Notes under the pieces: model-generated
Told to the model about the DNA's origin: nothing
What the model saw: the letters and a program-made list of their open reading frames with translations, nothing else
The model's database searches: none
Assembly (NCBI RefSeq): GCF_048403405.1
Contig: NZ_CP183129.1
DNA length: 64,000 nucleotides
Strand: one strand, 5' to 3'
DNA from: Escherichia coli
Lineage (GTDB): Bacteria; Pseudomonadota; Gammaproteobacteria; Enterobacterales; Enterobacteriaceae
Part shown: piece by piece, positions 1 through 64,000 of the stretch
Numbering within the stretch: position 1 is the stretch's first letter
How the letters are laid out: each line of letters opens with the position of its first letter
Position numbers and translations under genes: made by a program

Positions 1-96
<96 letters not shown>

Positions 97-170
97 ACTC
101 CAGGCAAGTTAGTTTTAAAAAATGACTCACAGGGACATCACGTCCTCAATTCAACTCGGGAAGAAAAGCA

Positions 171-758
171 ATGAAAAAAAAGGTTCTGGCAATAGCTCTG
201 GTAACGGTGTTTACCGGCATGGGTGTGGCGCAGGCTGCTGACGTAACAGCTCAGGCTGTAGCGACCTGGTCAGCAACAGCCAAAAAAGACACCACCAGTA
301 AGCTGGTTGTGACGCCACTCGGTAGCCTGGCGTTCCAGTATGCCGAAGGCATTAAAGGTTTTAACTCACAGAAAGGTCTATTTGACGTAGCTATCGAGGG
401 TGACTCAACGGCTACCGCCTTTAAACTGACCTCACGTCTTATCACCAACACCTTAACCCAGTTGGATACCTCAGGTTCCACACTGAATGTGGGCGTTGAT
501 TATAACGGCGCGGCAGTCGAAAAAACTGGCGATACCGTGATGATCGATACCGCCAACGGCGTACTGGGCGGCAACCTTAGCCCACTGGCTAACGGTTACA
601 ATGCCAGCAATCGTACCACCGCACAGGATGGTTTCACTTTCTCCATCATCAGCGGCACCACCAATGGTACCACCGCAGTAACCGATTACAGCACTCTACC
701 GGAAGGCATCTGGAGCGGCGACGTTAGCGTACAGTTCGACGCTACCTGGACCAGTTAA
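171..758 (+). CDS. ecpA: E. coli common pilus major subunit EcpA/MatB
   Basis: 195-aa ORF with signal peptide [22 protein letters not shown]; first gene of a pilin-chaperone-usher-adhesin-chaperone operon. Confidence 0.93.
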
Positions 759-814
759 TCTCTCTGATGTACCAGCAGGGGTACCCCCCTGCTTTATTCC
801 TGGACGGAATTGTT

Positions 815-1483
815 ATGAAAAAGCACCTTCTGCCTCTCGCTCTGCTGTTTTCCGGAATATCTCCGGCCCAGGCGCTGGATGTCGGCGATATATCATCGTT
901 TATGAACAGTGACAGCAGCACGCTGAGCAAAACGATCCAAAACAGTACCGACAGTGGCCGCCTCATCAATATCCGTCTCGAACGGCTCTCTTCACCGCTT
1001 GACGACGGGCAGGTTATCGCAATGGACAAGCCGGATGAGTTGCTACTCACTCCCGCTAGCTTGCTGCTACCCGCCCAAGCCAGCGAAGTGATCCGCTTCT
1101 TCTATAAGGGACCAGCAGATGAAAAAGAGCGCTACTACCGCATTGTCTGGTTTGATCAGGCCCTCAGTGATGCGCAGCGCGATAATGCCAACCGTAGCGC
1201 TGTGGCCACTGCTTCCGCCCGCATCGGCACCATTCTGGTCGTCGCCCCCCGCCAGGCGAACTACCACTTTCAGTACGCCAACGGCTCCCTGACAAATACA
1301 GGAAATGCGACGCTGCGGATCCTCGCCTACGGCCCCTGCCTGAAAGCCGCCAATGGTAAGGAGTGTAAAGAGAATTACTACCTGATGCCGGGCAAGTCGC
1401 GTCGTTTTACCCGCGTGGACACGGCGGATAACAAAGGACGGGTTGCACTTTGGCAGGGTGATAAGTTCATTCCCGTGAAATAG
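815..1483 (+). CDS. ecpB: Ecp pilus periplasmic chaperone
   Basis: Start placed at internal ATG giving [20 protein letters not shown] signal peptide; operon position. Confidence 0.88.
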
Positions 1484-1508
1484 ATAGCTGTGCAGATGGA
1501 TAACGACA

Positions 1509-4034
1509 ATGCCTTTACGACGGTTCTCCCCAGGACTGAAAGCCCAGTTTGCCTTCGGCATGGTCTTTTTGTTCGTTCAGCCCGATGCCAGCGCTGCTGA
1601 CATAAGTGCGCAGCAAATCGGTGGGGTGATTATTCCGCAGGCCTTCAGTCAGGCGCTTCAGGACGGCATGAGCGTCCCGCTCTATATTCATCTTGCCGGT
1701 AGCCAGGGTCGCCAGGACGATCAGCGAATCGGCAGCGCTTTTATCTGGTTGGATGATGGACAGCTACGCATCCGGAAAATACAGCTGGAAGAGAGTGAAG
1801 ATAACGCCAGTGTCAGCGAACAAACTCGACAGCAGCTGATGGCTCTGGCCAACGCCCCGTTCAATGAGGCCCTTACCATCCCCCTGACTGACAACGCGCA
1901 GCTGGATCTCAGCTTGCGCCAACTGCTGCTGCAGCTGGTGGTCAAGCGCGAAGCGCTGGGCACCGTACTACGCTCACGTAGCGAAGACATCGGGCAGTCC
2001 AGTGTTAACACCCTCAGCAGTAATCTGAGCTATAACTTCGGCGTCTATAACAACCAGTTGCGTAACGGCGGGAGCAACACATCCAGCTATCTGTCGCTGA
2101 ATAACGTTACTGCGCTGCGCGAACATCACGTGGTGCTCGACGGCTCACTGTACGGGATTGGTAGCGGTCAACAGGACAGTGAATTATATAAAGCGATGTA
2201 TGAACGCGATTTTGCTGGTCACCGATTTGCCGGTGGAATGCTCGACACCTGGAACTTGCAGTCCTTAGGGCCGATGACCGCCATTTCAGCAGGGAAGATT
2301 TACGGCCTTTCCTGGGGAAACCAGGCCAGCTCCACCATCTTCGACAGCAGCCAGTCAGCCACGCCAGTGATCGCCTTTTTACCGGCGGCGGGCGAAGTAC
2401 ATCTCACCCGTGATGGGCGGCTACTAAGCGTTCAGAACTTCACCATGGGCAATCATGAAGTGGATACCCGGGGTCTACCGTACGGTATTTACGATGTGGA
2501 AGTTGAGGTGATCGTTAACGGTCGCGTGATCAGCAAACGCACTCAACGGGTCAATAAGCTGTTTAGCCGGGGGCGCGGCGTCGGTGCACCACTGGCGTGG
2601 CAGATATGGGGTGGTAGCTTTCATATGGATCGCTGGTCGGAAAACGGGAAAAAGACGCGACCAGCTAAAGAGAGTTGGCTGGCAGGTGCCTCGACCTCCG
2701 GCTCACTGAGTACGCTTAGCTGGGCGGCAACGGGATATGGATACGATAATCAGGCGGTGGGTGAAACCCGTCTGACGCTGCCGCTTGGGGGAGCGATCAA
2801 CGTTAACCTGCAAAATATGCTGGCCAGTGACAGCTCATGGAGCAACATCGCCAGCATCAGCGCCACTCTACCGGGAGGCTTTAGTTCGCTGTGGGTTAAC
2901 CAGGAAAAAACCCGCATTGGCAATCAATTGCGACGTAGCGATGCCGACAACCGTGCAATCGGCGGCACACTCAACCTGAACTCACTGTGGTCGAAGCTGG
3001 GCACATTCAGCATCAGCTACAATGATGACCGCCGTTACAACAGCCATTATTACACGGCAGATTACTATCAAAATGTCTACAGCGGTCCCTTTGGTTCGCT
3101 TGGCCTGCGGGCCGGTATTCAGCGCTATAACAACGGCGACAGCAGCGCCAATACAGGGAAATATATCGCTCTCGATCTCTCGCTACCACTGGGCAACTGG
3201 TTTAGCGCAGGGATGACCCATCAAAACGGCTACACCATGGCAAACCTGTCAGCACGCAAACAGTTTGATGAAGGAACCATTCGCACTGTTGGTGCCAATC
3301 TGTCACGAGCCATCTCCGGCGATACCGGTGATGACAAAACCCTCAGCGGTGGGGCGTATGCACAGTTCGACGCTCGTTACGCCAGCGGAACGCTGAACGT
3401 CAATAGCGCGGCGGACGGCTACATCAATACCAATTTGACCGCCAACGGCAGCGTCGGCTGGCAAGGTAAAAACATCGCTGCCAGCGGGCGGACCGATGGC
3501 AATGCTGGGGTGATATTCGACACTGGCCTGGAGAACGATGGTCAGATCAGCGCCAAAATCAACGGGCGGATTTTCCCGCTTAACGGCAAGCGTAACTATC
3601 TCCCGCTCTCTCCCTATGGAAGATATGAGGTGGAGTTACAGAACAGCAAAAACTCACTCGACAGTTACGATATCGTCAGCGGTCGCAAAAGCCATCTGAC
3701 TCTCTATCCAGGCAATGTCGCTGTCATTGAGCCAGAGGTGAAGCAGATGGTTACCGTCTCCGGTCGTATCCGTGCGGAAGACGGCACACTGCTGGCTAAC
3801 GCACGGATTAACAACCATATCGGCCGAACCCGAACCGATGAAAACGGCGAGTTTGTCATGGACGTGGACAAGAAATACCCCACTATCGATTTTCGCTACA
3901 GTGGCAATAAAACCTGCGAAGTGGCACTGGAACTCAACCAGGCGCGCGGTGCCGTCTGGGTCGGTGATGTGGTCTGCAGCGGCCTCTCATCGTGGGCGGC
4001 GGTGACGCAGACAGGAGAAGAGAATGAGAGTTAA
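1509..4034 (+). CDS. ecpC: Ecp pilus outer-membrane usher
   Basis: 841-aa ORF with signal peptide; size and position typical of a fimbrial usher. Confidence 0.9.
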
Positions 4035-5667
4035 CCTACTGATAGCGATGATAATCGTTGCGCTAATCTGGCCTGCAACCGCGCTCAGAGCGGCAGTGAG
4101 CAAAACAACCTGGGCGGATGCACCGGCACGCGAGTTTGTGTTTGTCGAAAACAACTCAGACGACAACTTTTTCGTCACTCCTGGCGGGGCGCTGGATCCG
4201 CGCCTGACCGGTGCCAACCGCTGGACCGGTTTAAAATACAATGGTTCAGGAACCATCTATCAGCAAAGTCTCGGCTACATTGATAACGGTTACAACACCG
4301 GCCTTTATACCAACTGGAAGTTTGATATGTGGCTGGAAAATTCACCAGTTTCATCTCCTTTAACTGGCTTGCGCTGCATCAACTGGTACGCAGGGTGTAA
4401 TATGACCACCAGTCTTATCCTGCCGCAAACCACCGACGCCAGTGGATTTTATGGCGCGACGGTGACCAGCGGCGGCGCGAAGTGGATGCACGGCATGTTG
4501 TCAGACGCGTTTTACCAGTATCTGCAACAAATGCCCGTCGGCAGCAGCTTTACAATGACCATCAATGCCTGCCAGACCTCTGTGAACTATGACGCCAGTA
4601 GCGGCGCACGCTGTAAGGATCAGGCCTCCGGCAACTGGTATGTTCGCAACGTCACCCATACGAAAGCAGCAAATCTGCGGTTGATAAATACCCACTCGCT
4701 GGCGGAAGTATTTATCAACAGCGACGGAGTACCGACTCTGGGCGAAGGGAACGCCGACTGCCGGACGCAAACCATCGGCAGCCGTTCAGGATTAAGTTGT
4801 AAGATGGTTAACTATACCCTGCAAACAAACGGACTCAGCAACACCTCAATCCATATATTCCCGGCGATCGCCAACTCGTCGTTAGCCTCGGCCGTCGGGG
4901 CGTACGATATGCAGTTCAGTCTGAATGGCAGTTCATGGAAACCGGTGAGCAATACTGCCTATTACTACACCTTCAACGAGATGAAGAGCGCAGACTCGAT
5001 CTATGTTTTCTTCTCGAGCAACTTCTTTAAACAGATGGTGAACCTCGGGATCAGCGATATCAACACCAAAGATCTATTCAACTTTCGCTTTCAGAACACC
5101 ACATCACCGGAGTCTGGCTGGTATGAATTTTCTACCTCCAACACGCTGATTATCAAACCCCGTGATTTCAGCATCAGTATTATCTCCGATGAATATACTC
5201 AGACACCGTCGCGGGAGGGATATGTCGGCAGCGGCGAGTCGGCACTCGATTTCGGCTATATCGTAACCACCAGCGGTAAAACAGCTGCCGACGAAGTGCT
5301 GATCAAGGTGACCGGACCCGCGCAGGTGATTGGCGGGCGCTCCTATTGTGTCTTCAGCTCCGATGACGGTAAGGCGAAAGTACCGTTCCCGGCGACGCTT
5401 TCCTTTATTACCCGCAACGGAGCTACAAAAACCTACGATGCCGGGTGCGATGATAGCTGGCGGGATATGACCGATGCGCTGTGGCTGACCACACCGTGGA
5501 CTGATATCTCTGGCGAAGTGGGGCAGATGGATAAGACCACAGTCAAATTTTCGATTCCAATGGATAACGCCATTTCGCTGCGTACGGTAGATGATAACGG
5601 CTGGTTTGGCGAAGTCAGCGCTTCAGGAGAAATTCATGTTCAGGCGACGTGGCGTAACATTAACTAA
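4024..5667 (+). CDS. ecpD: Ecp pilus tip adhesin subunit
   Basis: 547-aa secreted protein, overlaps ecpC end; operon position. Confidence 0.88.
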
Positions 5668-6346
5668 GGCCCTGCTGACAGCGGTCTGTATGCTGGCGGC
5701 ACCTTTGACACAGGCGATTTCGGTCGGCAATCTGACATTTTCGCTGCCGTCCGAGACTGACTTTGTCAGCAAACGTGTAGTGAATAACAACAAAAGCGCA
5801 CGGATATACCGTATTGCCATCAGTGCTATCGATAGCCCGGGCAGCAGTGAATTGCGCACCCGACCGGTGGATGGTGAACTGCTTTTCGCCCCCCGCCAGC
5901 TGGCGTTGCAGGCTGGTGAGAGCGAGTATTTTAAATTTTACTATCATGGTCCACGGGATAACCGCGAGCGCTACTACCGGGTCTCATTTCGCGAGGTCCC
6001 CACTCGCAACCAGACAAGACGCAGCCCAACCGGCGGCGAGGTTAGCACGGAGCCGGTGGTGGTGATGGTTACCATTCTGGTAGTACGACCACGTCAGGTT
6101 CAATTTAAATGGTCCTTCGACCAGGTGACAGGAACGGTAAGTAACACTGGCAACACATGGTTTAAGCTACTGATTAAGCCAGGATGTGATTCGACCGAAG
6201 AGGAAGGCGATGCCTGGTACCTACGTCCGGGAGACGTTGTTCATCAGCCTGAGTTACGTCAGCCGGGGAATCATTATCTGGTCTATAACGACAAATTCAT
6301 TAAGATTAGCGATTCCTGTCCGGCTAAGCCCCCTTCGGCGGACTAA
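5636..6346 (+). CDS. ecpE: Ecp pilus second chaperone
   Basis: Start at [14 protein letters not shown]; 236 aa; shares motifs with EcpB ([19 protein letters not shown] vs [20 protein letters not shown]). Confidence 0.85.
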
Positions 6347-6658
6347 GACTTATCCATCGGTCAAGGGAAGAACTCCACCTCAGAGACTCAAAAATCGTTT
6401 AAATAATGTGGAAGCGATCGTCAATGTCACCTGTAACGATGGGCTTTCTCATATGTACACCATAGTGTTCAGGAGACGCGGAAAGGTACCAGGCAGCCTG
6501 CTAACGAGTGGTTTATTCACGAATTAGTACGTAAAATCGGTAACGGCTGGAAATCATTCAATACTCACACTATCGAAAGTTCCCCAGCCAACCGCGGTAC
6601 GTTCTTACATACGATGTACCGCTGTTCTCTTTACGATTTATAGCTGTACTGGTGAATT

Positions 6659-6988
6659 ATGAGCAATCTGAATCCATGCATGACGTGTGGTGCCTGTTGT
6701 GCATTTTTCCGCGTCTCTTTTTACTGGGCCGAAGCCGACGATGCTGGCGGTACCATTCCCGCCAGGCTCACTGAACAAATATCCCCTTTTCACCGATGCA
6801 TGAGCGGTACCAATCAGAAAAACCCCCGATGTATTGCCCTTGCAGGAACACCGGGCAAAAATGCCTGCTGCACGATATATAAAAATCGATCGTCCACGTG
6901 CAGAGAATTCGCCATGTCTGGTGAGAACGGAGTCGTCAATGAGGCTTGCAATCGTGCAAGAGCTAAATACGGGCTGACACCGTTATAA
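6659..6988 (+). CDS. ykgJ: YkgJ-family putative zinc/iron-sulfur cluster protein (UPF0153)
   Basis: 109-aa ORF with [11 protein letters not shown] and further Cys motifs. Confidence 0.85.
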
Positions 6989-7011
6989 ATATGCAATAAT
7001 TAATTGCACTG

Positions 7012-7044
7012 CCCCGCCAGCTATAATCGCGGGGCTTCGTTTTT
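7012..7044 (+). terminator. Putative rho-independent terminator downstream of ykgJ
   Basis: ccccgc ... gcgggg stem followed by cttcgttttt. Confidence 0.4.
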
Positions 7045-7195
7045 CAGGGATAACAAAACCCGAAACTTCTTCCATCTGCCAGCAACAATGCCTCTTCCTC
7101 TATAGTGTTCTCCGGATCTACAGCATCCTGAAGTAGCGCGATGTACTCACGGGCTATCTGCTTCAGAAAGTAAAAAGCAATGTTTTTAACCTATA

Positions 7196-7223
7196 AAAAT
7201 GGCGCTGCATTTGCGCCATTTTT
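7196..7223. terminator. Putative bidirectional terminator between ykgJ and yagU
   Basis: aaaatggcgc-tgcattt-gcgccatttt perfect hairpin flanked by A and T runs on both sides. Confidence 0.5.
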
Positions 7224-7236
7224 ATTATTCAATGCA

Positions 7237-7851
7237 TTATCTGTTTGAGCCTAAAGGGATCTCAGGGTCTGGCTCATGAGTAATTCTGTTTCGTAAATCT
7301 CTGCGAATAATTTCAATGGACCAGAACCAGACTAAATGTCCAAAAATTTCAGAAACATTCTCATACCACGGGAGATCAAACAGAGGTGGCGTCAGTCCCA
7401 TGAGAGGGAATGAAATCATATGAACAAAAAGTTGGGCTAAAGCACCTGCCAGTAAGCCCTGCCAGAGTTTAATTTTTGGAAATACTTCAGCGACCACACA
7501 ATAACCGACAGCAAACACTATCGAAAAGATAATGTGCGTAACACCAACCCAGTTAAAGACATGCCCGGCAAAGGTATAAACAGCCGCATTGGGATCTGTC
7601 AGCCCCAACCAGTCTCGAAGAAAAATATACGGAGGATTGAGAAAATTACGGGAGCAATCAATTTGCCCAGCAGCCCTGATTAATGATTCCGGGCCACACG
7701 CTGCATTAAACATATCCACCGGGCTACGTGGCGGCAATGGAACTTCAGCCCCCCACTTCACAAATGCGGAAACAACGCCAGCAATCAGCCCAATGAATGC
7801 AGCAAGACCATAACGTCTGCGGTTCGGTGGAGTTTGTTCAAATATATTCAT
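7237..7851 (-). CDS. yagU: Inner membrane protein YagU (DUF1440)
   Basis: 204-aa [33 protein letters not shown], multi-TM. Confidence 0.9.
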
Positions 7852-8257
7852 ATCTACCCTGCTTGTACCATTATGTTATACACCTCTTCAGGAGTATTCA
7901 TAAAATAAGACAAATGTAAAGAACTGTATTGTTTTGTATAACAAGATAGTTTCCTAATCGCCAATGAATATAAGCACCATCATTTCTCCCTATTTTTATG
8001 TTAGAAGTGACAAAGATTTGTAGGGTGATGCAGAGCTGACAATCACAGGTTTCCTTATCGGTTTTTGCATCGTACAACTAAAGCAATAAACGAGCTCCCG
8101 TCATCGGCGAATATGAATTAATTAGCCGGGCTCATAGCTGCATTCGCGTTTTAAGAATAATCCTCCTGCTCTCACCGACTATGCTTAACGTTTAAAAAAG
8201 CATCAGCACTCTCGCAACGCTCTCTTATTTTCCCCTTTAGAATACCGGAGGCCTGGT

Positions 8258-8947
8258 ATGAGCAACCAAGGCGAATACCCCGAAGATAATCGGGTTGGGA
8301 AGCACGAGCCGCACGATTTTAGTTTGACCCGTCGCGATCTGATTAAAGTCAGCGCCGCAACGGCGGCGACCGCCGTGGTTTATCCTCATTCTACGCTTGC
8401 AGCAAGCGTTCCGGCAGCTACACCCGCGCCAGAGATAATGCCCCTGACACTTAAGGTGAACGGCAAAACCGAGCAGTTGGACGTTGATACCCGAACCACG
8501 CTACTGGACGCTTTGCGTGAAAATCTGCATCTGATCGGTACCAAGAAAGGTTGCGATCACGGGCAGTGCGGAGCCTGTACCGTGCTGGTCAATGGTCGCA
8601 GGCTTAATGCCTGCCTGACGCTTGCAGTCATGCATCAGGGGGCCGAGATCACCACCATTGAAGGCCTGGGTTCACCAGAGAATCTTCACCCCATGCAGGC
8701 GGCCTTTATCAAGCATGATGGCTTCCAGTGCGGCTACTGCACCTCCGGGCAAATTTGCTCATCAGTAGCGGTGCTAAAAGAGATTCAGGACGGCATTCCC
8801 AGTCACGTCACGGTCGATTTGGTTTCCCCTCCAGAAAGAACGGCCGATGAGATCCGTGAACGTATGAGCGGCAACATCTGTCGCTGTGGAGCATACGCTA
8901 ACATCCTTGCCGCCATTGAAGACGCTGCGGGGGAGATAAAATCATGA
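8258..8947 (+). CDS. paoA: Periplasmic aldehyde oxidoreductase, 2Fe-2S subunit PaoA (Tat signal)
   Basis: Twin-arginine motif LTRRDLIKV; two Cys clusters ([11 protein letters not shown] and CRCGAY) typical of 2Fe-2S ferredoxin subunits. Confidence 0.95.
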
Positions 8948-9900
8948 AGGCGTTTACCTATGAACGAGTGAACACCCCGGCCGAGGCGGCACTTAGCGCT
9001 CAGCGCGTACCCGGCGCAAAATTTATCGCTGGCGGGACCAATCTGCTGGACCTGATGAAGCTGGAAATTGAAACGCCAACCCACCTTATCGATGTGAACG
9101 GGCTCGGGCTCGATAAGATTGAAGTGACCGACGCGGGTGGGCTGCGCATCGGCGCACTGGTACGGAACACCGACCTGGCAGCTCACGAGCGCGTGCGTCG
9201 TGATTACGCGGTACTCTCCCGCGCCCTGCTCGCTGGCGCGTCTGGTCAGTTACGTAATCAGGCAACCACCGCAGGTAATCTGCTCCAGCGCACGCGCTGC
9301 CCCTATTTTTACGACACCAATCAGCCCTGCAATAAGCGCCTGCCCGGGAGCGGCTGCGCGGCACTTGAAGGCTTTAGCCGTCAGCACGCGGTGGTAGGCG
9401 TAAGCGAAGCCTGCATTGCCACCCATCCGAGCGATATGGCGGTCGCAATGCGGTTGCTGGATGCGGTGGTGGAAACCATCACGCCGGAGGGAAAGACTCG
9501 CAGTATCACACTGGCTGATTTTTATCACCCTCCAGGAAAAACGCCGCACATTGAAACCGCCCTGCTTCCCGGTGAGCTTATCGTTGCGGTGACGTTACCT
9601 CCGCCGCTCGGCGGAAAACATATTTACCGTAAGGTGCGCGATCGCGCCTCCTACGCCTTTGCCCTGGTATCGGTCGCAGCGATTATTCAGCCTAACGGCA
9701 GCGGGCGCGTCGCGCTGGGCGGAGTAGCACATAAGCCCTGGCGCATTGAGGCTGCGGATGCTCAGCTATCCCAGGGGGCGCAGGCCGTGTATGACGCGCT
9801 GTTCGCCAGCGCCCATCCCACCACTGAAAACACCTTTAAACTCCTGTTGGCGAAGCGAACGCTTGCCTCCGTACTGGCTGAAGCGAGGGCACAGGCATGA
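8944..9900 (+). CDS. paoB: Aldehyde oxidoreductase FAD-binding subunit PaoB
   Basis: 318-aa ORF overlapping paoA stop; CO-dehydrogenase flavoprotein-like. Confidence 0.93.
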
Positions 9901-12095
9901 AATTTGATAAACCCGCAGGGGAAAACCCGATTGATCAGCTGAAGGTTGTCGGTCGTCCCCATGACCGTATCGACGGACCGCTGAAAACTACCGGCACGGC
10001 ACGCTACGCCTACGAATGGCATGAAGAAGCCCCCAACGCCGCCTATGGTTATATCGTCGGTTCCGCCATTGCCAAAGGATGCCTCACCGCCCTCGATACG
10101 GACGCCGCGCAAAAAGCGCCGGGCGTACTGGCTGTCATTACCGCCAGTAACGCCGGGGCACTCGGCAAAGGCGACAAAAACACCGCCAGGCTGTTAGGCG
10201 GCCCCACTATTGAGCACTATCATCAGGCCATTGCGCTGGTAGTGGCCGAGACCTTCGAACAGGCACGAGCGGCGGCCTCGCTGGTGCAGGCGCACTATCG
10301 CCGTAATAAAGGAGCTTACTCCCTGGCGGACGAGAAACAGGCCGTCAGTCAGCCGCCGGAAGACACGCCCGATAAAAATGTTGGTGACTTTGACGGGGCT
10401 TTCACCTCCGCTGCGGTGAAGATTGATGCTACCTACACGACCCCGGACCAGAGCCATATGGCGATGGAACCGCATGCCTCGATGGCCGTCTGGGATGGAA
10501 ATAAGCTTACCCTCTGGACCTCAAATCAGATGATTGACTGGTGCCGCACCGATCTGGCAAAAACGCTGAAAGTGCCCGTGGAGAATGTGCGTATTATCTC
10601 CCCGTATATCGGTGGAGGGTTTGGCGGCAAGCTGTTCCTGAGAAGCGATGCGCTGCTGGCGGCCCTCGCCGCCCGTGCGGTGAAACGTCCGGTTAAAGTG
10701 ATGCTCCCCCGCCCCACTATTCCCAATAACACCACGCACCGCCCCGCCACCCTTCAGCACCTGCGTATCGGTGCCGACCAGAGCGGGAAAATCACTGCTA
10801 TCTCACATGAAAGCTGGTCCGGAAACCTGCCCGGCGGCACGCCGGAAACGGCGGTACAGCAAAGCGAATTTCTTTACGCAGGGGCGAATCGTCATACAGG
10901 CCTGCGGCTCGCCACGCTTGATTTGCCGGAAGGGAACGCCATGCGTGCGCCCGGCGAAGCCCCCGGTCTGATGGCGCTCGAAATCGCGATCGACGAACTG
11001 GCGGAAAAAGCGGGCATCGATCCCGTCGAGTTTCGCATCCTGAATGACACTCAGGTTGACCCCGCCGACCCGACGCGCCGCTTCTCTCGCCGTCAGCTTA
11101 TTGAGTGCTTGCGCACCGGAGCGGATAAATTTGGCTGGAAGCAGCGAAACGCCACCCCCGGACAGGTACGCGACGGGGAGTGGCTAGTCGGCCACGGTGT
11201 TGCGGCGGGCTTTCGCAATAATCTGCTGGAAAAATCGGGTGCGCGGGTTCACCTGGAGCAAAACGGCACCGTTACCGTGGAAACGGACATGACCGATATT
11301 GGCACTGGCAGCTACACCATTCTGGCCCAGACGGCAGCGGAAATGCTTGGCGTACCGCTGGAGCAGGTTGCGGTTCACCTCGGCGATTCCAGTTTCCCGG
11401 TTTCTGCGGGTTCTGGTGGACAATGGGGCGCGAATACCTCCACCTCCGGCGTTTACGCCGCCTGTGTGAAACTTCGCGAAATGATTGCCTCGGCAGTCGG
11501 GTTTGATCCTGAGCAGTCGCAGTTTGCCGACGGCAAGATTACCAACGATACCCGAAGCGCCACGCTACATGAGGCCACCGCAGGCGGCAGACTGACAGCG
11601 GAAGAGAGCATTGAATTCGGAACAATGAGCAAGGAGTACCAGCAATCGACCTTTGCCGGGCATTTTGTGGAGGTCGGCGTGCATAGCGCGACGGGAGAAG
11701 TTCGGGTCCGGCGTATGCTCGCCGTGTGCGCAGCGGGGCGCATTCTGAATCCGAAAACTGCACGCAGCCAGGTCATTGGCGCAATGACTATGGGCATGGG
11801 CGCGGCACTGATGGAGGAGCTGGCGGTAGATGACCGTTTGGGCTACTTCGTTAATCACGATATGGCGGGGTATGAGGTGCCGGTCCATGCGGATATCCCA
11901 AAACAGGAGGTGATTTTCCTGGATGATACCGACCCCATCTCCTCCCCGATGAAGGCCAAAGGTGTCGGTGAGCTGGGCCTGTGCGGCGTGAGCGCGGCTA
12001 TCGCCAACGCGGTGTATAACGCCACCGGTATTCGGGTACGGGATTATCCCATCACTCTGGATAAGCTGCTCGATAAACTGCCGGATGTGGTTTAA
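9897..12095 (+). CDS. paoC: Aldehyde oxidoreductase molybdopterin-binding subunit PaoC
   Basis: 732-aa ORF; xanthine dehydrogenase large-subunit-like. Confidence 0.95.
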
Positions 12096-12104
12096 GGAGG
12101 AACA

Positions 12105-13061
12105 ATGTCATACTCGCTTTTTGACAAAGACGAGCACTGGCATAAGCCAGAGCAGGCGTTTCTCACCGATGACCACCGGACCATTCTGCGCTTCGCCGTA
12201 GAGGCGCTAATGTCCGGTAAAGGAGCGGTGCTGGTGACGCTGGTGGAGATACGCGGCGGCGCGGCGCGCCCGCTCGGGGCGCAGATGGTGGTGCGCGAAG
12301 ATGGTCGTTACTGCGGTTTTGTCTCTGGCGGCTGCGTGGAGGCCGCTGCCGCTTTTGAAGCGCTGGAGATGATGGGCTCAGGCCGCGATCGCGAAATTCG
12401 CTATGGTGAAGGTTCGCCGTGGTTTGACATCGTTCTGCCCTGCGGCGGTGGGATCACGCTGACGCTCCATAAACTACGCTCGGCACAGCCTCTGCTCGCC
12501 GTGCTGAACCGCCTGGAACAGAGAAAACCGGCGGGTCTGCGCTACGATCCGCAAGCTCAATCGCTGGTGTGCCTGCCCACGCAAACCCGGACGGGCTGGA
12601 ATCTCAATGGCTTTGAGGTGGGGTTCAGACCATGCGTCAGTCTGATGATTTACGGACGTTCTCTTGAGGCGCAGGCAACCGCGAGTCTTGCAGCAGCCAC
12701 AGGCTATGACAGCCATATCTTCGATCTTTTTCCGGCCTCAGCCAGCGCTCAGATCGATACCGATACGGCGGTCATTTTGCTGTGCCATGATCTCAACCGG
12801 GAGCTGCCAGTGTTGCAGGCCGCGCGAGAGGCAAAACCCTTTTATCTCGGCGCATTGGGCAGCTATCGAACCCACACTTTACGTCTGCAAAAGCTCCACG
12901 AGCTGGGATGGTCCAGGGAGGAGACAGCGCAAATCCGGGCACCCGTCGGGATATTCCCCAAAGCCCGGGATGCGCATACTCTGGCACTCTCCGTGCTGGC
13001 AGAAGTCGCCTCTGTACGTCTCCATCAGGAGGAGGATTCATGCCTGCCCCCGTCGTCCTGA
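12105..13061 (+). CDS. paoD: XdhC-like molybdenum cofactor insertion chaperone PaoD
   Basis: 318-aa ORF immediately after paoC. Confidence 0.9.
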   Translation: MSYSLFDKDEHWHKPEQAFLTDDHRTILRFAVEALMSGKGAVLVTLVEIRGGAARPLGAQMVVREDGRYCGFVSGGCVEAAAAFEALEMMGSGRDREIRYGEGSPWFDIVLPCGGGITLTLHKLRSAQPLLAVLNRLEQRKPAGLRYDPQAQSLVCLPTQTRTGWNLNGFEVGFRPCVSLMIYGRSLEAQATASLAAATGYDSHIFDLFPASASAQIDTDTAVILLCHDLNRELPVLQAAREAKPFYLGALGSYRTHTLRLQKLHELGWSREETAQIRAPVGIFPKARDAHTLALSVLAEVASVRLHQEEDSCLPPSS

Positions 13062-13125
13062 TCCTTGCGGCCGGGCGTGGAGAGCGCTTTCTCGCCTCCG
13101 GGGGAAATACCCATAAATTAAGAGA
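13040..13125 (+). pseudogene. Possible 5' remnant of a MobA/MocA-like nucleotidyltransferase gene
   Basis: ATG overlapping paoD stop encodes MPAPVVLILAAGRGERFLASGGNTHKL, resembling the N-terminal NTP-transferase motif; similarity is lost after about 28 codons. Confidence 0.3.
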
Positions 13126-13240
13126 AAAATCTGCAGTAGCCGTTTTAGAAAATCACCTAAATCGTTTAAAAGAGCACCCAACCCATAGTGGGCGCTCATC
13201 GCCTTGTGTAACTTATTCAGCAACGCGCGCCCTCGCCGGA

Positions 13241-14434
13241 CTAAAGCGCACCGGCCTTCTGGCGTGCGGTAACAAAGGTCAGTACGCCAGCGCAAAGGAG
13301 CAGCACGCTACTCATAGCAAACGTGCTCTGCCAGCCAAGGCGGTCAAATACGATGCCTCCTGCTGTTGATCCAAGGGCGATGGAGAGCTGAATCACCGCG
13401 ACCATGAGCCCGCCTCCGGCTTCGGCGTTGTCAGGCAACGTACGCGCAATCCATGTCCACCATCCGGTTGGCGCGGCGGTGGCCAGCATGCCCCAGAGTC
13501 CTAACAGCAGCGAGACCGTCCAGACGTGATGCCCGGTCAGCATCAGACCGATAGCAATGACGGCCATCAGTCCGGGTATGGCCATCAGCGTGGGGTAGAA
13601 TTTTCTGTTGAGAAATGCCGAAACAACCAGCGTGCCAATAAAACCGGCCACGCCGATAATCAGCAAAATCAACGACAAGCCTAAGGAATTAACCCGTGTC
13701 ACCGACTCCAGAAACGGGCGCACATAGGTGAATAGTGCAAACTGCCCCATGAAAAACAGGCAGCAGGCTATCATGCCGACCACAACCATGCGGCGGCTAA
13801 ATAAGCGGAATACCGCGCCACATGAAGTGTGGCTTTTATTCGCATCCATGCTTGGCAGGCTGATGCACTGCCAGATAAAGGCGACAACCGCGATGGGCAC
13901 CAGGCACAAGAAAGCGCCTCGCCATCCGACCGTAGCCCCCAGATAGCTTCCCAGCGGTGCGGCCACGACCGTCGCCAGCGCATTACCGGCGTTGAAAATT
14001 GCCAGCGCACGCGTGACCTGATGCTGCGGCACCAGACGAATCGCCGTTGCCGCTGACATCGACCAGAATCCGCCAATAGCCACACCAATCATCGCACGAC
14101 CGACCATATACATCAGATAACTGGAAGCCAGCGCAATAATAAGCCCCGATACGGCCATCAGAACCGTCATCCCCAGCAGCAGGAACTTACGATTCATCTT
14201 TCCAGCTAGCGTTGAAAGCGTCAGGCTGGTCAGAACCGCCAGCGCGCCGGAGATAGCAATCCCCTGCCCTGCCAGCCCCTCCGTCACGCCTAAATCGCGG
14301 GTAATCGGCGTGAGCAGGCTGACGGGCATAAATTCAGAAGCAATCAGCACAAACACGCACAGGGTCATGGCAAAAATACCGCCCCAGTATGCGCGCTGAT
14401 GATGAGGTGATAGTGTTTGGCTTAGTGTCGACAT
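13241..14434 (-). CDS. Major facilitator superfamily transporter (12-TM)
   Basis: 397-aa hydrophobic ORF with MFS-like loop motifs. Confidence 0.85.
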   Translation of the reverse strand: MSTLSQTLSPHHQRAYWGGIFAMTLCVFVLIASEFMPVSLLTPITRDLGVTEGLAGQGIAISGALAVLTSLTLSTLAGKMNRKFLLLGMTVLMAVSGLIIALASSYLMYMVGRAMIGVAIGGFWSMSAATAIRLVPQHQVTRALAIFNAGNALATVVAAPLGSYLGATVGWRGAFLCLVPIAVVAFIWQCISLPSMDANKSHTSCGAVFRLFSRRMVVVGMIACCLFFMGQFALFTYVRPFLESVTRVNSLGLSLILLIIGVAGFIGTLVVSAFLNRKFYPTLMAIPGLMAVIAIGLMLTGHHVWTVSLLLGLWGMLATAAPTGWWTWIARTLPDNAEAGGGLMVAVIQLSIALGSTAGGIVFDRLGWQSTFAMSSVLLLCAGVLTFVTARQKAGAL

Positions 14435-14509
14435 AGTGAAATTTCACAAAGATCAGGATAAAAGCCACCAGCCTATGGCCGGTGGCTTTGCATCAATTCA
14501 GGAGAGGTT

Positions 14510-15646
14510 TTATTTCAGTTTGGTCTGGAAAAATTGTTCGAACTTCGCGAAAGGTATTTTTCCGGCCACGTTATCGTACAGGTCCACGTGATTTGCCCCT
14601 GGTACCACCACCAACTCTTTGTCTTTACTGCCAACCGCCTTGTAAGCATCTTCAGCAAAATAGCGTGAATGTGCTTTCTCACCGGTCACAATCAGCGTCG
14701 GAATGGTGATTTCACTGGCGTAGCTCAACAGCGGCATATTCATAAATGACAGCGGCATCGTTGCCGTCCACGCCCCGGTAGAGTTAACGGAACGTTCGTG
14801 GAAGCCGCGCGGCATGCGATAGTAGTCAAAGAACTCTTTCAGTACCGGATGAGGATTTGCCGGCAGCGTTTCTGGCAGAATGCGCTCGCCCGCACTGACC
14901 TTGCCGTTGCTGTCGACATTAATATCATGACCACCGTGAGCGAACGTTCCGCTCTGCGCATCCTTCCAGCGCTGTTCATTCAGATATTGCAGAACGGCAC
15001 GACGGTCGGCGGTAGAATAACGGTCTTTGCCATCCCCCACACCATGACCCATCGCCCGGCTCATGTCATACATCACGCTGGTAGCTACCGCTTTAACGCG
15101 GGTATCCATCGCCACGTCGTTCAGCGCCATGCCGCCCCAGCCACAAATACCGAGCAGCCCGATACGGTTGCGATCTACCTCTTTTTGCAGCCCTAAGAAA
15201 TCCACCGCCGCGCTGAAATCTTCAGTGTTGATATCCGGTGAGGCGACGTTTCGCGGATAGCCGCCGCTTTCCCCGGTGTAAGAAGGATCGAACGCCAGGG
15301 TAACAAACCCTCGTTCCGCCAGCGTCTGCGCATACAAGCCGCTGGATTGCTCTTTCACCGCGCCAAATGGCCCACTGACCGCAATCGCCGCCAGCTTGCG
15401 ATCGCCACGGTCTTTAGGCAGGTAAAGATCGCCCACTAAGGTGATGCCATATCGGTTCGGGAACGAGACTTTACGGTGATCGACTTTCTGGCTCTCGGCG
15501 AACGTTTTATCCCATTTATCTGTCATGGACACAGGGGCATTAGGATTGGTTGAATCAGCATAACTCATTGTCGTGACTCCACTTAATGATGCGAAAAGCA
15601 GCATGGTCGGCATCGCGGTTTTTAGCGTGCGGGTGAAGGCTTTCAT
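14510..15646 (-). CDS. Secreted alpha/beta-hydrolase-fold protein (putative Cys/Ser hydrolase)
   Basis: N-terminal signal peptide; nucleophile-elbow-like GICGWGG motif; ends VVVPGANHVDLYD. Confidence 0.7.
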   Translation of the reverse strand: MKAFTRTLKTAMPTMLLFASLSGVTTMSYADSTNPNAPVSMTDKWDKTFAESQKVDHRKVSFPNRYGITLVGDLYLPKDRGDRKLAAIAVSGPFGAVKEQSSGLYAQTLAERGFVTLAFDPSYTGESGGYPRNVASPDINTEDFSAAVDFLGLQKEVDRNRIGLLGICGWGGMALNDVAMDTRVKAVATSVMYDMSRAMGHGVGDGKDRYSTADRRAVLQYLNEQRWKDAQSGTFAHGGHDINVDSNGKVSAGERILPETLPANPHPVLKEFFDYYRMPRGFHERSVNSTGAWTATMPLSFMNMPLLSYASEITIPTLIVTGEKAHSRYFAEDAYKAVGSKDKELVVVPGANHVDLYDNVAGKIPFAKFEQFFQTKLK

Positions 15647-15832
15647 AAAAATCCCCATAAAAAACAACAGAGAGATACAGGTTTCCGACGGACAACGCTG
15701 CGGTGCTTTACTTTGATGGGGTCATTATAGTGAGCAGAATTAGTGCTGATTAGGGGGCGATTAATGCTAAGATTAATACCATATTGTTATAAATTAATGT
15801 GGAGATTGCCGGCATGAAGGGGGGATGTTTCA

Positions 15833-16717
15833 ATGGCGAAAAGGGAGAACTACAACGAGCTGTACCTGTTTATGCAGGTGGTGCGAGAAGGCAGCTTTAC
15901 CGCAGCGGCTCAGCGGCTGGGTCTTGCTCAGTCAGGAGTCAGCCGTTCTGTTCGCGAGCTTGAAGAAAGGCTGGGTGTCCAGCTGCTAGTGCGCACCACG
16001 CGTAAACTGTCGCTGACACAAGCAGGCGAGCAGCTCTACCAGAAGACGGCATCTGGATTTGAAATGTTAGATCTTGGGCTTGCCACACTGGCGCACTATC
16101 GAGAGACGCCCTCCGGCACGGTGCGTATCAATGCCAGCCAGCACGCGATTGATAAATGCCTGCTGCCAAAGCTGGCGGTATTTAAACAGCGATATCCTGA
16201 TATCCGGCTTGAACTGATAAATGAGAGCCGGTTCGTCGATATCATCGAGGAAAGATTCGATGCAGGTGTCCGCCTGGGGCCTGAAGTCGGCCAGGGTATG
16301 GTCGCGGTACGCATCACGCCCGATATGGAGATGGCAATTGTGGGGACTCCGGAACATTTTCGTCGCTATGGTTTTCCGCAAACCCCGGCGGATTTAAAGG
16401 CGCATCCCTGTATCGCCTATCAGTTTGCCGACGGCAGCGTATACCAGTGGGAACTCAATCAGGATGATAAAAAAATCACTCATCGCCCTGAAGGGCAATG
16501 GGCCTTATCCGACAGCTATATGGAAGCAGAAGCCGCCCGGCTGGGCCTCGGATTGGCCTATGTTCCTGTTGAACTGGTCGCGGATGATTTAGAACACGGT
16601 AAGCTTATCAGGGTGTTGCAGCGTTACAGCCTGCGAATGGAGGGATTGTTTCTCTATTACCCTCATCGCAACGTCTCCCCCGCCCTGCGGATGGTCATTG
16701 ATACATTGAAAATCTGA
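15833..16717 (+). CDS. LysR-family transcriptional regulator
   Basis: 294 aa; N-terminal HTH FTAAAQRLGLAQSGVSRSVRELEERLGVQLLVRTTRKLSLTQAG; divergent from the hydrolase-MFS pair. Confidence 0.88.
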   Translation: MAKRENYNELYLFMQVVREGSFTAAAQRLGLAQSGVSRSVRELEERLGVQLLVRTTRKLSLTQAGEQLYQKTASGFEMLDLGLATLAHYRETPSGTVRINASQHAIDKCLLPKLAVFKQRYPDIRLELINESRFVDIIEERFDAGVRLGPEVGQGMVAVRITPDMEMAIVGTPEHFRRYGFPQTPADLKAHPCIAYQFADGSVYQWELNQDDKKITHRPEGQWALSDSYMEAEAARLGLGLAYVPVELVADDLEHGKLIRVLQRYSLRMEGLFLYYPHRNVSPALRMVIDTLKI

Positions 16718-16789
16718 ACGTTAACAACGACCGACTCTTTACTGTGCAATATTGTGTCAGGTAGTCCCTCTGCGTTCAATTCCAGGGTT

Positions 16790-17210
16790 TGTACTGACCC
16801 CAAAAAGTTGGACAGTTAAACACGAGGCATATAGGTCTGATTCCGATATTCAATTGGAGTCAGACCTTTTAATTTCAGGCTAATTCTTCTGCTGTTGTAG
16901 TATTCAATATATTCCGTAACAGCATCCTTCAGTTCGCTTATATTACTGAACTCATCAAGATAAAAACACTCCGACTTTAAGGTTCCAAAGAAACACTCCA
17001 CCACAGCATTATCCAGACAATTGCCTTTTCTGGACATGCTTTGTTTAATACCATGTTCTTTAAGGATATTTTGATATCTTCTCATACGATACTGCCATCC
17101 CTGGTCAGAGTGCAGAACAGGATGCTCGTGAGGATTAAGCTTTTTGAATGCCTGATCGAGCATATTCTCAACCATGTTCATCACTGGTCTTTCCGAAAGG
17201 CTGTAAGAAA
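16790..17210 (-). mobile_element. IS3-family (IS150-group-like) element, right part: orfB C-terminal fragment plus terminal repeat
   Basis: Minus-strand translation ...[47 protein letters not shown]...; end sequence tgtactgaccccaaaaagttggac; abuts IS26 at 17211. Confidence 0.8.
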
Positions 17211-18030
17211 GGCACTGTTGCAAATAGTCGGTGGTGATAAACTTATCATCCCCTTTTGCTGATGGAGCTGCACATGAACCCATTCAAAGGCCGGCATTTT
17301 CAGCGTGACATCATTCTGTGGGCCGTACGCTGGTACTGCAAATACGGCATCAGTTACCGTGAGCTGCAGGAGATGCTGGCTGAACGCGGAGTGAATGTCG
17401 ATCACTCCACGATTTACCGCTGGGTTCAGCGTTATGCGCCTGAAATGGAAAAACGGCTGCGCTGGTACTGGCGTAACCCTTCCGATCTTTGCCCGTGGCA
17501 CATGGATGAAACCTACGTGAAGGTCAATGGCCGCTGGGCGTATCTGTACCGGGCCGTCGACAGCCGGGGCCGCACTGTCGATTTTTATCTCTCCTCCCGT
17601 CGTAACAGCAAAGCTGCATACCGGTTTCTGGGTAAAATCCTCAACAACGTGAAGAAGTGGCAGATCCCACGATTCATCAACACGGATAAAGCGCCCGCCT
17701 ATGGTCGCGCGCTTGCTCTGCTCAAACGCGAAGGCCGGTGCCCGTCTGACGTTGAACACCGACAGATTAAGTACCGGAACAACGTGATTGAATGCGATCA
17801 TGGCAAACTGAAACGGATAATCAACGCCACGCTGGGATTTAAATCCATGAAGACGGCTTACGCCACCATCAAAGGTATTGAGGTGATGCGTGCACTACGC
17901 AAAGGCCAGGCCTCAGCATTTTATTATGGTGATCCCCTGGGCGAAATGCGCCTGGTAAGCAGAGTTTTTGAAATGTAAGGCCTTTGAATAAGACAAAAGG
18001 CTGCCTCATCGCTAACTTTGCAACAGTGCC
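17211..18030 (+). mobile_element. IS26 copy 1 (820 bp, complete)
   Basis: Terminal inverted repeats ggcactgttgcaaa at 17211 and its reverse complement ending at 18030; internal Tnp26 ORF. Confidence 0.95.
17271..17978 (+). CDS. tnpA: IS26 transposase Tnp26 (IS6 family)
   Basis: [57 protein letters not shown]... Confidence 0.95.
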   Translation, partial: HMNPFKGRHFQRDIILWAVRWYCKYGISYRELQEMLAERGVNVDHSTIYRWVQRYAPEMEKRLRWYWRNPSDLCPWHMDETYVKVNGRWAYLYRAVDSRGRTVDFYLSSRRNSKAAYRFLGKILNNVKKWQIPRFINTDKAPAYGRALALLKREGRCPSDVEHRQIKYRNNVIECDHGKLKRIINATLGFKSMKTAYATIKGIEVMRALRKGQASAFYYGDPLGEMRLVSRVFEM

Positions 18031-18743
18031 CTTGCTGGTAGTGGTTCTGTAGCCAGGTGGCTGAAGGTCTATGAAGAGCGCGGAGAAGCTGGTTTACGCG
18101 CGCTCAAGATTGGCACCAAAAGAAACATTGCAATATCAGTTGATCCAGAAAAAGCGGCATCAGCATTGGAGCTGTCAAAAGACCGACGCATTGAGGATCT
18201 TGAAAGGCAAGTTCGATTTCTTGAAACGCGGCTTATGTATCTAAAAAAGCTGAAAGCCTTAGCTCATCCCACGAAAAAGTAAAAGTACTCAACGAGCTAA
18301 GGCAGTTTTATCCTCTTGATGAGCTTCTCAGGGCTGCGGAGATACCGCGCAGTACGTTTTATTACCATCTAAAGGCTCTCAGCAAGCCTGACAAGTATGC
18401 GGACGTTAAAAAGCGTATTGGTGAGATTTATCACGAGAATAGAGGCCGATACGGATACCGTAGGGTAACGCTGTCTCTTCATCGAGAAGGGAAACAGATT
18501 AACCATAAAGCTGTTCAGCGCCTGATGGGAACCCTCTCACTTAAAGCAGCGATTAAGGTCAAGCGATACCGCTCTTACAGAGGAGAGGTAGGGCAAACCG
18601 CCCCTAATGTTCTCCAAAGAGATTTCAAGGCTACGCGGCCAAACGAGAAGTGGGTTACCGATGTTACTGAATTTGCAGTCAATGGGCGCAAGCTGTATTT
18701 GTCTCCAGTAATAGATCTCTTCAACAACGAAGTTATTTCTTAC
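18031..18743 (+). mobile_element. IS3-family element, internal part: orfA 3' region, A6G slippery site, orfB N-terminal fragment
   Basis: A-AAA-AAG frameshift heptamer at 18243-18249; orfB N-terminus ...[36 protein letters not shown], which continues in frame with the minus-strand fragment at 16816-17210. Confidence 0.8.
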
Positions 18744-19563
18744 GGCACTGTTGCAAAGTTAGCGATGAGGCAGCCTTTTGTCTTATTCAAAGGCCTTACA
18801 TTTCAAAAACTCTGCTTACCAGGCGCATTTCGCCCAGGGGATCACCATAATAAAATGCTGAGGCCTGGCCTTTGCGTAGTGCACGCATCACCTCAATACC
18901 TTTGATGGTGGCGTAAGCCGTCTTCATGGATTTAAATCCCAGCGTGGCGTTGATTATCCGTTTCAGTTTGCCATGATCGCATTCAATCACGTTGTTCCGG
19001 TACTTAATCTGTCGGTGTTCAACGTCAGACGGGCACCGGCCTTCGCGTTTGAGCAGAGCAAGCGCGCGACCATAGGCGGGCGCTTTATCCGTGTTGATGA
19101 ATCGTGGGATCTGCCACTTCTTCACGTTGTTGAGGATTTTACCCAGAAACCGGTATGCAGCTTTGCTGTTACGACGGGAGGAGAGATAAAAATCGACAGT
19201 GCGGCCCCGGCTGTCGACGGCCCGGTACAGATACGCCCAGCGGCCATTGACCTTCACGTAGGTTTCATCCATGTGCCACGGGCAAAGATCGGAAGGGTTA
19301 CGCCAGTACCAGCGCAGCCGTTTTTCCATTTCAGGCGCATAACGCTGAACCCAGCGGTAAATCGTGGAGTGATCGACATTCACTCCGCGTTCAGCCAGCA
19401 TCTCCTGCAGCTCACGGTAACTGATGCCGTATTTGCAGTACCAGCGTACGGCCCACAGAATGATGTCACGCTGAAAATGCCGGCCTTTGAATGGGTTCAT
19501 GTGCAGCTCCATCAGCAAAAGGGGATGATAAGTTTATCACCACCGACTATTTGCAACAGTGCC
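18744..19563 (-). mobile_element. IS26 copy 2 (820 bp, complete, inverted relative to copy 1)
   Basis: Identical Tnp26 ORF on minus strand; inverted repeats at 18744 and 19563. Confidence 0.95.
18796..19503 (-). CDS. tnpA: IS26 transposase Tnp26
   Basis: Protein identical to the copy at 17271-17978. Confidence 0.95.
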
Positions 19564-19803
19564 GATGATTTCAGATTTCATGACTTGAGACACACCTGGG
19601 CAAGTTGGCTGGTTCAAGCCGGTGTCCCGTTGTCAGTGTTACAGGAAATGGGAGGCTGGGAGTCTATCGAAATGGTTCGTCGATATGCTCACCTCGCACC
19701 TAATCACCTTACCGAACACGCACGGCAAATAGACTCGATCCTGAACCCATCGGTCCCAAATTTGTCCCAGTCAAAAAATAAGGAAGGTACTAATGATGTG
19801 TAA
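19564..19803 (+). pseudogene. P4-like tyrosine integrase, C-terminal about 80 codons (5' part replaced by IS26)
   Basis: ...[47 protein letters not shown]... carries the catalytic H-x-x-R and Y region; stop lies 14 bp from the tRNA-Thr 3' end. Confidence 0.8.
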
Positions 19804-19817
19804 CTTATTGATTTAAA

Positions 19818-19893
19818 TGGTGCCGATAATAGGAGTCGAACCTACGACCTTCGCATTACGAATGCGCTGCTCTACCAACTGAGCTATATCGGC
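19818..19893 (-). tRNA. thrW: tRNA-Thr (anticodon CGU)
   Basis: Reverse complement reads GCCGATATAGCTCAGTTGGTAGAGCAGCGCATTCGTAATGCGAAGGTCGTAGGTTCGACTCCTATTATCGGCACCA. Confidence 0.95.
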
Positions 19894-20007
19894 CCTGAAA
19901 GGACATGTTCACGAACGTGAATCACGGTGGACAAGGTTAAAACTAACCGGGCGATGCGTCAATGGCCTTGTGAATCAAATGGCTACTTTTGCATCACCCG
20001 GTTTTAT

Positions 20008-21261
20008 TTACGCACGAATGGTGTAATCACCAATGCCGATCCACTTGTAAGTGGTCAGTGCTTCCAGCCCCATTGGGCCACGCGCGTGGAGTTTTTGTGT
20101 GCTTACCGCCACTTCCGCACCCAGACCAAACTGGCCGCCGTCGGTAAAACGCGTAGAGGCGTTAACGTAAACAGCGGACGAATCCACTTCGTTAACAAAA
20201 CGCTGGGCGTTGCGCATATCGCGGGTCAGGATCGCATCGGAGTGTTGTGTGCCGTGTTCACGAATATGGGCGATGGCATCGTCAAGATCGCTGACGATTT
20301 TGACGTTCAAATCTAATGACAGAAACTCATCGTCATACTCTTCGGCTTTAACAGCAACCACCTTCGCAGGGCCTGCCTGCAACTGCGCCAGTGCAGCTGC
20401 ATCTGCGTGTAATGTCACGCCGCTTTCCGCCATTTGTTTGCTTAATGCGGGCAGGAAGCTATCGGCGATGTTTTTATTCACCAGCAACGTTTCAACCGTA
20501 TTACATGTGCTCGGTCGCTGAGTTTTCGCGTTGACGATCACTTTTAATGCTTCAGCGATCTCTACACTTTCATCAACGTAAATATGGCATACGCCTATAC
20601 CACCTGTGATCACCGGGATCGTTGACTGTTCGCGGCACAGTTTATGCAGGCCAGCGCCACCACGCGGGATCAGCATGTCGATGTATTTATCCATACGCAG
20701 CATTTCACTGACCAGCGCACGGTCAGGATTATCAATCGCCTGCACGGCACCCGCCGGTAAGCCGCAGGATTTCAGGGCGTCCTGAATCACCGCCACCGTT
20801 GCAGCGTTAGTGCGGCAGGTTTCTTTACCGCCACGCAGGACCACCGCGTTACCCGTTTTCAGGCACAGCGAAGCGACATCAACCGTCACGTTCGGCCGCG
20901 CTTCATAAATCACGCCAATCACGCCCAGCGGTACGCGACGACGCTCAAGACGCAGGCCGCTGTCCAGTACGCCGCCATCGATTACCTGCCCCACCGGATC
21001 GGCAAGGTTACACACCTGGCGCACATCGTCAGCAATGCCTTTCAGCCGTGCGGGCGTCAGTGCCAGACGGTCAAGCATCGCTTCGCTAAGGCCATTGGCA
21101 CGCGCGTCAGCAACATCCTGGGCGTTAGCGTTGAGGATGATTTCGCTTTGTGCTTCCAGTTCATCGGCGATTTTTTCCAGCACACGATTTTTTTCGCGGC
21201 TGGAGAGTTGCGCTAATTTATACGAGGCTTGCTTTGCGGCAATGCCCATTTGTTCCAGCAT
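20008..21261 (-). CDS. proA: Gamma-glutamyl phosphate reductase
   Basis: 417-aa [41 protein letters not shown]... Confidence 0.97.
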
Positions 21262-21272
21262 CGGCCAGCTCC

Positions 21273-22376
21273 TTAACGGGTAATCATGTCATCACGGTGA
21301 ACGGCAACCGGGCCATATTCATATCCCAGTATTGCATCAATTTCTTGCGAGTGGTGTCCGGCAATACGGCGTAATGCATCGCTGTTGTAACGACTGACGC
21401 CGTGGGCGATATCGCGACCTTCGAGGTTGCAAATGCGGATGACTTCACCACGCGAGAAATTGCCAGTCACGCTTTTAATACCTTTCGGCAACAGGGAGCT
21501 GCCGCGTTCAAGAATGGCGGCGGTTGCCCCTTCATCTACCGTGATTTCACCCGCCGGCGGCGCACCGAAAATCCAGCGTTTACGGTTTTCAAGCGGAGTC
21601 GCCTGGGCATGGAACAGCGTACCCACGGAAATGCCTTCCATCACATCACCAATAACGCCCGGCTTGCTGCCCGCGGCAATAATGGTGTCGATACCCGCAC
21701 GGCAAGCCACGTCCGCGGCCTGCAATTTGGTACTCATGCCGCCAGTTCCGAGGCCTGAAACACTGTCACCGGCAATCGCGCGCAGTGCGTCATCAATGCC
21801 GTAAACATCTTTAATCAGTTCTGCCTGCGGATTGCTGCGCGGGTCAGCGGTGTACAAACCTTTTTGATCGGTCAGCAGCAACAGTTTATCGGCACCCGCC
21901 AGAATCGCCGCCAGCGCAGAAAGGTTATCGTTATCGCCGACCTTAATCTCTGCAGTAGCGACAGCATCGTTCTCATTGATTACCGGAACGATATTGTTAT
22001 CGAGCAACGCTCGCAGGGTGTCGCGGGCGTTCAGGAAGCGTTCACGGTCTTCCATATCAGCACGGGTCAGCAGCATTTGCCCGACGTGAATGCCATAAAT
22101 CGAAAACAGCTGTTCCCACAGTTGAATCAGTCGACTCTGCCCTACCGCCGCCAGCAGTTGTTTCGAGGCGATAGTCGCTGGCAGTTCCGGGTAACCCAGG
22201 TGCTCACGTCCGGCGGCGATCGCGCCCGACGTCACAATAACAATCCGATGCCCGGCGGCATGTAACTGCGCGCACTGGCGAACAAGTTCAACGATATGGG
22301 CACGGTTCAGACGGCGCGATCCGCCTGTTAGCACACTGGTGCCGAGTTTTACCACCAGCGTCTGGCTGTCACTCAT
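21273..22376 (-). CDS. proB: Glutamate 5-kinase
   Basis: Start at [19 protein letters not shown]; 367 aa. Confidence 0.97.
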
Positions 22377-22663
22377 GATTCTCTGCCATTCAATTTTAGG
22401 AAAAATGATATCAAACGAACGTTTTAGCAGGACTGTCGTCGGTTGCCAACCATCTGCGAGCAAAGCATGGTGTTTTGTTGCGCGGGATCAGCAAGCGTAG
22501 CGGCAGTTGTTTACGCTTTTATTACAGATTTAATAAATTACCACATTTTAAGAATATTATTAATCTGTAATATATCTTTAACAATCTCAGGTTAAAAACT
22601 TTCCTGTTTTCAACGGGACTCTCCCGCTGAATATTCGCGCGTTAATTAAAATCAGGAATGAAA

Positions 22664-23719
22664 ATGAAAAAGAGCACTCTGGCATTAGTGGTGATGGGCA
22701 TTGTGGCATCTGCATCCGTACAGGCCGCAGAAATATATAACAAAGACGGTAATAAACTGGATGTCTATGGCAAAGTTAAAGCCATGCATTATATGAGTGA
22801 TAACGACAGTAAAGATGGCGACCAGAGTTATATCCGTTTTGGTTTTAAAGGCGAAACACAAATTAACGATCAACTGACGGGTTATGGTCGTTGGGAAGCA
22901 GAGTTTGCCGGTAATAAAGCGGAGAGTGATACTGCACAGCAAAAAACACGTCTCGCTTTTGCCGGGTTGAAATATAAAGATTTGGGTTCTTTCGATTATG
23001 GTCGTAACCTGGGCGCGCTGTATGACGTGGAAGCCTGGACCGATATGTTCCCGGAATTTGGTGGCGACTCCTCCGCACAGACCGACAACTTTATGACCAA
23101 ACGTGCCAGCGGTCTGGCTACTTACCGTAACACTGACTTTTTCGGCGTTATCGATGGTCTGAACTTAACCCTGCAATATCAAGGGAAAAACGAAAACCGC
23201 GACGTTAAAAAGCAAAACGGCGATGGCTTCGGTACGTCATTGACATATGACTTTGGTGGCAGCGATTTCGCCATCAGTGGGGCCTATACCAACTCCGATC
23301 GCACTAACGAGCAGAACCTGCAAAGCCGTGGCACAGGCAAGCGTGCAGAAGCATGGGCAACAGGTCTGAAATACGATGCCAATAATATTTATCTGGCAAC
23401 TTTCTATTCTGAAACACGCAAAATGACGCCAATCTCTGGCGGCTTTGCCAATAAGACACAGAACTTTGAAGCGGTCGCCCAATACCAGTTTGACTTTGGT
23501 CTGCGTCCATCGCTGGGTTATGTCTTATCGAAAGGGAAAGATATTGAAGGCATCGGTGATGAAGATCTGGTCAATTATATCGACGTCGGTGCTACATATT
23601 ATTTCAACAAAAATATGTCAGCGTTTGTTGATTATAAAATCAACCAACTGGATAGCGATAATAAGCTGAACATCAATAATGATGATATTGTCGCGGTTGG
23701 CATGACCTATCAGTTTTAA
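22664..23719 (+). CDS. phoE: Outer membrane phosphoporin PhoE
   Basis: [38 protein letters not shown]...; porin C-terminal ...GMTYQF. Confidence 0.95.
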
Positions 23720-23757
23720 TGGATATTGCCGGATGTGATGCATCCGGCACATTTCAC

Positions 23758-24216
<459 letters not shown>

Positions 24217-25461
24217 TTAACACAATCGTTTTTCAATCCAGTCTGTGATTTCCTGAAGGCCTTTGTCAAAATTCCGATACACCGGGTTAAATGGGATCTC
24301 TAATAATTTACCGTCAGCAGATGATGAGGTGATTAAGCGTGAGTCCTCTTCCGGGCTGAACGGATCGTTCTTCCAGTAGCCTGATAACATTGGCGTTGGG
24401 CAACGACGTCCCAGCAATCCTTGCACTTTTAATGAATAGCGATTCAACTCCACGCGTAACGCTTCGTCGGAAGCATCATGCATACCCAAACGACTCGCCA
24501 GAACGTCAAGATACATTTCCGGCACCTGTTGCTGGCACTTAAAATCACTCAACAGGGTATGAACTACCGGACCAAGACAGGCAACCGCTTTCAGACGCGG
24601 CGATTCAAGGTATGCCAGACGTACGGCAACGTTAGCGCCGAAACGGAAACCAAAGGCCGCGACGCGAGTGTGATCTACCCACGGTACGTTAGGCAGCGCC
24701 TTTAAGACGTGCTGATGCAACAGGCTGGAGTCCTGGGTGAGCTTCCATTTTGAAGAAAAGCCCACCGACGGCATATCAATAGTCAGCATCGCAATGCCGC
24801 GCGGCGCAAAATAACGTTCATACAGGCTGTAATAGTCCGTCTGCATCGCATCCAGACCACCACACATTAATACTGTCGGGAACGGGCCATCACCTTTCGG
24901 CATATGCAAAAAGCCGGTGATGGGCGCACCGCCGGGTACGGTAAACTCCATCTGCCGCATCGTGCCCGGCAGACGCTGAGCGGCCTCTTCATAGGCGCGG
25001 TTTGACAAAGCCTGCGCTTGCTCGGCCAGGTCATCTCCTTTCAGATGAGGATAGGCGGCAATGTTGTACAACGTAGCCGCATGCAGCCAGTGACGACCAC
25101 TGAGTTGCGGATCTTCTTCCGCACAGGCTTTTTGTTGCCACACCATCGCCTGGGTGGCCCACTCATAAATCCAGTTGCCACCACGGTAGCCAATCACCGT
25201 ATCGTATAAATCATCGTCGGTACGTTCGGCATCGCTCATCACAATACGCGCCTGGACGTCGAGGATTTCACGTGGGTCAATGCCGCGCCAGATCCACATC
25301 AGACGGTTAATCATGCGATACCAGTGAGGGATGGTTTTACCATCAAGGGCCGACTGCACAGGCGGTTGTGCGCCGTGATTAAAGCGGCGGACTAGCGTCG
25401 AGGTTTCAGGATGTTTAAAGCGGGGTTTGAACAGGGTTTCGCTCAGGTTTGCCTGTGTCAT
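24217..25461 (-). CDS. frsA: Esterase FrsA (fermentation/respiration switch protein)
   Basis: 414-aa [35 protein letters not shown]... Confidence 0.95.
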
Positions 25462-25552
25462 GGATGCAGCCTCCAGAATACTTACTGGAAACTATTGTAA
25501 CCCGCCTGAAGTTAAAAAGAACAACGCCCGGCAGTGCCAGGCGTTGAAAAGA

Positions 25553-26011
25553 TTAGCGACCGGAGATTGGCGGGACGAATACGACGCCCATATCCCACGG
25601 TTGTTCGATCCAGGTATCTTGCGGGATATCAACAACATAATCATCAACCAGCGGACGACCAGCCGGTTTTGCGAAGATGGTGACAAAGTGCGCTTTTGGA
25701 TACATTTCGCGGATTGCCACTGCAGTACCACCGGTATCCACCAGGTCATCAATAACAATGAAGCCTTCGCCATCGCCTTCTGCGCGTTTCAGCACTTTAA
25801 GCTCGCGCTGGTTGTCGTGATCGTAGCTGGAAATACAAACGGTATCGACATGACGAATACCCAGTTCACGCGCCAGTAACGCACTCGGTACCAGACCGCC
25901 ACGGCTTACGGCAATAATGCCTTTCCATTGTTCAGAAGGCATCAGTCGGCTTGCGAGTTTACGTGCATGGATCTGCAACATGTCCCAGGTGACGATGTAT
26001 TTTTCGCTCAT
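25553..26011 (-). CDS. gpt: Xanthine-guanine phosphoribosyltransferase
   Basis: 152-aa [54 protein letters not shown]... Confidence 0.97.
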
Positions 26012-26271
26012 GTGAAGTGTCCCAGCCTGTTTATCTACGGCTTAAAAAGTGTTCGAGGGGAAAATAGGTTGCGCGAGATTATAGAGATCTGGCGCACTAA
26101 AAACCAGTATTTCACATGAGTCCGCGTCTTTTTACGCACTGCCTCTCCCTGACGCGGGATAAAGTGGTATTCTCAAACATATCTCGCAAGCCTGTCTTGT
26201 GTTGACAACATTTTCTGCTAACCCTGTGACCTGCAATACTGTTTTGCGGGTGATCGACAAGGAGACTTAAC

Positions 26272-27729
26272 GTGTCTGAACTGTCTCAATTATCTCCACA
26301 GCCGCTGTGGGATATTTTTGCCAAAATCTGTTCTATTCCTCACCCGTCCTATCATGAAGAGCAACTCGCTGAATACATTGTTGGTTGGGCAAAAGAGAAA
26401 GGTTTCCATGTCGAACGCGATCAGGTAGGTAATATCCTGATTCGTAAACCTGCTACCGCAGGTATGGAAAATCGTAAACCGGTCGTCTTGCAGGCCCACC
26501 TCGATATGGTGCCGCAGAAAAATAACGACACCGTGCATGACTTCACGAAAGATCCTATCCAGCCTTATATTGATGGCGAATGGGTTAAAGCGCGCGGCAC
26601 CACGCTGGGTGCGGATAACGGTATTGGTATGGCCTCTGCACTGGCGGTTCTGGCTGACGAAAACGTGGTTCACGGCCCGCTGGAAGTGCTGCTGACCATG
26701 ACCGAAGAAGCCGGTATGGATGGTGCTTTTGGCTTACAGAGCAACTGGTTGCAGGCTGATATTCTGATTAACACCGACTCCGAAGAAGAAGGTGAAATCT
26801 ACATGGGTTGCGCGGGGGGTATCGACTTTACCTCCAACCTGCATTTAGATCGTGAAGCGGTTCCAGCTGGCTTTGAAACCTTCAAGTTAACCTTAAAAGG
26901 CCTGAAAGGCGGTCACTCCGGCGGTGAAATCCACGTTGGCCTGGGTAATGCCAACAAACTGCTGGTGCGCTTCCTGGCGGGTCATGCAGAAGAACTGGAC
27001 CTGCGCCTTATCGATTTCAACGGCGGCACACTGCGTAACGCCATCCCGCGTGAAGCCTTTGCGACCATTGCTGTCGCAGCTGATAAAGTCGACGCACTGA
27101 AATCTCTGGTGAATACCTATCAGGAGATCCTGAAAAACGAGCTGGCAGAGAAAGAGAAAAATCTGGCATTGCTGCTGGACTCTGTTGCGAACGATAAAGC
27201 TGCCCTGATTGCGAATTCTCGCGATACCTTTATTCGTCTGCTGAACGCCACCCCGAACGGTGTGATCCGCAACTCCGACGTGGCAAAAGGTGTGGTCGAA
27301 ACCTCCCTGAACGTCGGTGTGGTGACCATGACTGACAATAACGTAGAAATTCACTGCCTGATCCGTTCTCTGATCGACAGCGGTAAAGACTACGTGGTAA
27401 GCATGCTGGATTCGCTGGGTAAACTGGCTGGCGCGAAAACCGAAGCGAAAGGCGCATATCCTGGCTGGCAGCCGGACGCTAATTCTCCGGTGATGCATCT
27501 GGTACGTGAAACTTATCAGCGTCTGTTCAACAAGACGCCGAACATCCAGATTATCCACGCGGGCCTGGAATGTGGTCTGTTCAAAAAACCGTATCCGGAA
27601 ATGGACATGGTTTCTATCGGGCCAACAATCACCGGTCCACACTCTCCGGATGAGCAAGTTCACATCGAAAGCGTAGGTCATTACTGGACACTGCTGACTG
27701 AACTGCTGAAAGAAATTCCGGCGAAGTAA
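26272..27729 (+). CDS. pepD: Cytosol nonspecific dipeptidase (aminoacyl-histidine dipeptidase) PepD
   Basis: 485-aa ORF from a GTG start: SELSQLSPQPLWDIFAKICSIPHPSYHEEQ... Confidence 0.96.
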   Translation: MSELSQLSPQPLWDIFAKICSIPHPSYHEEQLAEYIVGWAKEKGFHVERDQVGNILIRKPATAGMENRKPVVLQAHLDMVPQKNNDTVHDFTKDPIQPYIDGEWVKARGTTLGADNGIGMASALAVLADENVVHGPLEVLLTMTEEAGMDGAFGLQSNWLQADILINTDSEEEGEIYMGCAGGIDFTSNLHLDREAVPAGFETFKLTLKGLKGGHSGGEIHVGLGNANKLLVRFLAGHAEELDLRLIDFNGGTLRNAIPREAFATIAVAADKVDALKSLVNTYQEILKNELAEKEKNLALLLDSVANDKAALIANSRDTFIRLLNATPNGVIRNSDVAKGVVETSLNVGVVTMTDNNVEIHCLIRSLIDSGKDYVVSMLDSLGKLAGAKTEAKGAYPGWQPDANSPVMHLVRETYQRLFNKTPNIQIIHAGLECGLFKKPYPEMDMVSIGPTITGPHSPDEQVHIESVGHYWTLLTELLKEIPAK

Positions 27730-27740
27730 TTACAATAATG

Positions 27741-27760
27741 TCCACGCCTGCGGGCGTGGA
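27741..27760 (+). terminator. Putative pepD terminator hairpin
   Basis: Perfect inverted repeat tccacgcc-tgcg-ggcgtgga 12 bp after the pepD stop. Confidence 0.5.
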
Positions 27761-27776
27761 CTACTGTTTGAAGCCA

Positions 27777-28019
27777 ATGGCTATCTATATCGAAATAACA
27801 AAACATTATGAAACTCATGAAAAGGTCGCATATTTATATAGCTGCGACCATATTTCATGGGGAGAATTTCTGATCACCAAAGAAGGTTTTGCGCTGGAAT
27901 CCGTGAAAGAACTTAAGGGTGAAAAGCAGAAATTTTATATGTTCAGAGCCTGGGGCAAAGTCAGGAGAGCATACTTAACCACGGGAGAATTCCCCCAGGA
28001 AACATGTTACGCCGCTTAA
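27777..28019 (+). CDS. Hypothetical small protein (80 aa)
   Basis: ORF MAIYIEITKHYETHEKVAYLYSCDHISWGEF... starting just after the pepD terminator; no family recognised. Confidence 0.35.
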   Translation: MAIYIEITKHYETHEKVAYLYSCDHISWGEFLITKEGFALESVKELKGEKQKFYMFRAWGKVRRAYLTTGEFPQETCYAA

Positions 28020-28035
28020 AGTCAGAGTTATTTTT

Positions 28036-28545
28036 TCATGCATTTACCATTTTGGCATTACGCCTGCGCCACATGGCAATGGCGGCAGCCACTAATGCCA
28101 GTTCCAGTAAAAACGACCAGTGTAATAAAAAATTGAGCCACCACGGATGATGTACCGCCGTAATATGAAAGAGTGCAAAGGGTTGGTTAACGAAAGGCAT
28201 CAACCACCAGATATCACCGACCAGCGTATCGAGTAATAAATGCACGATACCATTCAGGCAAAACACCACGCCCAACCACGCCGGAAGTTTATTCTTCGCA
28301 ATTGCGGCCCAGACTAATGTCGCCGCCAGCAGAGCAAACCATAATAATGGCCAATGAGACGGGTAAAGATGATGATGTCGTTGCCCGTTATCAACCAGAT
28401 AGCACCAAAAAAGATCAAAATCGGGCGCAACGGACCCAACTAAGCCAATAACCATCGCCCAGCGCGCATGACGAGCAATCAGTGGCAAGCGTTTCATTAA
28501 AGTACAAGTTATTAAATAACCAGCCGGAAGATGACCGATAAACAT
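28036..28545 (-). CDS. DUF457/YdjM-like membrane-bound metal-dependent hydrolase
   Basis: MFIGHLPAGYL... and PDFDLF motifs resembling E. coli YdjM; multiple TM segments; His-rich. Confidence 0.55.
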   Translation of the reverse strand: MFIGHLPAGYLITCTLMKRLPLIARHARWAMVIGLVGSVAPDFDLFWCYLVDNGQRHHHLYPSHWPLLWFALLAATLVWAAIAKNKLPAWLGVVFCLNGIVHLLLDTLVGDIWWLMPFVNQPFALFHITAVHHPWWLNFLLHWSFLLELALVAAAIAMWRRRNAKMVNA

Positions 28546-28606
28546 GACTATTCCTTTCGTTTTTCCCGCCGCTTTCACATAGAAAACGGCGGGAGACATT
28601 CCTCAA

Positions 28607-29221
28607 TTACACAGCGACAAAAGCCATCCCTGTAAACGTTCGTCGCGGGTTGCCACGTTCAATCTGGTGATGGAACATTCGCCGCTGCGATTTCAGCGCC
28701 GCGCTATTTTTCTGTTGCTGCTGCTCCAGCTTCCAGGCAATCAGCAATCGCGCCAGCCGTTTGTTAGCATGCTGGCTGCGCTCTGACTGAACCTTCACGC
28801 TAATCCCGGATGCCAAATGCGTGGCGCGTACCGCCGAGTCGGTTTTATTGACATGTTGACCGCCCGGCCCCGACGAACGCAGCGTCTCATACCGGATCGC
28901 ATCGGATTGCTCCTGCTCATCAGCGGTAAAACGCCCAATGCCCAGAAACCAGTTTTTGCGCCCATGATGAGGCCGATACGGACTCGGACAAATCCACTGA
29001 ATAGTGCCGCACCAACTTTCGCTTAATGCCCATGCATTATCGCCATCCAGAGAAACCAGCGCTGAACGCAGCGTGTCAGAGTAGCGGCCCGTTTCTGTTT
29101 CCAGCACCGTTACCGCGACGTCTTGTCGGGTAGCTTCTTTAATCAGCCTGTCCAGTGCCTTTTTCACTGCGAGACAACATTCTTCCGGCCCCTGCGCTGA
29201 GGAGAGTTGTAGCAAGATCAT
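28607..29221 (-). CDS. prfH: Peptide chain release factor homolog PrfH
   Basis: GGQ motif ([28 protein letters not shown]); start at [11 protein letters not shown]; overlaps rtcB2 stop. Confidence 0.85.
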
Positions 29222-30369
29222 CCTTTTTTCCCTCCACTGTTTTTGAGCGTTAGCACCGGACGCAGTCGCGCGACAGGAATAATTAAACCGGCTTGCACCA
29301 GACATTGCACCACACTTTCAGCCGATTTATAGGCTTGTGGCGCTTCTTCGAAGATGAGTTGTTTATCGCGACAAATCACCCGGCTGCCAAGTTCAGTACG
29401 CGAGAGTTGCGTCGCCGTGTAATTCGCTGCCAGACGCCCTTTACACTCGGTGCGCCCCCATTTACGCCCTGCCCCATGCGCCAGCGAGTGGAGCGTTTTT
29501 TCGTTCGCAACAGGTTTAACCAGCCAGGAGTAATCACCGCGTGAACCGGGAATAATCACCAGACCGTTGTCATCCGGCGTGGCACCTTTACGATGCAACC
29601 AGCCCTGTTGATCGCCGATTTGGCACGCGCTAACAAAGTTATGCGCCACATCCAGAACCGGACTTCCGGTGGCCTTAACTTGTTGCATTATGCGCAAAGC
29701 GATCATCTGGCGATTAATACGCGCAAACGCCAGCGCATCGTCATGTTCCGCAATATACCGTAGCGCGTCGTCACTGCCTTCAGGCAAACCATGATGCGAA
29801 AACGAGGCAATATGCCGCTGTAAAATAGACTGCCCCAACCCCCTCGAGCCGCTATGAACCAGCAGTTGCAGATGCTGCGCATCCAGACCTGCCAGTGCAA
29901 ACAGTTCAGCGTCGATGATTTCATCAACTTGTTGCAGTTCTGCAAAGTGGTTTCCGCCACCGATAGAGCCAAGCGAGCTGCGCCACGAATGCTGTGCAAA
30001 TGCTGACGGCAGGTTTTCCTCCAGCCAGCTTTCTTCAGCAACGTCATCCAAAGCTGATAATCGCTTTTCAAACTTATCGGCGTTGTATTTACGAGCGAGA
30101 ATATCTGTTTGCCATAGCGCCATGCCGCAGCCGATATCATTGCCGACCAGTGCCGGGTAAAAACGGCCTGCGGAGAAGAACGCTGCGCCAATCGGGTAGC
30201 CGCGTCCGGGATGTAAATCTGGCATCCCTACTACGCGCTGCATGTTGGGTAAATTTGCCGTGGTGTGTAATTGTTGGATCGCTAAACTCTCGATCCACAG
30301 GTCATCAGATGCGATGGTAAATACCGCATCGGATAAGGGACGAATATATTTGCCCATGTACCATTCCAT
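29218..30369 (-). CDS. rtcB: RtcB-family RNA ligase (RtcB2, PrfH-associated)
   Basis: 383-aa ORF with RtcB-type metal-binding His/Cys residues ([31 protein letters not shown]). Confidence 0.85.
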
Positions 30370-30675
30370 TTATACTCGTCATACTTCAAGTTGCATGTAC
30401 TGCGGCTGCGTTCGTTCACCCCAGTCACTTACTTATGTAAGCTCCTGGGGATTCACTCGCTTGTCGCCTTCCTGCAACTCGAATTATTTAGAGTATATAA
30501 ATATTAAAAATCAGGAAATGGCAGACGAATCCAGGGCAAGAAAAAAAGAATTAATCCTGGAAAGGTCTGCAAAGAGTCATTGATAAAGGATTTGTCATGA
30601 TTTACCTCCTTGCAGTTTGTGGAATAAGAAAACGCGCACATACTAGGCGGGTGTTATTTTCATTGCAAGCTGGAT

Positions 30676-31128
30676 TTAATGTTGCGGTTTATATCGCATA
30701 GAAAAATTAGTAAACCACGCTCCCCTGCATTCAACGCGCTGCTGCTTAACTGTCTGAAAACCATAACGTTCAAAAAAGGGTTTTGCGGTTATGCTGGCAT
30801 CTACCGTTAGTTCGGATTCAGACTTAATCAATGGTTTTAACAAAGCGCTGGCAACCCCACAGCGGGTGTATTCAGGGTCAACAAATAACATATCGATATA
30901 GTGTTCAACGCGGGAAATAAAACCAACCGGTTGTGCATTAATGATCGCAACCCACACTTGTGATTTCGCGAGTTTCTCCTTCCAGCGAGATTCGTCAATC
31001 TGCGCCCAGGCGGCAATTTGTTGTGGTGAATAATGCTGACTGGCGGTCATCGTAACCGCTCTAAGGAAAATAGCGCATAGTTGCTGAAAATCGCCAGGCT
31101 GATAGTTTCTTATTTGTATGTTATTCAT
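30676..31128 (-). CDS. yafP: GNAT family acetyltransferase YafP
   Basis: 150-aa ORF MNNIQIRNYQPGDFQQLCAIFLRAV... Confidence 0.9.
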   Translation of the reverse strand: MNNIQIRNYQPGDFQQLCAIFLRAVTMTASQHYSPQQIAAWAQIDESRWKEKLAKSQVWVAIINAQPVGFISRVEHYIDMLFVDPEYTRCGVASALLKPLIKSESELTVDASITAKPFFERYGFQTVKQQRVECRGAWFTNFSMRYKPQH

Positions 31129-31137
31129 AATATAAAT

Positions 31138-31536
31138 TCAAAAACGCATGCGAAACGCTTCTGCCATTTTTCCAATTTTATGCATTTGGTTGTTATCTCG
31201 AGCCAGTTTATGAGGTTCAGGCTTCAGAATGGCAATGAGCAACCATGCTTGCTCATCAAACGCACCCTGACAATATACCAAATGCGCTTCGTCATTCGTT
31301 CTGCTGAATTGGCACAACTGTGGCGGAAATGGATTATTCACATTTGCCAGATGAATATGAGCAACTCGCTCAAATTTGATTAATGGCCAGGTAAACGAGT
31401 CGTCGTAGAGTGCATCGCGACCAAATATATCTGGCAAAATACCGTCACGCTTATAGGAAATAAAATCCGCCGTTAACGCATCAAGTTCCTCTGCTGTAAG
31501 TTGCAGGCGAATAAGTTTTGTTTTGAATACCCGCAT
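31138..31536 (-). CDS. yafO: Ribosome-dependent mRNA interferase toxin YafO
   Basis: 132-aa ORF MRVFKTKLIRLQLTAEELDALTADFISYKRDG... Confidence 0.9.
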   Translation of the reverse strand: MRVFKTKLIRLQLTAEELDALTADFISYKRDGILPDIFGRDALYDDSFTWPLIKFERVAHIHLANVNNPFPPQLCQFSRTNDEAHLVYCQGAFDEQAWLLIAILKPEPHKLARDNNQMHKIGKMAEAFRMRF

Positions 31537-31538
31537 CC

Positions 31539-31832
31539 TTATTCCTTAAAGTCATTGAAATCATCATCCGTCATATCATTAAGATATTGTTCAGCGCGGC
31601 GTGTAATTTCCTCTAATCTTGCAGCACTCGGACGGAAGCGCGCCTTTATGGGCTTTTTCTCCTCTTGTTCAGCAAGCATGTCCATTAACGCTTCGAATGC
31701 GCTGGCACTTAAGAGATATCCTGCGGGGCGATTATTAGAAAGAACCGCAACCGGTTGATCAATAAAGTATTTAGCTGGGTTTTTACGTAACTCAGTGATA
31801 TTGACCGATTTTTCAGCGAGAATTCGATGCAT
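31539..31832 (-). CDS. yafN: Antitoxin YafN
   Basis: 97-aa ORF MHRILAEKSVNITELRKNPAKYF...; 2-bp gap to yafO. Confidence 0.9.
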   Translation of the reverse strand: MHRILAEKSVNITELRKNPAKYFIDQPVAVLSNNRPAGYLLSASAFEALMDMLAEQEEKKPIKARFRPSAARLEEITRRAEQYLNDMTDDDFNDFKE

Positions 31833-31883
31833 ACAGTGATCCCCTCATAATAATGCACACCAGAATAGACATAATAGTATACA

Positions 31884-32939
31884 TCATAATCCCAGCACCA
31901 GTTGTCTTTCCATTTGCGGGTCAAGCAACGTCACATGCAGCCCCACCAGTCGCACACCGCGCCCGCCGCGGCGTTCATCCCAGGTTTTACGCGCGGTGGC
32001 GATTAGATCAGCTTTATTCAGCCGCGGCCAGACGTGCTCCTGAGTAGTTTGCTGAAAATCGTCGAACTTTAATTTCACCCCCTGGCGAGCAATCAGTAAA
32101 TCAGGTTTTACTTTTGCCAGACGACGTTCAAGTTCCGGATACAGCCGCTCGATAATCGCTTCACATTCAGACCAGTGATGAATATCTTCCGCCATCGTGC
32201 GTTCCACGCCGACAGATTTTCGCAACCGTTCGCTGTTAACGTCGCGCTCGTCAATCCCCTGACTACGCTCCCACAAAATGCGGCCAAATTTGCCAAAACG
32301 TTTGAGCAGAGTCACCAGATCACACTTTTGCACATCACCGCAGGTCCGCAGCCCCATCGCTTCCAGTTTTGCCGCCGAGACTTTGCCGACGCCGGGGATT
32401 TTTGCCAGCGGTAAGGTTTGTAAAAATGTCGGAACTTCTGCCGGCGTAATCACAAACTGGCCGTTGGGTTTATTCATGTCGGAGGCGATTTTGGCGAGAA
32501 ACTTTACTGGTGCCACGCCCGCAGACGCCGTCAGTTGCAGCTCGTTGAAGATTGTCTGGCGGATTTCCTGGGCGATGAGGGTCGCAGAACCGTGGCAATG
32601 GACGCTATCAGTGACATCGAGATAGGCTTCATCCAGTGACAACGGTTCAATACGCGAGGTGTAGCGCGAGAAGATTTCACGGATATGATTTGAGGCTTCT
32701 TTGTAGGCGTCAAAGCGCCCCGGAAGCAAGGTGAGATGTGGGCATAATTTGAGCGCCATCCCTGTCGGCATAGCGCTACGTACGCCAAATTTACGCGCGG
32801 GATAATTGGCGGTGCTGATCACTCCCCGACGTTCGCGGCTGCCGCCAATAGCAATAGGGATATCGCGCAGGGCGGGATTGTCGCGCATCTCCACCGCTGC
32901 GAAAAAGCAGTCCATATCCACATGAATGATTTTACGCAT
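31884..32939 (-). CDS. dinB: DNA polymerase IV (Y-family translesion polymerase)
   Basis: 351-aa [36 protein letters not shown]... Confidence 0.97.
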
Positions 32940-32955
32940 TGCTCACCTCTCAACA

Positions 32956-32971
32956 CTGGTAAAGTATACAG
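32956..32971 (-). promoter_or_regulatory. LexA (SOS) box upstream of dinB
   Basis: cactggtaaagtatacagtg; contains CTG-N10-CAG palindrome 17 bp upstream of the dinB start. Confidence 0.8.
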
Positions 32972-33009
32972 TGATTTCAGGGTTTGAGAAATGCGTAAAG
33001 ATTCAGCAT

Positions 33010-33740
33010 CTAGCGCGTTCGCTGCGAATGCACCTGCTGCTTATCCAGCTTTTGCACCAGCGGCTGCACCACTTTATCCCCATGCTGACCAAAGTATTGA
33101 TACAGCGTATCGGACGCACTTTTGGTCAGCACCATAATCTCAATGCGTCGGTTGCCCGCGCTTTGCGGATTTTTCGCGTCCAGCAGCATCTGGTCCGCCA
33201 TCGCGCTCACCTGCATCACTTTATCTTCCGGCATTCCGGCCTCTTCCAGCACCCGACGAGCCGAAAGCGCGCGATCGCCCGAAAGGTTCCAGTTGTTGTA
33301 GATATTGTTTTTGTAGGCCATCGCATCGGTATGCCCGGTAATAATAATTTTGTTATCGAGCGAGTCGAACACTGGCGCGAGCTCCACCAGCAAAGTTTTA
33401 AAGAACGGCATAATCTGTGCGCTGCCGCGTTCAAACATATTGCGGTTCTGGTCATCTTTAATCAGCACGCGCAGTCCCTGGGGAACAATCTCCATCTCCA
33501 GATTCGCTTCCATATGTGCATCACGGGCAATGGTGTTGATACTGGTCGCCAGCTCGCCAAGCTCAGTAGCGGATTTCTTCTTCAGCAGCGCCGTTTTCTC
33601 ATTGACGTCACGCGCTTTTTTCTCCGTCTCTTCCGGCACCGCCACGGTGGCAGGTTTTGGCGGATGAGACAGGCTGATTTTATTTAACGGCGACAACCCG
33701 CCGCCATTGAAAATCGACTGCCCGTGCAGCGCGGCGATAA
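33010..33740 (-). pseudogene. lafU: Lateral flagellar motor protein LafU (MotB-like), N-terminally truncated: Flag-2 remnant
   Basis: C-terminal OmpA-like domain present (...IIITGHTDAMAYKNNIYNNWNLSGDRALSARRVLEEAGMPEDKV...NRRIEIMVL); no N-terminal TM anchor. Confidence 0.7.
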
Positions 33741-35479
33741 TGCTTTCACGCTCGGATTTACTGACGCTGTTGACAATCAACTTTATCGTCGTCACCAAAG
33801 GGGCCGAGCGTATTTCCGAGGTTTCTGCCCGCTTTACCCTGGACGCGATGCCCGGCAAACAGATGGCGATTGACGCCGATCTTAACGCCGGGTTGATCAA
33901 CCAGGCGCAGGCGCAAACCCGGCGTAAAGATGTTGCCAGCGAGGCCGATTTCTACGGCGCAATGGACGGGGCATCGAAGTTTGTGCGCGGGGATGCCATC
34001 GCCGGGATGATGATTCTGGCGATCAACCTGATCGGCGGCGTCTGTATCGGGATCTTCAAATACAACCTGAGCGCCGATGCCGCCTTCCAGCAATATGTGC
34101 TGATGACCATCGGCGACGGACTGGTGGCGCAGATCCCGTCCCTGCTGCTTTCCACCGCGGCGGCGATTATCGTCACCCGCGTCAGCGACAACGGCGATAT
34201 TGCCCATGACGTGCGTAACCAGTTGCTGGCAAGCCCGTCGGTGCTCTACACCGCCACCGGGATCATGTTTGTGCTGGCGGTTGTGCCGGGGATGCCGCAT
34301 CTGCCGTTTTTGCTGTTCAGCGCCCTGCTTGGTTTTACCGGCTGGCGGATGAGCAAACGCCCGCAGGCGGCGGAGGCGGAAGAGAAAAGCCTCGAAACAC
34401 TGACCCGAACCATCACCGAAACCAGCGAGCAACAGGTCAGTTGGGAAACTATTCCGCTGATCGAGCCCATCAGCTTAAGCCTCGGCTACAAGCTGGTGGC
34501 GCTGGTGGACAAAGTACAGGGTAACCCGCTCACCCAGCGGATTCGCGGCGTGCGGCAGGTGATTTCTGACGGTAACGGCGTGCTGCTGCCGGAGATCCGC
34601 ATTCGGGAAAACTTCCGCCTCAAGCCCAGCCAGTACGCCATTTTCATCAATGGCATTAAGGCTGATGAAGCGGATATTCCGGCGGATAAACTGATGGCCC
34701 TGCCCTCCAGCGAAACCTACGGCGAGATTGACGGCGTGCTGGGGAACGACCCGGCGTACGGGATGCCGGTGACCTGGATCCAGCCCGCGCAGAAAGCGAA
34801 AGCGCTGAATATGGGGTATCAGGTGATCGACAGCGCCAGCGTGATTGCCACCCATGTGAACAAGATTGTCCGCAGCTATATTCCTGATTTGTTTAACTAT
34901 GATGACATCACGCAGTTGCATAACCGTTTGTCGTCGATGGCACCGCGCCTGGCGGAAGATTTGAGCGCGGCGCTCAATTACAGCCAATTGCTGAAAGTGT
35001 ACCGGGCGCTGCTGACCGAAGGCGTTTCCCTGCGCGATATTGTCACCATCGCCACCGTGCTGGTCGCCAGTAGCACAGTGACCAAAGATCATATCCTGCT
35101 GGCGGCCGATGTGCGCCTGGCATTGCGGCGCAGCATTACCCATCCGTTCGTTCGCAAGCAGGAGCTGACGGTGTATACGCTGAATAATGAGCTGGAAAAT
35201 CTGCTCACCAACGTGGTGAATCAGGCGCAACAGGGCGGGAAAGTGATGCTCGACAGCGTGCCGGTCGATCCGAATATGCTCAACCAGTTCCAGAGTACGA
35301 TGCCGCAGGTAAAAGAGCAGATGAAAGCGGCGGGGAAAGACCCGGTGCTGCTGGTGCCGCCGCAGTTGCGTCCTTTGCTGGCGCGTTATGCAAGGTTGTT
35401 TGCGCCGGGGCTGCATGTGCTGTCGTATAACGAAGTGCCGGACGAGCTGGAGTTGAAGATTATGGGGGAGTTGAGTTGA
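33707..35479 (+). pseudogene. lfhA: Lateral flagellar export protein LfhA (FlhA-like), N-terminally truncated: Flag-2 remnant
   Basis: FlhA-like from ...NFIVVTKGAERISEVSARFTLDAMPGKQMAIDADLNAG onward; lacks the first roughly 100 residues. Confidence 0.7.
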
Positions 35480-35576
35480 TGGGGGAGACTATATAAGGTC
35501 TCGGACTGTCCCCTCGCCCCTTTGGGGAGAGGGAGAAAAACGTGTACGACTTTAACTTTTTCGCAGTATTGCCGTC

Positions 35577-36335
35577 CTACAAAATCGTCTCTTCCGTCAA
35601 AATCCTGCGCGCGCCTAAAAAATGATCCTGCCAGAAAGGTTCAGCTAACCGACTTACCCGAATGGTTTCCCCGGTGCGCGGCGACTCAATAAACTGTCCA
35701 TCGCCCAGATACACGCCCATATGGTCGGCAATCTCGCGGCTGTGGATATGAAAAAACAGCAAATCTCCCCGGCGCAGGTCGTTATTCGCCACAATGGTTG
35801 CCCGGCGAAAGTGATACATCTCATTAGCCGTGCGTGGGAGCTTCGCCTCGAGGATCTTGTTGTAGGCATAAAAAACCAACCCGCTACAGTCGAAGCCTTG
35901 ATCGGGCCGCGTGCCGCCCCAGACGTAAGGCTTGCCAAGCTGCTGCTCCAGGCGGTGAATCGCCACTTCGGTGATGTTGTGTAGATGGTCGCTGCTTAAG
36001 AAATGGTTGTTCTCCGCCAGCGCCTGCCAGCGTCTGTCACTTGCCTTGAGCGGCGCAGGAAACCATTCTGGATGCTGTTTTATCTGTTCGCGGTTGTGCT
36101 GGCGCAGCGCCTTTCTGCTTTCGGCATTGCCTTCCACAATATAGCTGGCCTGTTTTTTCAGATGGGTTTGGTACTGTTTTAATAAACGCGCACGGTTTTG
36201 CATCCGCTGGCGGGCGGCGTAGCTGAAAGAGATATGTGATGTGGTGGCGCTGGCGAGTAAAGGGAGCAAAACGCATAACGAAAACACGCCTGGATGCAGA
36301 AATCTGCCGAGCAAGAACGAAGACATGAAGGACAT
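35577..36335 (-). CDS. yafL: NlpC/P60-family putative peptidoglycan endopeptidase lipoprotein YafL
   Basis: C-terminal NlpC/P60 motifs (GFDCSGLVFYAY, ...DHMGVYLGDGQFIESP). Confidence 0.85.
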   Translation of the reverse strand: MSFMSSFLLGRFLHPGVFSLCVLLPLLASATTSHISFSYAARQRMQNRARLLKQYQTHLKKQASYIVEGNAESRKALRQHNREQIKQHPEWFPAPLKASDRRWQALAENNHFLSSDHLHNITEVAIHRLEQQLGKPYVWGGTRPDQGFDCSGLVFYAYNKILEAKLPRTANEMYHFRRATIVANNDLRRGDLLFFHIHSREIADHMGVYLGDGQFIESPRTGETIRVSRLAEPFWQDHFLGARRILTEETIL

Positions 36336-36626
36336 AAACCGGCTGAATGAAGGTGAGAATTTTAAAAGACCAGAGGAGTAAACGGGATTATTAATTGCTT
36401 ATTTGCATATTACTATTGAGGTTTCATAATCTTAGGAAATAAATGATACATGCGCTTTTCGGACTATTGAAAACTGCCCCTGTGCTAAATTTGTAAACCC
36501 TGCGCCGACAGGCTTGCGTAAAACTCTTTTGGTGATAATGTGAGCCTTCCCAATCCAGACTATTCCGATTTGGGATCCATTTTGCCGTCCTGGCGTGTGT
36601 AACCGTTTTATCAAGGAATAAGCAGT

Positions 36627-37367
36627 ATGCGTAAAATCGCATTAATTCTTGCGATGTTGTTGATCCCGTGCGTTTCGTTTGCCGGTTTGCTGGGCAGCAG
36701 TAGCTCGACCACGCCAGTGAGCAAAGAGTATAAGCAGCAGTTGATGGGATCCCCTGTCTACATCCAGATCTTCAAGGAAGAACGTACACTCGATCTCTAC
36801 GTCAAAATGGGCGAGCAATATCAACTGCTCGACAGCTATAAAATCTGTAAATATTCCGGCGGCTTAGGGCCAAAACAGCGTCAGGGCGATTTCAAAAGCC
36901 CGGAAGGGTTTTATAGCGTCCAGCGTAATCAGTTAAAACCAGACAGCCGTTACTACAAAGCGATTAATATTGGATTCCCCAATGCCTATGACCGTGCGCA
37001 TGGTTATGAAGGGAAATATCTGATGATCCACGGCGATTGTGTTTCCATCGGCTGCTACGCGATGACCAATCAGGGTATTGATGAGATCTTCCAGTTCGTT
37101 ACTGGTGCGCTGGTTTTTGGTCAGCCGAGCGTGCAAGTGAGTATTTACCCGTTCCGCATGACCGACGCCAATATGAAGCGCCATAAATATTCCAACTTTA
37201 AGGACTTCTGGGAGCAACTGAAGCCGGGCTACGACTACTTTGAGCAAACCCGTAAGCCACCGACCGTTTCTGTGGTCAATGGCCGTTACGTGGTCAGCAA
37301 GCCGTTAAGCCACGAAGTTGTGCAACCACAGCTGGCATCAAACTACACGCTCCCCGAGGCAAAATAA
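36627..37367 (+). CDS. yafK: L,D-transpeptidase-like protein YafK (LdtF/DpaA)
   Basis: 246-aa secreted protein with YkuD-like [12 protein letters not shown] motif. Confidence 0.9.
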
Positions 37368-38105
37368 GCGCCATTCGCCTGGCATAATCTTTTGCCAGGT
37401 TTCATTGCCCGTCAGCGGCTGTGTCGCAATCACCGTGACCACATCATTCGGTGTGGTCTGCGAGCTGAAGTCGATTTCCACATCCTGATCCAGCAACGTT
37501 GCCACGCCAAACGGCGCGCGGCGGGTGATCCAGTGTAAATTAGTCGAGCAATACGCCATTACATAGCGCCCGTCAGAAAGCAGCATGTTGAAAACGCCCT
37601 TCTGCCGCAGTTCATCCGCCAGTGAGGCGATATATTTAAACACTGCCGCCATGTTGCCCGGTGTGCGCGGGTAACGCTGCGTTAATTTATGCAGGAGCCA
37701 GCAGAAGGCTTTTTCGCTGTCGGTTTCACCGACCGGGCGGAAGTTGCCGGTTTCCAGTGATTTATAGCCCGTCAGTTGCCCATTATGGGCATAAGTCCAG
37801 TTACGCCCCCATAACTCGCGGGTAAACGGGTGAGTATTTTCCAGCGCCACCTCGCCCCGATTCGCCTGGCGAATATGAGCCACCACCGAACAGGATTTTA
37901 TCGGGTAGTCCTGGACAAGTTTGGCGATGGGGGAATTAAAGCTGGGTTGCGGATCTTTAAATGTGCGACAGCCTTTACCTTCGTAAAAGGTAATGCCCCA
38001 GCCATCTTTATGTGGCCCGGTTCCACCACCACGCTGTACAAGTCCGGTGAAACTAAAGCAGATATCGGTAGGGACGTTGGCGCTCATCCCGAGCAATTCG
38101 CACAT
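37338..38105 (-). CDS. yafJ: Class II glutamine amidotransferase YafJ
   Basis: Start [19 protein letters not shown] (N-terminal Cys nucleophile after Met). Confidence 0.9.
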
Positions 38106-38209
38106 AGGTAACCTCCACAACAGCGGGAGCGCATGGCCCCCGGCGAAGATTGATTTAAGTATTTTCAGGTCGGATGCGGCGTAAACGCATTATTCGGCCT
38201 ACGCCAGAC

Positions 38210-38788
38210 TTACTTAACCATCTCTTTTTCAATTAACTGGATCAGGATATGGATCACTTTAATGTGGATCTCCTGAATGCGGTCGGCATAACCAAAGTGC
38301 GGTACGCGAATTTCGATATCCGCTGTGCCAGCCATTTTACCGCCGTCTTTACCGGTCAGGGTGATCACTTTCATCCCCTTCTCACGCGCCGCCGCGATCG
38401 CTTTGATCACGTTTGCAGAGTTACCGGAGGTGGAGATCCCCAGTAGTACATCGCCTTCGCGACCTACCGCTTCAACGTAACGGGAGAAAATATCGTTGAA
38501 ACCAAAATCGTTACCGACGCAGGAAATATGACTAACGTCAGAAATGGCAATCGCCGGATAGCCCGGACGGTTTTCACGGTAGCGCCCCGTCAACTCTTCG
38601 GCAAAGTGCATAGCGTCGCAATGGGAGCCGCCGTTGCCACAGGAAAGCACTTTGCCACCAGCTTTAAAACTGTCTGCTAACAGGACCGCCGCGCGCTGAA
38701 TGGCGTGAATATTGGCGTCATCTTTTAAAAAGTTAGCCAGCGTTTCCGCCGCTTCGTTCAGTTCGTTACGAATAAGATCCTGGTACAT
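38210..38788 (-). CDS. gmhA: Sedoheptulose-7-phosphate isomerase (phosphoheptose isomerase)
   Basis: Start [21 protein letters not shown]; 192 aa; SIS domain. Confidence 0.95.
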
Positions 38789-39027
38789 GAGGATATCCTT
38801 CAGCATAAATGTAATAGACAAAATGCAGTGTACCGGATACCGCCAAAAGCGAGAAGTACGGGCAGGTGCTATGACCAGGACTTTTTGACCTGAAGTGCGG
38901 ATAAAAACAGCAACAATGTGAGCTTTGTTGTAATTATATTGTAAACACATTGCTAAATATTTTTACATCCACTACAACCATATCATCACAAGTGGTCAGA
39001 CCTCCTACAAGTAAGGGGCTTTTCGTT

Positions 39028-41472
39028 ATGATGATTTTGAGTATTCTCGCTACGGTTGTCCTGCTCGGCGCGTTGTTCTATCACCGCGTGAGCTTATTTA
39101 TCAGCAGTCTGATTTTGCTCGCCTGGACAGCCGCCCTCGGCGTTGCTGGTCTGTGGTCGGCGTGGGTACTGGTGCCGCTGGCCATTATCCTCGTGCCGTT
39201 TAACTTTGCACCTATGCGTAAGTCGATGATTTCCGCGCCGGTATTTCGCGGTTTCCGTAAGGTGATGCCGCCGATGTCGCGCACTGAGAAAGAAGCGATT
39301 GATGCGGGCACCACCTGGTGGGAGGGCGACTTGTTCCAGGGCAAGCCGGACTGGAAAAAGCTGCATAACTATCCGCAGCCGCGCCTGACCGCCGAAGAGC
39401 AAGCGTTTCTCGACGGCCCGGTAGAAGAAGCCTGCCGGATGGCGAATGATTTCCAGATCACCCATGAGCTGGCGGATCTGCCGCCGGAGTTGTGGGCGTA
39501 CCTTAAAGAGCATCGTTTCTTCGCGATGATTATCAAAAAAGAGTACGGCGGGCTGGAGTTCTCGGCTTATGCCCAGTCTCGCGTGCTGCAAAAACTCTCC
39601 GGCGTGAGCGGGATCCTGGCGATTACCGTCGGCGTGCCAAACTCATTAGGCCCGGGCGAGCTGCTGCAACATTACGGCACTGACGAGCAGAAAAATCACT
39701 ATCTGCCGCGTCTGGCGCGTGGTCAGGAGATCCCTTGCTTTGCACTGACAAGCCCCGAAGCGGGTTCCGATGCGGGCGCGATTCCGGACACCGGGATTGT
39801 CTGCATGGGCGAATGGCAGGGCCAGCAGGTGCTGGGCATGCGTCTGACCTGGAACAAGCGTTACATTACGCTGGCACCGATTGCGACTGTGCTTGGCCTG
39901 GCGTTTAAACTCTCCGACCCGGAAAAACTGCTGGGTGGCGCAGAAGATTTAGGTATTACCTGTGCGCTGATCCCGACCACCACGCCGGGCGTGGAAATTG
40001 GTCGTCGCCATTTCCCGCTGAACGTACCGTTCCAGAACGGACCGACGCGCGGTAAAGATGTCTTCGTACCGATCGATTACATTATCGGCGGACCAAAAAT
40101 GGCCGGGCAAGGCTGGCGGATGCTGGTGGAGTGCCTCTCGGTAGGCCGCGGCATCACCCTGCCTTCCAACTCAACCGGCGGTGTGAAATCGGTAGCGCTG
40201 GCAACGGGCGCGTATGCGCACATTCGCCGTCAGTTCAAAATTTCTATTGGTAAGATGGAAGGGATTGAAGAGCCGCTGGCGCGTATTGCCGGTAATGCCT
40301 ATGTGATGGATGCTGCGGCATCGCTGATTACCTACGGCATTATGCTCGGTGAAAAACCTGCCGTGCTGTCGGCTATCGTTAAGTATCACTGTACCCACCG
40401 CGGGCAGCAGTCGATTATTGATGCGATGGATATTACCGGCGGTAAAGGCATTATGCTCGGGCAAAGCAACTTCCTGGCGCGTGCTTACCAGGGCGCACCG
40501 ATTGCCATCACCGTTGAAGGGGCTAACATTCTGACCCGCAGCATGATGATCTTCGGACAAGGAGCGATTCGTTGCCATCCGTACGTGCTGGAAGAGATGG
40601 AAGCGGCGAAGAACAATGACGTTAACGCGTTCGATAAACTGCTGTTCAAACATATCGGTCACGTCGGCAGTAACAAAGTTCGCAGCTTCTGGCTGGGCCT
40701 GACGCGCGGTTTAACCAGCAGCACGCCAACCGGCGATGCCACTAAACGCTACTATCAGCACCTGAACCGCCTGAGCGCCAACCTCGCCCTGCTTTCTGAT
40801 GTCTCGATGGCTGTGCTGGGCGGCAGCCTGAAACGTCGTGAGCGTATCTCGGCCCGCCTGGGGGATATTTTAAGCCAGCTTTACCTCGCCTCTGCCGTTC
40901 TGAAGCGTTATGACGACGAAGGCCGTAATGAAGCCGATCTGCCGCTGGTGCACTGGGGCGTACAGGATGCGCTGTATAAGGCTGAACAGGCGATGGACGA
41001 TTTACTGCAAAACTTCCCGAACCGCGTGGTTGCCGGGCTGCTGAATGTAGTGATCTTCCCGACCGGACGTCATTATCTGGCACCGTCTGACAAGCTGGAT
41101 CATAAAGTGGCGAAGATTTTACAAGTGCCGAACGCCACCCGTTCCCGCATTGGTCGCGGTCAGTACCTGACGCCGAGCGAGCATAATCCGGTTGGCTTGC
41201 TGGAAGAGGCGCTGGTGGATGTGATTGCCGCCGACCCAATTCATCAGCGGATCTGTAAAGAGCTGGGTAAAAACCTGCCGTTTACCCGTCTGGATGAACT
41301 GGCGCATAACGCGCTGGCGAAGGGGCTGATTGATAAAGATGAAGCCGCTATTCTGGTGAAAGCTGAAGAAAGCCGTCTGCGCAGTATTAACGTTGATGAC
41401 TTTGATCCGGAAGAGCTGGCGACGAAGCCGGTAAAGTTGCCGGATAAAGTGCGGAAAGTTGAAGCCGCGTAA
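39028..41472 (+). CDS. fadE: Acyl-CoA dehydrogenase FadE
   Basis: 814 aa from [24 protein letters not shown]... Confidence 0.95.
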
Positions 41473-41480
41473 TTGAATAA

Positions 41481-41505
41481 CGGAGCCGAAAGGCTCCGTT
41501 TCTTT
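41481..41505. terminator. Putative bidirectional terminator between fadE and ivy
   Basis: cggagcc-gaaa-ggctccg hairpin followed by tttcttt, preceded by an A-rich run. Confidence 0.5.
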
Positions 41506-41514
41506 ATCCGCTAA

Positions 41515-41988
41515 TTATTTAAAATTAAAGCCATCCGGATGGTTTTCCAGGCTGCCGGTCAACGCCGCGAACAGCACCGTTTTACCATCAATCGAAAGCG
41601 CATCGTTCACATTCAGCCAGGTGAGTTTCTCTTGCGACGTTTTCTCATCAATAGTCGAGAACAGCCCCGTCATCTGATTAGATTTCTCGGACCACATCAC
41701 AGCGATACGTTGCGAGCCACAGTCATGCGGTTTGCACGCGCTCATCACCTGATACGTCTCATCTCCCAACGTTACGGTTTGTGCGGGAGTATAAGTACCG
41801 CCTTTCATCACCCATGCAGGTAGCTTATGCCCTTGCACCATCTGATTAAACGCAGCTTTGGTGGTTTCGCCCTTTGCAAGGCTGCTAATGGTTAAATCAT
41901 CCTGCGCCATTGCACTGGTGGCGATGACCAGAGCGGCGACTGTCGTTATTGCCTTAAACATCATTCCTCCCGAGCTTATCCTGCCCAT
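41515..41988 (-). CDS. ivy: Inhibitor of vertebrate lysozyme Ivy
   Basis: 157-aa secreted protein with CKPHDCG motif. Confidence 0.9.
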   Translation of the reverse strand: MGRISSGGMMFKAITTVAALVIATSAMAQDDLTISSLAKGETTKAAFNQMVQGHKLPAWVMKGGTYTPAQTVTLGDETYQVMSACKPHDCGSQRIAVMWSEKSNQMTGLFSTIDEKTSQEKLTWLNVNDALSIDGKTVLFAALTGSLENHPDGFNFK

Positions 41989-42141
41989 GTTATTAACCTC
42001 CTAAAGCCTGGCGATAACACGATAATTTGCAAATCAGATATTTCCAATATCAGCATTTGTTATCAATTTATTCTGCGCTAAGGCAACTGCCTGATAAGGT
42101 GTTAGAGTTATAAAACCCTTCGCATAAAGGAGTTGTACACC

Positions 42142-42912
42142 GTGTCTGGTTTGAAGATTACGCTTTTACAGCAACCACTGGTGTGGATGGATGGTCCTGC
42201 CAACCTGCGTCATTTTGATCGTCAACTGGAAGGTATTACCGGACGCGATGTGATCGTTCTACCGGAGATGTTTACCAGCGGCTTTGCCATGGAAGCGGCA
42301 GCTTCGTCGCTAGCACAAGATGACGTAGTGAACTGGATGACAGCCAAAGTGCAGCAGTGCAATGCGCTGATTGCAGGCAGTGTTGCATTACAAACGGAGT
42401 CTGGTTCGGTTAACCGCTTTTTGCTGGTTGAGCCGGGCGGCACGGTACATTTTTATGATAAGCGTCATCTGTTCCGCATGGCAGATGAGCATCTACATTA
42501 TAAAGCGGGCAATGCGCGAGTGATTGTGGAATGGCGCGGCTGGCGTATTTTGCCGCTGGTGTGCTACGACTTACGTTTTCCTGTGTGGTCGCGCAATCTC
42601 AACGATTATGACCTCGCCCTATACGTCGCCAACTGGCCTGCTCCGCGCTCTCTGCACTGGCAGGCATTGCTGACGGCCCGCGCGATTGAGAATCAGGCGT
42701 ATGTGGCGGGATGCAATCGCGTCGGCAGCGATGGCAACGGCTGCCATTATCGCGGTGACAGCCGGGTGATTAATCCACAGGGCGAGATTATCGCTACTGC
42801 CGACGCGCATCAGGCAACGCGCATTGATGCGGAGCTGTCGATGGTGGCGTTGCGGGAATATAGAGAAAAGTTTCCGGCATGGCGGGATGCGGATGAGTTT
42901 AGGTTGTGGTGA
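42142..42912 (+). CDS. yafV: Nitrilase-superfamily omega-amidase YafV
   Basis: GTG start giving VSGLKITLLQQPLVWMDGPANLRHF...; catalytic Cys region LPLVCYDLRFP. Confidence 0.88.
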   Translation: MSGLKITLLQQPLVWMDGPANLRHFDRQLEGITGRDVIVLPEMFTSGFAMEAAASSLAQDDVVNWMTAKVQQCNALIAGSVALQTESGSVNRFLLVEPGGTVHFYDKRHLFRMADEHLHYKAGNARVIVEWRGWRILPLVCYDLRFPVWSRNLNDYDLALYVANWPAPRSLHWQALLTARAIENQAYVAGCNRVGSDGNGCHYRGDSRVINPQGEIIATADAHQATRIDAELSMVALREYREKFPAWRDADEFRLW

Positions 42913-42950
42913 GTGGGTGTTGTGTTTAGGGGCGGGGTAAGACTACGGGT

Positions 42951-42973
42951 CAGGGCAAGATTACGAAAGCCCG
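42951..42973 (+). repeat. 23-bp direct repeat, copy 1 (cagggcaagattacgaaagcccg)
   Basis: Matches 43327-43349 with one mismatch. Confidence 0.6.
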
Positions 42974-42974
42974 G

Positions 42975-43326
42975 AGCCTGTCCATCATTCTGTGTAAATG
43001 CCTTTCTCAGAAGTGACCGTCAAGGCGGTCACCGAACTCGATAATAAAGCGACTCATCCCTATCCGCCAGTCCTGAAGTGGCATCGTCCATTTTTGCGAC
43101 GCTGACTGGAAAGCCAGCCACACCACTTTTTTCACCGACTCATCTGTCGGGAACACTTTCCGTTTCTTTATCGCATGTGTGATGATGCTATTCAGCGATT
43201 CGATTGCGTTAGTGGTGTAGATAACCTTGCGGATCGCCTCCGGGTACACGAAGAATGTGGCAACATTCGGCCAGTTTGCCCGCCAGCTGCGACTTATCTG
43301 CGGGTACCGTGCATCCCATTCCTTCC
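42975..43326 (-). mobile_element. IS256-family transposase gene fragment (3' end only)
   Basis: Minus-strand translation ...YPEAIRKVIYTTNAIESLNSIITHAIKKRKVFPTDESVKKVVWLAFQSASQKWTMPLQDWRIGMSRFIIEFGDRL, a typical IS256-family C-terminus. Confidence 0.6.
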
Positions 43327-43349
43327 CAGGGAAAGATTACGAAAGCCCG
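43327..43349 (+). repeat. 23-bp direct repeat, copy 2 (cagggaaagattacgaaagcccg)
   Basis: Overlaps the 3' end of the ISAs1 transposase gene. Confidence 0.6.
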
Positions 43350-44458
43350 CTCCCCGCAAGGACTGACGCCAGATAGTTTCTGTCCATGGCTGCTTTTCGC
43401 ATCTTACGTCTTAACCCTGCCTTGAATACCTTATCATTCGTCAAAATATTAATAGCGATGTGCCGTATCCCTGAAAATAATTCTGCTGCGTTTCCTCTTC
43501 TTATTTTGCAGTCGTCTTCATTCATTACCACGTCCAGACGCCAGTGCAGCTTATTCTCCACGTGCCAGTGGTTTCGGATTGCTGTGGCGAACTTCTCTGC
43601 GGTTAAATCAGCAGAACTAATATAATATCTGACCGTCATTTCTGGCTCTTTCTTTTGTTCTGCTATTATTGACCGAAAGGAGACTGCCACGCATAATTTC
43701 TTCAGACCTTTCCATTCAAACGTGAAATCAATAAGTTCATCAGGGACATCGCAAACAATGTGAAGACGGATTTCTTCTCTGCCGTGACTCTTTTCACTCA
43801 TTGCGTAACTGTCATGCTCTGGATTATTTAATTCTTTCAGCGGAAATTTTTCCTCGAAGGCTTTATTTAGCCGCCCCTGGTTTCCTTTTACAGCGAATAA
43901 ATAATCACCTCCCTGTTTTTGTATCTTCTCTGCAATATCTTTCTGGCAACCCATCGCATCAGTTGTGATGATTTTTCCTTTAATATCCAGCATGTTAAGA
44001 AGTTCTGGGATAGCTGTAATTTCATTGGATTTCTCATCCGTCCTGATCTGTCCGATGACCAGACTGTGCATTGTTGAGAACGCACTAATGACATGAATCG
44101 CTCCCTTGCGGCGACTCTTGTCATAAGAATGCCGGAGTGTTTTTCCATCAATTGCGATGACGTCTTTATCATCTGAAGTATGGCAATCTCGCATCCAGTT
44201 AATAAAGCACTCGTGAAATTTTGCAGGACTGATACAGGATACAACTCTGGCGATGGTATCGTGAACAGGAATACCATTTTCAAAATCACCGTATTGTTTT
44301 AAAAAATCGAGATGTGTTTCCCCAAAATCCTCTATATCTTCCCAACCTTCCGCACCCGAAATAACGGCACAAATAGTCAACAGTAGAATATCCGATAATT
44401 TATGTTCCACTTTCCAGGCTTGTCTGTAATCGGGGATAATAGAAATATGCCCCATCAA
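43337..44458 (-). CDS. ISAs1-family transposase (Rhs-associated H-repeat protein)
   Basis: 373-aa [49 protein letters not shown]..., DDE-type; positioned downstream of the Rhs element. Confidence 0.85.
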
Positions 44459-44693
44459 TTTTTTAAGTTCTATTTTGTTCTCCTTAATTATGTAAGGAGT
44501 ATTTGATCATGTATAAGCAATAAAAAACAGCTTTAGGTAATGAGGAATATCTCAATTTTTAAACATAAAATGCGAATTATTTAGTACAAAAAAGCAGCGT
44601 TACGTGATCTTTCCCTGCACTTCACCCTAACTTTAATTTAACTTCAAGAAGTATTAAGGCCTCAATAGCGAACTTAATACTTCTTAAAGAATA

Positions 44694-45071
44694 TCACTCC
44701 TGACCAAAATCTTTCCACACTAATGCATGAGACTTTGATTTATCACCCAAAAATTTACTTACATCTTTCCAAAGTAAAGAATTGCTATCGGTCGCAGTGA
44801 CTATTGCCTCTATAAGCCCTGTAGCTACAACTGTGGCCAATTCATCATCAATCGAGACCATACCATCTTCGACATGTTTAAATATTTTTTCTCTTTCAAT
44901 ATCACCCATTTCATAAAAATTTTTTACAATCGTTTTTCCAATCTGAGAGAACAACATAACCACCGGTGGAGTTTCTGGATGCCAGTATTCATTAGCTAAT
45001 GAGACTGTCTCAGACAAAACAGTGGAAAACGATGCCATTTTTTCTATATAATTAGCAATATATTGGTTCAT
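44694..45071 (-). CDS. Putative Rhs toxin immunity protein (125 aa)
   Basis: Start codon overlaps the Rhs stop (TAATG on the minus strand); small cytoplasmic protein; AT-rich by eye like the toxin tip. Confidence 0.6.
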   Translation of the reverse strand: MNQYIANYIEKMASFSTVLSETVSLANEYWHPETPPVVMLFSQIGKTIVKNFYEMGDIEREKIFKHVEDGMVSIDDELATVVATGLIEAIVTATDSNSLLWKDVSKFLGDKSKSHALVWKDFGQE

Positions 45072-45802
45072 TACTTGCCTCCCAAAGCATTCTGTAAATC
45101 CTGAAGAACGTTTTCTGCTGCTGCTCGATCCCCTGGAGATGCTGTTGGATTCTTATCCAACCAATCCTGTAAAGCCCTTGTATAATCCTGTGCTTTCAAT
45201 ACATGTCCTCTACCACCAACTTTTTCACCTGTGGCCAATTCATAACGAACAGCATCTGCTGTGCTTCCACTTCCTACTTTTGCATTTGGCCGATAAAGAT
45301 CGTCTATAATATTTTTCAAATTTGAATCTGTAACGTCAGGTTTTCCCATCTTCTGTCGCAATTCATCTTTATACCGTTCATGCTGCATACGATCTCTTGC
45401 GCTATTCTCATCTTCTGGTCCCCATCCTCCCGGGCTTCCCGTACTGCCACCACCCAGGCAGTTCTTCTCTTCCTCCGTCAAATCCTTCCCGACATTTGGA
45501 TTCTCTTTTGATGAATCATCATTTCCAAACACGCTGGAAAAAGCACCATAGGGATCTCGCCAGAATTCCATTTGACTTTGTGCATTTAATAATTCGGCTT
45601 CACCCTGCATCTCCATACTTTTCTCAATCGCGTCCCCAACAGCCTCGCGATTGTTGTATATTATTATACCACCACCAATAACCACCGTACCGACTGCCGC
45701 ACCGACTAACATCCCCGGAGGGCCTCCTACCGAACCGATCTCTGTACCTACTTCAGAACCAGTTCCCATGGCAGTTAATGCTCCTGCGCCCAACGCCGCA
45801 CT
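45071..45802 (-). other. Rhs variable C-terminal toxin tip (about 243 aa after the DPLGL motif), family not assigned
   Basis: Begins with a Gly-rich hydrophobic stretch ([23 protein letters not shown]), then a charged domain (...[52 protein letters not shown]...). Confidence 0.55.
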
Positions 45803-48800
45803 TAATCCCAGCGGATCCAGCCGTTGCACCGGGTTCAGTGGATACGCATACAGGTTCCATCCCCCCTTCAGCCCAATCGGATCCTGGGTGATATACCTCC
45901 CCTGTAGCGGGTCATAGTACCGGTGACGGTTGTAGTACAGCCCCGACTCCTCATCATACTGCTGCCCCGGCAGACGGAGTGACTGTTGAAGGTGCTGCGC
46001 GCTGGTTTCGCCCAGCAGGTTTCCCCACTCGTCATACTCCCCGCGCCACGCCGTTTCCCCTTCCGGGCTGATAAGCGCCTGCGGCAGCCCACGGTGGTCA
46101 CAGTGGTAAAGATGAAGTTTCCTCTCCGGGATGTATTCCGCCTCCAGTTGCGCCGCCATCTGTTCCGCCGTCAACCCACACTGTGCAAGCCACTGCTGGC
46201 TTTCTTCACTCACGCTGCCCTGCCGCAGTTCCCGCTCCAGCCTCCCCAGCATCACCGCCAGCTCCGCCGGTAGCGTCACACCCGTGTCCTCCTGCAACAC
46301 CTCCGCCAGGCTACGGTGCCGCGCCTTCGCCTGTTCGCCATTCTCTGTTTCGATTCTCAGGAGCGGCGTGAAGCTCCCCGGCTGGTATACCGTCTGGATA
46401 CGCGTGGTGTCGGTCTGTACCGTCGTCAGCCTGTCGCCGTCCCACCCGTACCAGGTCACCTCCGGTTTACGCGACAGCGACATCCACCCCGTCAGGTCAC
46501 GCTCCCGCCGCCACACCCGTTTTCCCGTCCGGCGGCCCAGCGGGTCATAGAGGTAGCGGCTCTCCACCTGTGGCTCGCCGTGCTGTATCCGCGTGTAGAA
46601 CACCAGGCGGTGCTGGCTGTCGTAATGGTAGTGGTGCGTCCGCTCGTCGTGCATCCGTATCACCCCTTCCGGGATACGGTCCGTCTTCTCCGCCAGCCTG
46701 CCGTATTCATCGTAGCGGTAGACATAGTGCGCATCTTCCGTGATGCGGTTATCCGGCCACGCCGTGAAGGTGCTGTCCGGGTGCAGTTCCGGGTCCGGCA
46801 GCCGGTTTCCTGCCGGGTCCGTCGCATACGGGATATCAATGTCCAGGTTCGCTGCCGTGGTGTGGACGCCCGTCAGCCTTCCCGTGTCGCTGTAACGGTA
46901 CTCCCGGCTCTCCTGCGGGCCGCTGATGCGAATTAGCTGTCCGTTGTCGTTCCAGTCGTAGTCACGGTCAAGCTGCGGAAGGTTCAGGTGCCTGCTCCGG
47001 AGCTGGCCGCTGGTATTCCAGGCGGTGGCAAGCTCATATGCCTCCCCGCCGAAGCTGCGGGCCGTCTCACGGTGCAGCCGGTCCCGCGTGTACTCGACCA
47101 GTGGCGTACCACCCAGCTTCATTCCCGCAAGATAACCGCTGCCATACGTCAGCCACTCCACCGGCGGCAGACCGTCCGGCTCCTGACGGGTCGCCAGCCC
47201 CTGTTCGCTGTACGCGTGCTTCATCTCATGCTCCCACAGCATCTCCCCCGTCTCCGGGTTCTCCACCGTCTGCCGTTCGCCGGTCAGGCGGCCTTTATCG
47301 TCGTGGCCGTAGTGGACCGCCACACGGTGGCCTTCGCTGATATGGCTGATTTCTGTCAGCCAGCCGTGCTCATCATACTGCCACTGCTCCGCCGGGTCGC
47401 CGTTCACCGTCCGGTGCGTGATGCGGTCCGACGCATCGTAATGCCAGAGGGTGATAAGTCCCTCGTCTTCACTGTGGACAAGCTGCCCTGTGGCGCTGTA
47501 CCGGTAACGCTGCGTCCTGCCGTCAAAGCCGCGCTGCTCCGTCAGCCTGTCCACCGGGTCATACCGGAACGTGGACTGGCTGCCGTTCTCGTTGGTCAGC
47601 ACGGTGATGCGCCCGGCAGCGTCATACCCCATGCTGCGCGTCAGACCGCCTTCCGTCACACTCACCGGACGCCCGCGTTTATCATATTCGATGGTGCTGC
47701 GTTTACCGTCCGGTGATATCGTTGCTGTCAGGTCGCCTGCGGCGCTGTACTCATAACGGGTTTCACGCCCCTGCGCATCCTTCTGACTGACCAGTTGGCC
47801 TCGCGGGTTATAACTGCTGTAAGTGCTGATGCCTTCCTCCCGGTGAACGGCGATTTGTTGACCGTACCGGTCATACTCATACCGCGTCATGTACCCCGAG
47901 CAGTCCGTGAAGGCCCGAAGCTGACCGTACCGGTTTCGCGTTATTCTCCGCGTCACCCCGATTCCGTCTTCCACCGCGCCGGGCAGGCTACTGCGGGGGG
48001 AGTCATAAAACCAGCGCGTAATGTTACCGTTGCGCGAGATCTCTTCTGCCAGTCGGCCCTGACGGTCATATTTCCGGCTGCTGCGTAAACCATCCGGATA
48101 TGTCACTGAAGTCAGTTGCAACTGGCTGTTGTAACCATACCGTACCGTCCTGCCGTCCGGCAGTATCACTGAAGTCAGCTTTCCAGACGCCATATGCAGC
48201 CGGTACTCCGTCCGCCGTCCTGCCGCATCCGTCTGCGCCTTCAGCCTCCCCGCCTCATCATACTCGCTGCGGGTGATGCTCCCGTCGGCATGCTCCTTCT
48301 TCACCACACGCTTCAGGCCACCCCCGCCTTCCGTGTACAGCACCTCCCGCCGGTTCAGGCTGTCCGTGATGGTCACACGGTCCTGCCCGTACTCAAAGCG
48401 GTAGTCCAGCCCCTCCGGGTTGACCTGCTCCGTCACCCGCCCGGTATCATCATACCGGTAGCGGCTCTCCGGCCTCCCTGCATAATGGTGCGCCACCATC
48501 CGCCCGGCGTGCTCCGCATCATAAGTAAACCCGCGCACCTGCGTCCCGCTGCGGTCATACACCGCCCGCAGTTCTCCGCTGGCCGTGTACGTATAGCGCG
48601 CCAGCGGCGCAGTCGGCTGTTCATCCGGGTATGCCGGGTCGTGTGTCAGCCACACCGCCTCCAGCCGGATACCGTTATCGGCACCGTATTCTGTACCGGC
48701 GGGCAGCGTATCGGGGAAAACCTGAGAAGAGGAAACAGAACGGGGACCGGCTGGAGAAGATAAAGAAGAGGCGCGCTGTTTACGGAAGGCTTCCGCCCGC

Positions 48801-49573
48801 TGCGCCTGCGTGCTCAGCGCCAGGTGAAAACAGCGGCCCGCGCCGTCCGTCACCCCCGTCACCGCACCCGCCACGTCACCCTCTGCCGCCCGGTGGAAGG
48901 CCAGCGTCCGCCCGAAGCCGTCCACCACGCCCGTCAGCACCCGGTATGCGGGCGGCTCCGGCGGCAGCACCTCGTCCGCCCCCGGCACCCGCTCCGGCCA
49001 GCCGAGCACCAGCCACTGCCCGGTTGTGCTGGCAGCCATCATATAGATGTGTGGACTCAGACGGACCGCTTCCGGCAACGCCCGCCAGAGCCGCGCAAGC
49101 GGGTGGCCTTTGTGCTGCTGTTTCAGCACCCCGCACCGCGCCAGCCAGAACGACTCGCTGCGGCTGTAGCTTATCTCGCCGGGAAACAGGGGTTCAAAGT
49201 GAATGCTCCTGCCGCCGCTGTCGTTGAGTATCAGGCCTTCATCGCGTATCTGTAAGCGGATATCGAAGGGGGCTTTCCAGCCGGGACCAAACACCCCCAC
49301 CGGCGCGGGCGTCCTGGTCCGGTAGCTGCTGTAGGCGCGGAAAAGAACAAACGGCAGCGGGCCGGACAGTGCCAGGTCGGTTTCAGCAGGCAGCACCTTC
49401 GCTCCCAGCAGCGGGTTTACCGGATTGCCATATTTCGGCGTGGCTTCCCCTGTGGGACACACCGAGCAGGCCACACCGGTTGGCGCACCTATCAGCACCC
49501 CTGCTGAACCCTGCACAATATCCAGTCCCTTGCGGGTCATGTCACCCTGCCGCGCCGCCGGTTTTCCACCCAT
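45071..49573 (-). CDS. rhs: PAAR-domain Rhs-family T6SS effector (RhsA-like core with variable C-terminal toxin)
   Basis: 1500 aa; N-terminal PAAR-like [13 protein letters not shown]...[18 protein letters not shown]; YD repeats; core end ...[42 protein letters not shown]. Confidence 0.9.
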
Positions 49574-49648
49574 GAATCAATTCCTTCTGCTTTTAATATG
49601 GTTTATCTGGTCACTGCACCAGTTCCGTTTTAATTTTTTGCACCTGAC

Positions 49649-51790
49649 TCAAAATTGCCGCATATCCGGCATTCCGGGGGGTAAATCTTTCGGCACAGGC
49701 GCATCCGGTACAGGTTGTGTGGCACCACAGTTCCAGTTAATCACCGGCGCATCACCGTTCACATCCGACTCTCCTTCCAGATGAATGTGCGTACCATTGA
49801 GAAATATGCTTCCGTCCTTCGTCAGCACCAACCTTGCCTTACCGCAGCAGAGTTCCAGATGCTCACCGGCAGAATAAACTGCTGTTTGTCCGGTGTTTTC
49901 CTTCATCGTCTTGCCCACCGAGAAGGTGACGTTATTCCCTACATTGACGCTGTAGCCCATTCCCACCATCAGTGATTTATGCAGCCCTACCTGTGAGGAC
50001 TGCAACAACGCCACCGAGGTATTCATGATGCCGCCTACCGTCGTCTGGTAAGCCACGCCCACCGTCAGCGCACGAATGATCCCCACCTTTTCAACCTGGT
50101 TTGAACCCACTTTGACAATCTGGTTGCTGCCTACCGTTTCCACCTGGTTGACACCAACCGTCTGTATCTGATTAACGCCAATGTTCTGGATCTGGTTATT
50201 GGTAACGGTGATCGCCTGGTTGTTACCTATTTTTTCGGCATGGTTGTTTATCACATCAGTGGTGCGGTTATTCAGCACCTCGGTGTTCATGTTCTTCTGC
50301 GCGTGGATGTAGACCTGTTCTTTCCCTGTCGCATCGTCAAACTTCAGTTCATTAAACCCGCTGCCCTTATAGGTTTTTGAACGAATGGTCATCTGCGTCT
50401 TTGTTCCCGGCAGGCTGCCGGGGGTGCGGTTTTCCTGGTGGTAGGTGCGCCCCATAATAATCGGCTGGTCCGGATCGCCGTTGAGGAAGTCCACAATGAC
50501 TTCCTGACCCACACGCGGTATCGCCAGGTTGCCAAAGCCGGTGCCTGCCCACGCCTGTGCCACACGGATCCAGCATGAACTGTCCTGGTTTGACGGGTTA
50601 TAGCGGTCCCAGTTAAATTTCACCCGCACGCGGCCATGTTCATCACAGAAGATTTCTTCTCCTGCCGGTCCCGTCACGACGGCGCTCTGCGGGCCGTCCA
50701 CCAGCGGTTTCAGCAACGGCTGTGGCCGCCATGTTCTGTCTGCCGGTATTACCGCAAAGTGGTTATTCAGCGTGGTACCTGAACCCCTGCGTCCCGGCAC
50801 CGCCTGCGGCTGCTCGCCGTGCAGTTCACTTGCCACCACCTGCCATTCCCGGTTCAGGTTCGCCTGCGGATGCCCCGTCAGCGCAATTCGCCGTCCCGGC
50901 CATATCTCCGGCGAACGGCTTGTTCCGCGCGCCACTTCTGCGTTGTTTCGCCAGCCATCCATCTGCCAGCAGGCAAAGTTCTGCCCGTGGGCACCCTTGA
51001 AACGTCCGGGGTAGTCATACACTTCATACTGTGTGCGCTGGTAATCCTGGTGCTGGCCTTCCTGATCAAAACGCCCTGCCCAGCCGGGTCGTTTAAAGGT
51101 GTAGTCTTTGGTCACCACGGAAGATGGGCGGATTTGTGCGCTGTAGAGGAACTGGCTGATGCATAGGGTGCTCACCTCGGTACGGGTGTTCGGATTCCAG
51201 GGGATCTCAAAGGACTCCGGCAGATAACGCACGGTGTCGCACAGGACCAGGCTCTGGTCGGTACTTTTTTGCGCGTGCTCCTCATAAAAGAAGATGCCTT
51301 CCTCCGCCGCCATCCGGCACAGGAAATCGTAATCGGTTTCGCCGTACTGGACACAAAACTCACGGGAAGGATGCGGCTCGCTGAACAGCGGACTCCACTC
51401 GGTCACCCCGTTTTCTTTCAGGATCGTCGCGAGTATGCTTTCGATGTCCTCATTCTGGAAGATACGGAAGTTCTGGCGCAGCCCTGTGCGCCACAGCGGT
51501 GGGCACACCTTCATGCTGTACAGCATCTGGTTTTTGTCGTTCTCCCCCAGTTCAAACCAGGTCACCACACCTTTCACCCGGCGCTGTACGTCATCGCCCT
51601 GCCATACCGTCAGGTAGGCCATTTTGTCCAGCACCTGCGCAAATTCAAGGGAGAGAAACTGCTGGCTGACCAGAGAGAGATCGAGGGAAAAGAGCGAAGA
51701 GAGTGACTGGTTCAGATGAAAGGAGACCACCGCAAACGCGTCCGGTGGCAGGCCGTCCACTTCCAGCGTGAAACGTAATCCGGTTGACAT
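49649..51790 (-). CDS. vgrG: T6SS spike protein VgrG (TssI)
   Basis: 713 aa; gp27/gp5-like; beta-helical repeats (...NNQIQNIGVNQIQTVGVNQVETVGSNQIVKVGSNQVEKVG...). Confidence 0.9.
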   Translation of the reverse strand: MSTGLRFTLEVDGLPPDAFAVVSFHLNQSLSSLFSLDLSLVSQQFLSLEFAQVLDKMAYLTVWQGDDVQRRVKGVVTWFELGENDKNQMLYSMKVCPPLWRTGLRQNFRIFQNEDIESILATILKENGVTEWSPLFSEPHPSREFCVQYGETDYDFLCRMAAEEGIFFYEEHAQKSTDQSLVLCDTVRYLPESFEIPWNPNTRTEVSTLCISQFLYSAQIRPSSVVTKDYTFKRPGWAGRFDQEGQHQDYQRTQYEVYDYPGRFKGAHGQNFACWQMDGWRNNAEVARGTSRSPEIWPGRRIALTGHPQANLNREWQVVASELHGEQPQAVPGRRGSGTTLNNHFAVIPADRTWRPQPLLKPLVDGPQSAVVTGPAGEEIFCDEHGRVRVKFNWDRYNPSNQDSSCWIRVAQAWAGTGFGNLAIPRVGQEVIVDFLNGDPDQPIIMGRTYHQENRTPGSLPGTKTQMTIRSKTYKGSGFNELKFDDATGKEQVYIHAQKNMNTEVLNNRTTDVINNHAEKIGNNQAITVTNNQIQNIGVNQIQTVGVNQVETVGSNQIVKVGSNQVEKVGIIRALTVGVAYQTTVGGIMNTSVALLQSSQVGLHKSLMVGMGYSVNVGNNVTFSVGKTMKENTGQTAVYSAGEHLELCCGKARLVLTKDGSIFLNGTHIHLEGESDVNGDAPVINWNCGATQPVPDAPVPKDLPPGMPDMRQF

Positions 51791-51999
51791 AGCAACCTCC
51801 GGGTTTAAGGAAAAACAGACAGTTCGCTGTTAAAGCGGCTGTAACAGTACAGTGTTACGCTTGCGTTCAGGCACGCTACCGCCGAAGTTTCCGGCATCCG
51901 CCATCTCCCGTGAACGTAACCCCTTACTGACAACCTTTCTTTTTACGGCGTAATACAAAAACAGCATCCGGCCTAATAGCCGGATGCTGTTGGCTTAAC

Positions 52000-52518
52000 T
52001 TATGCTTCCAGCGGTGCGCGCCAGTCGTCGGCACCGGAGGTGCCAGACTTGACGTGTTCCCACTCTATTTTGCGGTAGGCCAGTGAAACTTCGAGCAACT
52101 GGGTGAACTCGCGTTTCGCCGGATCCTGGCAATGCGGCATATGCAGTTTCATATCGACAATCGTCGAATCGGTCAGGCGGGTGGTGAAATAATGCTCCTG
52201 TTTGCCTTCCACAGAGGTACGCCACCAGTGAAGTTCAGTGGTTGGCAGCATTTCGCCGGAGGCCAGTGCGTTGTACATCAGCGGAACAGCTTTGTTCAGC
52301 GCCACGGTAAAAATGAACGGCTTGTGAGCACGCTGACCCGCAGGCTGGCCGGACTGAGGATCGGTCGGGACAGTAACGTTATGCAGGAATTCCTGCACCA
52401 GCATCTCGTCTTCGTGCCCCTGCACATAGATGTTGCCGACAGAATCAGCGGTAAATGCACCTGCAGTAATATTTCCCTGGGTCTGACCAGTGATGGAGAT
52501 ATAACACGGTGTTGGCAT
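52000..52518 (-). CDS. hcp: T6SS tube protein Hcp (TssD)
   Basis: 172-aa ORF MPTPCYISITGQTQGNITAGAF... Confidence 0.9.
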   Translation of the reverse strand: MPTPCYISITGQTQGNITAGAFTADSVGNIYVQGHEDEMLVQEFLHNVTVPTDPQSGQPAGQRAHKPFIFTVALNKAVPLMYNALASGEMLPTTELHWWRTSVEGKQEHYFTTRLTDSTIVDMKLHMPHCQDPAKREFTQLLEVSLAYRKIEWEHVKSGTSGADDWRAPLEA

Positions 52519-53214
52519 TTGTAAACTCCTTGTTAACGTGGTTAATTACTACTTACAATGACCTGCCGTTAATCCCAGACAGGCAGATGCAACTCACTTC
52601 ACGGAACCGCATCATTTTTCAGTATTTTTTACATACAAACCGAGCTAGAATTTACGGTTGTCGTAAAAACTATTTTTAAAATCATTAAATCTCTTATTCA
52701 GCAATAAGTTAATAATATATATCTGGATAACCATACCCAACTGTTCAAAGTCCGTATTGCCTCCATAAAATGGCCAAAGCTGAATCATGAATAAATATTG
52801 TATTTATCCTTTCTGAATTATCATTTTGATAATTTTTGAGATATTCCTTAAAAATACCCACTTAATCAATCACAAAACAAATATATAAACAAGCAATCAT
52901 CAGATTAGCTTATGTTTAATGAAATTATTATATAATTCAATAAGTTACATAAAAACTCTATATTTAAATTATTGCCATAATACACCTGACGCGAATTTCG
53001 AAGGTTCACACAATCTATTTAACGCTTGCAGAATACCTCTCTTTACGATCGATAAAAAGTCCTTTTCTTATTTATTTTGAAGCGTAGAATGCGGGGTGAT
53101 GAAGGAGTGGTGATTTTATTTTCACCGCCATTAAGGCGGCATTGCCGATATTTTTTTGCGGTACAAATATGCCGTGTTCATGGCCTGTACGAGATAACAT
53201 GACGGATCACTTTT
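52519..53214. promoter_or_regulatory. AT-rich divergent intergenic control region between hcp-vgrG-rhs (-) and tssB operon (+)
   Basis: About 700 bp non-coding, very AT-rich with A/T tracts; flanked by divergent operon starts. Confidence 0.5.
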
Positions 53215-53715
53215 ATGAGCAAAAAATTTGAAGGCAGCGTCGCGCCTCGCGAGCGTATAAATATATCCTATGTCCCGAAGACGGACGGCCAGACGGCTGA
53301 AGTGGAGCTTCCGCTTAACATGCTCGTTGTCGGCGATACCGGAAATACGCAGGAGACATCCCCACTGGATGAACGTCAGGCAGTTTCCGTTAACAAGCAC
53401 AATTTCGGTGCGGTGATGGCTGAAGCAGCCATTGGCCTCAATTTTACCGTCCCCGCCACGCTGAAGGGAAGCACAACGGACGATGAACTGAATGTGGCGC
53501 TGAATATCAAGTCACTGGATGATTTTTCACCGGACAGCGTGGCCCGGCAGGTTCCGGAAGTTAATAAATTGCTGGAATTGCGTGAAGCACTGACTGCGCT
53601 GAAGGGGCCGATGGGCAACCTTCCGGCATTCCGTACCCAGCTCCAGGCATTGCTGGAAAATGAGGAGTCCCGCGAGCAGTTGCTCAAAGAAATCGGCCAA
53701 GTGAGTGGGAAATAA
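53215..53715 (+). CDS. tssB: T6SS contractile sheath small subunit TssB
   Basis: 166 aa; motif RERINISYVPKTDGQTAEVELPLNMLVVGD. Confidence 0.88.
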   Translation: MSKKFEGSVAPRERINISYVPKTDGQTAEVELPLNMLVVGDTGNTQETSPLDERQAVSVNKHNFGAVMAEAAIGLNFTVPATLKGSTTDDELNVALNIKSLDDFSPDSVARQVPEVNKLLELREALTALKGPMGNLPAFRTQLQALLENEESREQLLKEIGQVSGK

Positions 53716-53749
53716 CCACCACTATTTCATTAAACAGGGTTATCCAGAC

Positions 53750-53974
53750 ATGGCGGCACACAAAAATATCTCCGGGAAAAACCCCCTCTCTGACGAAGAC
53801 ATTTTGCAGGCGGTTTACCGGGTATGTTTCAGCCCGTCCGGTGAAATCAACCGGGATGGCGTGGATGCGCTGATTACAACACTGGATCGCCGTATCAGTG
53901 ATCTATTGGATGAGATTATCCATTTTTGTGAGTTTCAGCAGAGCGCGTCGCACTGGCAGCGCGTACTTCACTGA
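53750..53974 (+). CDS. Hypothetical small protein between tssB and tssC
   Basis: ORF MAAHKNISGKNPLSDEDILQAVYRVCFSPSGEINRDGVDALITTLDRRISDLLDEIIHF...; conserved-looking operon position but no family recognised. Confidence 0.35.
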   Translation: MAAHKNISGKNPLSDEDILQAVYRVCFSPSGEINRDGVDALITTLDRRISDLLDEIIHFCEFQQSASHWQRVLH

Positions 53975-54024
53975 TGGCGAAAAGCCGGTTTCAGAAACAC
54001 AGCTAAAACAGAAGGATTTTCAGT

Positions 54025-55500
54025 ATGTCTTTACAGGAAGAGGAACTCGTTTCCAGTCATGCCGGGCAGCCTGAGCAGGCATCGTCGCTGCTTGATCAAA
54101 TCATGGCACAGACCCGTATTCAGCCCGGTTCGGAAGGTTATGACGTTGCCCGCCAGGGTGTGACAGCCTTTATTGCCAGCATCCTGCAATCCACTGCATC
54201 TGCCGAACCGGTCAATAAACTGGCCGTGGACAGCATGATTGCAGATATTGATGAACGCATCAGCCGCCAGATGGATGTCATCATCCATGCGCCTGCCTTT
54301 CAGCAGGTCGAGTCGTTCTGGCGCTCACTGAAAACCATGGTGGATCGCGTTGATTTCCGTGAAAACATCAAGGTCAACGTGCTTCATGTCACCAAGCAGG
54401 AACTTCTGGAAGACTTTGAGTTTGCGCCAGAAATTATTCAGTCCGGATTTTATAAGCACGTTTATTCGTCCGGTTTCGGACAGTTTGGCGGTGAACCCAT
54501 CGCTGCCGTGCTGGGCGCTTATGAGTTCAAAAATACCGCGCCTGACATGAAACTGCTGCAATACGTCAGTGCCGTGGGCGCAATGGCGCACGCACCGTTC
54601 CTGTCCTCCGTTTCCCCGGAGTTTATGGGGCTGAACTCGTGGACCGAACTGCCTAATATCAAAGATCTTTATGCCATCTTTGAAGGTCCGGCCTACACCA
54701 AATGGCGCGCCCTGCGAGACTCGGAAGATTCGCGCTATATAGGGCTTACGGCACCCCGCTTCCTGCTTCGCCAGCCTTATTCACCAACAGATAACCCTGT
54801 TAAGAACTTTAACTATCACGAAGATGTCAGCCGGAACCACGAAGATTATCTGTGGGGTAATACGGCCTGGATGCTGGCGTGCAATGTCGCAGACAGTTTT
54901 GCCAAATACCGCTGGTGTCCAAATATCATCGGTCCGCAAAGCGGCGGCGCAGTGAAAGATCTGCCGGTGCATCTGTTCGAAACGATGGGTCAGATTCAGG
55001 CCAAAATCCCAACCGAGGTGCTGGTCACCGATCGCCGCGAATTTGAACTGGCTGAAGAGGGTTTTATCACCCTTACCATGCGTAAAGACTCTGATAATGC
55101 AGCCTTTTTCTCTGCAAACTCGGTACAAAAACCGAAGCACTTTCCGGGCAAAGACGCAGAAACCAACTATAAGTTGGGTACGCAGCTTCCTTATCTCTTC
55201 ATCATCAATCGGTTAGCGCACTACATCAAGGTGTTGCAGCGTGAACAACTGGGGTCATGGAAAGAAAGGAGCGACTTAGAGAGGGAGCTTAATACCTGGA
55301 TCCGTCAGTATGTTGCCGACCAGGAAAACCCGCCTGCGGACGTGCGCAGCCGCAAGCCTCTGCGTGCTGCCAGAGTTGAGGTTATGGATGTGGAAGGCGA
55401 ACCCGGCTGGTACCAGGTCGCGCTGAGCGTGCGGCCCCATTTTAAATTTATGGGGGCAAACTTTGAGCTTTCCCTGGTTGGCCGGTTAGACAGGGAGTAA
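54025..55500 (+). CDS. tssC: T6SS contractile sheath large subunit TssC
   Basis: 491-aa ORF following tssB. Confidence 0.9.
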   Translation: MSLQEEELVSSHAGQPEQASSLLDQIMAQTRIQPGSEGYDVARQGVTAFIASILQSTASAEPVNKLAVDSMIADIDERISRQMDVIIHAPAFQQVESFWRSLKTMVDRVDFRENIKVNVLHVTKQELLEDFEFAPEIIQSGFYKHVYSSGFGQFGGEPIAAVLGAYEFKNTAPDMKLLQYVSAVGAMAHAPFLSSVSPEFMGLNSWTELPNIKDLYAIFEGPAYTKWRALRDSEDSRYIGLTAPRFLLRQPYSPTDNPVKNFNYHEDVSRNHEDYLWGNTAWMLACNVADSFAKYRWCPNIIGPQSGGAVKDLPVHLFETMGQIQAKIPTEVLVTDRREFELAEEGFITLTMRKDSDNAAFFSANSVQKPKHFPGKDAETNYKLGTQLPYLFIINRLAHYIKVLQREQLGSWKERSDLERELNTWIRQYVADQENPPADVRSRKPLRAARVEVMDVEGEPGWYQVALSVRPHFKFMGANFELSLVGRLDRE

Positions 55501-55506
55501 CACGCC

Positions 55507-55920
55507 ATGATACCGGATCGGGAAAGAACCACAGGTTCTCTTTTTGAGCGTATGGAAGCCTCACCGGCCAGAAACTGGCAAGGAAGCAGTATTCATGCGC
55601 TCAGGCAGTCCATTCGCCAGAACCTGCGAAACATTCTTAATACCCGATCCGGTAGTTGCCGGGGTGCGCCTGAACTGGGCATTGATGAACCTGAAGGGGC
55701 TGAAAACTTCCGCGAATCAATGAGTCTGGCCATCGCGCAATGTATAGAACGCTATGAACCCCGGATCTCACACGCTGAAGTGCAGGCTGTGGTTTCATCC
55801 GCCGCCAGCCCGCTGGATATGACGTTTCGTATTACAGCCTGGGTGACATTTAACGAAACGCATGAGGTGCTTGAATTTGATATGGCACCGAATGGCAGCC
55901 AGCATTACCGGGTGGACTGA
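55507..55920 (+). CDS. tssE: T6SS baseplate protein TssE (gp25-like)
   Basis: 137 aa; SLFERM and ...RQNLRNILNTRSGS motifs. Confidence 0.75.
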   Translation: MIPDRERTTGSLFERMEASPARNWQGSSIHALRQSIRQNLRNILNTRSGSCRGAPELGIDEPEGAENFRESMSLAIAQCIERYEPRISHAEVQAVVSSAASPLDMTFRITAWVTFNETHEVLEFDMAPNGSQHYRVD

Positions 55921-55923
55921 CAA

Positions 55924-57774
55924 ATGGAATTTGAAGAACGCTATTTCCGGGAAGAACTCGATTACCTGCGCCAGCTTAGCAAGCTGCTGGCAACGGAAAA
56001 ACCCCATCTGGCCCGCTTCCTGGCCGAAAAAGATGCAGATCCGGATATTGAACGCCTGCTGGAAGGGGTGGCTTTTCTTACCGGCAATCTCCGCCAGAAA
56101 ATTGAGGATGAATTCCCAGAACTGACGCACGGGCTTATTAAGATGCTATGGCCTAATTACCTGCGTCCGGTTCCGGCAATGACCCTTATTGAATATACGC
56201 CGGATATGGATAAGTCTTCTGTACCGGTGTTAATCCCCCGTAATGAGCAGTTTACAACCAACGCCGGGGAAATCAGAGTTGATGAAGTGCTGCCCTCTGA
56301 TGCTAAAAAGGAGGAGCCTCCTCCCTGTACCTTCACCCTCTGCCGGGATATCTGGCTGCTGCCCGTTCGCCTGGAGCAGATTGAAAACCGCAGTACGACC
56401 CGTAATGGTGTTATCAACATCACCTTTTCGGTCGCACCGGGAACGGACTTCCGCACGCTGGATCTGAACAAACTTCGCTTCTGGCTCGGCAATGACGACA
56501 ACTATACCCGTGACCAGCTTTATTTATGGTTCTGTGAATACTTGCAGGGTGCCGACCTGACTGTGGGTGAACAGCATATTCGCCTGCCTGAGTTTATGCT
56601 GAAAGCTGTCGGTTTTGAGCCGCAGGATGCCATGCTGCCCTGGCCGAAAAACGTCCACAGCGGCTACCGGATCCTTCAGGAGTATTTCTGTTACCCCGAT
56701 GCGTTTCTCTTTTTTGATCTTTGTGGTTGTCCGGCTTTGCCTGACGGATTGCAGGCGGAATTCTTTACCCTGCAACTGCGTTTTTCGCGCCCTTTGCCCG
56801 TGGACATCCGGCTGCGCCGCGATTCCCTGCGCCTGTATTGCGCACCTGCCATTAATTTATTTATCCACCATGCAGAAGCCATCACGCTGGACAACCGGCG
56901 GGCAGACTATCCGCTGGTTCCCAGCCGCCATTACCCACAACATTACGATGTATTTTCCGTTAACAGTGTGGTGAGCCAGGTCCAGGATATGTTCAGGAAA
57001 AAAGATCTGGGGCGTCCTGTTTCGACGCAGGCCGCGCGCCAGTGGCCAGCCTTTGAAAGTTTCAGCCATCAGATGGAATACAGCCGGAAGCGGGAAGTGG
57101 TGTACTGGCATCACCGGACCAAAACATCCCTGTTCCATCGCGGCTTTGATCATACTCTTGCCTTTATACATGCTGATGGCAGTTATCCGTCAGATGAATC
57201 TCTGCTCAGTAATGAAGTGGTTTCGGTATCGCTGACCTGTACCAACCGTGAGCTTCCGTCACAAATTCGTTCCGGCGATATCACCGGCACAACCGGTAAA
57301 AATGCGGCTGTTGCTTCATTTCGCAACATTACCCGCCCGACGCAACCACTCTGGCCGGTCATTGATGGCAGCCTGCACTGGTCCCTACTCTCCGCCATGA
57401 ACCTGAATTATCTGTCATTACTGGATACGGACGCGCTGAAGCAGGTCATCGCCAACTTTGATCGCCACGCAATCCATCATCCGCAGACGGCGCGGCTGTC
57501 ACAACAAAAGCTGGATGCCATTGAGCGTCTGGAGACTCGCCCTGTCGACCGCCTGTTTACGGGCATTCCCGTCCGGGGGCTGGCCTCCACGCTGTATCTG
57601 CACCCGGAGCCGTTTGTCTGTGAAGGGGAAATGTATCTGCTCGGTACGGTGCTTTCGCATTTTCTGTCGCTGTACGCCAGCGTTAACTCATTCCACATGC
57701 TGACCGTTGTGAACACAGAAAGCCAGGAGACATGGAAATGGACGGAAAGAACCGGGCAGCATCCTCTTATCTGA
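55924..57774 (+). CDS. tssF: T6SS baseplate protein TssF
   Basis: 616 aa; YFREELDYLRQL... DPDIERLLEGVAFLTG. Confidence 0.85.
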   Translation: MEFEERYFREELDYLRQLSKLLATEKPHLARFLAEKDADPDIERLLEGVAFLTGNLRQKIEDEFPELTHGLIKMLWPNYLRPVPAMTLIEYTPDMDKSSVPVLIPRNEQFTTNAGEIRVDEVLPSDAKKEEPPPCTFTLCRDIWLLPVRLEQIENRSTTRNGVINITFSVAPGTDFRTLDLNKLRFWLGNDDNYTRDQLYLWFCEYLQGADLTVGEQHIRLPEFMLKAVGFEPQDAMLPWPKNVHSGYRILQEYFCYPDAFLFFDLCGCPALPDGLQAEFFTLQLRFSRPLPVDIRLRRDSLRLYCAPAINLFIHHAEAITLDNRRADYPLVPSRHYPQHYDVFSVNSVVSQVQDMFRKKDLGRPVSTQAARQWPAFESFSHQMEYSRKREVVYWHHRTKTSLFHRGFDHTLAFIHADGSYPSDESLLSNEVVSVSLTCTNRELPSQIRSGDITGTTGKNAAVASFRNITRPTQPLWPVIDGSLHWSLLSAMNLNYLSLLDTDALKQVIANFDRHAIHHPQTARLSQQKLDAIERLETRPVDRLFTGIPVRGLASTLYLHPEPFVCEGEMYLLGTVLSHFLSLYASVNSFHMLTVVNTESQETWKWTERTGQHPLI

Positions 57775-58820
57775 GTCCGGGAAATCCCCCGGCAGATAAA
57801 GAGCAGAATGATCCGCTGGCACAGGTTTTTCATAACGCCTGCTCTTACAATTTTTTTGCGATGGCGGAGCTGTTGCACCGCCTGGCACAGGGTGAAAAGG
57901 GGACGCCGGAATTATCCCTGCGCGACGATCCGGCACAGGAAACCCTGCGTTTCAGCGCCGATGCCAGCCTTGCGTTTCCCCTGAGTGATATCAGTGCGCT
58001 GAAACGGGATACGTCAGGGGCATTCAGGATGACCACTACCTTTATGGGGTTACAGGGGAGCCAGTCGCCTCTCCCCGGTTATTACCTCGATCACCTGGCC
58101 TGGAAAGCGGTACATGAACAAAGTCCGGTAGGTGATTTTCTGGATATGTTCAGCCACCGCCTGACCCAGTTTGTCTGGCATATCTGGCGTAAGTACCGCT
58201 ATCACATCAGTTTTCGTAACGGCGGTGTGGATGCGTTCTCGCAGCGCATGTACTCCCTTGTTGGGCTGGGCCACCGCCAGCTTCGCGATAAGCTGGCGAT
58301 TAATCACAGCAAAATGCTGGCGTATTCCGGGATCCTGGCAAATCCGGGACGATCCCCGGAAATAATCTGCGGTCTGGTGTCCCACTGTTTTGATTTGTCA
58401 GACGTGACGCTGCAAAACTGGCAACGTCGCAAGGTGGATATTGAACCGGATCAGCAAAATAGCCTGGGGAGTTATTCACTTAAAAATGGCGAAAAACTGG
58501 CAGGAAGATCGGTACTGGGCAACTTTGTTCTGGGTACACGGGTGCCCGATCTCAGCGGAAAATTCCAGCTCAGTATTACCAGCCTGACCCGAAAACAGTT
58601 CCTCTCTTTTCTGCCGTCCGGCGAAAACTTCCTGCCACTGACGATGTTTGTGTCCTTCATCCTGCGCGATCAGCTTGCCTGGGACTTACATCTGGGGCTG
58701 GCGCCGGAGCAGGTGGGCGCAATGCGCCTGGGCGATAACAAAAGTGCGCTGCTGGGCTGGACCAGCTTCCTCGGCACACCGGAAGAACGACCTTCAGTCA
58801 CCATCAGGGTACGGTCGTAA
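57732..58820 (+). CDS. tssG: T6SS baseplate protein TssG
   Basis: 362 aa, overlaps tssF end. Confidence 0.8.
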   Translation: MEMDGKNRAASSYLSPGNPPADKEQNDPLAQVFHNACSYNFFAMAELLHRLAQGEKGTPELSLRDDPAQETLRFSADASLAFPLSDISALKRDTSGAFRMTTTFMGLQGSQSPLPGYYLDHLAWKAVHEQSPVGDFLDMFSHRLTQFVWHIWRKYRYHISFRNGGVDAFSQRMYSLVGLGHRQLRDKLAINHSKMLAYSGILANPGRSPEIICGLVSHCFDLSDVTLQNWQRRKVDIEPDQQNSLGSYSLKNGEKLAGRSVLGNFVLGTRVPDLSGKFQLSITSLTRKQFLSFLPSGENFLPLTMFVSFILRDQLAWDLHLGLAPEQVGAMRLGDNKSALLGWTSFLGTPEERPSVTIRVRS

Positions 58821-58823
58821 ATT

Positions 58824-60125
58824 ATGATAATCACGGAGCAGAATATGCCGGAAGAGAAACTACAGACGCTTTCATTGCAGGTCATTAACGGCAGTGAGCT
58901 GGAAAGCGGGCGGGCGGCGCGCTGTCTGTTCACACAGCAGGGAAATGTCGGCCATGGCCCCGAATGCCACTGGTCGGTACAGGATCGTCAGCAGAGCATT
59001 CCGGCTCAGGCTTTTACCGTTATCCTGCACGATGGCACATTTTGTCTGCGCCCGCAGACGGCACAACTGTGGCTGAACCAAGCAAAAGTCACAGCAACAT
59101 CAGACCTGATACAGCTGCGCCAGGGCGATGAGATCCAGATAGGGCGTCTGATGGTGAGGGTTCATCTGAACCGGGGAGATATCCCCCATTACGATGAGGA
59201 AATGGCCACTCCCGAAACCATCGTCACCAATCGCGATATGCTCACGGATACCCTGCTGTCAACGGAGGGTGCGCCACACTATCCGGGAATGACTCACCGG
59301 CATCAGCTTGCAGACACCGTGGTAAACGGTTTTTCTGCCGATCCACTCCAGGCTCTTCAGTCCGAAAGCCTGATTACCACGGGCGATCCGCTTTCAGGCA
59401 TTGCGGCTGTCCGGCCATCGGCACCGCTGTCCGATCCGGCAAGTAATGGGGGGATCAATACGCCGTTTATGGATCTGCCGCCCATTTATGCCAGCCCCGG
59501 CGATCGTAATGATGACGTCTCTGTGGCAGAAATGGCGCAACGCCACCTTGCGGTCACCCCCTTACTGCGCGGTCTCGGCGGTTCGCTTACCGTGAGCAAT
59601 TCCGACGATGCGGATGATTTTCTGGAAGAGGCCGGACGAACGTTACAGGCCGCAATAAAAGGTCTGCTCGATTTGCAGCAACAGCGTAACAGCCTCTCAG
59701 ACAAACATTTGCGCCCGCTGGAAGATAACCCGCTGCGCCTGAACATGGATTACGCCACCGCGCTCGACGTGATGTTTGCCGAAGGTAAAAGTCCGGTACA
59801 TCTGGCGGCTCCCGCCGCTGTCAGTGAAAGCCTGCGCAATGTCCGCCACCACGAAGAAGCTAACCGGGCAGCGATTGTGGAGTCGCTTCGTGTCCTGCTG
59901 GATGCTTTCTCACCACAAAATCTGCTGCGCCGCTTTGTGCAGTACCGCCGCAGCCATGAACTGCGCCAGCCGCTGGATGATGCCGGAGCATGGCAAATGT
60001 ACAGCCATTATTACGAAGAACTGGCCTCCGATCGCCAGCAGGGGTTTGAGATGCTGTTTAACGAGGTCTACGCCCAGGTCTATGACCGGGTGCTTCGTGA
60101 AAAACAGCGGGAGCCGGAAGCATGA
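58824..60125 (+). CDS. tagH: FHA-domain T6SS-associated protein (TagH/Fha-like)
   Basis: N-terminal FHA-like fold region (...QGNVGHGPECHWSVQDRQ...LRQGDEIQIGRLMVRVH). Confidence 0.7.
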   Translation: MIITEQNMPEEKLQTLSLQVINGSELESGRAARCLFTQQGNVGHGPECHWSVQDRQQSIPAQAFTVILHDGTFCLRPQTAQLWLNQAKVTATSDLIQLRQGDEIQIGRLMVRVHLNRGDIPHYDEEMATPETIVTNRDMLTDTLLSTEGAPHYPGMTHRHQLADTVVNGFSADPLQALQSESLITTGDPLSGIAAVRPSAPLSDPASNGGINTPFMDLPPIYASPGDRNDDVSVAEMAQRHLAVTPLLRGLGGSLTVSNSDDADDFLEEAGRTLQAAIKGLLDLQQQRNSLSDKHLRPLEDNPLRLNMDYATALDVMFAEGKSPVHLAAPAAVSESLRNVRHHEEANRAAIVESLRVLLDAFSPQNLLRRFVQYRRSHELRQPLDDAGAWQMYSHYYEELASDRQQGFEMLFNEVYAQVYDRVLREKQREPEA

Positions 60126-60646
60126 ACAGGAAGGCGTTTCTGGCCTGCGTGCTGATGTGCGTCATATTAACCGGCTGCGAAACGGCGAAAAAAATCAGCG
60201 AGGTGATCAAAAACCCGGATATCCAGGTCGGGAGCCTGAAGGAGCAACCTTCGGAAATAACCGTCACCCTGCTGACCGAACCGGACACCAATACCAATGC
60301 GGAGGGTGAATCAGCCGCCGTGGATGTGCAACTGGTGTACCTGACTGACGACTCAAAATTGCTGGCAGCCGACTATGACCAGATAGCCAGTACGCCGCTA
60401 CCGGATGTGCTGGGTAAAAACTATATCGACCACCAGGATTTCAACCTGTTGCCGGACACCATCAAAACCCTGCCGCCGGTAAAGCTGGATGAGAAAACGC
60501 AGTTTATTGGTGTCGTGGCCTATTTCTCCGATGACCAGGCCACTGAATGGAAACAAATCGAGACGGTGGAAGGAACCGGCCACCATTACCGCCTGCTGGT
60601 GCATGTACGTCAAAGCAGCATCGAAATGAAAAAAGAGGATGAATAA
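60122..60646 (+). CDS. tssJ: T6SS outer-membrane lipoprotein TssJ
   Basis: Lipobox ILTGC after signal peptide MNRKAFLACVLMCV; 174 aa. Confidence 0.75.
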   Translation: MNRKAFLACVLMCVILTGCETAKKISEVIKNPDIQVGSLKEQPSEITVTLLTEPDTNTNAEGESAAVDVQLVYLTDDSKLLAADYDQIASTPLPDVLGKNYIDHQDFNLLPDTIKTLPPVKLDEKTQFIGVVAYFSDDQATEWKQIETVEGTGHHYRLLVHVRQSSIEMKKEDE

Positions 60647-60648
60647 TT

Positions 60649-61980
60649 ATGGCAACCACCCGCAACAAGGTGATGTGGCAGGAAGGGATGCTGATGCGCC
60701 CACACCATTTCCAGCAACAGCAGCGTTACAACGACTACCTGGATAACCAGCGTTTCCGGGCCATGAATGATTTATCCTGGGGATTTACCGAACTCACCCT
60801 CAACAATGAACTGCTGGCGCAGGGTAAGATCATGATTGACAGCGCGTCAGGCACACTGCCCGACGGCACCGTCTTTTCTATCCCCGACCAGGACGCACTG
60901 CCCGATCCGCTGCACCCGCAACATTTTCCGGACGAAAGAAGCCGCAATATTTACCTCGCTCTGCCGGTCGCCAGTGATGTGAGAAATGAAATCAGCGACG
61001 GGCGGCGAATCGGGCGTTACCGGCTGAATTATGCCGATGTCCGGGATCTGCATTCAGAAGAAGGTGACGCGCGAACACTGACGCTGGGTCAACTGACGCC
61101 GCGCATTATGAGCGGTGCAGAAGATATGAGCGCCTATATTACGCTCCCGCTTTGCCGTATCAGCGATCGCCATGCCGACGGCTCCCTGACGCTGGATGAC
61201 GATTTTATCCCCTCCTGCCAGAATATTCAGGTCAGTAAGAAACTGCGTGTTTATCTCAAAGAGGTACAGGGGGCCATTGGCGGACGGGCAAGCGATCTGG
61301 CAAACCGCATTGGCTCTCCGGCGCAGAGCGGCATCGCGGATGTGGCGGAATTTATGATGTTGCAGTTACTTAACCGTAACCAGACCCGGTTTACCCATCG
61401 CGCTCGTCGATCCCAGCTCCACCCGGAAGATTTCTACCTTGATCTTGCCGGGTTGCTGGGTGAACTGATGACCTTTACCGAGCCGTCGCGCCTGCCCTGC
61501 CCGCTTGATGTGTATGATCATCATGACCTGACCAAAACATTTAAAACGCTGTTACCGGAAGTCAAACGGGCGCTGCATACCGTACTGTCGCCAAGAGCCG
61601 TTAATCTGCCGCTGCATCTGCGTGACGGTATCTGGCAGGCCGATATCCATGACACAGAACTGCTGCAATCTGCCACCTTTGTGCTGGCCGTGGCGGCAAA
61701 CATGCCGGTCGATCAGATCCAGCGCCAGTTTATCCAGCAGTCGAAAATTTCCTCGCCGGAAAAAATCCGCAATATGGTCAGTGTGCAGATACCCGGCATT
61801 CCATTGCGTGCCCTGATGGTGGCTCCCCGCCAGCTTCCTTACCATTCCGGGTTCAGCTATTTCGAACTCGACAAGAGCGGCCAGGCCTGGACAGAAATGG
61901 CTGCCGCCGGGGCCGTTGCACTGCATGTATCCGGCAGTTTCCCGGATCTGAACATGCAACTGTGGGCGATAAGAGGGTAA
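60649..61980 (+). CDS. tssK: T6SS baseplate protein TssK
   Basis: 443 aa; N-terminal VMWQEGMLMRPHHFQQQ motif. Confidence 0.85.
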   Translation: MATTRNKVMWQEGMLMRPHHFQQQQRYNDYLDNQRFRAMNDLSWGFTELTLNNELLAQGKIMIDSASGTLPDGTVFSIPDQDALPDPLHPQHFPDERSRNIYLALPVASDVRNEISDGRRIGRYRLNYADVRDLHSEEGDARTLTLGQLTPRIMSGAEDMSAYITLPLCRISDRHADGSLTLDDDFIPSCQNIQVSKKLRVYLKEVQGAIGGRASDLANRIGSPAQSGIADVAEFMMLQLLNRNQTRFTHRARRSQLHPEDFYLDLAGLLGELMTFTEPSRLPCPLDVYDHHDLTKTFKTLLPEVKRALHTVLSPRAVNLPLHLRDGIWQADIHDTELLQSATFVLAVAANMPVDQIQRQFIQQSKISSPEKIRNMVSVQIPGIPLRALMVAPRQLPYHSGFSYFELDKSGQAWTEMAAAGAVALHVSGSFPDLNMQLWAIRG

Positions 61981-61984
61981 GACG

Positions 61985-62746
61985 ATGGATGAGGGGTCAC
62001 TGTCTCTGCCACCATTTACCGGACACCACGAAAAAAGCCAGCGCGACTATCATCTCGCGCTTCGTGGCAACAGCCTGAATCCGATGATCGACGCAGCCAC
62101 GCCGCTCCTCGGTATGGTGATGCGCCTTTCAACCATGAACAGTCAGACGATGCCGGAGCATCTTTTTGCTCAGGTGGTGACGGATGTTCAGGCCGTGGAG
62201 CAACTGCTTCAGGAGCAGGGCTACGAACCGGGCGTGATTATCTCGTTTCGCTACATCCTCTGCACGTTTATTGATGAAGCGGCGCTCGGTAACGGCTGGT
62301 CGAACAAGAACGAGTGGATCAAGCAGTCATTGCTGGTCCATTTCCACAACGAAGCCTGGGGTGGAGAGAAAGTTTTCATCCTGCTGGAGCGCCTGATCCG
62401 TGAACCCAAACGTTACCAGGATCTGCTGGAATTTCTCTGGCTCTGTTTTTCTCTGGGATTTCGCGGGCGCTACAAAGTGGCAGCACAGGATCAGGGGGAA
62501 TTTGAGCAGATCTACCGCCGCCTGTACCACGTCCTGCATAAACTACGCGGCGATGCCCCTTTCCCGCTGTTACACCAGGACAAAAAAACCCAGGGCGGGC
62601 GTTATCAGCTCATCAGTCGCCTGACCATTAAACATATTTTTTGTGGTGGCGTTGTCGTGCTGGCGTTGTTTTACCTGTTCTATCTGTTGCGGTTGGACAG
62701 CCAGACGCAGGACATCCTGCACCAGCTAAACAAATTACTTCGATAA
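61985..62746 (+). CDS. tssL: T6SS membrane protein TssL (DotU/IcmH-like)
   Basis: 253 aa with a single C-terminal TM (VVVLALFYLFYLL). Confidence 0.8.
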   Translation: MDEGSLSLPPFTGHHEKSQRDYHLALRGNSLNPMIDAATPLLGMVMRLSTMNSQTMPEHLFAQVVTDVQAVEQLLQEQGYEPGVIISFRYILCTFIDEAALGNGWSNKNEWIKQSLLVHFHNEAWGGEKVFILLERLIREPKRYQDLLEFLWLCFSLGFRGRYKVAAQDQGEFEQIYRRLYHVLHKLRGDAPFPLLHQDKKTQGGRYQLISRLTIKHIFCGGVVVLALFYLFYLLRLDSQTQDILHQLNKLLR

Positions 62747-62754
62747 GGACGTTT

Positions 62755-64000
62755 ATGATCCAGATTGATCTTCCCACGCTGGTAAAACGGCTTAACCTGT
62801 TCTCCCGCCAGGCGCTGGAGATGGCCGCCTCTGAATGTATGAGCCAGCAGGCAGCGGAAATTACCGTCAGCCATGTGCTTATTCAGATGCTCGCCATGCC
62901 ACGCAGCGACCTGCGGGTTATTACCCGCCAGGGCGATATTGGCATGGAAGAGTTGCGCCAGGCGCTGACGGTGGAGAACTACACAACTGCCCGTTCTGCG
63001 GACAGCTACCCGGCATTTTCCCCGATGCTGGTTGAGTGGCTGAAAGAGGGCTGGCTGCTGGCGTCGGCTGAGATGCAGCACAGCGAATTGCGTGGCGGCG
63101 TGTTGCTGCTGGCCCTGCTGCATTCGCCGCTGCGTTATATACCGCCTGCTGCCGCCCGGTTGTTGACCGGCATTAACCGTGACCGTCTGCAACAGGACTT
63201 TGTACAGTGGACACAGGAGTCGGCGGAATCAGTCGTGCCGGATGCAGACGGTAAAGTCGCAGGCACACTGACGGACGCTGCTGACACCCTGCTTGCCCGC
63301 TACGCCAAAAACATGACCGCAGACGCCCGTAACGGCAGGCTTGACCCGGTACTGTGCCGCGACCACGAAATCGACCTGATGATCGACATTCTCTGCCGCC
63401 GCCGCAAGAACAACCCGGTGGTGGTGGGCGAAGCAGGCGTGGGTAAAAGTGCCTTAATCGAAGGGCTGGCGCTGCGCATCGTGGCAGGCCAGGTGCCGGA
63501 CAAACTGAAAAACACCGATATCATGACCCTTGACCTAGGCGCATTGCAGGCCGGGGCGTCGGTGAAGGGCGAATTCGAAAAACGCTTCAAGGGGCTGATG
63601 GCGGAGGTCATTTCCTCTCCGGTGCCGGTCATTCTGTTTATTGACGAAGCACATACCCTGATTGGCGCGGGCAACCAGCAGGGCGGGCTGGATATCTCCA
63701 ACCTGCTCAAACCGGCGCTGGCGCGCGGCGAACTGAAAACCATCGCCGCCACCACCTGGAGCGAATACAAAAAATACTTCGAGAAAGATGCCGCCCTGTC
63801 GCGCCGCTTCCAGCTGGTGAAGGTCAGCGAACCCAACGCCGCCGAAGCCACCATTATTCTGCGTGGTCTGTCGGCGGTCTATGAACAGTCTCACGGCGTG
63901 CTGATTGATGATGACGCCTTGCAGGCCGCAGCAACGCTGAGCGAACGTTATCTCTCCGGGCGTCAGTTGCCGGACAAAGCCATTGATGTGCTGGATACCG
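62755..64000 (+). CDS. clpV: T6SS AAA+ ATPase ClpV (TssH), 5' part; continues beyond window
   Basis: Walker A GEAGVGKSAL; Clp N-domain; ORF open to the window end. Confidence 0.9.
   Translation, partial: MIQIDLPTLVKRLNLFSRQALEMAASECMSQQAAEITVSHVLIQMLAMPRSDLRVITRQGDIGMEELRQALTVENYTTARSADSYPAFSPMLVEWLKEGWLLASAEMQHSELRGGVLLLALLHSPLRYIPPAAARLLTGINRDRLQQDFVQWTQESAESVVPDADGKVAGTLTDAADTLLARYAKNMTADARNGRLDPVLCRDHEIDLMIDILCRRRKNNPVVVGEAGVGKSALIEGLALRIVAGQVPDKLKNTDIMTLDLGALQAGASVKGEFEKRFKGLMAEVISSPVPVILFIDEAHTLIGAGNQQGGLDISNLLKPALARGELKTIAATTWSEYKKYFEKDAALSRRFQLVKVSEPNAAEATIILRGLSAVYEQSHGVLIDDDALQAAATLSERYLSGRQLPDKAIDVLDT

Follow-up and report, generated by a model that had tools for sequence, protein, structure and literature searches.

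The narrow gaps on either side of yafL raise two questions: whether the strain lacks genes that K-12 carries at this position, and what stands there instead. The stretch analysed, 64 kb long and hereafter called the window, is E. coli DNA that corresponds in reverse orientation to K-12 coordinates 239-263 kb. An earlier note on this sequence had placed lfhA about 100 bp from yafL and yafL 291 bp from yafK, and had named rayT and the dinJ-yafQ toxin-antitoxin (TA) pair as the K-12 occupants of these gaps. Both distances are borne out, with 97 bp for the first gap (35480-35576) and 291 bp for the second, or 300 bp if yafL starts as in PGAP. The gene order given for K-12 is also right; the MG1655 annotation reads yafK(dpaA)-yafQ-dinJ-yafL-rayT-lfhA'.

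Two segments beside yafL differ from K-12

The genes and intergenic segments of the locus are as follows.

31138..31832, minus strand: yafN-yafO, a TA pair 3' of dinB (yafN 31539-31832, yafO 31138-31536)
33761..35479, plus strand: lfhA', a Flag-2 flhA paralogue without its N-terminus, from the open reading frame listing (PGAP: 'incomplete; missing N-terminus')
35480..35576: lfhA-yafL spacer of 97 bp, counterpart of the 896-bp rayT and REP segment of K-12
35577..36326, minus strand: yafL, an intact NlpC/P60 (C40) peptidase gene encoding 249 aa
36255..36486: allele-specific segment of 232 bp, comprising yafL codons 1-24 (signal peptide) and the yafL upstream region
36487..36626, plus strand: conserved upstream region of yafK/dpaA, 98% identical to K-12
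36627..37367, plus strand: yafK (dpaA), encoding a protein 100% identical to that of K-12

An alternative ATG at 36335, which is the start chosen by PGAP, would extend YafL to 252 aa. The complete genome of strain TUM14771 (NZ_CP128875.1) is 100% identical over 5.2 kb, and PGAP annotates the same genes there.

The order and orientation of the flanking genes are the same in K-12 MG1655 (b0224-b0229), as is the dinB-yafNOP operon, but MG1655 carries rayT with its REP clusters and dinJ-yafQ, none of which is in the window, and its YafL signal peptide and yafL upstream region are unlike those of the window. The alignment across yafK-lfhA that the earlier note had proposed is colinear except for both replaced segments; by blastn the flanks match at 97-98% identity save in these two places. 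Specifically, window positions 35475-35571 correspond to 896 bp in K-12, the whole rayT and REP gap between lfhA and yafL, in which rayT lies between REP clusters. Positions 36255-36486 correspond to 838 bp with dinJ-yafQ, codons 1-24 of yafL and the yafL upstream region, within a yafL-yafK gap that measures 906 bp in K-12. The part of yafL common to K-12 and the window is just 93.7% identical. The Flag-2 deletion junction between lfhA' and lafU' is the same as in K-12, with colinearity across the junction at 97.1% (blastn).

Searches with protein queries agree with this comparison. K-12 RayT, DinJ and YafQ have no tblastn match in the whole 64-kb window at E<=1e-3, so the absence of rayT and dinJ-yafQ from both gaps, which the earlier note had proposed, holds in the blastn comparison and the tblastn search alike, and a dinJ-yafQ copy in the immediate flank, the event that the note had named against itself, is not found. 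Furthermore, the 97-bp gap is too small for the 498-bp rayT gene (K-12 RayT has 165 aa). HicA and HicB, searched with queries from strain ETEC1748, also have no tblastn match in the 64-kb window at E<=1e-3. The note's statement that yafN-yafO is kept stands: full-length matches lie between dinB and yafP, with YafN 100% and YafO 97.7% identical to K-12 (tblastn). With dinJ-yafQ missing and yafN-yafO present, the TA repertoire at the yafL locus does differ from that of K-12.

Relative to K-12, the two gaps that flank yafL are not simple deletions, because both hold sequence without a K-12 counterpart, namely a 97-bp spacer with the remnant of a BoxC element and the 232-bp segment. We consider it very probable that two intergenic sites beside yafL are polymorphic and that the window shows one of their allele combinations, with nothing broken or misassembled. 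From the yafL locus, the strain would make no YafQ, DinJ or RayT. That rayT or dinJ-yafQ lies at another position of the source genome is excluded only on statistical grounds, because both are essentially single-copy and about 34% and about 38% of genomes, respectively, are without them.

The lfhA-yafL spacer holds the remnant of a BoxC pair

The spacer contains three small features.

35485..35502: short inverted repeat GAGAC-N8-GTCTC in the left part of the spacer, conserved in a 167-bp allele (E. coli 7CC, Pseudocitrobacter vendiensis)
35511..35533: remnant hairpin of BoxC/PIT/TMECO type, CCCTCGCCCCTTTGGGGAGAGGG, the sole remnant of an inverted BoxC pair
35572..35580: CCGTCCTAC, which overlaps the yafL stop codon (GTAG, minus strand) and at which K-12 homology resumes

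The spacer is free of REPs. The REP core GCCGGATGCGGCG, allowing up to two mismatches, has no match in 35480-35576, and K-12 has seven around rayT. All that the spacer has in common with the REP/BIME clusters of K-12 is its terminal CCGTCCTAC, which is identical to the final 9 bp of the yafL-adjacent REP in that strain. The spacer is near-identical, minus 70 bp, to the 167-bp spacer of E. coli 7CC, E. coli PCN033 and P. vendiensis. The 167-bp allele is built of an inverted element pair whose arms, CCCTCGCCCCTTTGGGGAGAGGGTTAGGGTGAGGGG and CCCTCGCCCCTTTGGGGAGAGGGCCGGGGTGAGGG, correspond to BoxC/PIT/TMECO types 'A mm' and 'B mm'; these types, the motif definition and the K-12 copies are given in Table 1 of the BoxC study used here (PMC4666352). 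Both arms of this allele, in E. coli 7CC and P. vendiensis, fit the three-block BoxC consensus.

The window retains the first two of these blocks alone, CCCTCGCCC-CTTT-GGGGAGAGGG at 35511-35533. The full consensus, CCCTCNCCC-N3-6-GGGNGAGGG-N3-GGGNGAGGG, has no match in the window with up to three mismatches, and an intact three-block BoxC was rejected on this motif scan. The missing 70 bp end at the near-repeats GGGGAGAGGG and GGGGCGAGGG. This comparison indicates that the 97-bp spacer is the 167-bp spacer less 70 bp lost inside the BoxC palindrome; such a deletion within an inverted BoxC pair would leave a single hairpin. Published BoxC sites behave in the same way. In the sections drawn on here, Holder et al. 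(2015, PMC4666352) describe BoxC sites as hotspots of small rearrangements, and palindromic sites in which part of both copies has been lost and a hairpin stays. In the window, the C-rich block and the first of the G-rich blocks likewise stay in a collapsed hairpin, but this copy is without the third block (GGGNGAGGG) and no longer fits the triplex consensus. The lfhA-yafL site is not among the 23 BoxC copies of K-12, because K-12 has rayT there.

BoxC palindromes are common in the species, with a median of 21 places per genome matching the full palindrome across 5,408 E. coli genomes; among the matches listed, none lies under an annotated feature. Several other identities were considered for the gap sequences and rejected. 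A search for Rfam families in 33000-38500 at E<=1 returned only sub-threshold chance matches (Antizyme_FSE and HOTTIP_3). For an intrinsic terminator in the 97-bp spacer, a consensus scan found none and folding z-scores were weak (-1.7 and -2.3). The spacer also does not represent the flanks of a deleted hicAB pair, with which it has just the initial ~17 bp and some loose similarity at the right end in common, the core being unrelated.

The dinJ-yafQ allele of K-12 is derived

At the yafL-yafK site, outgroup loci were fetched with a YafL query. No dinJ-yafQ was present in the fetched loci of Citrobacter, Phytobacter and E. albertii or in those of two other non-coli Escherichia genomes, and one Escherichia sp. 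genome among the outgroup loci has it. The 232-bp segment of the window aligns over its whole length with other E. coli that lack the TA pair and with one further Escherichia genome (L014). E. albertii and two other Escherichia genomes have the same type of YafL N-terminus as the window (…GVFSLCVLLPLLASATTSH), and Citrobacter has this type in a diverged form. In contrast, the K-12 form of this N-terminus (MSLPSIPSFVLSGLLLICLPFSSFASATTSH) occurs only in carriers of dinJ-yafQ.

Because the TA-free allele is common to E. albertii, other Escherichia species and Citrobacter, sequence comparison identifies it as ancestral and the K-12 dinJ-yafQ allele as derived. By the same comparison, the K-12 allele is an 838-bp replacement segment; with it came dinJ-yafQ as well as another signal peptide and upstream region for YafL. 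Both alleles have the 140 bp directly upstream of dpaA in common, and the dinJ-yafQ polymorphism therefore lies upstream of this region. The site would hold divergent promoters, and about 62% of E. coli, including K-12, would have received the derived replacement. In the window strain, YafL would be exported with the ancestral-type signal peptide and expressed from the native promoter.

Frequencies of the alleles in E. coli

Alleles were counted in 5,426 complete E. coli genomes. At the yafL-yafK site, dinJ-yafQ is present in 3,340 genomes (62%) and the TA-free segment of the window type in 2,084 (38%). This site is almost perfectly biallelic, as the two alleles cover 5,424 of the 5,426 genomes.

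The lfhA-yafL site is more varied. A match to rayT anywhere in the genome was counted in 3,575 of the 5,426 genomes (66%), and the gene is essentially single-copy in its carriers. A junction with hicAB occurs in 1,370 genomes (25%). The 97-bp junction of the window is found in 125-126 (2.3%), including strains MS6198, IMT16316 and ECONIH1, which probably belong to ST648 / phylogroup F. The 167-bp spacer with the inverted BoxC/PIT pair is rarer still (22 genomes, 0.4%), and both lengths of the BoxC spacer together make up ~2.7% of E. coli. Subtraction leaves about 330 genomes, a remainder that includes strain GPEC1209, in which a 274-bp REP cluster without a gene occupies the site. Thus the lfhA-yafL site has at least five states: rayT with REPs, hicAB, REPs only, the 167-bp spacer and the 97-bp spacer. 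At these convergent 3' ends, the minority BoxC spacer would sit where rayT with REPs, or hicAB, sits elsewhere.

Independent reshuffling around yafL

The hicAB allele (ETEC1748, IrN, M8; ~25% of complete genomes) is, like the window, without rayT, and its lfhA terminus and the next ~17 bp (…GTTGAGTTGATGGGGGA) are the same as in the window. It differs in having a 788-bp gap with the HicA/HicB pair, both genes of which are absent from the window. ETEC1748 and the window are 99.7% identical from yafL to yafJ and 96.1% identical in lfhA, yet the former has hicAB and the latter the BoxC spacer between lfhA and yafL. Strains IrN and M8 present a second case, as both carry hicAB and their yafL bodies are 99.4% identical, and dinJ-yafQ is present in IrN and missing from M8. 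Because of these two contrasts, the alleles at both sites and the yafL body appear to have been reshuffled independently among lineages by homologous recombination.

The yafL body itself (window 35577-36254) is unusually variable, at 92.6-97% identity within E. coli vs 97-99% for yafK, and this polymorphism is independent of which alleles flank the gene. The possibility that a divergent yafL was imported together with dinJ-yafQ was rejected: the 92.6-97% range holds among all lineages whatever their dinJ-yafQ status, and the 99.4% identity of IrN and M8 spans a difference in that status.

A 3.4-kb contig classified as 'MAG: Clostridiales bacterium' (SFGJ01000062.1; L009) also carries this arrangement, with an E. 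coli-type YafL (97.6%), HicB/HicA (99-100%) and LfhA (99.5%). It almost certainly represents E. coli contamination or mis-binning in the MAG.

History of the lfhA-yafL site

The last codons of lfhA in the window (…GELS*) are of the '…LS*' type, which the hicAB and BoxC alleles share with Citrobacter. The K-12 terminus reads '…ALM*', and this altered form goes with K-12-type rayT alleles. Citrobacter itself has a plain hairpin spacer of 43-44 bp without rayT between lfhA and yafL, which is not homologous to the spacer of the window. Within Escherichia, E. albertii and three further non-coli genomes carry rayT between lfhA and yafL. By this comparison, rayT is probably old in the genus, and its presence looks ancestral there. 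RAYTs are vertically inherited according to published work, which matches this age. In Escherichia sp. E1V33 (L015), a rayT carrier, the ancestral-type lfhA terminus GTTGAGTTGATGGG is followed directly by a REP; this junction is possibly an intermediate between the spacer-type and K-12-type junctions.

Several explanations for the compact gaps were weighed against the reading that they are standing alleles. Recent loss of both units from a K-12-like ancestor, by REP-REP recombination at rayT and excision of dinJ-yafQ, is in our judgement very unlikely. The ancestral position of rayT in Escherichia would fit such a loss, as would the REP-only allele of GPEC1209, which looks exactly like a REP-REP deletion of rayT, and the match of the last 9 bp of the spacer to the REP end that adjoins yafL. 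However, the spacer has no REP, and its remaining 88 bp are unrelated to K-12 and nearly the same in P. vendiensis and the 167-bp allele; also, the lfhA terminus of the window is the one shared with Citrobacter rather than the K-12 type. Deletion furthermore cannot create 232 bp that are missing in K-12 or an outgroup-type YafL signal peptide, and at the yafL-yafK site the outgroup comparison contradicts a recent loss. An assembly or sequencing artefact, such as the collapse of a REP cluster or other repeat, is scarcely credible. Assembly does struggle with REP clusters and palindromes, and it is within a palindrome that the 70 bp differ, but the identical 5.2-kb stretch comes from a finished genome, 125-126 independent complete genomes have the 97-bp junction, a further 22 have the 167-bp form, and the segment at the second site is present in 2,084.

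Two further proposals concern the source of the BoxC spacer. Homologous recombination with a Pseudocitrobacter-like donor might have brought in the spacer and displaced rayT, which we regard as unlikely. The spacers of the window and P. vendiensis have 1-2 differences in 97 bp, apart from the 70-bp indel, in a setting where flanking lfhA is 94.7% and yafL 89.7% identical; a Pseudocitrobacter MAG has the same element after yafL; and the allele is rare in E. coli (~2.7%, both lengths). Against a foreign origin, Pseudocitrobacter lfhA is as close to the window (94.7%) as other E. coli lfhA genes are (94-96%), Pseudocitrobacter yafL does not adjoin yafK, yafJ, gmhA or fadE, BoxC is native and abundant in E. 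coli, and P. faecalis has the rayT allele, which places both alleles in both genera. It is more economical to suppose that Pseudocitrobacter acquired an Escherichia-type yafL-Flag-2 block. The other proposal, that the BoxC spacer is the surviving unoccupied form of a site at which rayT and REPs became fixed in Escherichia, is doubtful; instead of having been kept as an 'empty' site, the spacer may have been imported later. If the spacer were such a survivor, this would explain the ancestral-type lfhA terminus and the coincidence of the yafL stop GTAG with the conserved REP tetranucleotide. The rayT, hicAB and BoxC alleles would then be an old polymorphism across lineages, exported with the Flag-2 block to Pseudocitrobacter, and the locus would show both the capture of a domesticated transposase and why hairpin-forming elements recurrently target one convergent gene junction.

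The Pseudocitrobacter loci were noted in their own right. P. faecalis (L011) and P. vendiensis (L012), with yafL at 6001-6735, have an Escherichia-like block of yafL, rayT or BoxC, and lfhA/Flag-2, in which lfhA has ~93-95% nucleotide identity to the window. The rayT/BoxC difference between these two species falls at the site that also varies among E. coli strains. Such sequence similarity suggests that the yafL-Flag-2 block moved between genera, more probably from Escherichia.

Relation to published work and to K-12 as a reference

The finding is already known in kind, as RAYT-less strains, erratic TA content and unstable BoxC palindromes have all been published. E. coli genomes without a RAYT exist and have fewer REPINs (Park, Gokhale & Bertels 2021, PMC8049555). 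About one third of E. coli are without the single-copy yafM/rayT, a class to which the window belongs at the yafL locus; the occupant of the empty site is not described in the portions of that study used here. Similarly, hardly any two E. coli strains have the same TA content, and sites of TA insertion are elsewhere empty or filled with REPs, other elements or other TA pairs (Fraikin, Goormaghtigh & Van Melderen 2020, PMC7167474). The passages of that review drawn on here cite yafNO and mazEF as examples, with operons undisturbed where the TA pairs are absent. The window follows this pattern of TA pairs in intergenic sites that are empty or otherwise filled in other strains, but the sites flanking yafL are not among the examples in those passages, and here one site alternates between rayT with REPs, hicAB and BoxC. 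As far as the consulted parts of this literature go, the particulars of this locus seem not to be set out, but they are descriptive.

The practical meaning is accordingly modest. The strain is among the ~1/3 of E. coli without RayT at this locus and the ~38% without DinJ-YafQ, which is relevant where the TA or REP biology of K-12 serves as a reference for this lineage and matters little beyond annotation. Three points are useful details of the locus rather than new biology: K-12 is derived at dinJ-yafQ, the YafL signal peptide has been rewritten in the K-12 allele, and one junction has rayT with REPs, hicAB and BoxC as alternating occupants.

With no RayT made from this locus, active propagation of the REP/REPIN population would not be expected. 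The part of the window that is colinear with K-12 (19808-42937) contains one REP core vs ten in K-12, and the extra K-12 REPs are all in the rayT flanks or in one yafJ-gmhA cluster. A depletion of REPs across the window was considered and rejected; the comparison covers ~23 kb of colinear sequence, too small a sample for a general statement. The yafJ-gmhA gap (window 38106-38212; L001 4123-4327) is 101 bp longer in K-12, where a three-REP cluster, with an extra REP pair, stands vs a single REP in the window. The short form is also found in ETEC1748, and the long form in the remaining inspected E. coli loci, with or without rayT.

Other features of the window

Outside the colinear stretch, window positions 42938-64000 and 1-19807 are not colinear with K-12 200-300 kb, and the CP4-6 prophage region of K-12 is unmatched save for a 2.3-kb block near paoC/paoD. 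An rtcB-family RNA ligase gene and prfH are intact in the window (29133-30150, within the open reading frame 29218-30369, and upstream; L002 7037-9358). Beside them, a metal-dependent hydrolase gene and a small hypothetical gene adjoin pepD. At the rtcB/prfH position, K-12 has only ykfJ and prfH pseudogene remnants, and ~1 kb of the window is without a K-12 counterpart. Beyond yafV, the TUM14771 genome carries an ISEc1 transposase, an RHS core protein and a T6SS VgrG gene.

Follow-up and report, generated by a model that had tools for sequence, protein, structure and literature searches.

An orphaned H-repeat end and an IS256-family fragment beside yafV at the edge of an Escherichia coli T6SS/Rhs island

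The H-repeats are elements of the ISAs1 family that have long been known at Rhs loci and are entered in ISfinder as ISEc1 and ISEc5. Orphan ends of insertion sequences (IS) left by nested insertion, and deletions caused by homologous recombination between IS copies, are textbook outcomes. In K-12 a defective H-repeat, yafF, lies near yafV, and we take it to be the 'H-rpt min.5' of Zhao et al. 1993. According to a passage of PMC3032704, H-repeats have ISfinder entries though their transposition has not been observed. IS1414 belongs to the IS256 family and is described as carrying the astA/EAST1 gene (McVeigh et al. 2000, as cited in a passage of PMC12585946).

The locus described here lies in a window of 64 kb, by which we mean the whole 64,000-nucleotide stretch of DNA that was analysed, and is a feature of a known kind whose parts had already been annotated piecewise: ordinary IS debris at the edge of a secretion-system island. 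An earlier note, made from the sequence alone, had called the region the boundary between the core gene yafV and a T6SS/Rhs island. The gene order agrees with this, since fadE-ivy-yafV is followed by the IS debris, a small gene, Rhs, VgrG, Hcp and a full T6SS gene set, and the island could be traced to ykfM-yafT-tRNA-Asp-dnaQ. The features of the boundary are as follows.

42142 to 42912, plus strand: yafV (2-oxoglutaramate amidase), the last core gene before the island, from the open reading frame and the RefSeq annotation of the identical locus L001
42933 to 42947, plus strand: partial inverted-repeat-like sequence of 15 nt, CGGGGTAAGACTACG, read from the sequence and compared with L002, L005, L006 and L007
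42951 to 42973, plus strand: repeat copy 1, the orphaned outer 23 nt of an ISAs1-family (H-repeat) IRR, the transposase-3' end; C6 variant
42974 to 43326, minus strand: IS256-family terminal fragment of 353 bp, from the C-terminus of Pfam Transposase_mut and the matches of relatives, which start at 42974
43007 to 43318, minus strand: IS256-family transposase pseudogene remnant within the 353-bp fragment
43327 to 44617, minus strand: intact 1291-bp ISEc1 (ISAs1 family, H-repeat), from its inverted-repeat pair, Pfam and RefSeq annotation; its parts are the IRR (43327-43351, holding copy 2), the transposase gene (43337-44473) and the IRL (44593-44617)
44618 to 44693, no strand: right-hand H-repeat junction, CCCTG followed by CACTTCACCCTAAC..., and spacer to the Rhs-associated small gene, the same in L005
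44694 to 45071, minus strand: gene for 125 amino acids in the position of an Rhs immunity gene, a role suggested by position only
45071 to 49573, minus strand: Rhs core gene, followed by VgrG, Hcp and the T6SS core genes

The repeat pair and the elements around it

The two direct repeats of 23 nt, CAGGGCAAGATTACGAAAGCCCG at 42951-42973 and CAGGGAAAGATTACGAAAGCCCG at 43327-43349, were found exactly where the earlier note had placed them and are equal at 22 of 23 bases. Their sole difference is at position 6, which is C in copy 1 and A in copy 2. With up to three mismatches allowed, the whole 64-kb window contains these two copies only, and 100 dinucleotide-preserving shuffles yielded 0 matches. 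Copy 2 is the IRR, or transposase-3' terminal inverted repeat, of the intact ISEc1, with its inverted partner at 44593-44617, and, as had been noticed before, it reaches into the ISAs1 transposase gene at the 3' end, the stop codon lying at 43337-43339. Copy 1 matches the IRR of ydcC/ISEc5, of ybfD and of one ISEc1 in L007 at 23 of 23 positions. Their difference at position 6 shows that they came from separate H-repeat copies.

When aligned, copy 1 falls in register with the uninterrupted H-repeat that adjoins yafV in L005 and L006, where the IS256 fragment is absent, and the alignment with the resident H-repeat ends includes the GT immediately outside. The earlier note had suggested that copy 1 could be the stump of a second H-repeat copy. 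It is indeed a stump; as to its source, the register alignment makes the original resident H-repeat more likely than an extra copy, and this register would make the left end of the present ISEc1 the newcomer. Three nucleotides upstream of copy 1 lies CGGGGTAAGACTACG (42933-42947), which is identical to the start of a degenerate resident H-repeat end in other lineages; at this spot the other lineages carry the shorter CCGGGGAGAG. The 15-nt piece is possibly the trace of an earlier nested H-repeat event.

The DNA between the repeats (42974-43326) had been described as a 352-bp fragment of the 3' end of an IS256-family transposase gene. The spacer measures 353 bp, and its identity is supported by the minus-strand translation, which matches the last 78 profile positions of Pfam Transposase_mut (PF00872, E=2e-18), and by RefSeq, which annotates a partial transposase that lacks its N-terminus. 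About the last quarter of the gene is present in the window. Full-length IS256-family relatives are 1313-1315 bp long, with inverted ends GAGCCTGT...ACAGGCTC and 8-bp target duplications (L003, L016, L017, L022). Their matches to the spacer start precisely at 42974, immediately next to copy 1, and open with the terminus GAGCCTGTCCATCATTCTGTGTAAAT; copy 1 was thus severed by the IS256-family element's own terminus, GAGCCTGT..., from 42974. The fragment keeps this one terminus, identical to that of the full-length 1313-bp relatives, and is cut off at element nt 353 by the end of ISEc1, the other end and the target duplication being deleted. The fragment is 96% identical to copies in L002, L004 and L010, and 68 of its 353 positions mismatch IS1414.

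In strain TUM1886 (L018, 575-1889), which has the window-type arrangement, a full IS1414 has since inserted into the IS256-like fragment at a distance of 68 nt from the fragment terminus, in the same orientation and with a clean duplication, GAACTCGA. Strain CT02 (L008, 3001-4260) carries a near-complete copy of the window's IS256-like group adjoining a heat-resistance locus (hsp20, clpK), truncated by an ISEc52 element.

The element at 43327-44617 has the length of about 1.2-1.3 kb, the short terminal inverted repeats and the single DDE transposase of the ISAs1 family. Its ends, CAGGGAAAGATTACG and CAGGGAAAGATCACG, are inverted and identical at 14 of the first 15 positions and at 11 of the first 11. 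The transposase contains the domains PF13808 DDE_Tnp_1_assoc (E=2e-33) and PF01609 DDE_Tnp_1 (E=9e-31), and the RefSeq name at the identical locus L001 is 'ISAs1-like element ISEc1 family transposase' (WP_024192499.1). At the DNA level the element is 96-97% identical to other H-repeat copies. The open reading frame is intact except at its annotated start (44471-44473, minus strand), where ATA stands in place of the ATG of other copies; an in-frame TTG-ATG lies 15 nt downstream. No target duplication surrounds ISEc1, the flanks ...CATTCCTTCC on the left and CACTTCACCC... on the right being different. To the left of ISEc1 lies the interior of the IS256-type gene, to its right ancestral sequence. 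The two flanks thus stem from different events, and the missing duplication leaves the ISAs1 family membership of ISEc1 unaffected.

The search for functional signals gave no Rfam match in the region at E<=1, promoter and terminator scans of the region that were no better than shuffles, and nothing unusual in the fold of the H-repeat end DNA (z=-0.5). A 17-nt hairpin is present at 44642-44689, in the spacer to the right of ISEc1.

In most E. coli an H-repeat lies directly beside yafV, with Rhs-associated genes beyond it where these are present, and the 3' end of yafV is conserved up to window position 42937 in 5404 of the 5426 genomes, with divergence after that point. EC571 (L005) has an uninterrupted, decayed H-repeat between yafV and the window's right flank (CCCTG followed by CACTTCACCC), which continues with the same small gene and then an Rhs fragment. 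In K-12-type genomes the truncated H-repeat (yafF) starts at the same place after yafV. These two cases, together with the register of copy 1, indicate that the ancestral arrangement has an H-repeat next to yafV. On its right ISEc1 thus retains the ancestral H-repeat junction, while copy 1 occupies the ancestral position of the left end, and the H-repeat beside yafV, a fragment in K-12, marks the old boundary of the aspV-yafV T6SS/Rhs island. In K-12-type genomes (L006, 4154-4800) the H-repeat breaks off at nt 291 and is joined there to a partial hypothetical gene that lies immediately ahead of ykfM. This fusion is the footprint left when the entire Rhs/T6SS island from yafV to aspV was lost.

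The whole arrangement is present in 278 of 5426 complete E. coli genomes (about 5%) and in an independent metagenome contig, L012. Among the 28 contigs read, the 378-aa transposase allele was found only at the yafV locus and always with a gap of 425 bp to yafV. The single locus, the fixed gap and the 278 genomes mark it as an old, vertically inherited scar. What appears in annotations as an oddity at the yafV edge, a partial transposase next to an ISEc1, is thus a fixed scar that marks a lineage.

Origin of the arrangement

The structure was probably produced by a nested insertion followed by recombination between two H-repeat copies, and we regard it with good confidence as a scar and not as a functional unit. 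An IS256-family relative of IS1414 would have inserted 23 nt inside the transposase-3' end of the resident H-repeat, stranding the outer 23 nt of the inverted repeat beside yafV as copy 1. The product would have had the order 23-nt stump, full IS256-like element, AAAGCCCG, and H-repeat from nt 24 onward. The transposase gene of this IS256-family element would then have been hit by a second ISEc1, at element position 353/354 and in the orientation of the resident. Homologous recombination between this newcomer and the body of the resident H-repeat would finally have deleted all that lay between, leaving one complete ISEc1, with the IS256 remnant against its left end (copy 2) and the ancestral junction preserved at its right. 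We infer the order of events and the recombination step from observations given above and below, namely the identities of the pieces, their breakpoints, the absent duplications, the ancestral right junction and a mosaic within ISEc1. The earlier note had offered recombination between the repeats as an alternative to a stump; on the account favoured here it would be needed alongside the stump.

A second H-repeat copy is required because a simple IS256-like insertion at nt 23 would leave a body from nt 16 that is unable to restore a complete end. The reciprocal junction, in which the IRL of ISEc1 is followed by IS256-like nt 354 onward, occurred in 0 of 5426 genomes, as expected if that segment was deleted. 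The sequence of ISEc1 was also compared with canonical ISEc1 (L007) and with the K-12-type yafV-resident H-repeat (L017). Sites of ISEc1 type and of resident type number 10 to 2 in nt 1-566, 1 to 16 in nt 673-974 and, in a mixed stretch, 4 to 3 in nt 1019-1253 (Fisher p=6e-4 for a breakpoint picked post hoc among three compared sequences). No mosaic is visible in comparison with the resident copy of EC571, from which the mismatches are spread evenly along the window element. A left part that is ISEc1-like and a middle that is resident-like, together with the two variants at position 6, fit recombination between a newcomer and a resident.

Several observations weigh against this account. Gene conversion among H-repeat copies, with no deletion, could give the same mosaic. 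The intermediate that it calls for, in which an uninterrupted IS256-like element comes after the 23-nt stump, was seen in 0 complete genomes. The piece at 42933-42947 and the GGT before copy 1 hint at an earlier nested event, which would make copy 1 a second-generation end. Deletions associated with IS256-like elements at yafV (L002, L010, L014) could also have shaped the locus differently. These three have a sister architecture, in which a 40-nt stump adjoins an IS256-like element, full or truncated, with Rhs-associated DNA beyond it. No matching target duplication of the IS256-like element was found in them, which shows that deletions next to the IS256-like element also occur at the yafV site.

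One metagenome contig (L011, QZMA01006407.1, 1-1400) does join the 23-nt stump to a full-length IS256-like element, which is then followed by a DUF5339 locus. Window-type strains (L009, L013) have a second IS256-like fragment at the DUF5339 locus, cut by an IS4-family element, and it overlaps the yafV fragment by 106 bp. Given this overlap, the contig is probably a chimeric assembly and was rejected as a genuine intermediate.

In another explanation, which we consider unlikely, two or three H-repeats once stood head to tail beside yafV; copy 1 would be the stump of an outer extra copy, ISEc1 the original resident, and the distal part of the IS256-like element would have been lost by transposase-mediated adjacent deletion from the IRR. 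In its favour, such deletions typically leave one-sided junctions without target duplications, H-repeats pile up at other places, L007 among them, ISEc1 has the ancestral junction on its right, and a further partial inverted-repeat-like piece is present at 42933-42947. The tandem explanation agrees poorly with the register of copy 1, its GT flank and the yafV spacer, which match a single resident end (L005, L006, L002), and with the mosaic, in which the left part of ISEc1 is not resident-like. Nor was a tandem intermediate seen at the yafV locus in the genomes read.

It is far less probable that copy 1 serves as a functional alternative end, so that the segment from copy 1 to the IRL (42951-44617, 1667 bp) moves as an enlarged H-repeat together with the IS256 fragment. 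The stump does keep all positions common to the IRR and the IRL (11 of the first 11, 14 of the first 15), and apart from the ATG-to-ATA start the ISEc1 reading frame is intact. The junction of the stump with IS256, like the transposase allele, was seen at the yafV locus only in the rows and contigs read; among these, 42951-44617 did not recur as a unit at more than one genomic site, the mark of a composite transposon. The view cited in the passage of PMC3032704 mentioned above, that H-repeats have not been observed to transpose, also speaks against such movement.

The idea that the 23-nt repeat is a target-site duplication, or some other product of one standard transposition, has almost nothing to recommend it beyond the fact that direct repeats bracket transposase-derived DNA. 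The repeat is the terminal inverted repeat of ISEc1, with a partner at 44593-44617, the target duplications measured for the IS256 group are 8 bp, the bracketed DNA is truncated and has one IS end only, and the single base that separates the copies puts them with different H-repeat variants. The target-site reading is ruled out because the repeat is IS-end sequence and not host target, and duplication by standard transposition, which the earlier note had named as what would refute its reading, was therefore not what was found. Chance similarity, ruled out by the 0 matches in 100 shuffles, and misassembly, ruled out by the 278 complete genomes with the identical arrangement and by metagenome contig L012, are scarcely credible.

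Insertions of IS1414-group elements in H-repeat ends

Seven independent insertions of IS1414 or IS256-like elements were observed at H-repeat nt 23-83, counted from the outer base of the IRR (window 43349-43410), at yafV and ydcC, two loci unrelated to each other. They are listed by H-repeat position, with the source, element, locus, target duplication and orientation.

nt 23, this window: IS256-like, yafV, no target duplication left, same orientation
nt 31, L003: IS1414, ydcC, CTCCCCGT, same orientation
nt 40, L002, L010 and L014: IS256-like, yafV, no target duplication left, same orientation
nt 52, L016: IS1414, ydcC, AGGTAGTT, same orientation
nt 64, L017: IS1414, yafV, TCCATGGC, same orientation
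nt 64, L020: IS1414, yafV, TCCATGGC, opposite orientation
nt 83, L021: IS1414, yafV, TCTTACGT, opposite orientation

An orientation bias of IS1414 in H-repeat ends was considered and rejected, both orientations being represented. A candidate insertion at about nt 96 (H258) was likewise rejected, because its actual place is the yddH-pptA interval and not the H-repeat. An upstream match of 11 nt on plasmid pN51a is attributed to chance, the element there lying inside nudI with a clean duplication.

Insertions over the rest of the H-repeat were sought with chimeric junction queries, in which either end of IS1414 was joined to H-repeat nt 16-114, 650-748 or 1193-1291. Together these queries span insertions anywhere in the H-repeat in both orientations and are less sensitive to the older IS256-like group. 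With these IS1414-based queries, no insertion at H-repeat nt ~104-1291 was found in 5426 genomes in either orientation. H-repeat nt 54-61, CTGTCCAT, are the same as nt 5-12 of the IS256-like terminus, and this match is a possible insertion cue. The roughly 80 nt inside the transposase-3' end of the H-repeat may be a preferred landing site of the IS1414 group of IS256-family elements, a proposal on which we find ourselves evenly divided. If it is true, the stump in the window would be one case of a recurrent process and not an accident. Confirmation would mean that IS1414, the carrier of the astA enterotoxin gene, has a target preference, and such a hot spot would help to explain why H-repeat ends are so often degraded.

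Three further IS1414 sites (L019, L031, L032, L033) lie in the yddH-pptA interval, 0.5-0.7 kb outside the end of the ydcC H-repeat (the RhsE H-repeat), with duplications CAAAAATA, TTACATGC and TTGCATCA. As these sites are outside the H-repeat, the clustering may be regional and not confined to the H-repeat terminus.

A collection scan for the junction of an H-repeat end with an IS256 end returned three metagenome contigs, all from the yafV locus. None was seen among 100,044 species-representative genomes, and so none outside E. coli in that set; together these results indicate that the association is not a broad one. The searchable library contained no paper on the target choice of IS1414 or on the junction in the window.

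Comparison with described elements

The closest counterpart at the same site is the H-repeat beside yafV in K-12, which shares with the window element the family, the 1291-bp length, the end sequences and the position. Association with Rhs is likewise common to the window element and to the known H-repeats as a passage of PMC3032704 describes them. The two loci differ in that the window has an intact element and retains the Rhs/T6SS island; K-12 lacks the island, and its H-repeat stops at nt 291. The window also has, in contrast to K-12, an extra orphan end and an IS256-type fragment between the H-repeat and yafV.

The same two IS families also abut in the ybfQ-ybfL/ybfD region downstream of RhsC in strain 21F61 (L004); strain W5-6 (H293) has ybfQ annotated at the corresponding junction. 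There, as in the window, the fragment belongs to the same IS256-like group (14 mismatches in 353 bp), has the same terminus and is cut by an ISAs1-family end, and the reciprocal junction is absent. Unlike the window, strain 21F61 has a fragment of about 505 bp, an ISAs1 element in the opposite orientation whose IRL abuts it, and no outer ISAs1 stump. Fragments of this group cut near element nt 505-511 were observed at both the RhsC/ybfD locus (L004, 2501-3004) and the yafV locus (L002, 2501-3010), the cut being made by an ISAs1 IRL in one and by a truncated Rhs gene in the other.

IS1414 and the group of the window fragment have in common the IS256 family, the terminal motif GAGCCTGT...ACAGGCTC and the 8-bp target duplication. 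The fragment nevertheless falls in a separate group of 96% identity that is 81% identical to IS1414, and it ends at nt 353, before the region equivalent to astA (nt 412-528). Compared with solo IS ends and IS-IS deletions in general, only the particular pair of elements is different here.

Follow-up and report, generated by a model that had tools for sequence, protein, structure and literature searches.

The region between 44694 and 64000 of the window (the whole 64,000-nucleotide stretch of Escherichia coli DNA analyzed here, from GCF_048403405.1 NZ_CP183129.1) can be assigned with high confidence to the E. coli T6SS-2 island integrated at tRNA-Asp aspV: it comprises the two thirds of the island nearest yafV, and the variant is that of ECC-1470 and EHEC. 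No observation spoke against this identification. The plus strand carries tssB, tssC, tssE, tssF, tssG, tagH (FHA), tssJ, tssK, tssL, and a partial tssH/clpV, and the minus strand carries hcp, vgrG, a gene for a 1,500-aa Rhs protein, and a 125-aa putative immunity gene. Twelve of these pass curated NCBIfam cutoffs over essentially the whole model, and the truncated clpV also matches. An initial annotation of this DNA had described a type VI secretion system (T6SS) island with a divergent hcp-vgrG-rhs arm, and every gene that it named is in place, all but the immunity open reading frame (ORF) matching a family model. It miscounted fourteen listed genes as thirteen, and clpV, which it listed as present, lies only partly inside the window.

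Gene content and borders of the island

The canonical T6SSi sheath, tube, and spike set is complete in the window. It consists of the small sheath subunit gene tssB (53215 to 53715, plus strand; TIGR03358, E = 1.1e-50), the large sheath subunit gene tssC (54025 to 55500, plus strand; TIGR03355, E = 1e-211, model positions 2 to 473 of 473), the tube protein gene hcp (tssD; 52000 to 52518, minus strand; 172 aa; TIGR03344, E = 1.7e-61), and the spike protein gene vgrG (tssI; 49649 to 51790, minus strand; 713 aa; TIGR03361, E = 5e-188), whose product has the Pfam domains Phage_GPD, Phage_base_V, and Gp5_trimer_C. The baseplate set is likewise complete, with tssE (55507 to 55920; TIGR03357, E = 2.2e-32), tssF (55924 to 57774; TIGR03359, E = 6.4e-168), tssG (57732 to 58820; TIGR03347, E = 1.4e-104), and tssK (60649 to 61980; TIGR03353, E = 6.7e-136), all on the plus strand. 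Two members of the membrane complex are encoded on the same strand inside the window, the outer-membrane lipoprotein TssJ (60122 to 60646; TIGR03352, E = 3.7e-39) and the inner-membrane, DotU-family component TssL (61985 to 62746; TIGR03349, E = 5.9e-64). The FHA-domain accessory gene tagH (58824 to 60125, plus strand; TIGR03354, E = 1.4e-101) precedes tssJ, and tssH/clpV (62755 to 64000, plus strand; TIGR03345, E = 1.6e-166, model positions 4 to 405 of 852) is cut off by the window end after 415 codons.

A 74-codon ORF between tssB and tssC (53750 to 53974, plus strand; ECs_0232 of Sakai) was missing from the initial gene list. It resembles TssC residues 63 to 102, with 43% identity to the adjacent TssC over 40 aa (BLASTP, E = 2e-9) and a partial TIGR03355 match (E = 3e-4). 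Named matches were found in Escherichia only, several variants contain out-of-frame stretches, and its dN/dS is about 1.0, compared to 0.02 to 0.26 for the neighboring core genes, which are under strong purifying selection. Judged on these sequence features, this ORF is probably a nonfunctional relic.

On the yafV side (yafV, 42133 to 42912), identity to K-12 extends to 42973 and picks up again at 43338. The intervening 364 bp at the island edge (42974 to 43337, minus strand) are not in K-12 and hold an IS256-family transposase fragment (43007 to 43249; partial NCBIfam match, E = 9.7e-13), annotated in strain MS 69-1 as a partial transposase pseudogene. The transposase of ISEc1 (ISAs1 family, "H-repeat"; 43337 to 44473, minus strand; NF033564, E = 2.6e-125) lies downstream of the rhs element and is also annotated in MS 69-1. 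The K-12 deletion endpoint falls within ISEc1, after 43617, and K-12 yafF corresponds to 43338 to 43617 of the window only. K-12 is without 30.1 kb here and has the order yafV, yafF (pseudogene), yafU (pseudogene), ykfM, yafT, aspV. This deletion bears out the initial description of the island as accessory, with no T6SS at this site in K-12.

The window between 42000 and 64000 was found at 100.0% identity in six complete genomes. MS 69-1 is 100.0% identical over this interval except for a one-codon difference in rhs length; upstream, the window is without one IS200C copy and the sequences differ before 19564, which marks MS 69-1 as a different genome from that of the window. In MS 69-1, the continuation comprises a full-length tssH, vasI, tssA, tssM, a VasL-domain gene, hcp2, a gene for a 305-aa protein, ykfM, and a yafT-like gene, none of them flagged as a pseudogene, and the island ends at tRNA-Asp (aspV), followed by dnaQ. 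The 5′ end of tssM is undisrupted and without the EHEC-type 28-bp duplication. The placement of tssA and tssM beyond clpV and the association with aspV, both proposed from the window alone, are borne out in genomes identical over 42000 to 64000, and on this basis tssA, tssM, and the 3′ remainder of clpV would be expected in the source strain too. Neither absence of tssM or tssA from the flank nor frameshifts in core genes, named initially as signs of a degenerate locus, were found in these genomes.

Integration between yafV and dnaQ at tRNA-Asp is the published position of E. coli T6SS-2 (PMC8715443). A second copy of hcp, a TssA-like (VasL) gene in addition to tssA, and an FHA gene are also described for T6SS-2 (PMC10711316); the last is in the window and the other two are in the MS 69-1 continuation. 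The locus belongs to the T6SS-2 organization of Journet and Cascales, to which the tRNA-Asp loci of ECC-1470 and APEC O1 have been assigned (PMC8715443, PMC7216683, PMC10711316). It was present in about a third of complete E. coli genomes (1,910 of 5,426, at a criterion of at least 80% of the 22-kb query). The aspV-adjacent T6SS cluster is already well known, and this instance of it is real but ordinary.

Relation to reference loci and integrity of the cluster

Comparison with E. coli reference clusters, which the initial annotation had suggested, matched the gene order to the T6SS-2 loci of ECC-1470 and EHEC O157 Sakai. In both, the island sits between yafV and aspV and includes tagH, a small ORF separating tssB from tssC, and an hcp-vgrG-rhs arm in divergent orientation; the hairpin 3′ of hcp and the AT-rich divergent promoter are shared as well. 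Core proteins are 93 to 100% identical, and nucleotide identity is about 96% over 16.8 to 18.2 kb; Hcp is 100% identical in all three. All proteins encoded within the window align end to end with these counterparts, and therefore no frameshift is apparent in them. ECC-1470 and Sakai carry other Rhs toxin and immunity genes, swapped precisely at the DPxGL boundary, and Sakai has an orphan rhs fragment, whereas the window has none and a single ISEc1 copy. The aspV-linked T6SS of APEC O1, another T6SS-2 variant, has the same site and core gene order, but its core proteins are 45 to 88% identical to those of the window (except Hcp, 94%), its effector arm has a DUF2169 adaptor and a PAAR-like-domain protein without Rhs, and it has no ORF between tssB and tssC. 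In APEC papers, this system goes by the name T6SS1. As the insertion site is common to both, the two T6SS-2 variants reportedly exclude one another (PMC8715443).

Two regulatory elements correspond to ones studied in EHEC. A hairpin directly 3′ of the hcp stop codon (51960 to 51991, minus strand; 14-bp stem followed by a T run) is a predicted terminator or hcp mRNA-stabilizing element, and its EHEC homologue (14 base pairs, +8 of the hcp3 3′ untranslated region) separates hcp3 from vgrG3 transcripts (PMC13141884). The 696 bp between hcp and tssB (52519 to 53214) form an AT-rich divergent promoter region (33% GC by computation), in which consensus promoter matches were no more frequent than expected from shuffled sequence; the EHEC counterpart is a bidirectional, H-NS-bound promoter (PMC13141884).

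This kinship with EHEC raises the question of whether the cluster is intact in sequence yet a silent or decaying relic with no role in competition, as in E. coli O157:H7. The EHEC homologue, at 96% nucleotide identity, is silent under laboratory conditions, and activating it has proved difficult; it is H-NS repressed and showed no secretion or killing even with a swapped promoter (PMC13141884). It has also accumulated degenerative mutations, including a 28-bp duplication in tssM that weakens the system (PMC12981562) and, in Sakai, a tssA pseudogene; rhs is frameshifted in ECC-1470, and the locus has been deleted in K-12 and other lineages. In the window, however, all genes are full length apart from clpV at its end, rhs is intact with an adjoining putative immunity ORF, and the core genes show the strong purifying selection described above, while tssA and tssM of MS 69-1 are unflagged and free of the duplication. 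Considering both sides, we regard a relic as unlikely, although a sizable minority of our expectation stays with it.

The Rhs effector and its C-terminal toxin

The rhs gene (45071 to 49573, minus strand) encodes a protein with the hallmarks of polymorphic toxins: YD/RHS repeats, a core ending in a PxxxxDPxGL motif, and a variable C terminus of lower GC content. It scores 2,492.9 bits against NF041261 RHS_core (cutoff, 2,000) and has Pfam matches to DUF6531, RHS_repeat, and RHS. The conserved part (45803 to 49573, minus strand) comprises a PAAR-like N-terminal segment (aa 1 to 50), the DUF6531 plug (aa 49 to 126), a YD-repeat shell, and an RHS core with the autocleavage motif, in which the Rhs_assc_core (TIGR03696; aa 1180 to 1257) closes with the 10-residue motif at aa 1248 to 1257. 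The initial label "PAAR-Rhs" holds in part: a literal Pro-Ala-Ala-Arg occurs once, at residues 5 to 8, and the N-terminal segment is short and Tse5-like, but the Pfam PAAR domain is absent. PAAR_motif (PF05488) was not found in Rhs at E ≤ 10, and no PAAR proteins were among its PDB sequence matches. With only ~50 residues ahead of the DUF6531 plug and no Pfam match, the segment was judged not to be a full PAAR fold, which takes ~90 residues and caps VgrG with three PAAR-type repeats.

The closest solved Rhs by sequence is Tse5 (PA2684) of the Pseudomonas aeruginosa H1-T6SS (PDB 8cp6). In both proteins, the DUF6531 plug begins at a Pro preceded by an N-terminal fragment of ~47 to 50 residues, and both have a YD-repeat shell, a C-terminal plug of the aspartyl-protease type, and a C-terminal toxin, which by analogy would be encapsulated in the window Rhs as it is in Tse5. 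Both genes adjoin a vgrG, and neither locus has an Eag chaperone gene in between. The plug-initial Pro of the window Rhs, P51, aligns with P48 of Tse5 (E = 1.1e-14), which is cleaved between K47 and P48 (PMC10684867). VgrG-dependent secretion of Tse5-type effectors requires the N-terminal fragment. Unlike the window Rhs, the Tse5 N terminus is without a literal Pro-Ala-Ala-Arg.

The variable toxin region (45074 to 45802, minus strand; aa 1258 to 1500, 243 residues) begins immediately after the PxxxxDPxGL motif. The match to Sakai rhs ends at 45803, and GC content falls from 64% in the Rhs core to 47% in the C-terminal region and 35% in the immunity ORF. The region is modular, with a Gly-rich hydrophobic segment (about aa 1279 to 1308), a linker, and a terminal all-alpha domain of ~92 residues (about aa 1409 to 1500). 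The linker is shared with CdiA-CT of UPEC 536 (E ~ 1e-5), a CysK-activated Ntox28 tRNA anticodon nuclease (PDB 5j43, 5j5v). An Ntox28 (PF15605) RNase identity for the toxin domain was itself rejected, profile similarity being absent. The domain gave no match in Pfam, NCBIfam, or PDB sequence searches. A family alignment reveals near-invariant Tyr, Arg, Ser/Thr, Glu, His, Lys, and Asp residues, and an AF2 model of the toxin has a pLDDT of 89. The family is widespread: in many phyla its members are carried by interbacterial delivery scaffolds, among them CdiA/VENN and pre-toxin TG. Our best guess, offered tentatively, is that the putative toxin is a nuclease.

The adjoining 125-aa gene (44694 to 45071, minus strand) overlaps the rhs stop codon. 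NCBIfam gave no match to it and Pfam only a weak one, DUF7674 (E = 5.7e-4), and the label "immunity" therefore rests on its position, from which we regard it as the putative cognate immunity gene. Its product is acidic (pI 4.8), with no signal peptide, membrane helix, or strongly hydrophobic stretch. The toxin-encoding end of rhs and this ORF occur together in 396 genomes, the only ones with this module.

Another reading is that the C-terminal region acts not as an enzyme in the cytoplasm but, like Tse5-CT, as a membrane-depolarizing pore former. This might be suggested by the Gly-zipper-like stretch with which the region opens (aa 1279 to 1308, hydropathy up to 2.2) and by the pore-forming C terminus of Tse5. 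We consider this improbable: what is conserved and mobile in the cassette is the soluble all-alpha domain with its near-invariant residues, this domain follows many different pre-toxin modules that have no hydrophobic stretch, and the immunity candidate is soluble, in contrast to the membrane protein Tsi5.

Proposed working of the system

We infer that the product of the locus is a contractile injection machine, whose envelope-spanning complex would consist of TssJ, TssL, and TssM (the last beyond the window). TssE, TssF, TssG, and TssK would form the baseplate; Hcp the tube; and TssB/TssC the sheath, which ClpV would recycle after contraction, with TagH, VasI, and the VasL-domain protein as accessories. 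Following the EHEC precedent, H-NS probably silences expression from the AT-rich divergent promoter, and the terminator hairpin would uncouple hcp from vgrG-rhs.

It is very improbable that the system is aimed chiefly at host cells, as proposed for EHEC (KatN secretion and Hcp translocation). In favor of that reading, EHEC T6SS-2 is tied to mouse virulence and resistance to host reactive oxygen species, and T6SS-2 is reported to be frequent among intestinal strains (PMC7216683). A polymorphic Rhs toxin beside a small putative cytoplasmic immunity gene is, however, an interbacterial toxin signature, and its toxin domain recurs on the other interbacterial scaffolds noted above.

For an interbacterial weapon, the projectile would come from the divergent arm: Hcp, the VgrG spike, and the Rhs cage, docked on VgrG via its short PAAR-like N terminus. 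By analogy with solved Rhs effectors, the cage would cleave itself after the PxxxxDPxGL motif (aa 1257) and hold the 243-residue toxin inside, to be released following firing into a neighboring Gram-negative cell. The Gly-rich hydrophobic segment probably aids inner-membrane crossing, the terminal all-alpha domain would act in the cytoplasm, and the producer and its kin would be protected by the 125-aa cytoplasmic protein encoded downstream.

Gene content and T6SS-2 assignment

The type VI secretion island at 44694 to 64000 is real and was correctly interpreted in the initial annotation; it is a textbook accessory locus that is already known. Genes were called by ORF listing and NCBIfam scans, and every gene named in that annotation was present, with model coverage nearly end to end for all NCBIfam matches; the list it gave comprises fourteen genes, not the thirteen it counted. 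On the minus strand are a 125-aa ORF from the ORF listing, encoding the putative immunity protein (44694 to 45071), the 1500-aa Rhs protein (45071 to 49573; RHS_core 2492.9 bits versus a cutoff of 2000), VgrG (49649 to 51790), and Hcp (52000 to 52518). The plus strand carries TssB (53215 to 53715), TssC (54025 to 55500), TssE (55507 to 55920), TssF (55924 to 57774), TssG (57732 to 58820), TagH/FHA (58824 to 60125), TssJ (60122 to 60646), TssK (60649 to 61980), TssL (61985 to 62746), and TssH/ClpV, which begins at 62755 and runs for 415 codons before the window ends. Frameshifts, suggested initially as a sign of degeneration, were not visible in the in-window genes, since all proteins align at full length with the reference loci. 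Alongside the FHA protein TagH (58824 to 60125, plus strand), no PpkA-type kinase or PppA-type phosphatase gene is annotated in the island of an identical genome. An Rfam scan of 42000 to 64000 returned no RNA family.

Loci at tRNA-Asp belong to the T6SS-2 organization of Journet and Cascales, which has two mutually exclusive variants, those of ECC-1470 and APEC O1 (PMC8715443). Features of T6SS-2 are rhs, a gene for an FHA protein, and additional tssA-like and hcp genes (PMC10711316), and EHEC carries this type as well (PMC7216683). Assignment to T6SS-1, the site of which is tRNA-Met (PMC8715443), was ruled out, as the literature places the aspV locus in T6SS-2 under the Journet-Cascales scheme. 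We compared the window with the loci of APEC O1, ECC-1470, and O157 Sakai. Core proteins of ECC-1470 and Sakai were 93 to 100% identical to those of the window, with ~96% nucleotide identity over 16.8 to 18.2 kb, whereas those of APEC O1 were only 45 to 88% identical, except for Hcp (94%). These values therefore identify the locus as the ECC-1470/EHEC variant of T6SS-2.

Island borders, continuation, and distribution

Upstream of the island are fadE, ivy, and yafV (to 42912), followed by two transposase remnants or genes identified with NCBIfam. An IS256-family fragment adjoins yafV within a 364-bp segment (42974 to 43337) that is not in K-12, and an ISEc1 transposase (ISAs1 family, "H-repeat") lies beyond it. 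Six complete E. coli chromosomes, including that of MS 69-1, are 100.0% identical to window positions 42000 to 64000, and 1,910 of 5,426 complete genomes cover at least 80% of the 22-kb query. The continuation past 64000 was inferred from genomes that share these 22 kb at 100.0% identity. In MS 69-1, the plus-strand operon proceeds through tssH, vasI, tssA, tssM, a VasL-domain gene, and a second hcp, so that tssA and tssM lie beyond clpV as initially presumed. A 305-aa gene, ykfM, and a yafT-like gene follow, and the island ends at tRNA-Asp (aspV), adjoining dnaQ, with no pseudogene flags; the proposed association with aspV thus holds in this genome. MS 69-1 and the window are not the same throughout: a 704-bp IS200C copy is missing from the window near 27735, and the two differ upstream of 19564. 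The MS 69-1 prophage at tRNA-Thr has no match in the window, where positions 1 to 19900 instead hold chromosomal genes, among them paoC and those for ecp fimbriae. Because of the IS200C and upstream differences, the window represents a relative of MS 69-1 rather than MS 69-1 itself.

The accessory status proposed for the island was borne out by direct alignment to K-12 MG1655, which lacks 30.1 kb here (15619 to 45724 of L001, the island locus fetched from an identical genome) and has the order yafV, yafF (pseudogene), yafU (pseudogene), ykfM, yafT, and aspV. The left endpoint of the K-12 deletion lies within the gene for the ISEc1 transposase, past window position 43617 (43618), and the right endpoint falls inside the 305-aa gene, which corresponds to K-12 pseudogene yafU. 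When aligned, the two flanks of the deletion share a 5-bp overlap.

Regulatory features and integrity

In EHEC, H-NS binds the hcp3-tssB intergenic region, a bidirectional promoter, and the tssB side is a single long operon (PMC13141884). A hairpin of 14 base pairs directly past the hcp3 stop codon ends transcription and stabilizes hcp3 mRNA, and vgrG3 is transcribed separately because of this termination (PMC13141884). Like EHEC, the window has an hcp-tssB intergenic region (696 bp, 33% GC) and a hairpin with a 14-bp stem that leads into a T run (51991 to 51960, minus strand). Scanning the hcp-tssB region for sigma-70 consensus sites was uninformative (5 sites versus 3.7 expected from shuffles). 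Degenerative change in EHEC affects the 5′ end of tssM, where 28 bp are duplicated (PMC12981562), and tssA is a pseudogene in the fetched Sakai locus. Unlike in EHEC, tssM of MS 69-1 lacks the duplication; judged by this gene, the form present here is predicted to be the nondegenerate one.

A 74-codon ORF (53750 to 53974, plus strand; ECs_0232 in Sakai) lies between tssB and tssC. Its C-terminal half (residues 33 to 72) is 43% identical to TssC residues 63 to 102, and its match to the TssC model is weak. All database matches with an organism name are from Escherichia, several database variants contain out-of-frame stretches, and the APEC O1 variant of T6SS-2 does not have the ORF. Comparison with Sakai and ECC-1470 gave 11 nonsynonymous and 3 synonymous differences (dN/dS, ~1.0); values for neighboring genes were 0.02 to 0.26. 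A role as a sheath regulator is countered by the dN/dS of ~1 and the out-of-frame variants. Most likely, the ORF is a relic of the tssC 5′ end and not a gene.

The Rhs effector and its putative toxin/immunity module

By Pfam, the Rhs protein comprises DUF6531 (aa 49 to 126), many RHS repeats, and an RHS core. The rhs gene is 4,503 nt here and is annotated as 4,500 nt in MS 69-1, a one-codon difference within an otherwise 100.0% identical 22-kb match. The initial annotation termed the product PAAR-Rhs, the usual literature label for such E. coli proteins (PMC7216683). PAAR_motif had no Pfam match in the N terminus even at an E value of ≤10, and residues 1 to 50 contain one literal PAAR, at aa 5 to 8. 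In an alignment to Pseudomonas Tse5 (E value, 1.1e-14), P51 falls opposite P48; Tse5 is cleaved between K47 and P48 to give a 47-residue N-terminal fragment, described as a PAAR-like domain required for secretion (PMC10684867; PMC9637101). Strictly, the Rhs N terminus is a putative short PAAR-like segment rather than a full PAAR domain. Neither a separate PAAR gene nor an Eag/DUF1795 chaperone gene is present. VgrG, separated from rhs by 75 bp, has gp27/gp5-like modules and a gp5 C-terminal trimerization domain.

The Rhs core ends with a 10-residue segment at aa 1248 to 1257, and homology to Sakai rhs ends exactly at this boundary (nucleotide 45803). GC content is 64% in the core, drops to 47% over the C-terminal region, and reaches 35% in the immunity ORF. 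Of 5,426 genomes, only 396 have this toxin/immunity module. This pattern is classic Rhs polymorphism. The 243-residue C terminus has three parts, the first of which is a Gly-rich hydrophobic stretch (aa 1279 to 1308). The second is a linker (aa 1355 to 1435; about 45270 to 45510, minus strand) shared with the CdiA-CT tRNase of UPEC 536 (E value, ~1e-5), which suggests that pretoxin linkers may be exchanged between Rhs and CDI systems. The third is a terminal all-alpha domain of ~92 residues (aa 1409 to 1500; 45074 to 45349, minus strand), in which Y1427, R1428, S1435, S1437, T1438, R1443, E1445, H1457, K1460, W1471, N1475, and D1482 are near-invariant.

The terminal domain occurs at 45 to 75% identity on Rhs, filamentous hemagglutinin, and many unnamed proteins from several phyla (Proteobacteria, Actinobacteria, Planctomycetes, and Firmicutes), and AlphaFold DB added VENN/CdiA, pre-toxin TG, CpnT-like, Hint, and T7SS-signal carriers. 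Pfam found no toxin family in the C terminus, NCBIfam matched Rhs only up to aa 1257, and searching PDB sequences with the profile of the toxin family gave nothing significant. For a confident AlphaFold model (pLDDT, 89; five helices), Foldseek gave no PDB match at an E value of ≤0.001. A divergent Ntox28 was rejected, as profile comparison with an Ntox28 domain gave a probability of 0.4%. The putative immunity protein, which has a weak DUF7674 match, is acidic and soluble, pointing to a cytoplasmic target. Our best guess, a tentative one, is that the toxin is a cytoplasm-acting enzyme, possibly a nuclease. It is conceivable, if rather doubtful, that the terminal domain represents an uncharacterized polymorphic-toxin family, perhaps with an undescribed activity, partnered with a DUF7674-like immunity protein.

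The aspV-linked T6SS-2 island has already been catalogued and, in EHEC, dissected experimentally; ~35% of complete E. coli genomes carry it. The copy here appears intact, unlike the states in EHEC, ECC-1470, and K-12, and carrier strains may therefore be better models of T6SS-2 function than O157:H7. The putative toxin/immunity pair of its Rhs, present in ~7% of E. coli genomes, is a candidate for biochemical characterization.

Follow-up and report, generated by a model that had tools for sequence, protein, structure and literature searches.

The 696-bp AT-rich spacer between the divergent genes hcp and tssB is very probably the already described bidirectional, H-NS-silenced promoter region of a T6SS that is widespread in E. 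coli and Shigella. Its nature and its H-NS dependence have been published for near-identical sequences, and as the product of a genome scan it is nothing new. What this analysis or the literature establishes is the anatomy of the region, its orthology, that the orthologous region is silenced in an hns-dependent way, and that Fur control is absent.

Genomic setting of the spacer

The window, the whole stretch of 64,000 nucleotides that was analysed, is E. coli DNA. Its T6SS island adjoins yafV, ivy and fadE, and the rest is ordinary chromosome carrying pao, proBA, phoE, crl, gpt, dinB and yafNOP. The spacer and its neighbours are as follows.

52519-53214, no strand: hcp-tssB spacer, 696 bp, AT-rich, divergent promoter/regulatory region, named t6sP in the EHEC literature
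52601-53000: AT-rich core of the spacer, 400 bp, GC 0.27
52000-52518, minus strand: hcp, ORF of the Hcp tube protein (Pfam T6SS_HCP, E 5e-31), head of the hcp-vgrG-rhs arm
53215-53715, plus strand: tssB, ORF of the small sheath subunit (Pfam T6SS_VipA, E 1e-51; tssB in RefSeq), head of the structural operon
49649-51790: vgrG, past hcp and followed by a 1500-aa PAAR-Rhs gene
Structural arm, in order: tssB, small ORF, tssC, tssE, tssF, tssG, tagH, tssJ, tssK, tssL, clpV, vasI, tssA, tssM, vasL, hcp

The sequence-only reading had described 52519-53214 as very AT-rich and non-coding. These ends are exact, with the hcp ORF ending at 52518 and the tssB ORF beginning at 53215. The composition holds as well: the spacer has a GC content of 0.326, compared with 0.528 for the 64-kb window, no other stretch of 696 bp there is lower, and just 0.04% of stretches of this length are equally low. 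RefSeq annotates nothing in the spacer and its ORFs of at least 30 aa are broken in relatives, in agreement with a non-coding tract.

The flanking genes diverge as the first genes of two T6SS arms. The window hcp is labelled “Hcp family T6SS effector” in RefSeq, and tssB is followed by tssC, tssE, tssF and the remaining structural genes. The arms form two back-to-back transcription units, hcp-vgrG-rhs and tssB through tssM to a second hcp. The gene order of the island agrees with the EDL933 gene table, and no regulator gene is annotated within the island. In EDL933 the island is O-island 7, and its T6SS is named T6SS-2 in the literature (PMC13141884; PMC5363993).

Megablast located the spacer in 2264-2269 of 5426 complete E. 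coli genomes (~42%), at one place per genome, with 95-100% identity and almost always on the chromosome. At least 80% of the spacer is held by 2228 complete E. coli genomes. The closest complete genome is that of strain 4621, a human blood isolate, which is 99.98% identical to the window where aligned. Strain 4621 (L001, 9968-17174) carries the IS66-family element ISCro1 within the C-terminal region of Rhs; the window has no such insertion, and its PAAR-Rhs gene (45071-49573, minus strand) is intact at 1500 aa. Directly downstream of the rhs gene lies a stretch (44369-45064, GC 0.33) that ranks second in the window for AT content. Toxin-tip and immunity modules usually sit just downstream of an rhs gene.

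The hcp-vgrG spacer (51791-51999) contains a strong terminator-like hairpin at 51960-51991 on the minus strand, with 14 pairs (8 G-C) followed by a T run, which begins 8 nt past the hcp stop. This hairpin fits the published description of EHEC “h3R region I”, a region described in 2026 as separating hcp and vgrG into distinct operons (PMC13141884).

Orthologous regions and their silencing by H-NS

The spacer is 97.0-97.3% identical to those of O157:H7 86-24 and SS52 across the full 696 bp, and the window Hcp has the same protein accession as the Hcp of O157 86-24. In EHEC EDL933, the bidirectional promoter t6sP lies between tssB (Z0264) and hcp3/hcp2 (Z0266) in O-island 7 (PMC13141884). The O157:H7 EDL933 region and the window spacer have in common the length of 696 bp, the flanking genes, Hcp and the hairpin after hcp. 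They differ by ~20 substitutions and in the predicted tssB -10, which is TAGAAT here and TAAAAT in O157, and the window strain, unlike the source of t6sP, is not EHEC. The earlier description of the tract as a divergent control region is borne out experimentally, as this 97%-identical O157 spacer has been used as the bidirectional promoter t6sP (PMC13141884).

In EHEC, deletion of hns raised z0264 (tssB) 60-fold, an effect reversed by an hns plasmid, while none of the many culture conditions tried was inducing (PMC5363993). Placed between gfp and mCherry, t6sP was silent in the wild type and active both ways in the hns mutant, with the stronger activity in the hcp direction; both arms came on once t6sP was exchanged for PBAD/Ptac (PMC13141884). 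The hns mutants made mRNA and little protein, and published transcription-factor predictions for t6sP explained nothing (PMC13141884). The same paper states that H-NS binding has been determined, citing Wan 2017 and Kim 2022; the text of Wan 2017 contains no EMSA.

Similar results come from APEC T6SS2, where inactivation of hns raised clpV2, hcp2A and hcp2B, serum induced expression, and iron and Fur had no effect (PMC5874247). This system (hcp2B-vgrG2 / vipA2-hcp2A) shares gene order and divergent layout with the window island, and it is taken as equivalent because of this gene order and because its authors equate it with the EDL933 cluster (PMC5874247). Derepression in both directions by hns deletion in EHEC (PMC5363993; PMC13141884), together with the APEC T6SS2 results (PMC5874247), agrees with the nucleoid-protein silencing that the sequence-only reading had proposed.

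GFP fusions to the spacer, made in both orientations, showed only low activity in S. sonnei (PMC10924462). The published reporter primers match window positions 52519-52538 and 53195-53214 exactly, that is, both spacer ends. Native activity of the S. sonnei regulatory region was low and promoter replacement was needed; unlike the window island, the S. sonnei cluster carries inactivating mutations (PMC10924462).

A further likeness concerns principle only. An enterobacterial T6SS kept silent by H-NS at AT-rich promoter DNA is also found in Salmonella, where H-NS reportedly silences the SPI-6 T6SS (Brunet et al. 2015); that cluster and its layout differ from those of the window island.

Conservation of the spacer within E. 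coli and across genera

Relatives were collected by a TssB-based scan of species genomes (4 loci) and by an 18-mer scan of metagenomes, which supplied the wider family. The ten family members include E. albertii, Yokenella regensburgei, Citrobacter youngae, a second E. coli T6SS type and five metagenome loci, and the searches also yielded ~60 E. coli-type alleles. In all family members, hcp and tssB diverge and lie 569-709 bp apart, with a spacer GC content of 0.29-0.34. Identity to the window spacer is 0.69 in E. albertii and 0.50-0.53 in Yokenella and Citrobacter, the range of 0.50-0.69 being that of five relatives compared pairwise with the window. Because identity drops to ~50% while 569-709 bp and 29-34% GC persist, spacer length and composition are what is kept across genera, plus a few sequence islands. 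In the family alignment, these islands fall on the two -10-like elements and on the ribosome-binding sites.

Within E. coli, the segments 52519-52591, 52616-52668 and 53166-53214 are invariant among 44 distinct alleles. Variation is concentrated in 52919-53018, the most polymorphic part (centre-right), and in 53069-53168; E. albertii lacks ~43 bp in the centre-right part of the spacer. Nucleotide diversity (pi) over 12 haplotypes was 0.011 in the spacer compared with 0.019 and 0.038 at third codon positions of hcp and tssB, respectively. These values come from a clean 12-haplotype set; a 50-haplotype tssB set was unreliable, with truncated or divergent contigs inflating first- and second-position diversity. 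Since its diversity is below that of the third codon positions of both genes, the spacer is under some constraint.

The polymorphism of 52919-53018 and the shorter E. albertii sequence at that place would also be expected of a functionless AT-rich remnant, either a decayed mobile element or a junction of island assembly, with the real promoters elsewhere; accessory islands do accumulate AT-rich junk. Against this, the spacer is single-copy in each genome, its length and composition are kept across genera and its diversity is below that of synonymous sites. Moreover, in hns mutants the cloned spacer is sufficient to drive reporters, and its replacement activates both arms (PMC13141884). A repeat search of the spacer found no noteworthy terminal or direct repeats, only short AT-rich chance pairs. 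A remnant of this kind is highly improbable.

A hidden small protein or small RNA gene is another reading that conservation can address. An old EDL933 annotation had an ORF, Z0265, between tssB (Z0264) and hcp (Z0266), the literature has used the wording “divergent promoter between z0264 and z0265”, and seven ORFs of 34-56 aa can be read in the spacer. None of the seven is conserved, however: stops or frameshifts interrupt them in E. albertii and beyond, and four of them already in O157. Nothing in the spacer is annotated in RefSeq and no significant fold was found there, and an Rfam search of 51700-53700 gave no match at E<=1. The spacer is very unlikely to hide such a gene.

The second, divergent T6SS occurs in 29 complete E. 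coli genomes and has the layout hcp / 682-bp AT-rich spacer / tssB. In one example (L007, E. coli 21AR0303, NZ_CM132268.1, 3482-5189), the TssB DNA is 62% identical. The other arm of this second system has a DUF2169 adaptor and a PAAR-like effector.

The small “hypothetical” ORF between tssB and tssC in the window (53750-53974, plus strand, 74 aa) is a partial copy of the TssC N-terminus: 40 aa of its product align with TssC residues 63-102 at 43% identity (BLASTP E 2e-9). E. albertii, Yokenella and C. youngae have kept it at 44-52% (tblastn), but the second E. coli T6SS type, in which tssB and tssC abut, lacks it. No Pfam family was assigned to the 74-aa product. This ORF may be relevant to a published claim that tssB and tssC are transcribed separately.

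Predicted promoters of the two arms

Consensus scans and the family alignment gave the following candidate elements.

52519-52545: hcp ribosome-binding region, a conserved island in the family alignment
52526-52531, minus strand: hcp Shine-Dalgarno, AAGGAG in the mRNA, 7 nt before AUG; region invariant in 44 alleles and conserved in 10 of 10 family members
52786-52799: conserved block CATGAATnAATATT, which holds the hcp -10-like element; GAAT and ATATT identical in 10 of 10 family members
52795-52824, minus strand: predicted hcp core promoter from the consensus scan, -35 ATGATA (52824..52819) and -10 TACAAT (52802..52797)
53031-53067, plus strand: conserved block upstream of the tssB promoter in the family alignment, nearly invariant in 44 E. 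coli alleles
53031-53036, plus strand: GAATAC, within the conserved block upstream of tssB
53049-53058, plus strand: TCGATAAAAA, 8/10 match to the H-NS motif, in the same block
53049-53060, plus strand: TCGATAAAAAGT, a conserved island that includes the A-tract AAAAAGT (53054-53060)
53062-53067, plus strand: CTTTTC, invariant non-consensus hexamer at the tssB -35 position
53085-53090, plus strand: predicted tssB -10, TAGAAT; TAAAAT in most E. coli alleles
53179-53214, plus strand: tssB-proximal leader, conserved CATGGCCTG (53179-53187) and Shine-Dalgarno ACGGAU

On the hcp side, ATGATA lies 16 bp upstream of TACAAT, and the -10 may alternatively be read in the register CAATAT (52800..52795). 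The corresponding sequence in other family members is TATAAT or TAATAT. A T>C change at 52801, found in 3 of the 44 E. coli alleles, would damage the TACAAT register at its key A and leave the CAATAT register unharmed. Transcription would start near 52786-52791 and give a leader of ~270 nt; a predicted leader of this length is unusually long and counts against the promoter map.

For tssB, the -10 site reads TAGAAT, TAAAAT, TATCAT or TATGAT in the ten sequences, with the T, the A and the final T constant. These are the most important bases of a -10 element. The only polymorphism inside the hexamer within E. coli is G/A at 53087. The predicted start lies near 53096-53098, with a leader of ~118 nt, and the GGA of the Shine-Dalgarno (53204-53206), 8 nt ahead of AUG, is conserved across the family.

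Promoter-like sites were not in excess in a simple consensus scan, with 5 in the spacer and 3.2 +/- 1.8 in shuffles. The chance that the exact positions of both predicted promoters are right is put at about even. A dedicated TSS-mapping study has been published (Kim, Lee & Yoon 2022, J Microbiol 60:928).

One metagenome allele, L085 (OHBD01001909.1), has a 36-bp deletion corresponding to window positions 53075-53110, by which the predicted tssB -10 and start are lost; this allele may have been silenced naturally.

A perfect 8-bp inverted repeat, AATTATCA-ttt-TGATAATT (52816-52834), overlaps -35-like hexamers of promoter-like sites on both strands. The repeat is conserved in E. coli and O157 and imperfect in E. 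albertii, and no regulator consensus matched it above chance.

Operator scans and the case for other regulators

Consensus matches were compared with those in 200 dinucleotide shuffles of the spacer. None of the scans for Fur (19-mer and 7-1-7), the H-NS motif, sigma-54, sigma-28, IHF or CRP exceeded the expectation from composition, and the same was found for PhoP, RcsAB, Fis, OmpR, ArcA and FNR. With Fur, sigma-54, CRP, PhoP, IHF and H-NS-motif scans no better than shuffles, the earlier caution that no specific operator could be asserted from sequence was well placed. A BProm-predicted CRP site in the S. sonnei region (PMC10924462) is likewise unsupported by the CRP consensus scan of the window spacer.

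The H-NS motif scan that had been suggested returned four spacer matches with 2 mismatches (8/10) to the TCGATAAATT-like motif; the matches are no more frequent than in composition-matched shuffles, 92% of which equal this result. As motif matches are at the level of chance for this composition, the case for H-NS rests on composition and published genetics and not on the motif. On composition, the tract is as AT-rich relative to its surroundings as xenogeneic silencing calls for, its 400-bp core having a GC content of 0.27 compared with 0.53 for the window, the lowest in 64 kb.

The EAEC Sci-1 promoter, which like the window spacer is regulatory DNA upstream of the tssB gene of an E. coli T6SS, reportedly has a Fur box and Dam sites that overlap (Brunet et al. 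2011). An iron/Fur switch with Dam methylation, as at EAEC Sci-1 and APEC T6SS1, would place a Fur box over the promoter and link expression to an epigenetic state at GATC. The spacer does contain GATAAT-like hexamers, the perfect 8-bp inverted repeat at 52816-52834 and two GATC sites (53047 and 53205), and another E. coli T6SS is known to be under the control of Fur (PMC5874247). The best 19-bp Fur-box match nevertheless has 6 mismatches and is equalled by 38% of composition-matched shuffles, and the 7-1-7 form is worse, equalled by 73%. The GATC at 53047 is missing in E. albertii, where the inverted repeat is also imperfect. Unlike EAEC Sci-1, which is a different T6SS type, the window spacer thus has no credible Fur box and its GATC sites are not conserved. 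The Fur scan proposed by the sequence-only reading was accordingly negative, with no Fur box found, and APEC showed neither an iron nor a Fur effect: clpV2 and hcp2B were unregulated by iron limitation or Fur (PMC5874247). A switch of this type has only a very slight chance of applying here. Assignment to the Fur-repressed T6SS promoter type was rejected, as no Fur box overlaps the core promoter.

Sigma-54 promoters served by a dedicated enhancer-binding protein, as in the large Vibrio cholerae cluster with VasH, were also considered. The gene order tssB-tssC-tssE-tssF-tssG-tagH-tssJ-tssK-tssL-clpV-vasI-tssA-tssM-vasL resembles that of the V. cholerae cluster. However, a vasH-like regulator is absent between clpV and vasI and elsewhere in the annotated island, and the best match to TGGCAC-N5-TTGCW has 4 of the 11 specified bases mismatched, with every shuffle as good. 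Control of this kind has next to no probability. The sigma-54/bEBP promoter type was rejected in the same way, the spacer having no -24/-12 match above chance and the island no annotated enhancer-binding protein gene.

Possible control in the mRNA leaders

One further candidate feature lies in the hcp leader.

52563-52582, minus strand: hcp-leader hairpin, mRNA CUGUC-UGGGAUUAAC-GGCAG, with GGA in the loop; a possible mRNA-level element on weak evidence

All 10 family members have a predicted hairpin at this position, and in 7 of the 10 GGA lies in or at the loop. In E. albertii the pairing is maintained only via G.U pairs on the mRNA strand. Its loop differs by one base between clades, and an ungapped alignment is therefore out of register. 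The loop GGA (52573-52575) lies ~47 nt upstream of the AAGGAG Shine-Dalgarno. Two GGA sites at such a spacing are a classic CsrA arrangement.

These features raise an extra layer of control that would not exclude silencing by H-NS. CsrA would bind the GGA in the loop and the Shine-Dalgarno GGA of the hcp leader, and perhaps the tssB leader, and would block translation or destabilise the mRNA, which would explain why hns mutants contain mRNA and little protein. The family-wide placement of the GGA-loop hairpin and the invariance of the leader-proximal 73 nt in 44 alleles are consistent with this proposal. So are a report, as cited in PMC13141884, that CsrA acts negatively on hcp3 and tssC, the ANGGA motifs 8 nt from start codons (PMC13141884) and the mRNA without much protein in hns mutants (PMC13141884).

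The structural evidence, however, is weak. RNAalifold gave no supported consensus structure, and thus no consensus hairpin, for the hcp and tssB leaders, and folding energies of the hcp leader were no better than those of shuffles and not significant (z -0.22 for the full and z -0.62 for the proximal leader). The tssB leader reached z -2.1, but its hairpins sit in an Escherichia-specific insertion. Double compensatory changes are absent from the hcp-leader hairpin. In addition, GGA in a Shine-Dalgarno is commonplace, and as the hcp start is only predicted, the hairpin may lie outside the transcript of the main promoter. Binding of CsrA to these sites is a tentative proposal with perhaps one chance in a handful of being right, and CsrA control would, as a doubtful addition, supplement the explanation by H-NS and not replace it.

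Model of silencing and significance

From the composition and from the orthologous regions, we infer the positions of the promoters, direct H-NS binding on the window sequence and a role for the AT-rich core. The core at 52601-53000 would be a putative platform on which H-NS binds and spreads. The two units are probably served by separate sigma-70 promoters, each with a recognisable -10 but a poor -35. H-NS would nucleate and polymerise on the ~400-bp, 27% GC core between and over the two promoters, and the polymer would exclude or trap RNA polymerase in both directions, leaving the T6SS silent in laboratory culture.

H-NS is not the whole story, because hns deletion alone yields little protein and no inducing condition is known. 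Relief of silencing would take more than the loss of H-NS; a putative activator or anti-silencer probably takes part, and the leaders may also be controlled at the mRNA level. The conserved islands might conceivably be docking sites of such an anti-silencer or activator combined with a CsrA-type translational gate, which would make the spacer more than passive H-NS bait, though this is rather unlikely. The islands meant are the tssB -10 with its invariant -35-position hexamer, AAAAAGT and GAATAC, CATGAATnAATATT upstream of hcp, and the GGA hairpin. If this were true, it would explain why no laboratory signal, nor hns deletion, fully activates this T6SS.

The practical additions made here are small, namely a comparative map of conserved elements and the finding of length-and-composition conservation across genera. 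A precise map of the conserved elements in the spacer helps in the design of reporter fusions and promoter mutants. About four in ten sequenced E. coli, EHEC, APEC and Shigella sonnei among them, have this T6SS, and the spacer is where its switching on is decided.

Follow-up and report, generated by a model that had tools for sequence, protein, structure and literature searches.

What is a small open reading frame (ORF) doing between tssB and tssC, the genes for the small and the large T6SS sheath subunits, in Escherichia coli? The locus lies in a window of 64,000 nucleotides, the whole stretch of DNA that was analyzed (contig NZ_CP183129.1). An earlier note, made from this sequence, had described an ORF of roughly 75 amino acids between the two sheath genes and had left it as either an accessory component or chance. 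The ORF is indeed present, on the plus strand and with 74 codons. The features needed for what follows are these:

53215..53715, plus strand: tssB, small sheath subunit (Pfam PF05591 T6SS_VipA, E 1e-51), the upstream neighbor.
53736..53739, plus strand: Shine-Dalgarno-like AGGG, 10 nt before the ATG of the ORF.
53750..53974, plus strand: the ORF, with ATG at 53750, TGA at 53972-53974 and 74 codons, which encodes what we interpret as a truncated TssC paralog.
53831..53965, plus strand: ORF core, codons 28-72, with homology to TssC 58-103; in TssC/VipB this segment is the first that is ordered, and it includes the domain-3 helix.
53992..54024, plus strand: tssC translation-initiation region, outside the ORF, with AAGGA at 54012-54016, 8 nt before the tssC ATG.
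54025..55500, plus strand: tssC, large sheath subunit (Pfam PF05943, VipB, and PF18945, VipB_2), the downstream neighbor and parent of the ORF.

The ORF begins 34 nt 3' of the tssB stop and ends 50 nt 5' of the tssC ATG. The mechanical ORF list gives a longer version of 89 codons, which starts from a GTG at 53705 and overlaps the tssB stop. GC content by codon position is gene-like (0.57/0.36/0.59), and the alternative frames over the ORF hold no opposite-strand ORF of at least 30 aa and one short plus-strand overlap (53898..54074). All three deep groups of copies described below have a G-rich motif 9-11 nt upstream of their start codons. The Shine-Dalgarno duplex of the ORF with the 16S 3' end has a predicted energy of -3.3 kcal/mol, equal to the tssB value, that of tssC being -5.5. 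The 901 nt compared (53200-54100) are 100% identical to the chromosome of E. coli TUM14771, in which the NCBI pipeline labels the ORF "hypothetical protein" (WP_000718848.1). In that chromosome, the ORF is surrounded by a complete 20 kb T6SS cluster of the Vibrio cholerae-like type, with tagH, vasI, and a VasL-domain gene, which adjoins yafV, ivy, and fadE. A literature search found no description of the ORF; Z0263, a candidate match to it, is named once in a virulence-gene list.

As for its origin, the ORF is almost certainly derived from tssC. Residues 33-72 match residues 63-102 of the neighboring TssC with 43% identity over 40 aa (BLASTP, E 2e-9). When a profile of the ORF family is aligned with a profile of TssC N-termini, ORF 28-72 corresponds to TssC 58-103 with a probability of 97.7% (hhalign, E 1.6e-12). 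Among all PDB sequences, the best matches of the ORF profile are seven T6SS chains of the sheath large-subunit type (E 3e-7 to 0.03), including TssC 5urw (E 3e-7), VipB 5mxn/5ojq/3j9g, and TssC1 5n8n. The similarity between the ORF and tssC is also seen at DNA level, where it stands ~10 SD over shuffles. Matches to Pfam and NCBIfam models are confined to the first positions of TssC models and score under their cutoffs, with 18.2 bits for Pfam VipB (cutoff 27, profile positions 1-33 of 301) and 19.7 bits for TIGR03355 (cutoff 271.5). The copy is thus only partial: the ORF has no counterpart for about TssC 35-57, nor for anything beyond residue 103, and has 74 codons versus 491. That the ORF originates from the start of tssC is the key fact that the earlier note had missed.

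Other routes by which such a fragment might have arisen were considered and rejected. In a phmmer search of 1.84 billion representative proteins, no TssC was retrieved at E<=0.001; the matches were ORFs from the same locus, together with a few long proteins showing weak multi-stretch matches. Since no TssC appeared, nothing points to a recent foreign donor, and recent import from another tssC family was rejected because this search gave no donor closer than the neighboring tssC. A tandem duplication including the ribosome-binding site (RBS) was likewise rejected: the upstream regions of the ORF and tssC look alike by eye, but not significantly so, with a score of 7 versus 7.2 +/- 1.3 for shuffles.

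The copied segment has a well-described place in the sheath. In solved sheaths, VipB/TssC becomes ordered at residue ~61, and its flexible residues 1-60 contain the ClpV-binding helix (VipB 15-28) (PMC5048182, PMC4632598). In the Pseudomonas aeruginosa sheath, TssC1 S66-M86 packs with TssB1 D117-L133 and the N-terminal TssC1 helix E39-E54, and this packing forms the tri-helical bundle of domain 3, a T6SS-specific surface layer for recycling (PMC5807055). TssB ~100-130, which includes the domain-3 bundle helix, is reported to be necessary for TssB-TssC binding (PMC3840085). Judging by the alignment, ORF residues 36-58 (GVDALITTLDRRISDLLDEIIH) would correspond to the domain-3 helix of TssC. Residues 13-26 (LSDEDILQAVYRVC) are collinear with TssC SLLDQIMAQTRI, in the region of the ClpV-binding helix; this alignment of the ORF N-terminus (its first 27 residues) is not significant (hhalign E 0.37), so that homology to that helix is at most a possibility.

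AlphaFold2, run with a nine-sequence alignment, predicts helices at ORF residues 15-26 and 35-73 with a mean pLDDT of 80, and the hydrophobic helix positions are conserved across the three deep groups. A Foldseek search with this model against the PDB returned only generic helical hairpins, all with E > 3. The ORF protein, if made, would most plausibly bind the TssB C-terminal helix, the TssC N-terminal helix, or ClpV, and such binding might modulate sheath assembly or recycling.

How widely is the insert distributed? Of 5,426 complete E. coli genomes, 2,257 (~42%) have the spacer between tssB and tssC in which the ORF lies (53716-54024), among them the sampled EHEC O157:H7 strains. The ORF bears no annotation beyond hypothetical protein, and such a protein is recorded at the site in each of the 59 full-length matches from an even sample of E. 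coli genomes. Beyond the species, we gathered 68 loci with a TssC query, one genome per species. The insert is restricted to one group among them: tblastn detects ORF-like sequence between tssB and tssC only where TssC is at least 87% identical, the positives being Escherichia, Citrobacter youngae, Atlantibacter subterranea, and Yokenella regensburgei. Clusters in which TssC is at most 81% identical (for example in Lonsdalea, Rahnella, Buttiauxella, Yersinia, and Trabulsiella) are without it, and tssB and tssC are separated there by a gap of 27-45 nt. The remark in the earlier note that the two genes are adjacent in many T6SS loci holds for these nearest clusters without the insert.

Further copies, always between tssB and tssC, were found in assemblies from sequencing runs (loci L077-L079) and by a DNA-pattern scan of metagenomes (L080-L084). 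A profile protein search added Salmonella enterica, Citrobacter portucalensis, and others, with the ORF at the same position. This conserved position, together with the homology to TssC, rules out a chance ORF. The copies fall into three groups: E, from Escherichia (74 aa); C, from Citrobacter, Atlantibacter, Yokenella, Salmonella, and others (70 aa); and S, comprising L077, L078, and L083 (66-78 aa). In the alignments, all fragments have derived residues in common at invariant or nearly invariant TssC positions (M71L, I75L, Q82L, and S101K/R). These shared residues point to one origin before groups E, C, and S split, and to fragments that were not overwritten by tssC after that split.

Two very different inserts are found in Escherichia albertii. 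One, in L006/L007, is intact and 93% identical to the window ORF over 225 nt; the other, in strain NBRC 107761 (L024 1818-2117), is ~29% diverged and broken. The flanking genes of E. albertii show a matching divergence at four-fold sites (0.48), which suggests that there are two old alleles of the cluster in the genus.

The earlier note had also tied the standing of the ORF to the conservation of its frame in related clusters, and here the outcome is divided: besides the clusters that lack the insert, some relatives keep the frame and others have broken it. The window copy is intact, with no disabling lesion. So are the main E. coli alleles, E. albertii L006/L007, Atlantibacter, L079, L081/L082, and L083, as well as Salmonella L085, C. 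portucalensis L086, L087, L088 (with a two-codon in-frame deletion), and L089. The ends are altered in L078, where an early stop leaves 66 aa, and in L077, where loss of the stop gives 105 aa. The frame is broken in C. youngae (in-frame stop, own stop codon lost), Yokenella (+1 frameshift and in-frame stop), E. albertii NBRC 107761 (start lost, indels), and the metagenome contigs L080 and L084 (+1 and -8 indels). Within E. coli, the ATG has become ACG in strain Z1323HEC0393 (L004), and several rare alleles carry local frameshifts. In at least four lineages that still have intact tssB and tssC, the frame has been lost, each time independently. The ATG is nevertheless kept in 18 of 21 lineages, and the TGA occupies the same position in groups E and C.

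Was the ORF ever maintained as a protein? The deep comparisons argue that it was. Comparisons among groups E, C, and S give a pN of 0.31-0.38 and a pS of 0.58-0.77, with third positions contributing 42.5% of the differences. Neutral simulations, run with kappa 3.5 as estimated from tssC four-fold sites, give a pN/pS of 0.82 +/- 0.12; the observed value of 0.53 is reached in at most 0.13% of runs, or at most 1.3% at kappa 7. All three deep lineages stay open in ~1% of neutral runs. Pairwise maximum-likelihood (ML) codon fits yield an omega of 0.20-0.42 for the deep pairs (p 5e-5 to 0.025) and of 0.68-1.8 for the shallow pairs, none of the latter being different from 1.

A branch-class codon model (our own implementation, 21 sequences, neighbor-joining tree) leads to the same pattern, four omega classes fitting better than a single omega of 0.575 (p = 0.0013). 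The deep stems have an omega of 0.28 (p versus 1 = 1.8e-6), the intact later lineages of groups C and S 0.65 (p = 0.03), the broken-frame lineages 0.60 (p = 0.04), and the E. coli/E. albertii crown 1.87 (p = 0.15). A pure neutral relic, the reading suggested by shallow dN/dS, was dropped after the deep comparisons, and a past function at the protein level is probable.

Some of these results can be read in another way, namely that the ORF is what remains of a duplication and never had a function, its deep constraint being an artifact of early gene conversion, model misspecification, or saturation. Parsimony counts show only a mild deep synonymous excess, weaker than the model signal. Moreover, omega hardly differs between broken and intact later lineages, which may mean a slight offset in the neutral baseline, and part of the synonymous excess could come from it. 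The third-position identity of the fragment is also slightly higher to its own tssC (0.49) than to foreign tssC (0.36-0.44), a difference that over 45 sites is not significant. We nevertheless regard a remnant without any functional past as improbable, because the likelihood-ratio test on the deep stems is strong, the neutral simulations rarely match the data even with kappa up to 7, and three open deep groups are seldom obtained under neutrality. Nor is gene conversion from tssC supported as the source of the low omega on the deep stems: the own/foreign difference lacks significance, and the derived residues shared at invariant TssC positions contradict overwriting after the split.

The shallow comparisons look neutral. 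Within Escherichia, pairwise comparisons give 11-12 nonsynonymous versus 3 synonymous differences and an omega of 1.0-1.16, against 0.04-0.15 for tssB and 0.04-0.09 for tssC in the same genomes. In three independent shallow pairs with 54 nonsynonymous and 25 synonymous differences, an omega of 0.1 is rejected (p = 8e-15), as is one of 0.3 (p = 0.002). Divergence of the fragment amounts to 0.5-1.2 times the four-fold-site rate of the flanking genes. The E. coli omega is estimated from ~33 substitutions, most of them on one inter-haplotype branch with a recombination breakpoint. Nor is the open frame in E. coli evidence of selection, since a neutral sequence with ~14 substitutions acquires no new stop with a probability of 0.67.

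There are essentially two haplotype families in E. coli, with 14 differing sites, all in codons 2-39, distributed 3/9/2 over the three codon positions. We treated the second-position excess as small-sample noise on one recombinant branch. Another frame or strand as its source was rejected, given the scarcity of overlapping ORFs described above. When the window is compared with the O157-type allele, a recombination breakpoint is seen inside the ORF (53750-53866 versus 53867-54354), with a tssB dS of 0.18. Outside codons 2-39 the ORF shows no difference, and tssC has at most one in its first 330 nt.

Taken with the independent losses of the frame, this makes it fairly likely that the ORF is dispensable in present-day E. 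coli. Of the two options in the earlier note, chance thus falls away, and an accessory role finds support in the past (the deep stems) and not within E. coli/E. albertii.

The ORF might, on the other hand, still encode a functional accessory mini-protein in E. coli, a mimic of TssC domain 3 that would bind TssB, TssC, or ClpV and tune sheath assembly or recycling. On that view, the high omega in E. coli would come from a small number of substitutions, from recombination, or from diversifying selection. The purifying selection seen on deep branches speaks for this, as do the ATG and TGA positions kept across lineages, the Shine-Dalgarno-like motif retained 9-11 nt upstream, the gene-like codon-position GC, and the confident two-helix model with its conserved hydrophobic positions. 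Since the frame is intact in all 59 sampled E. coli matches and in many Salmonella and Citrobacter contigs, a present function keeps some likelihood. However, omega is 1.0-1.9 in the Escherichia crown, a value as low as 0.3 is rejected for the shallow pairs, the frame has been lost repeatedly and is shifted in rare E. coli alleles, and its being open in E. coli proves little. On balance, we consider a mini-protein still functional in E. coli to be unlikely. Somewhat more doubtful is the broader proposal of an undescribed T6SS accessory mini-protein, made from TssC domain-3 helices and still active in E. coli, Salmonella, and Citrobacter, in which a free mimic of the N-terminal part of TssC would have the TssB C-terminal helix or the N-domain of ClpV as its target and so tune sheath polymerization or ClpV-driven disassembly.

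Could the insert act in cis, as a translated leader or spacer, or as a tssC 5' leader with an internal promoter or a CsrA-controlled region? In EHEC, tssB and tssC have been placed in separate transcription units and CsrA has been reported to repress tssC, both as cited in PMC13141884, a paper that also notes an ANGGA motif before tssC. Conservation within the spacer is highest over the 33 nt that precede tssC (53992-54024), which are nearly invariant across 16-21 lineages. In addition, an open frame with an omega of ~1 in E. coli is the pattern of a leader ORF, if only the act of translating matters. However, the conserved block is the ancestral tssC ribosome-binding region, and it is also present in clusters without the insert, where it corresponds to the ~20 nt that immediately precede the E. 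coli tssC. As for leader-ORF features, the 50 nt from the ORF stop to the tssC ATG are too far for classical coupling, and no regulatory RNA structure was seen. The data of PMC13141884 itself report the tssB operon as one polycistronic unit.

An internal promoter or terminator in the insert was rejected, because no sigma-70-like promoter or terminator consensus was found in the spacer. A structured RNA, riboswitch, or sRNA was rejected as well: Rfam gives no match to the spacer at E<=1, the z-score of its RNA fold is -0.9, and its consensus structure (-14 kcal/mol over 339 columns) shows little covariation. A role in cis is therefore very improbable.

Two small RNA features were observed in passing. 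A possible hairpin before tssC (CUAAAA...UUUUCAG) would show GGA in its loop. Besides, RNAalifold pairs a conserved GGTTATCC (53730-53745) with the tssC Shine-Dalgarno GGAT(TT)TC (54011-54018), ~290 nt downstream; these six pairs, mostly invariant, are maybe an anti-Shine-Dalgarno, short enough that they could be chance.

The preferred reading, which we hold to be fairly likely, is that the ORF is a truncated tssC paralog, formerly a working mini-protein and now, in this window, an open but dispensable relic. An old partial duplication would have put a copy of the tssC start between tssB and tssC, and we infer that it did so in tandem, in the ancestor of one enterobacterial group of V. cholerae-like T6SS clusters. 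The frame that survived, of 66-78 codons, would have a core copying the TssC segment that bundles with the TssB C-terminal helix. This frame appears to have been held by purifying selection on the deep branches, for which reason it most likely made a working small helical protein. Its former partner may have been the TssB C-terminal helix or the neighboring TssC N-terminal helix, and its role may have been to modulate sheath assembly or ClpV-dependent recycling. Selection would later have relaxed, lineages breaking the frame independently and the E. coli/E. albertii sequence coming to evolve as if neutral.

The system in which the ORF sits is itself poorly understood, since E. coli T6SS of this type are silent in vitro, where they are silenced by H-NS (PMC5363993, PMC13141884). 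H-NS binding is placed by the literature in the hcp-tssB intergenic region. This divergent region (52519-53214, 696 nt) holds all five sigma-70-like sites of our scan. Between E. coli alleles it differs at 141-325 mismatched columns of 696 in ungapped comparison, a level that implies indels or replaced alleles. The four annotated E. coli strains have one and the same Hcp protein (WP_001142958.1). In some E. coli with the O157-type ORF allele, tssC is damaged: it has 463 codons in O157:H7 NE 1169-1 (L002 3326-4717) and, in Z1323HEC0393 (L004 3326-4801), an internal stop and a pseudogene annotation. It has ~461 codons in E. coli MS6193 (L092). These damaged copies indicate that the T6SS is decaying in some E. 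coli lineages. In L079 (1767-2653), a contig from a sequencing run, an intact small ORF stands before a tssC shortened to 234 codons, after which comes a YafT-family gene; the T6SS cluster was thus deleted and the ORF survived.

Elsewhere in the window, a 4.5-kb RHS core protein gene and a small downstream ORF lie on the minus strand, downstream of vgrG, at ~43010-49573 (L001 9811-16374). Beyond them come an ISAs1-family ISEc1 transposase and a transposase fragment, and the whole looks like an effector/immunity region bounded by insertion-sequence remnants. Remnants of a lateral flagellar (Flag-2) system, lafU and an N-terminally truncated flhA pseudogene, are found at ~33200-35482 (L001 1-2283).

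An origin from a tssC fragment explains the unusual tssB-tssC gap. For annotators, truncated TssC paralog is the appropriate label, and the ORF should not be taken as an independent virulence or T6SS marker. If the mini-protein works, it would be a cheap and testable handle on sheath assembly and recycling in this T6SS, and would clearly exemplify how a structural subunit can give rise to an accessory factor. Otherwise, it is a decaying duplicate of the ordinary kind.

How does the ORF compare with known systems? The nearest is TssC/VipB itself, with which it shares the homology of residues 28-72 to TssC 58-103, a place next to tssC, and the operon orientation. It differs in having 74 aa versus ~490, in lacking sheath domains 1 and 2 and the C-terminal gp25-like domain (PF18945), and in being ~43% identical over 40-45 residues only, far under the family cutoffs. 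Given this truncation, the missing domains, and the sub-threshold scores, the ORF product cannot form a sheath.

A second comparison is with accessory proteins of the TagJ/HsiE1 type. In the P. aeruginosa H1-T6SS, TagJ/HsiE1 has the TssB N-terminus and ClpV as binding partners. Like such accessories, the ORF is small, lineage-restricted, non-essential, and inside a T6SS cluster, and its likely partners would be the sheath surface recycling elements (compare PMC4632598). As with Tag-type genes, its position is conserved, between tssB and tssC in Escherichia, Salmonella, Citrobacter, Atlantibacter, Yokenella, and metagenome contigs, all within the one group. Unlike TagJ, to which it has no sequence relation, the ORF derives from TssC.

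Finally, the ORF resembles the remnants of partial duplications in having an adjacent functional parent, in being truncated, and in showing recent near-neutral evolution and repeated independent disruption. It differs from them by its long early purifying selection (omega 0.28), and by a start, stop, and length kept across several genera, with an intact frame in nearly all cluster-bearing E. coli. The ORF therefore fits the description of a truncated paralog left by partial gene duplication, its less common trait being the long upkeep of the frame by selection.
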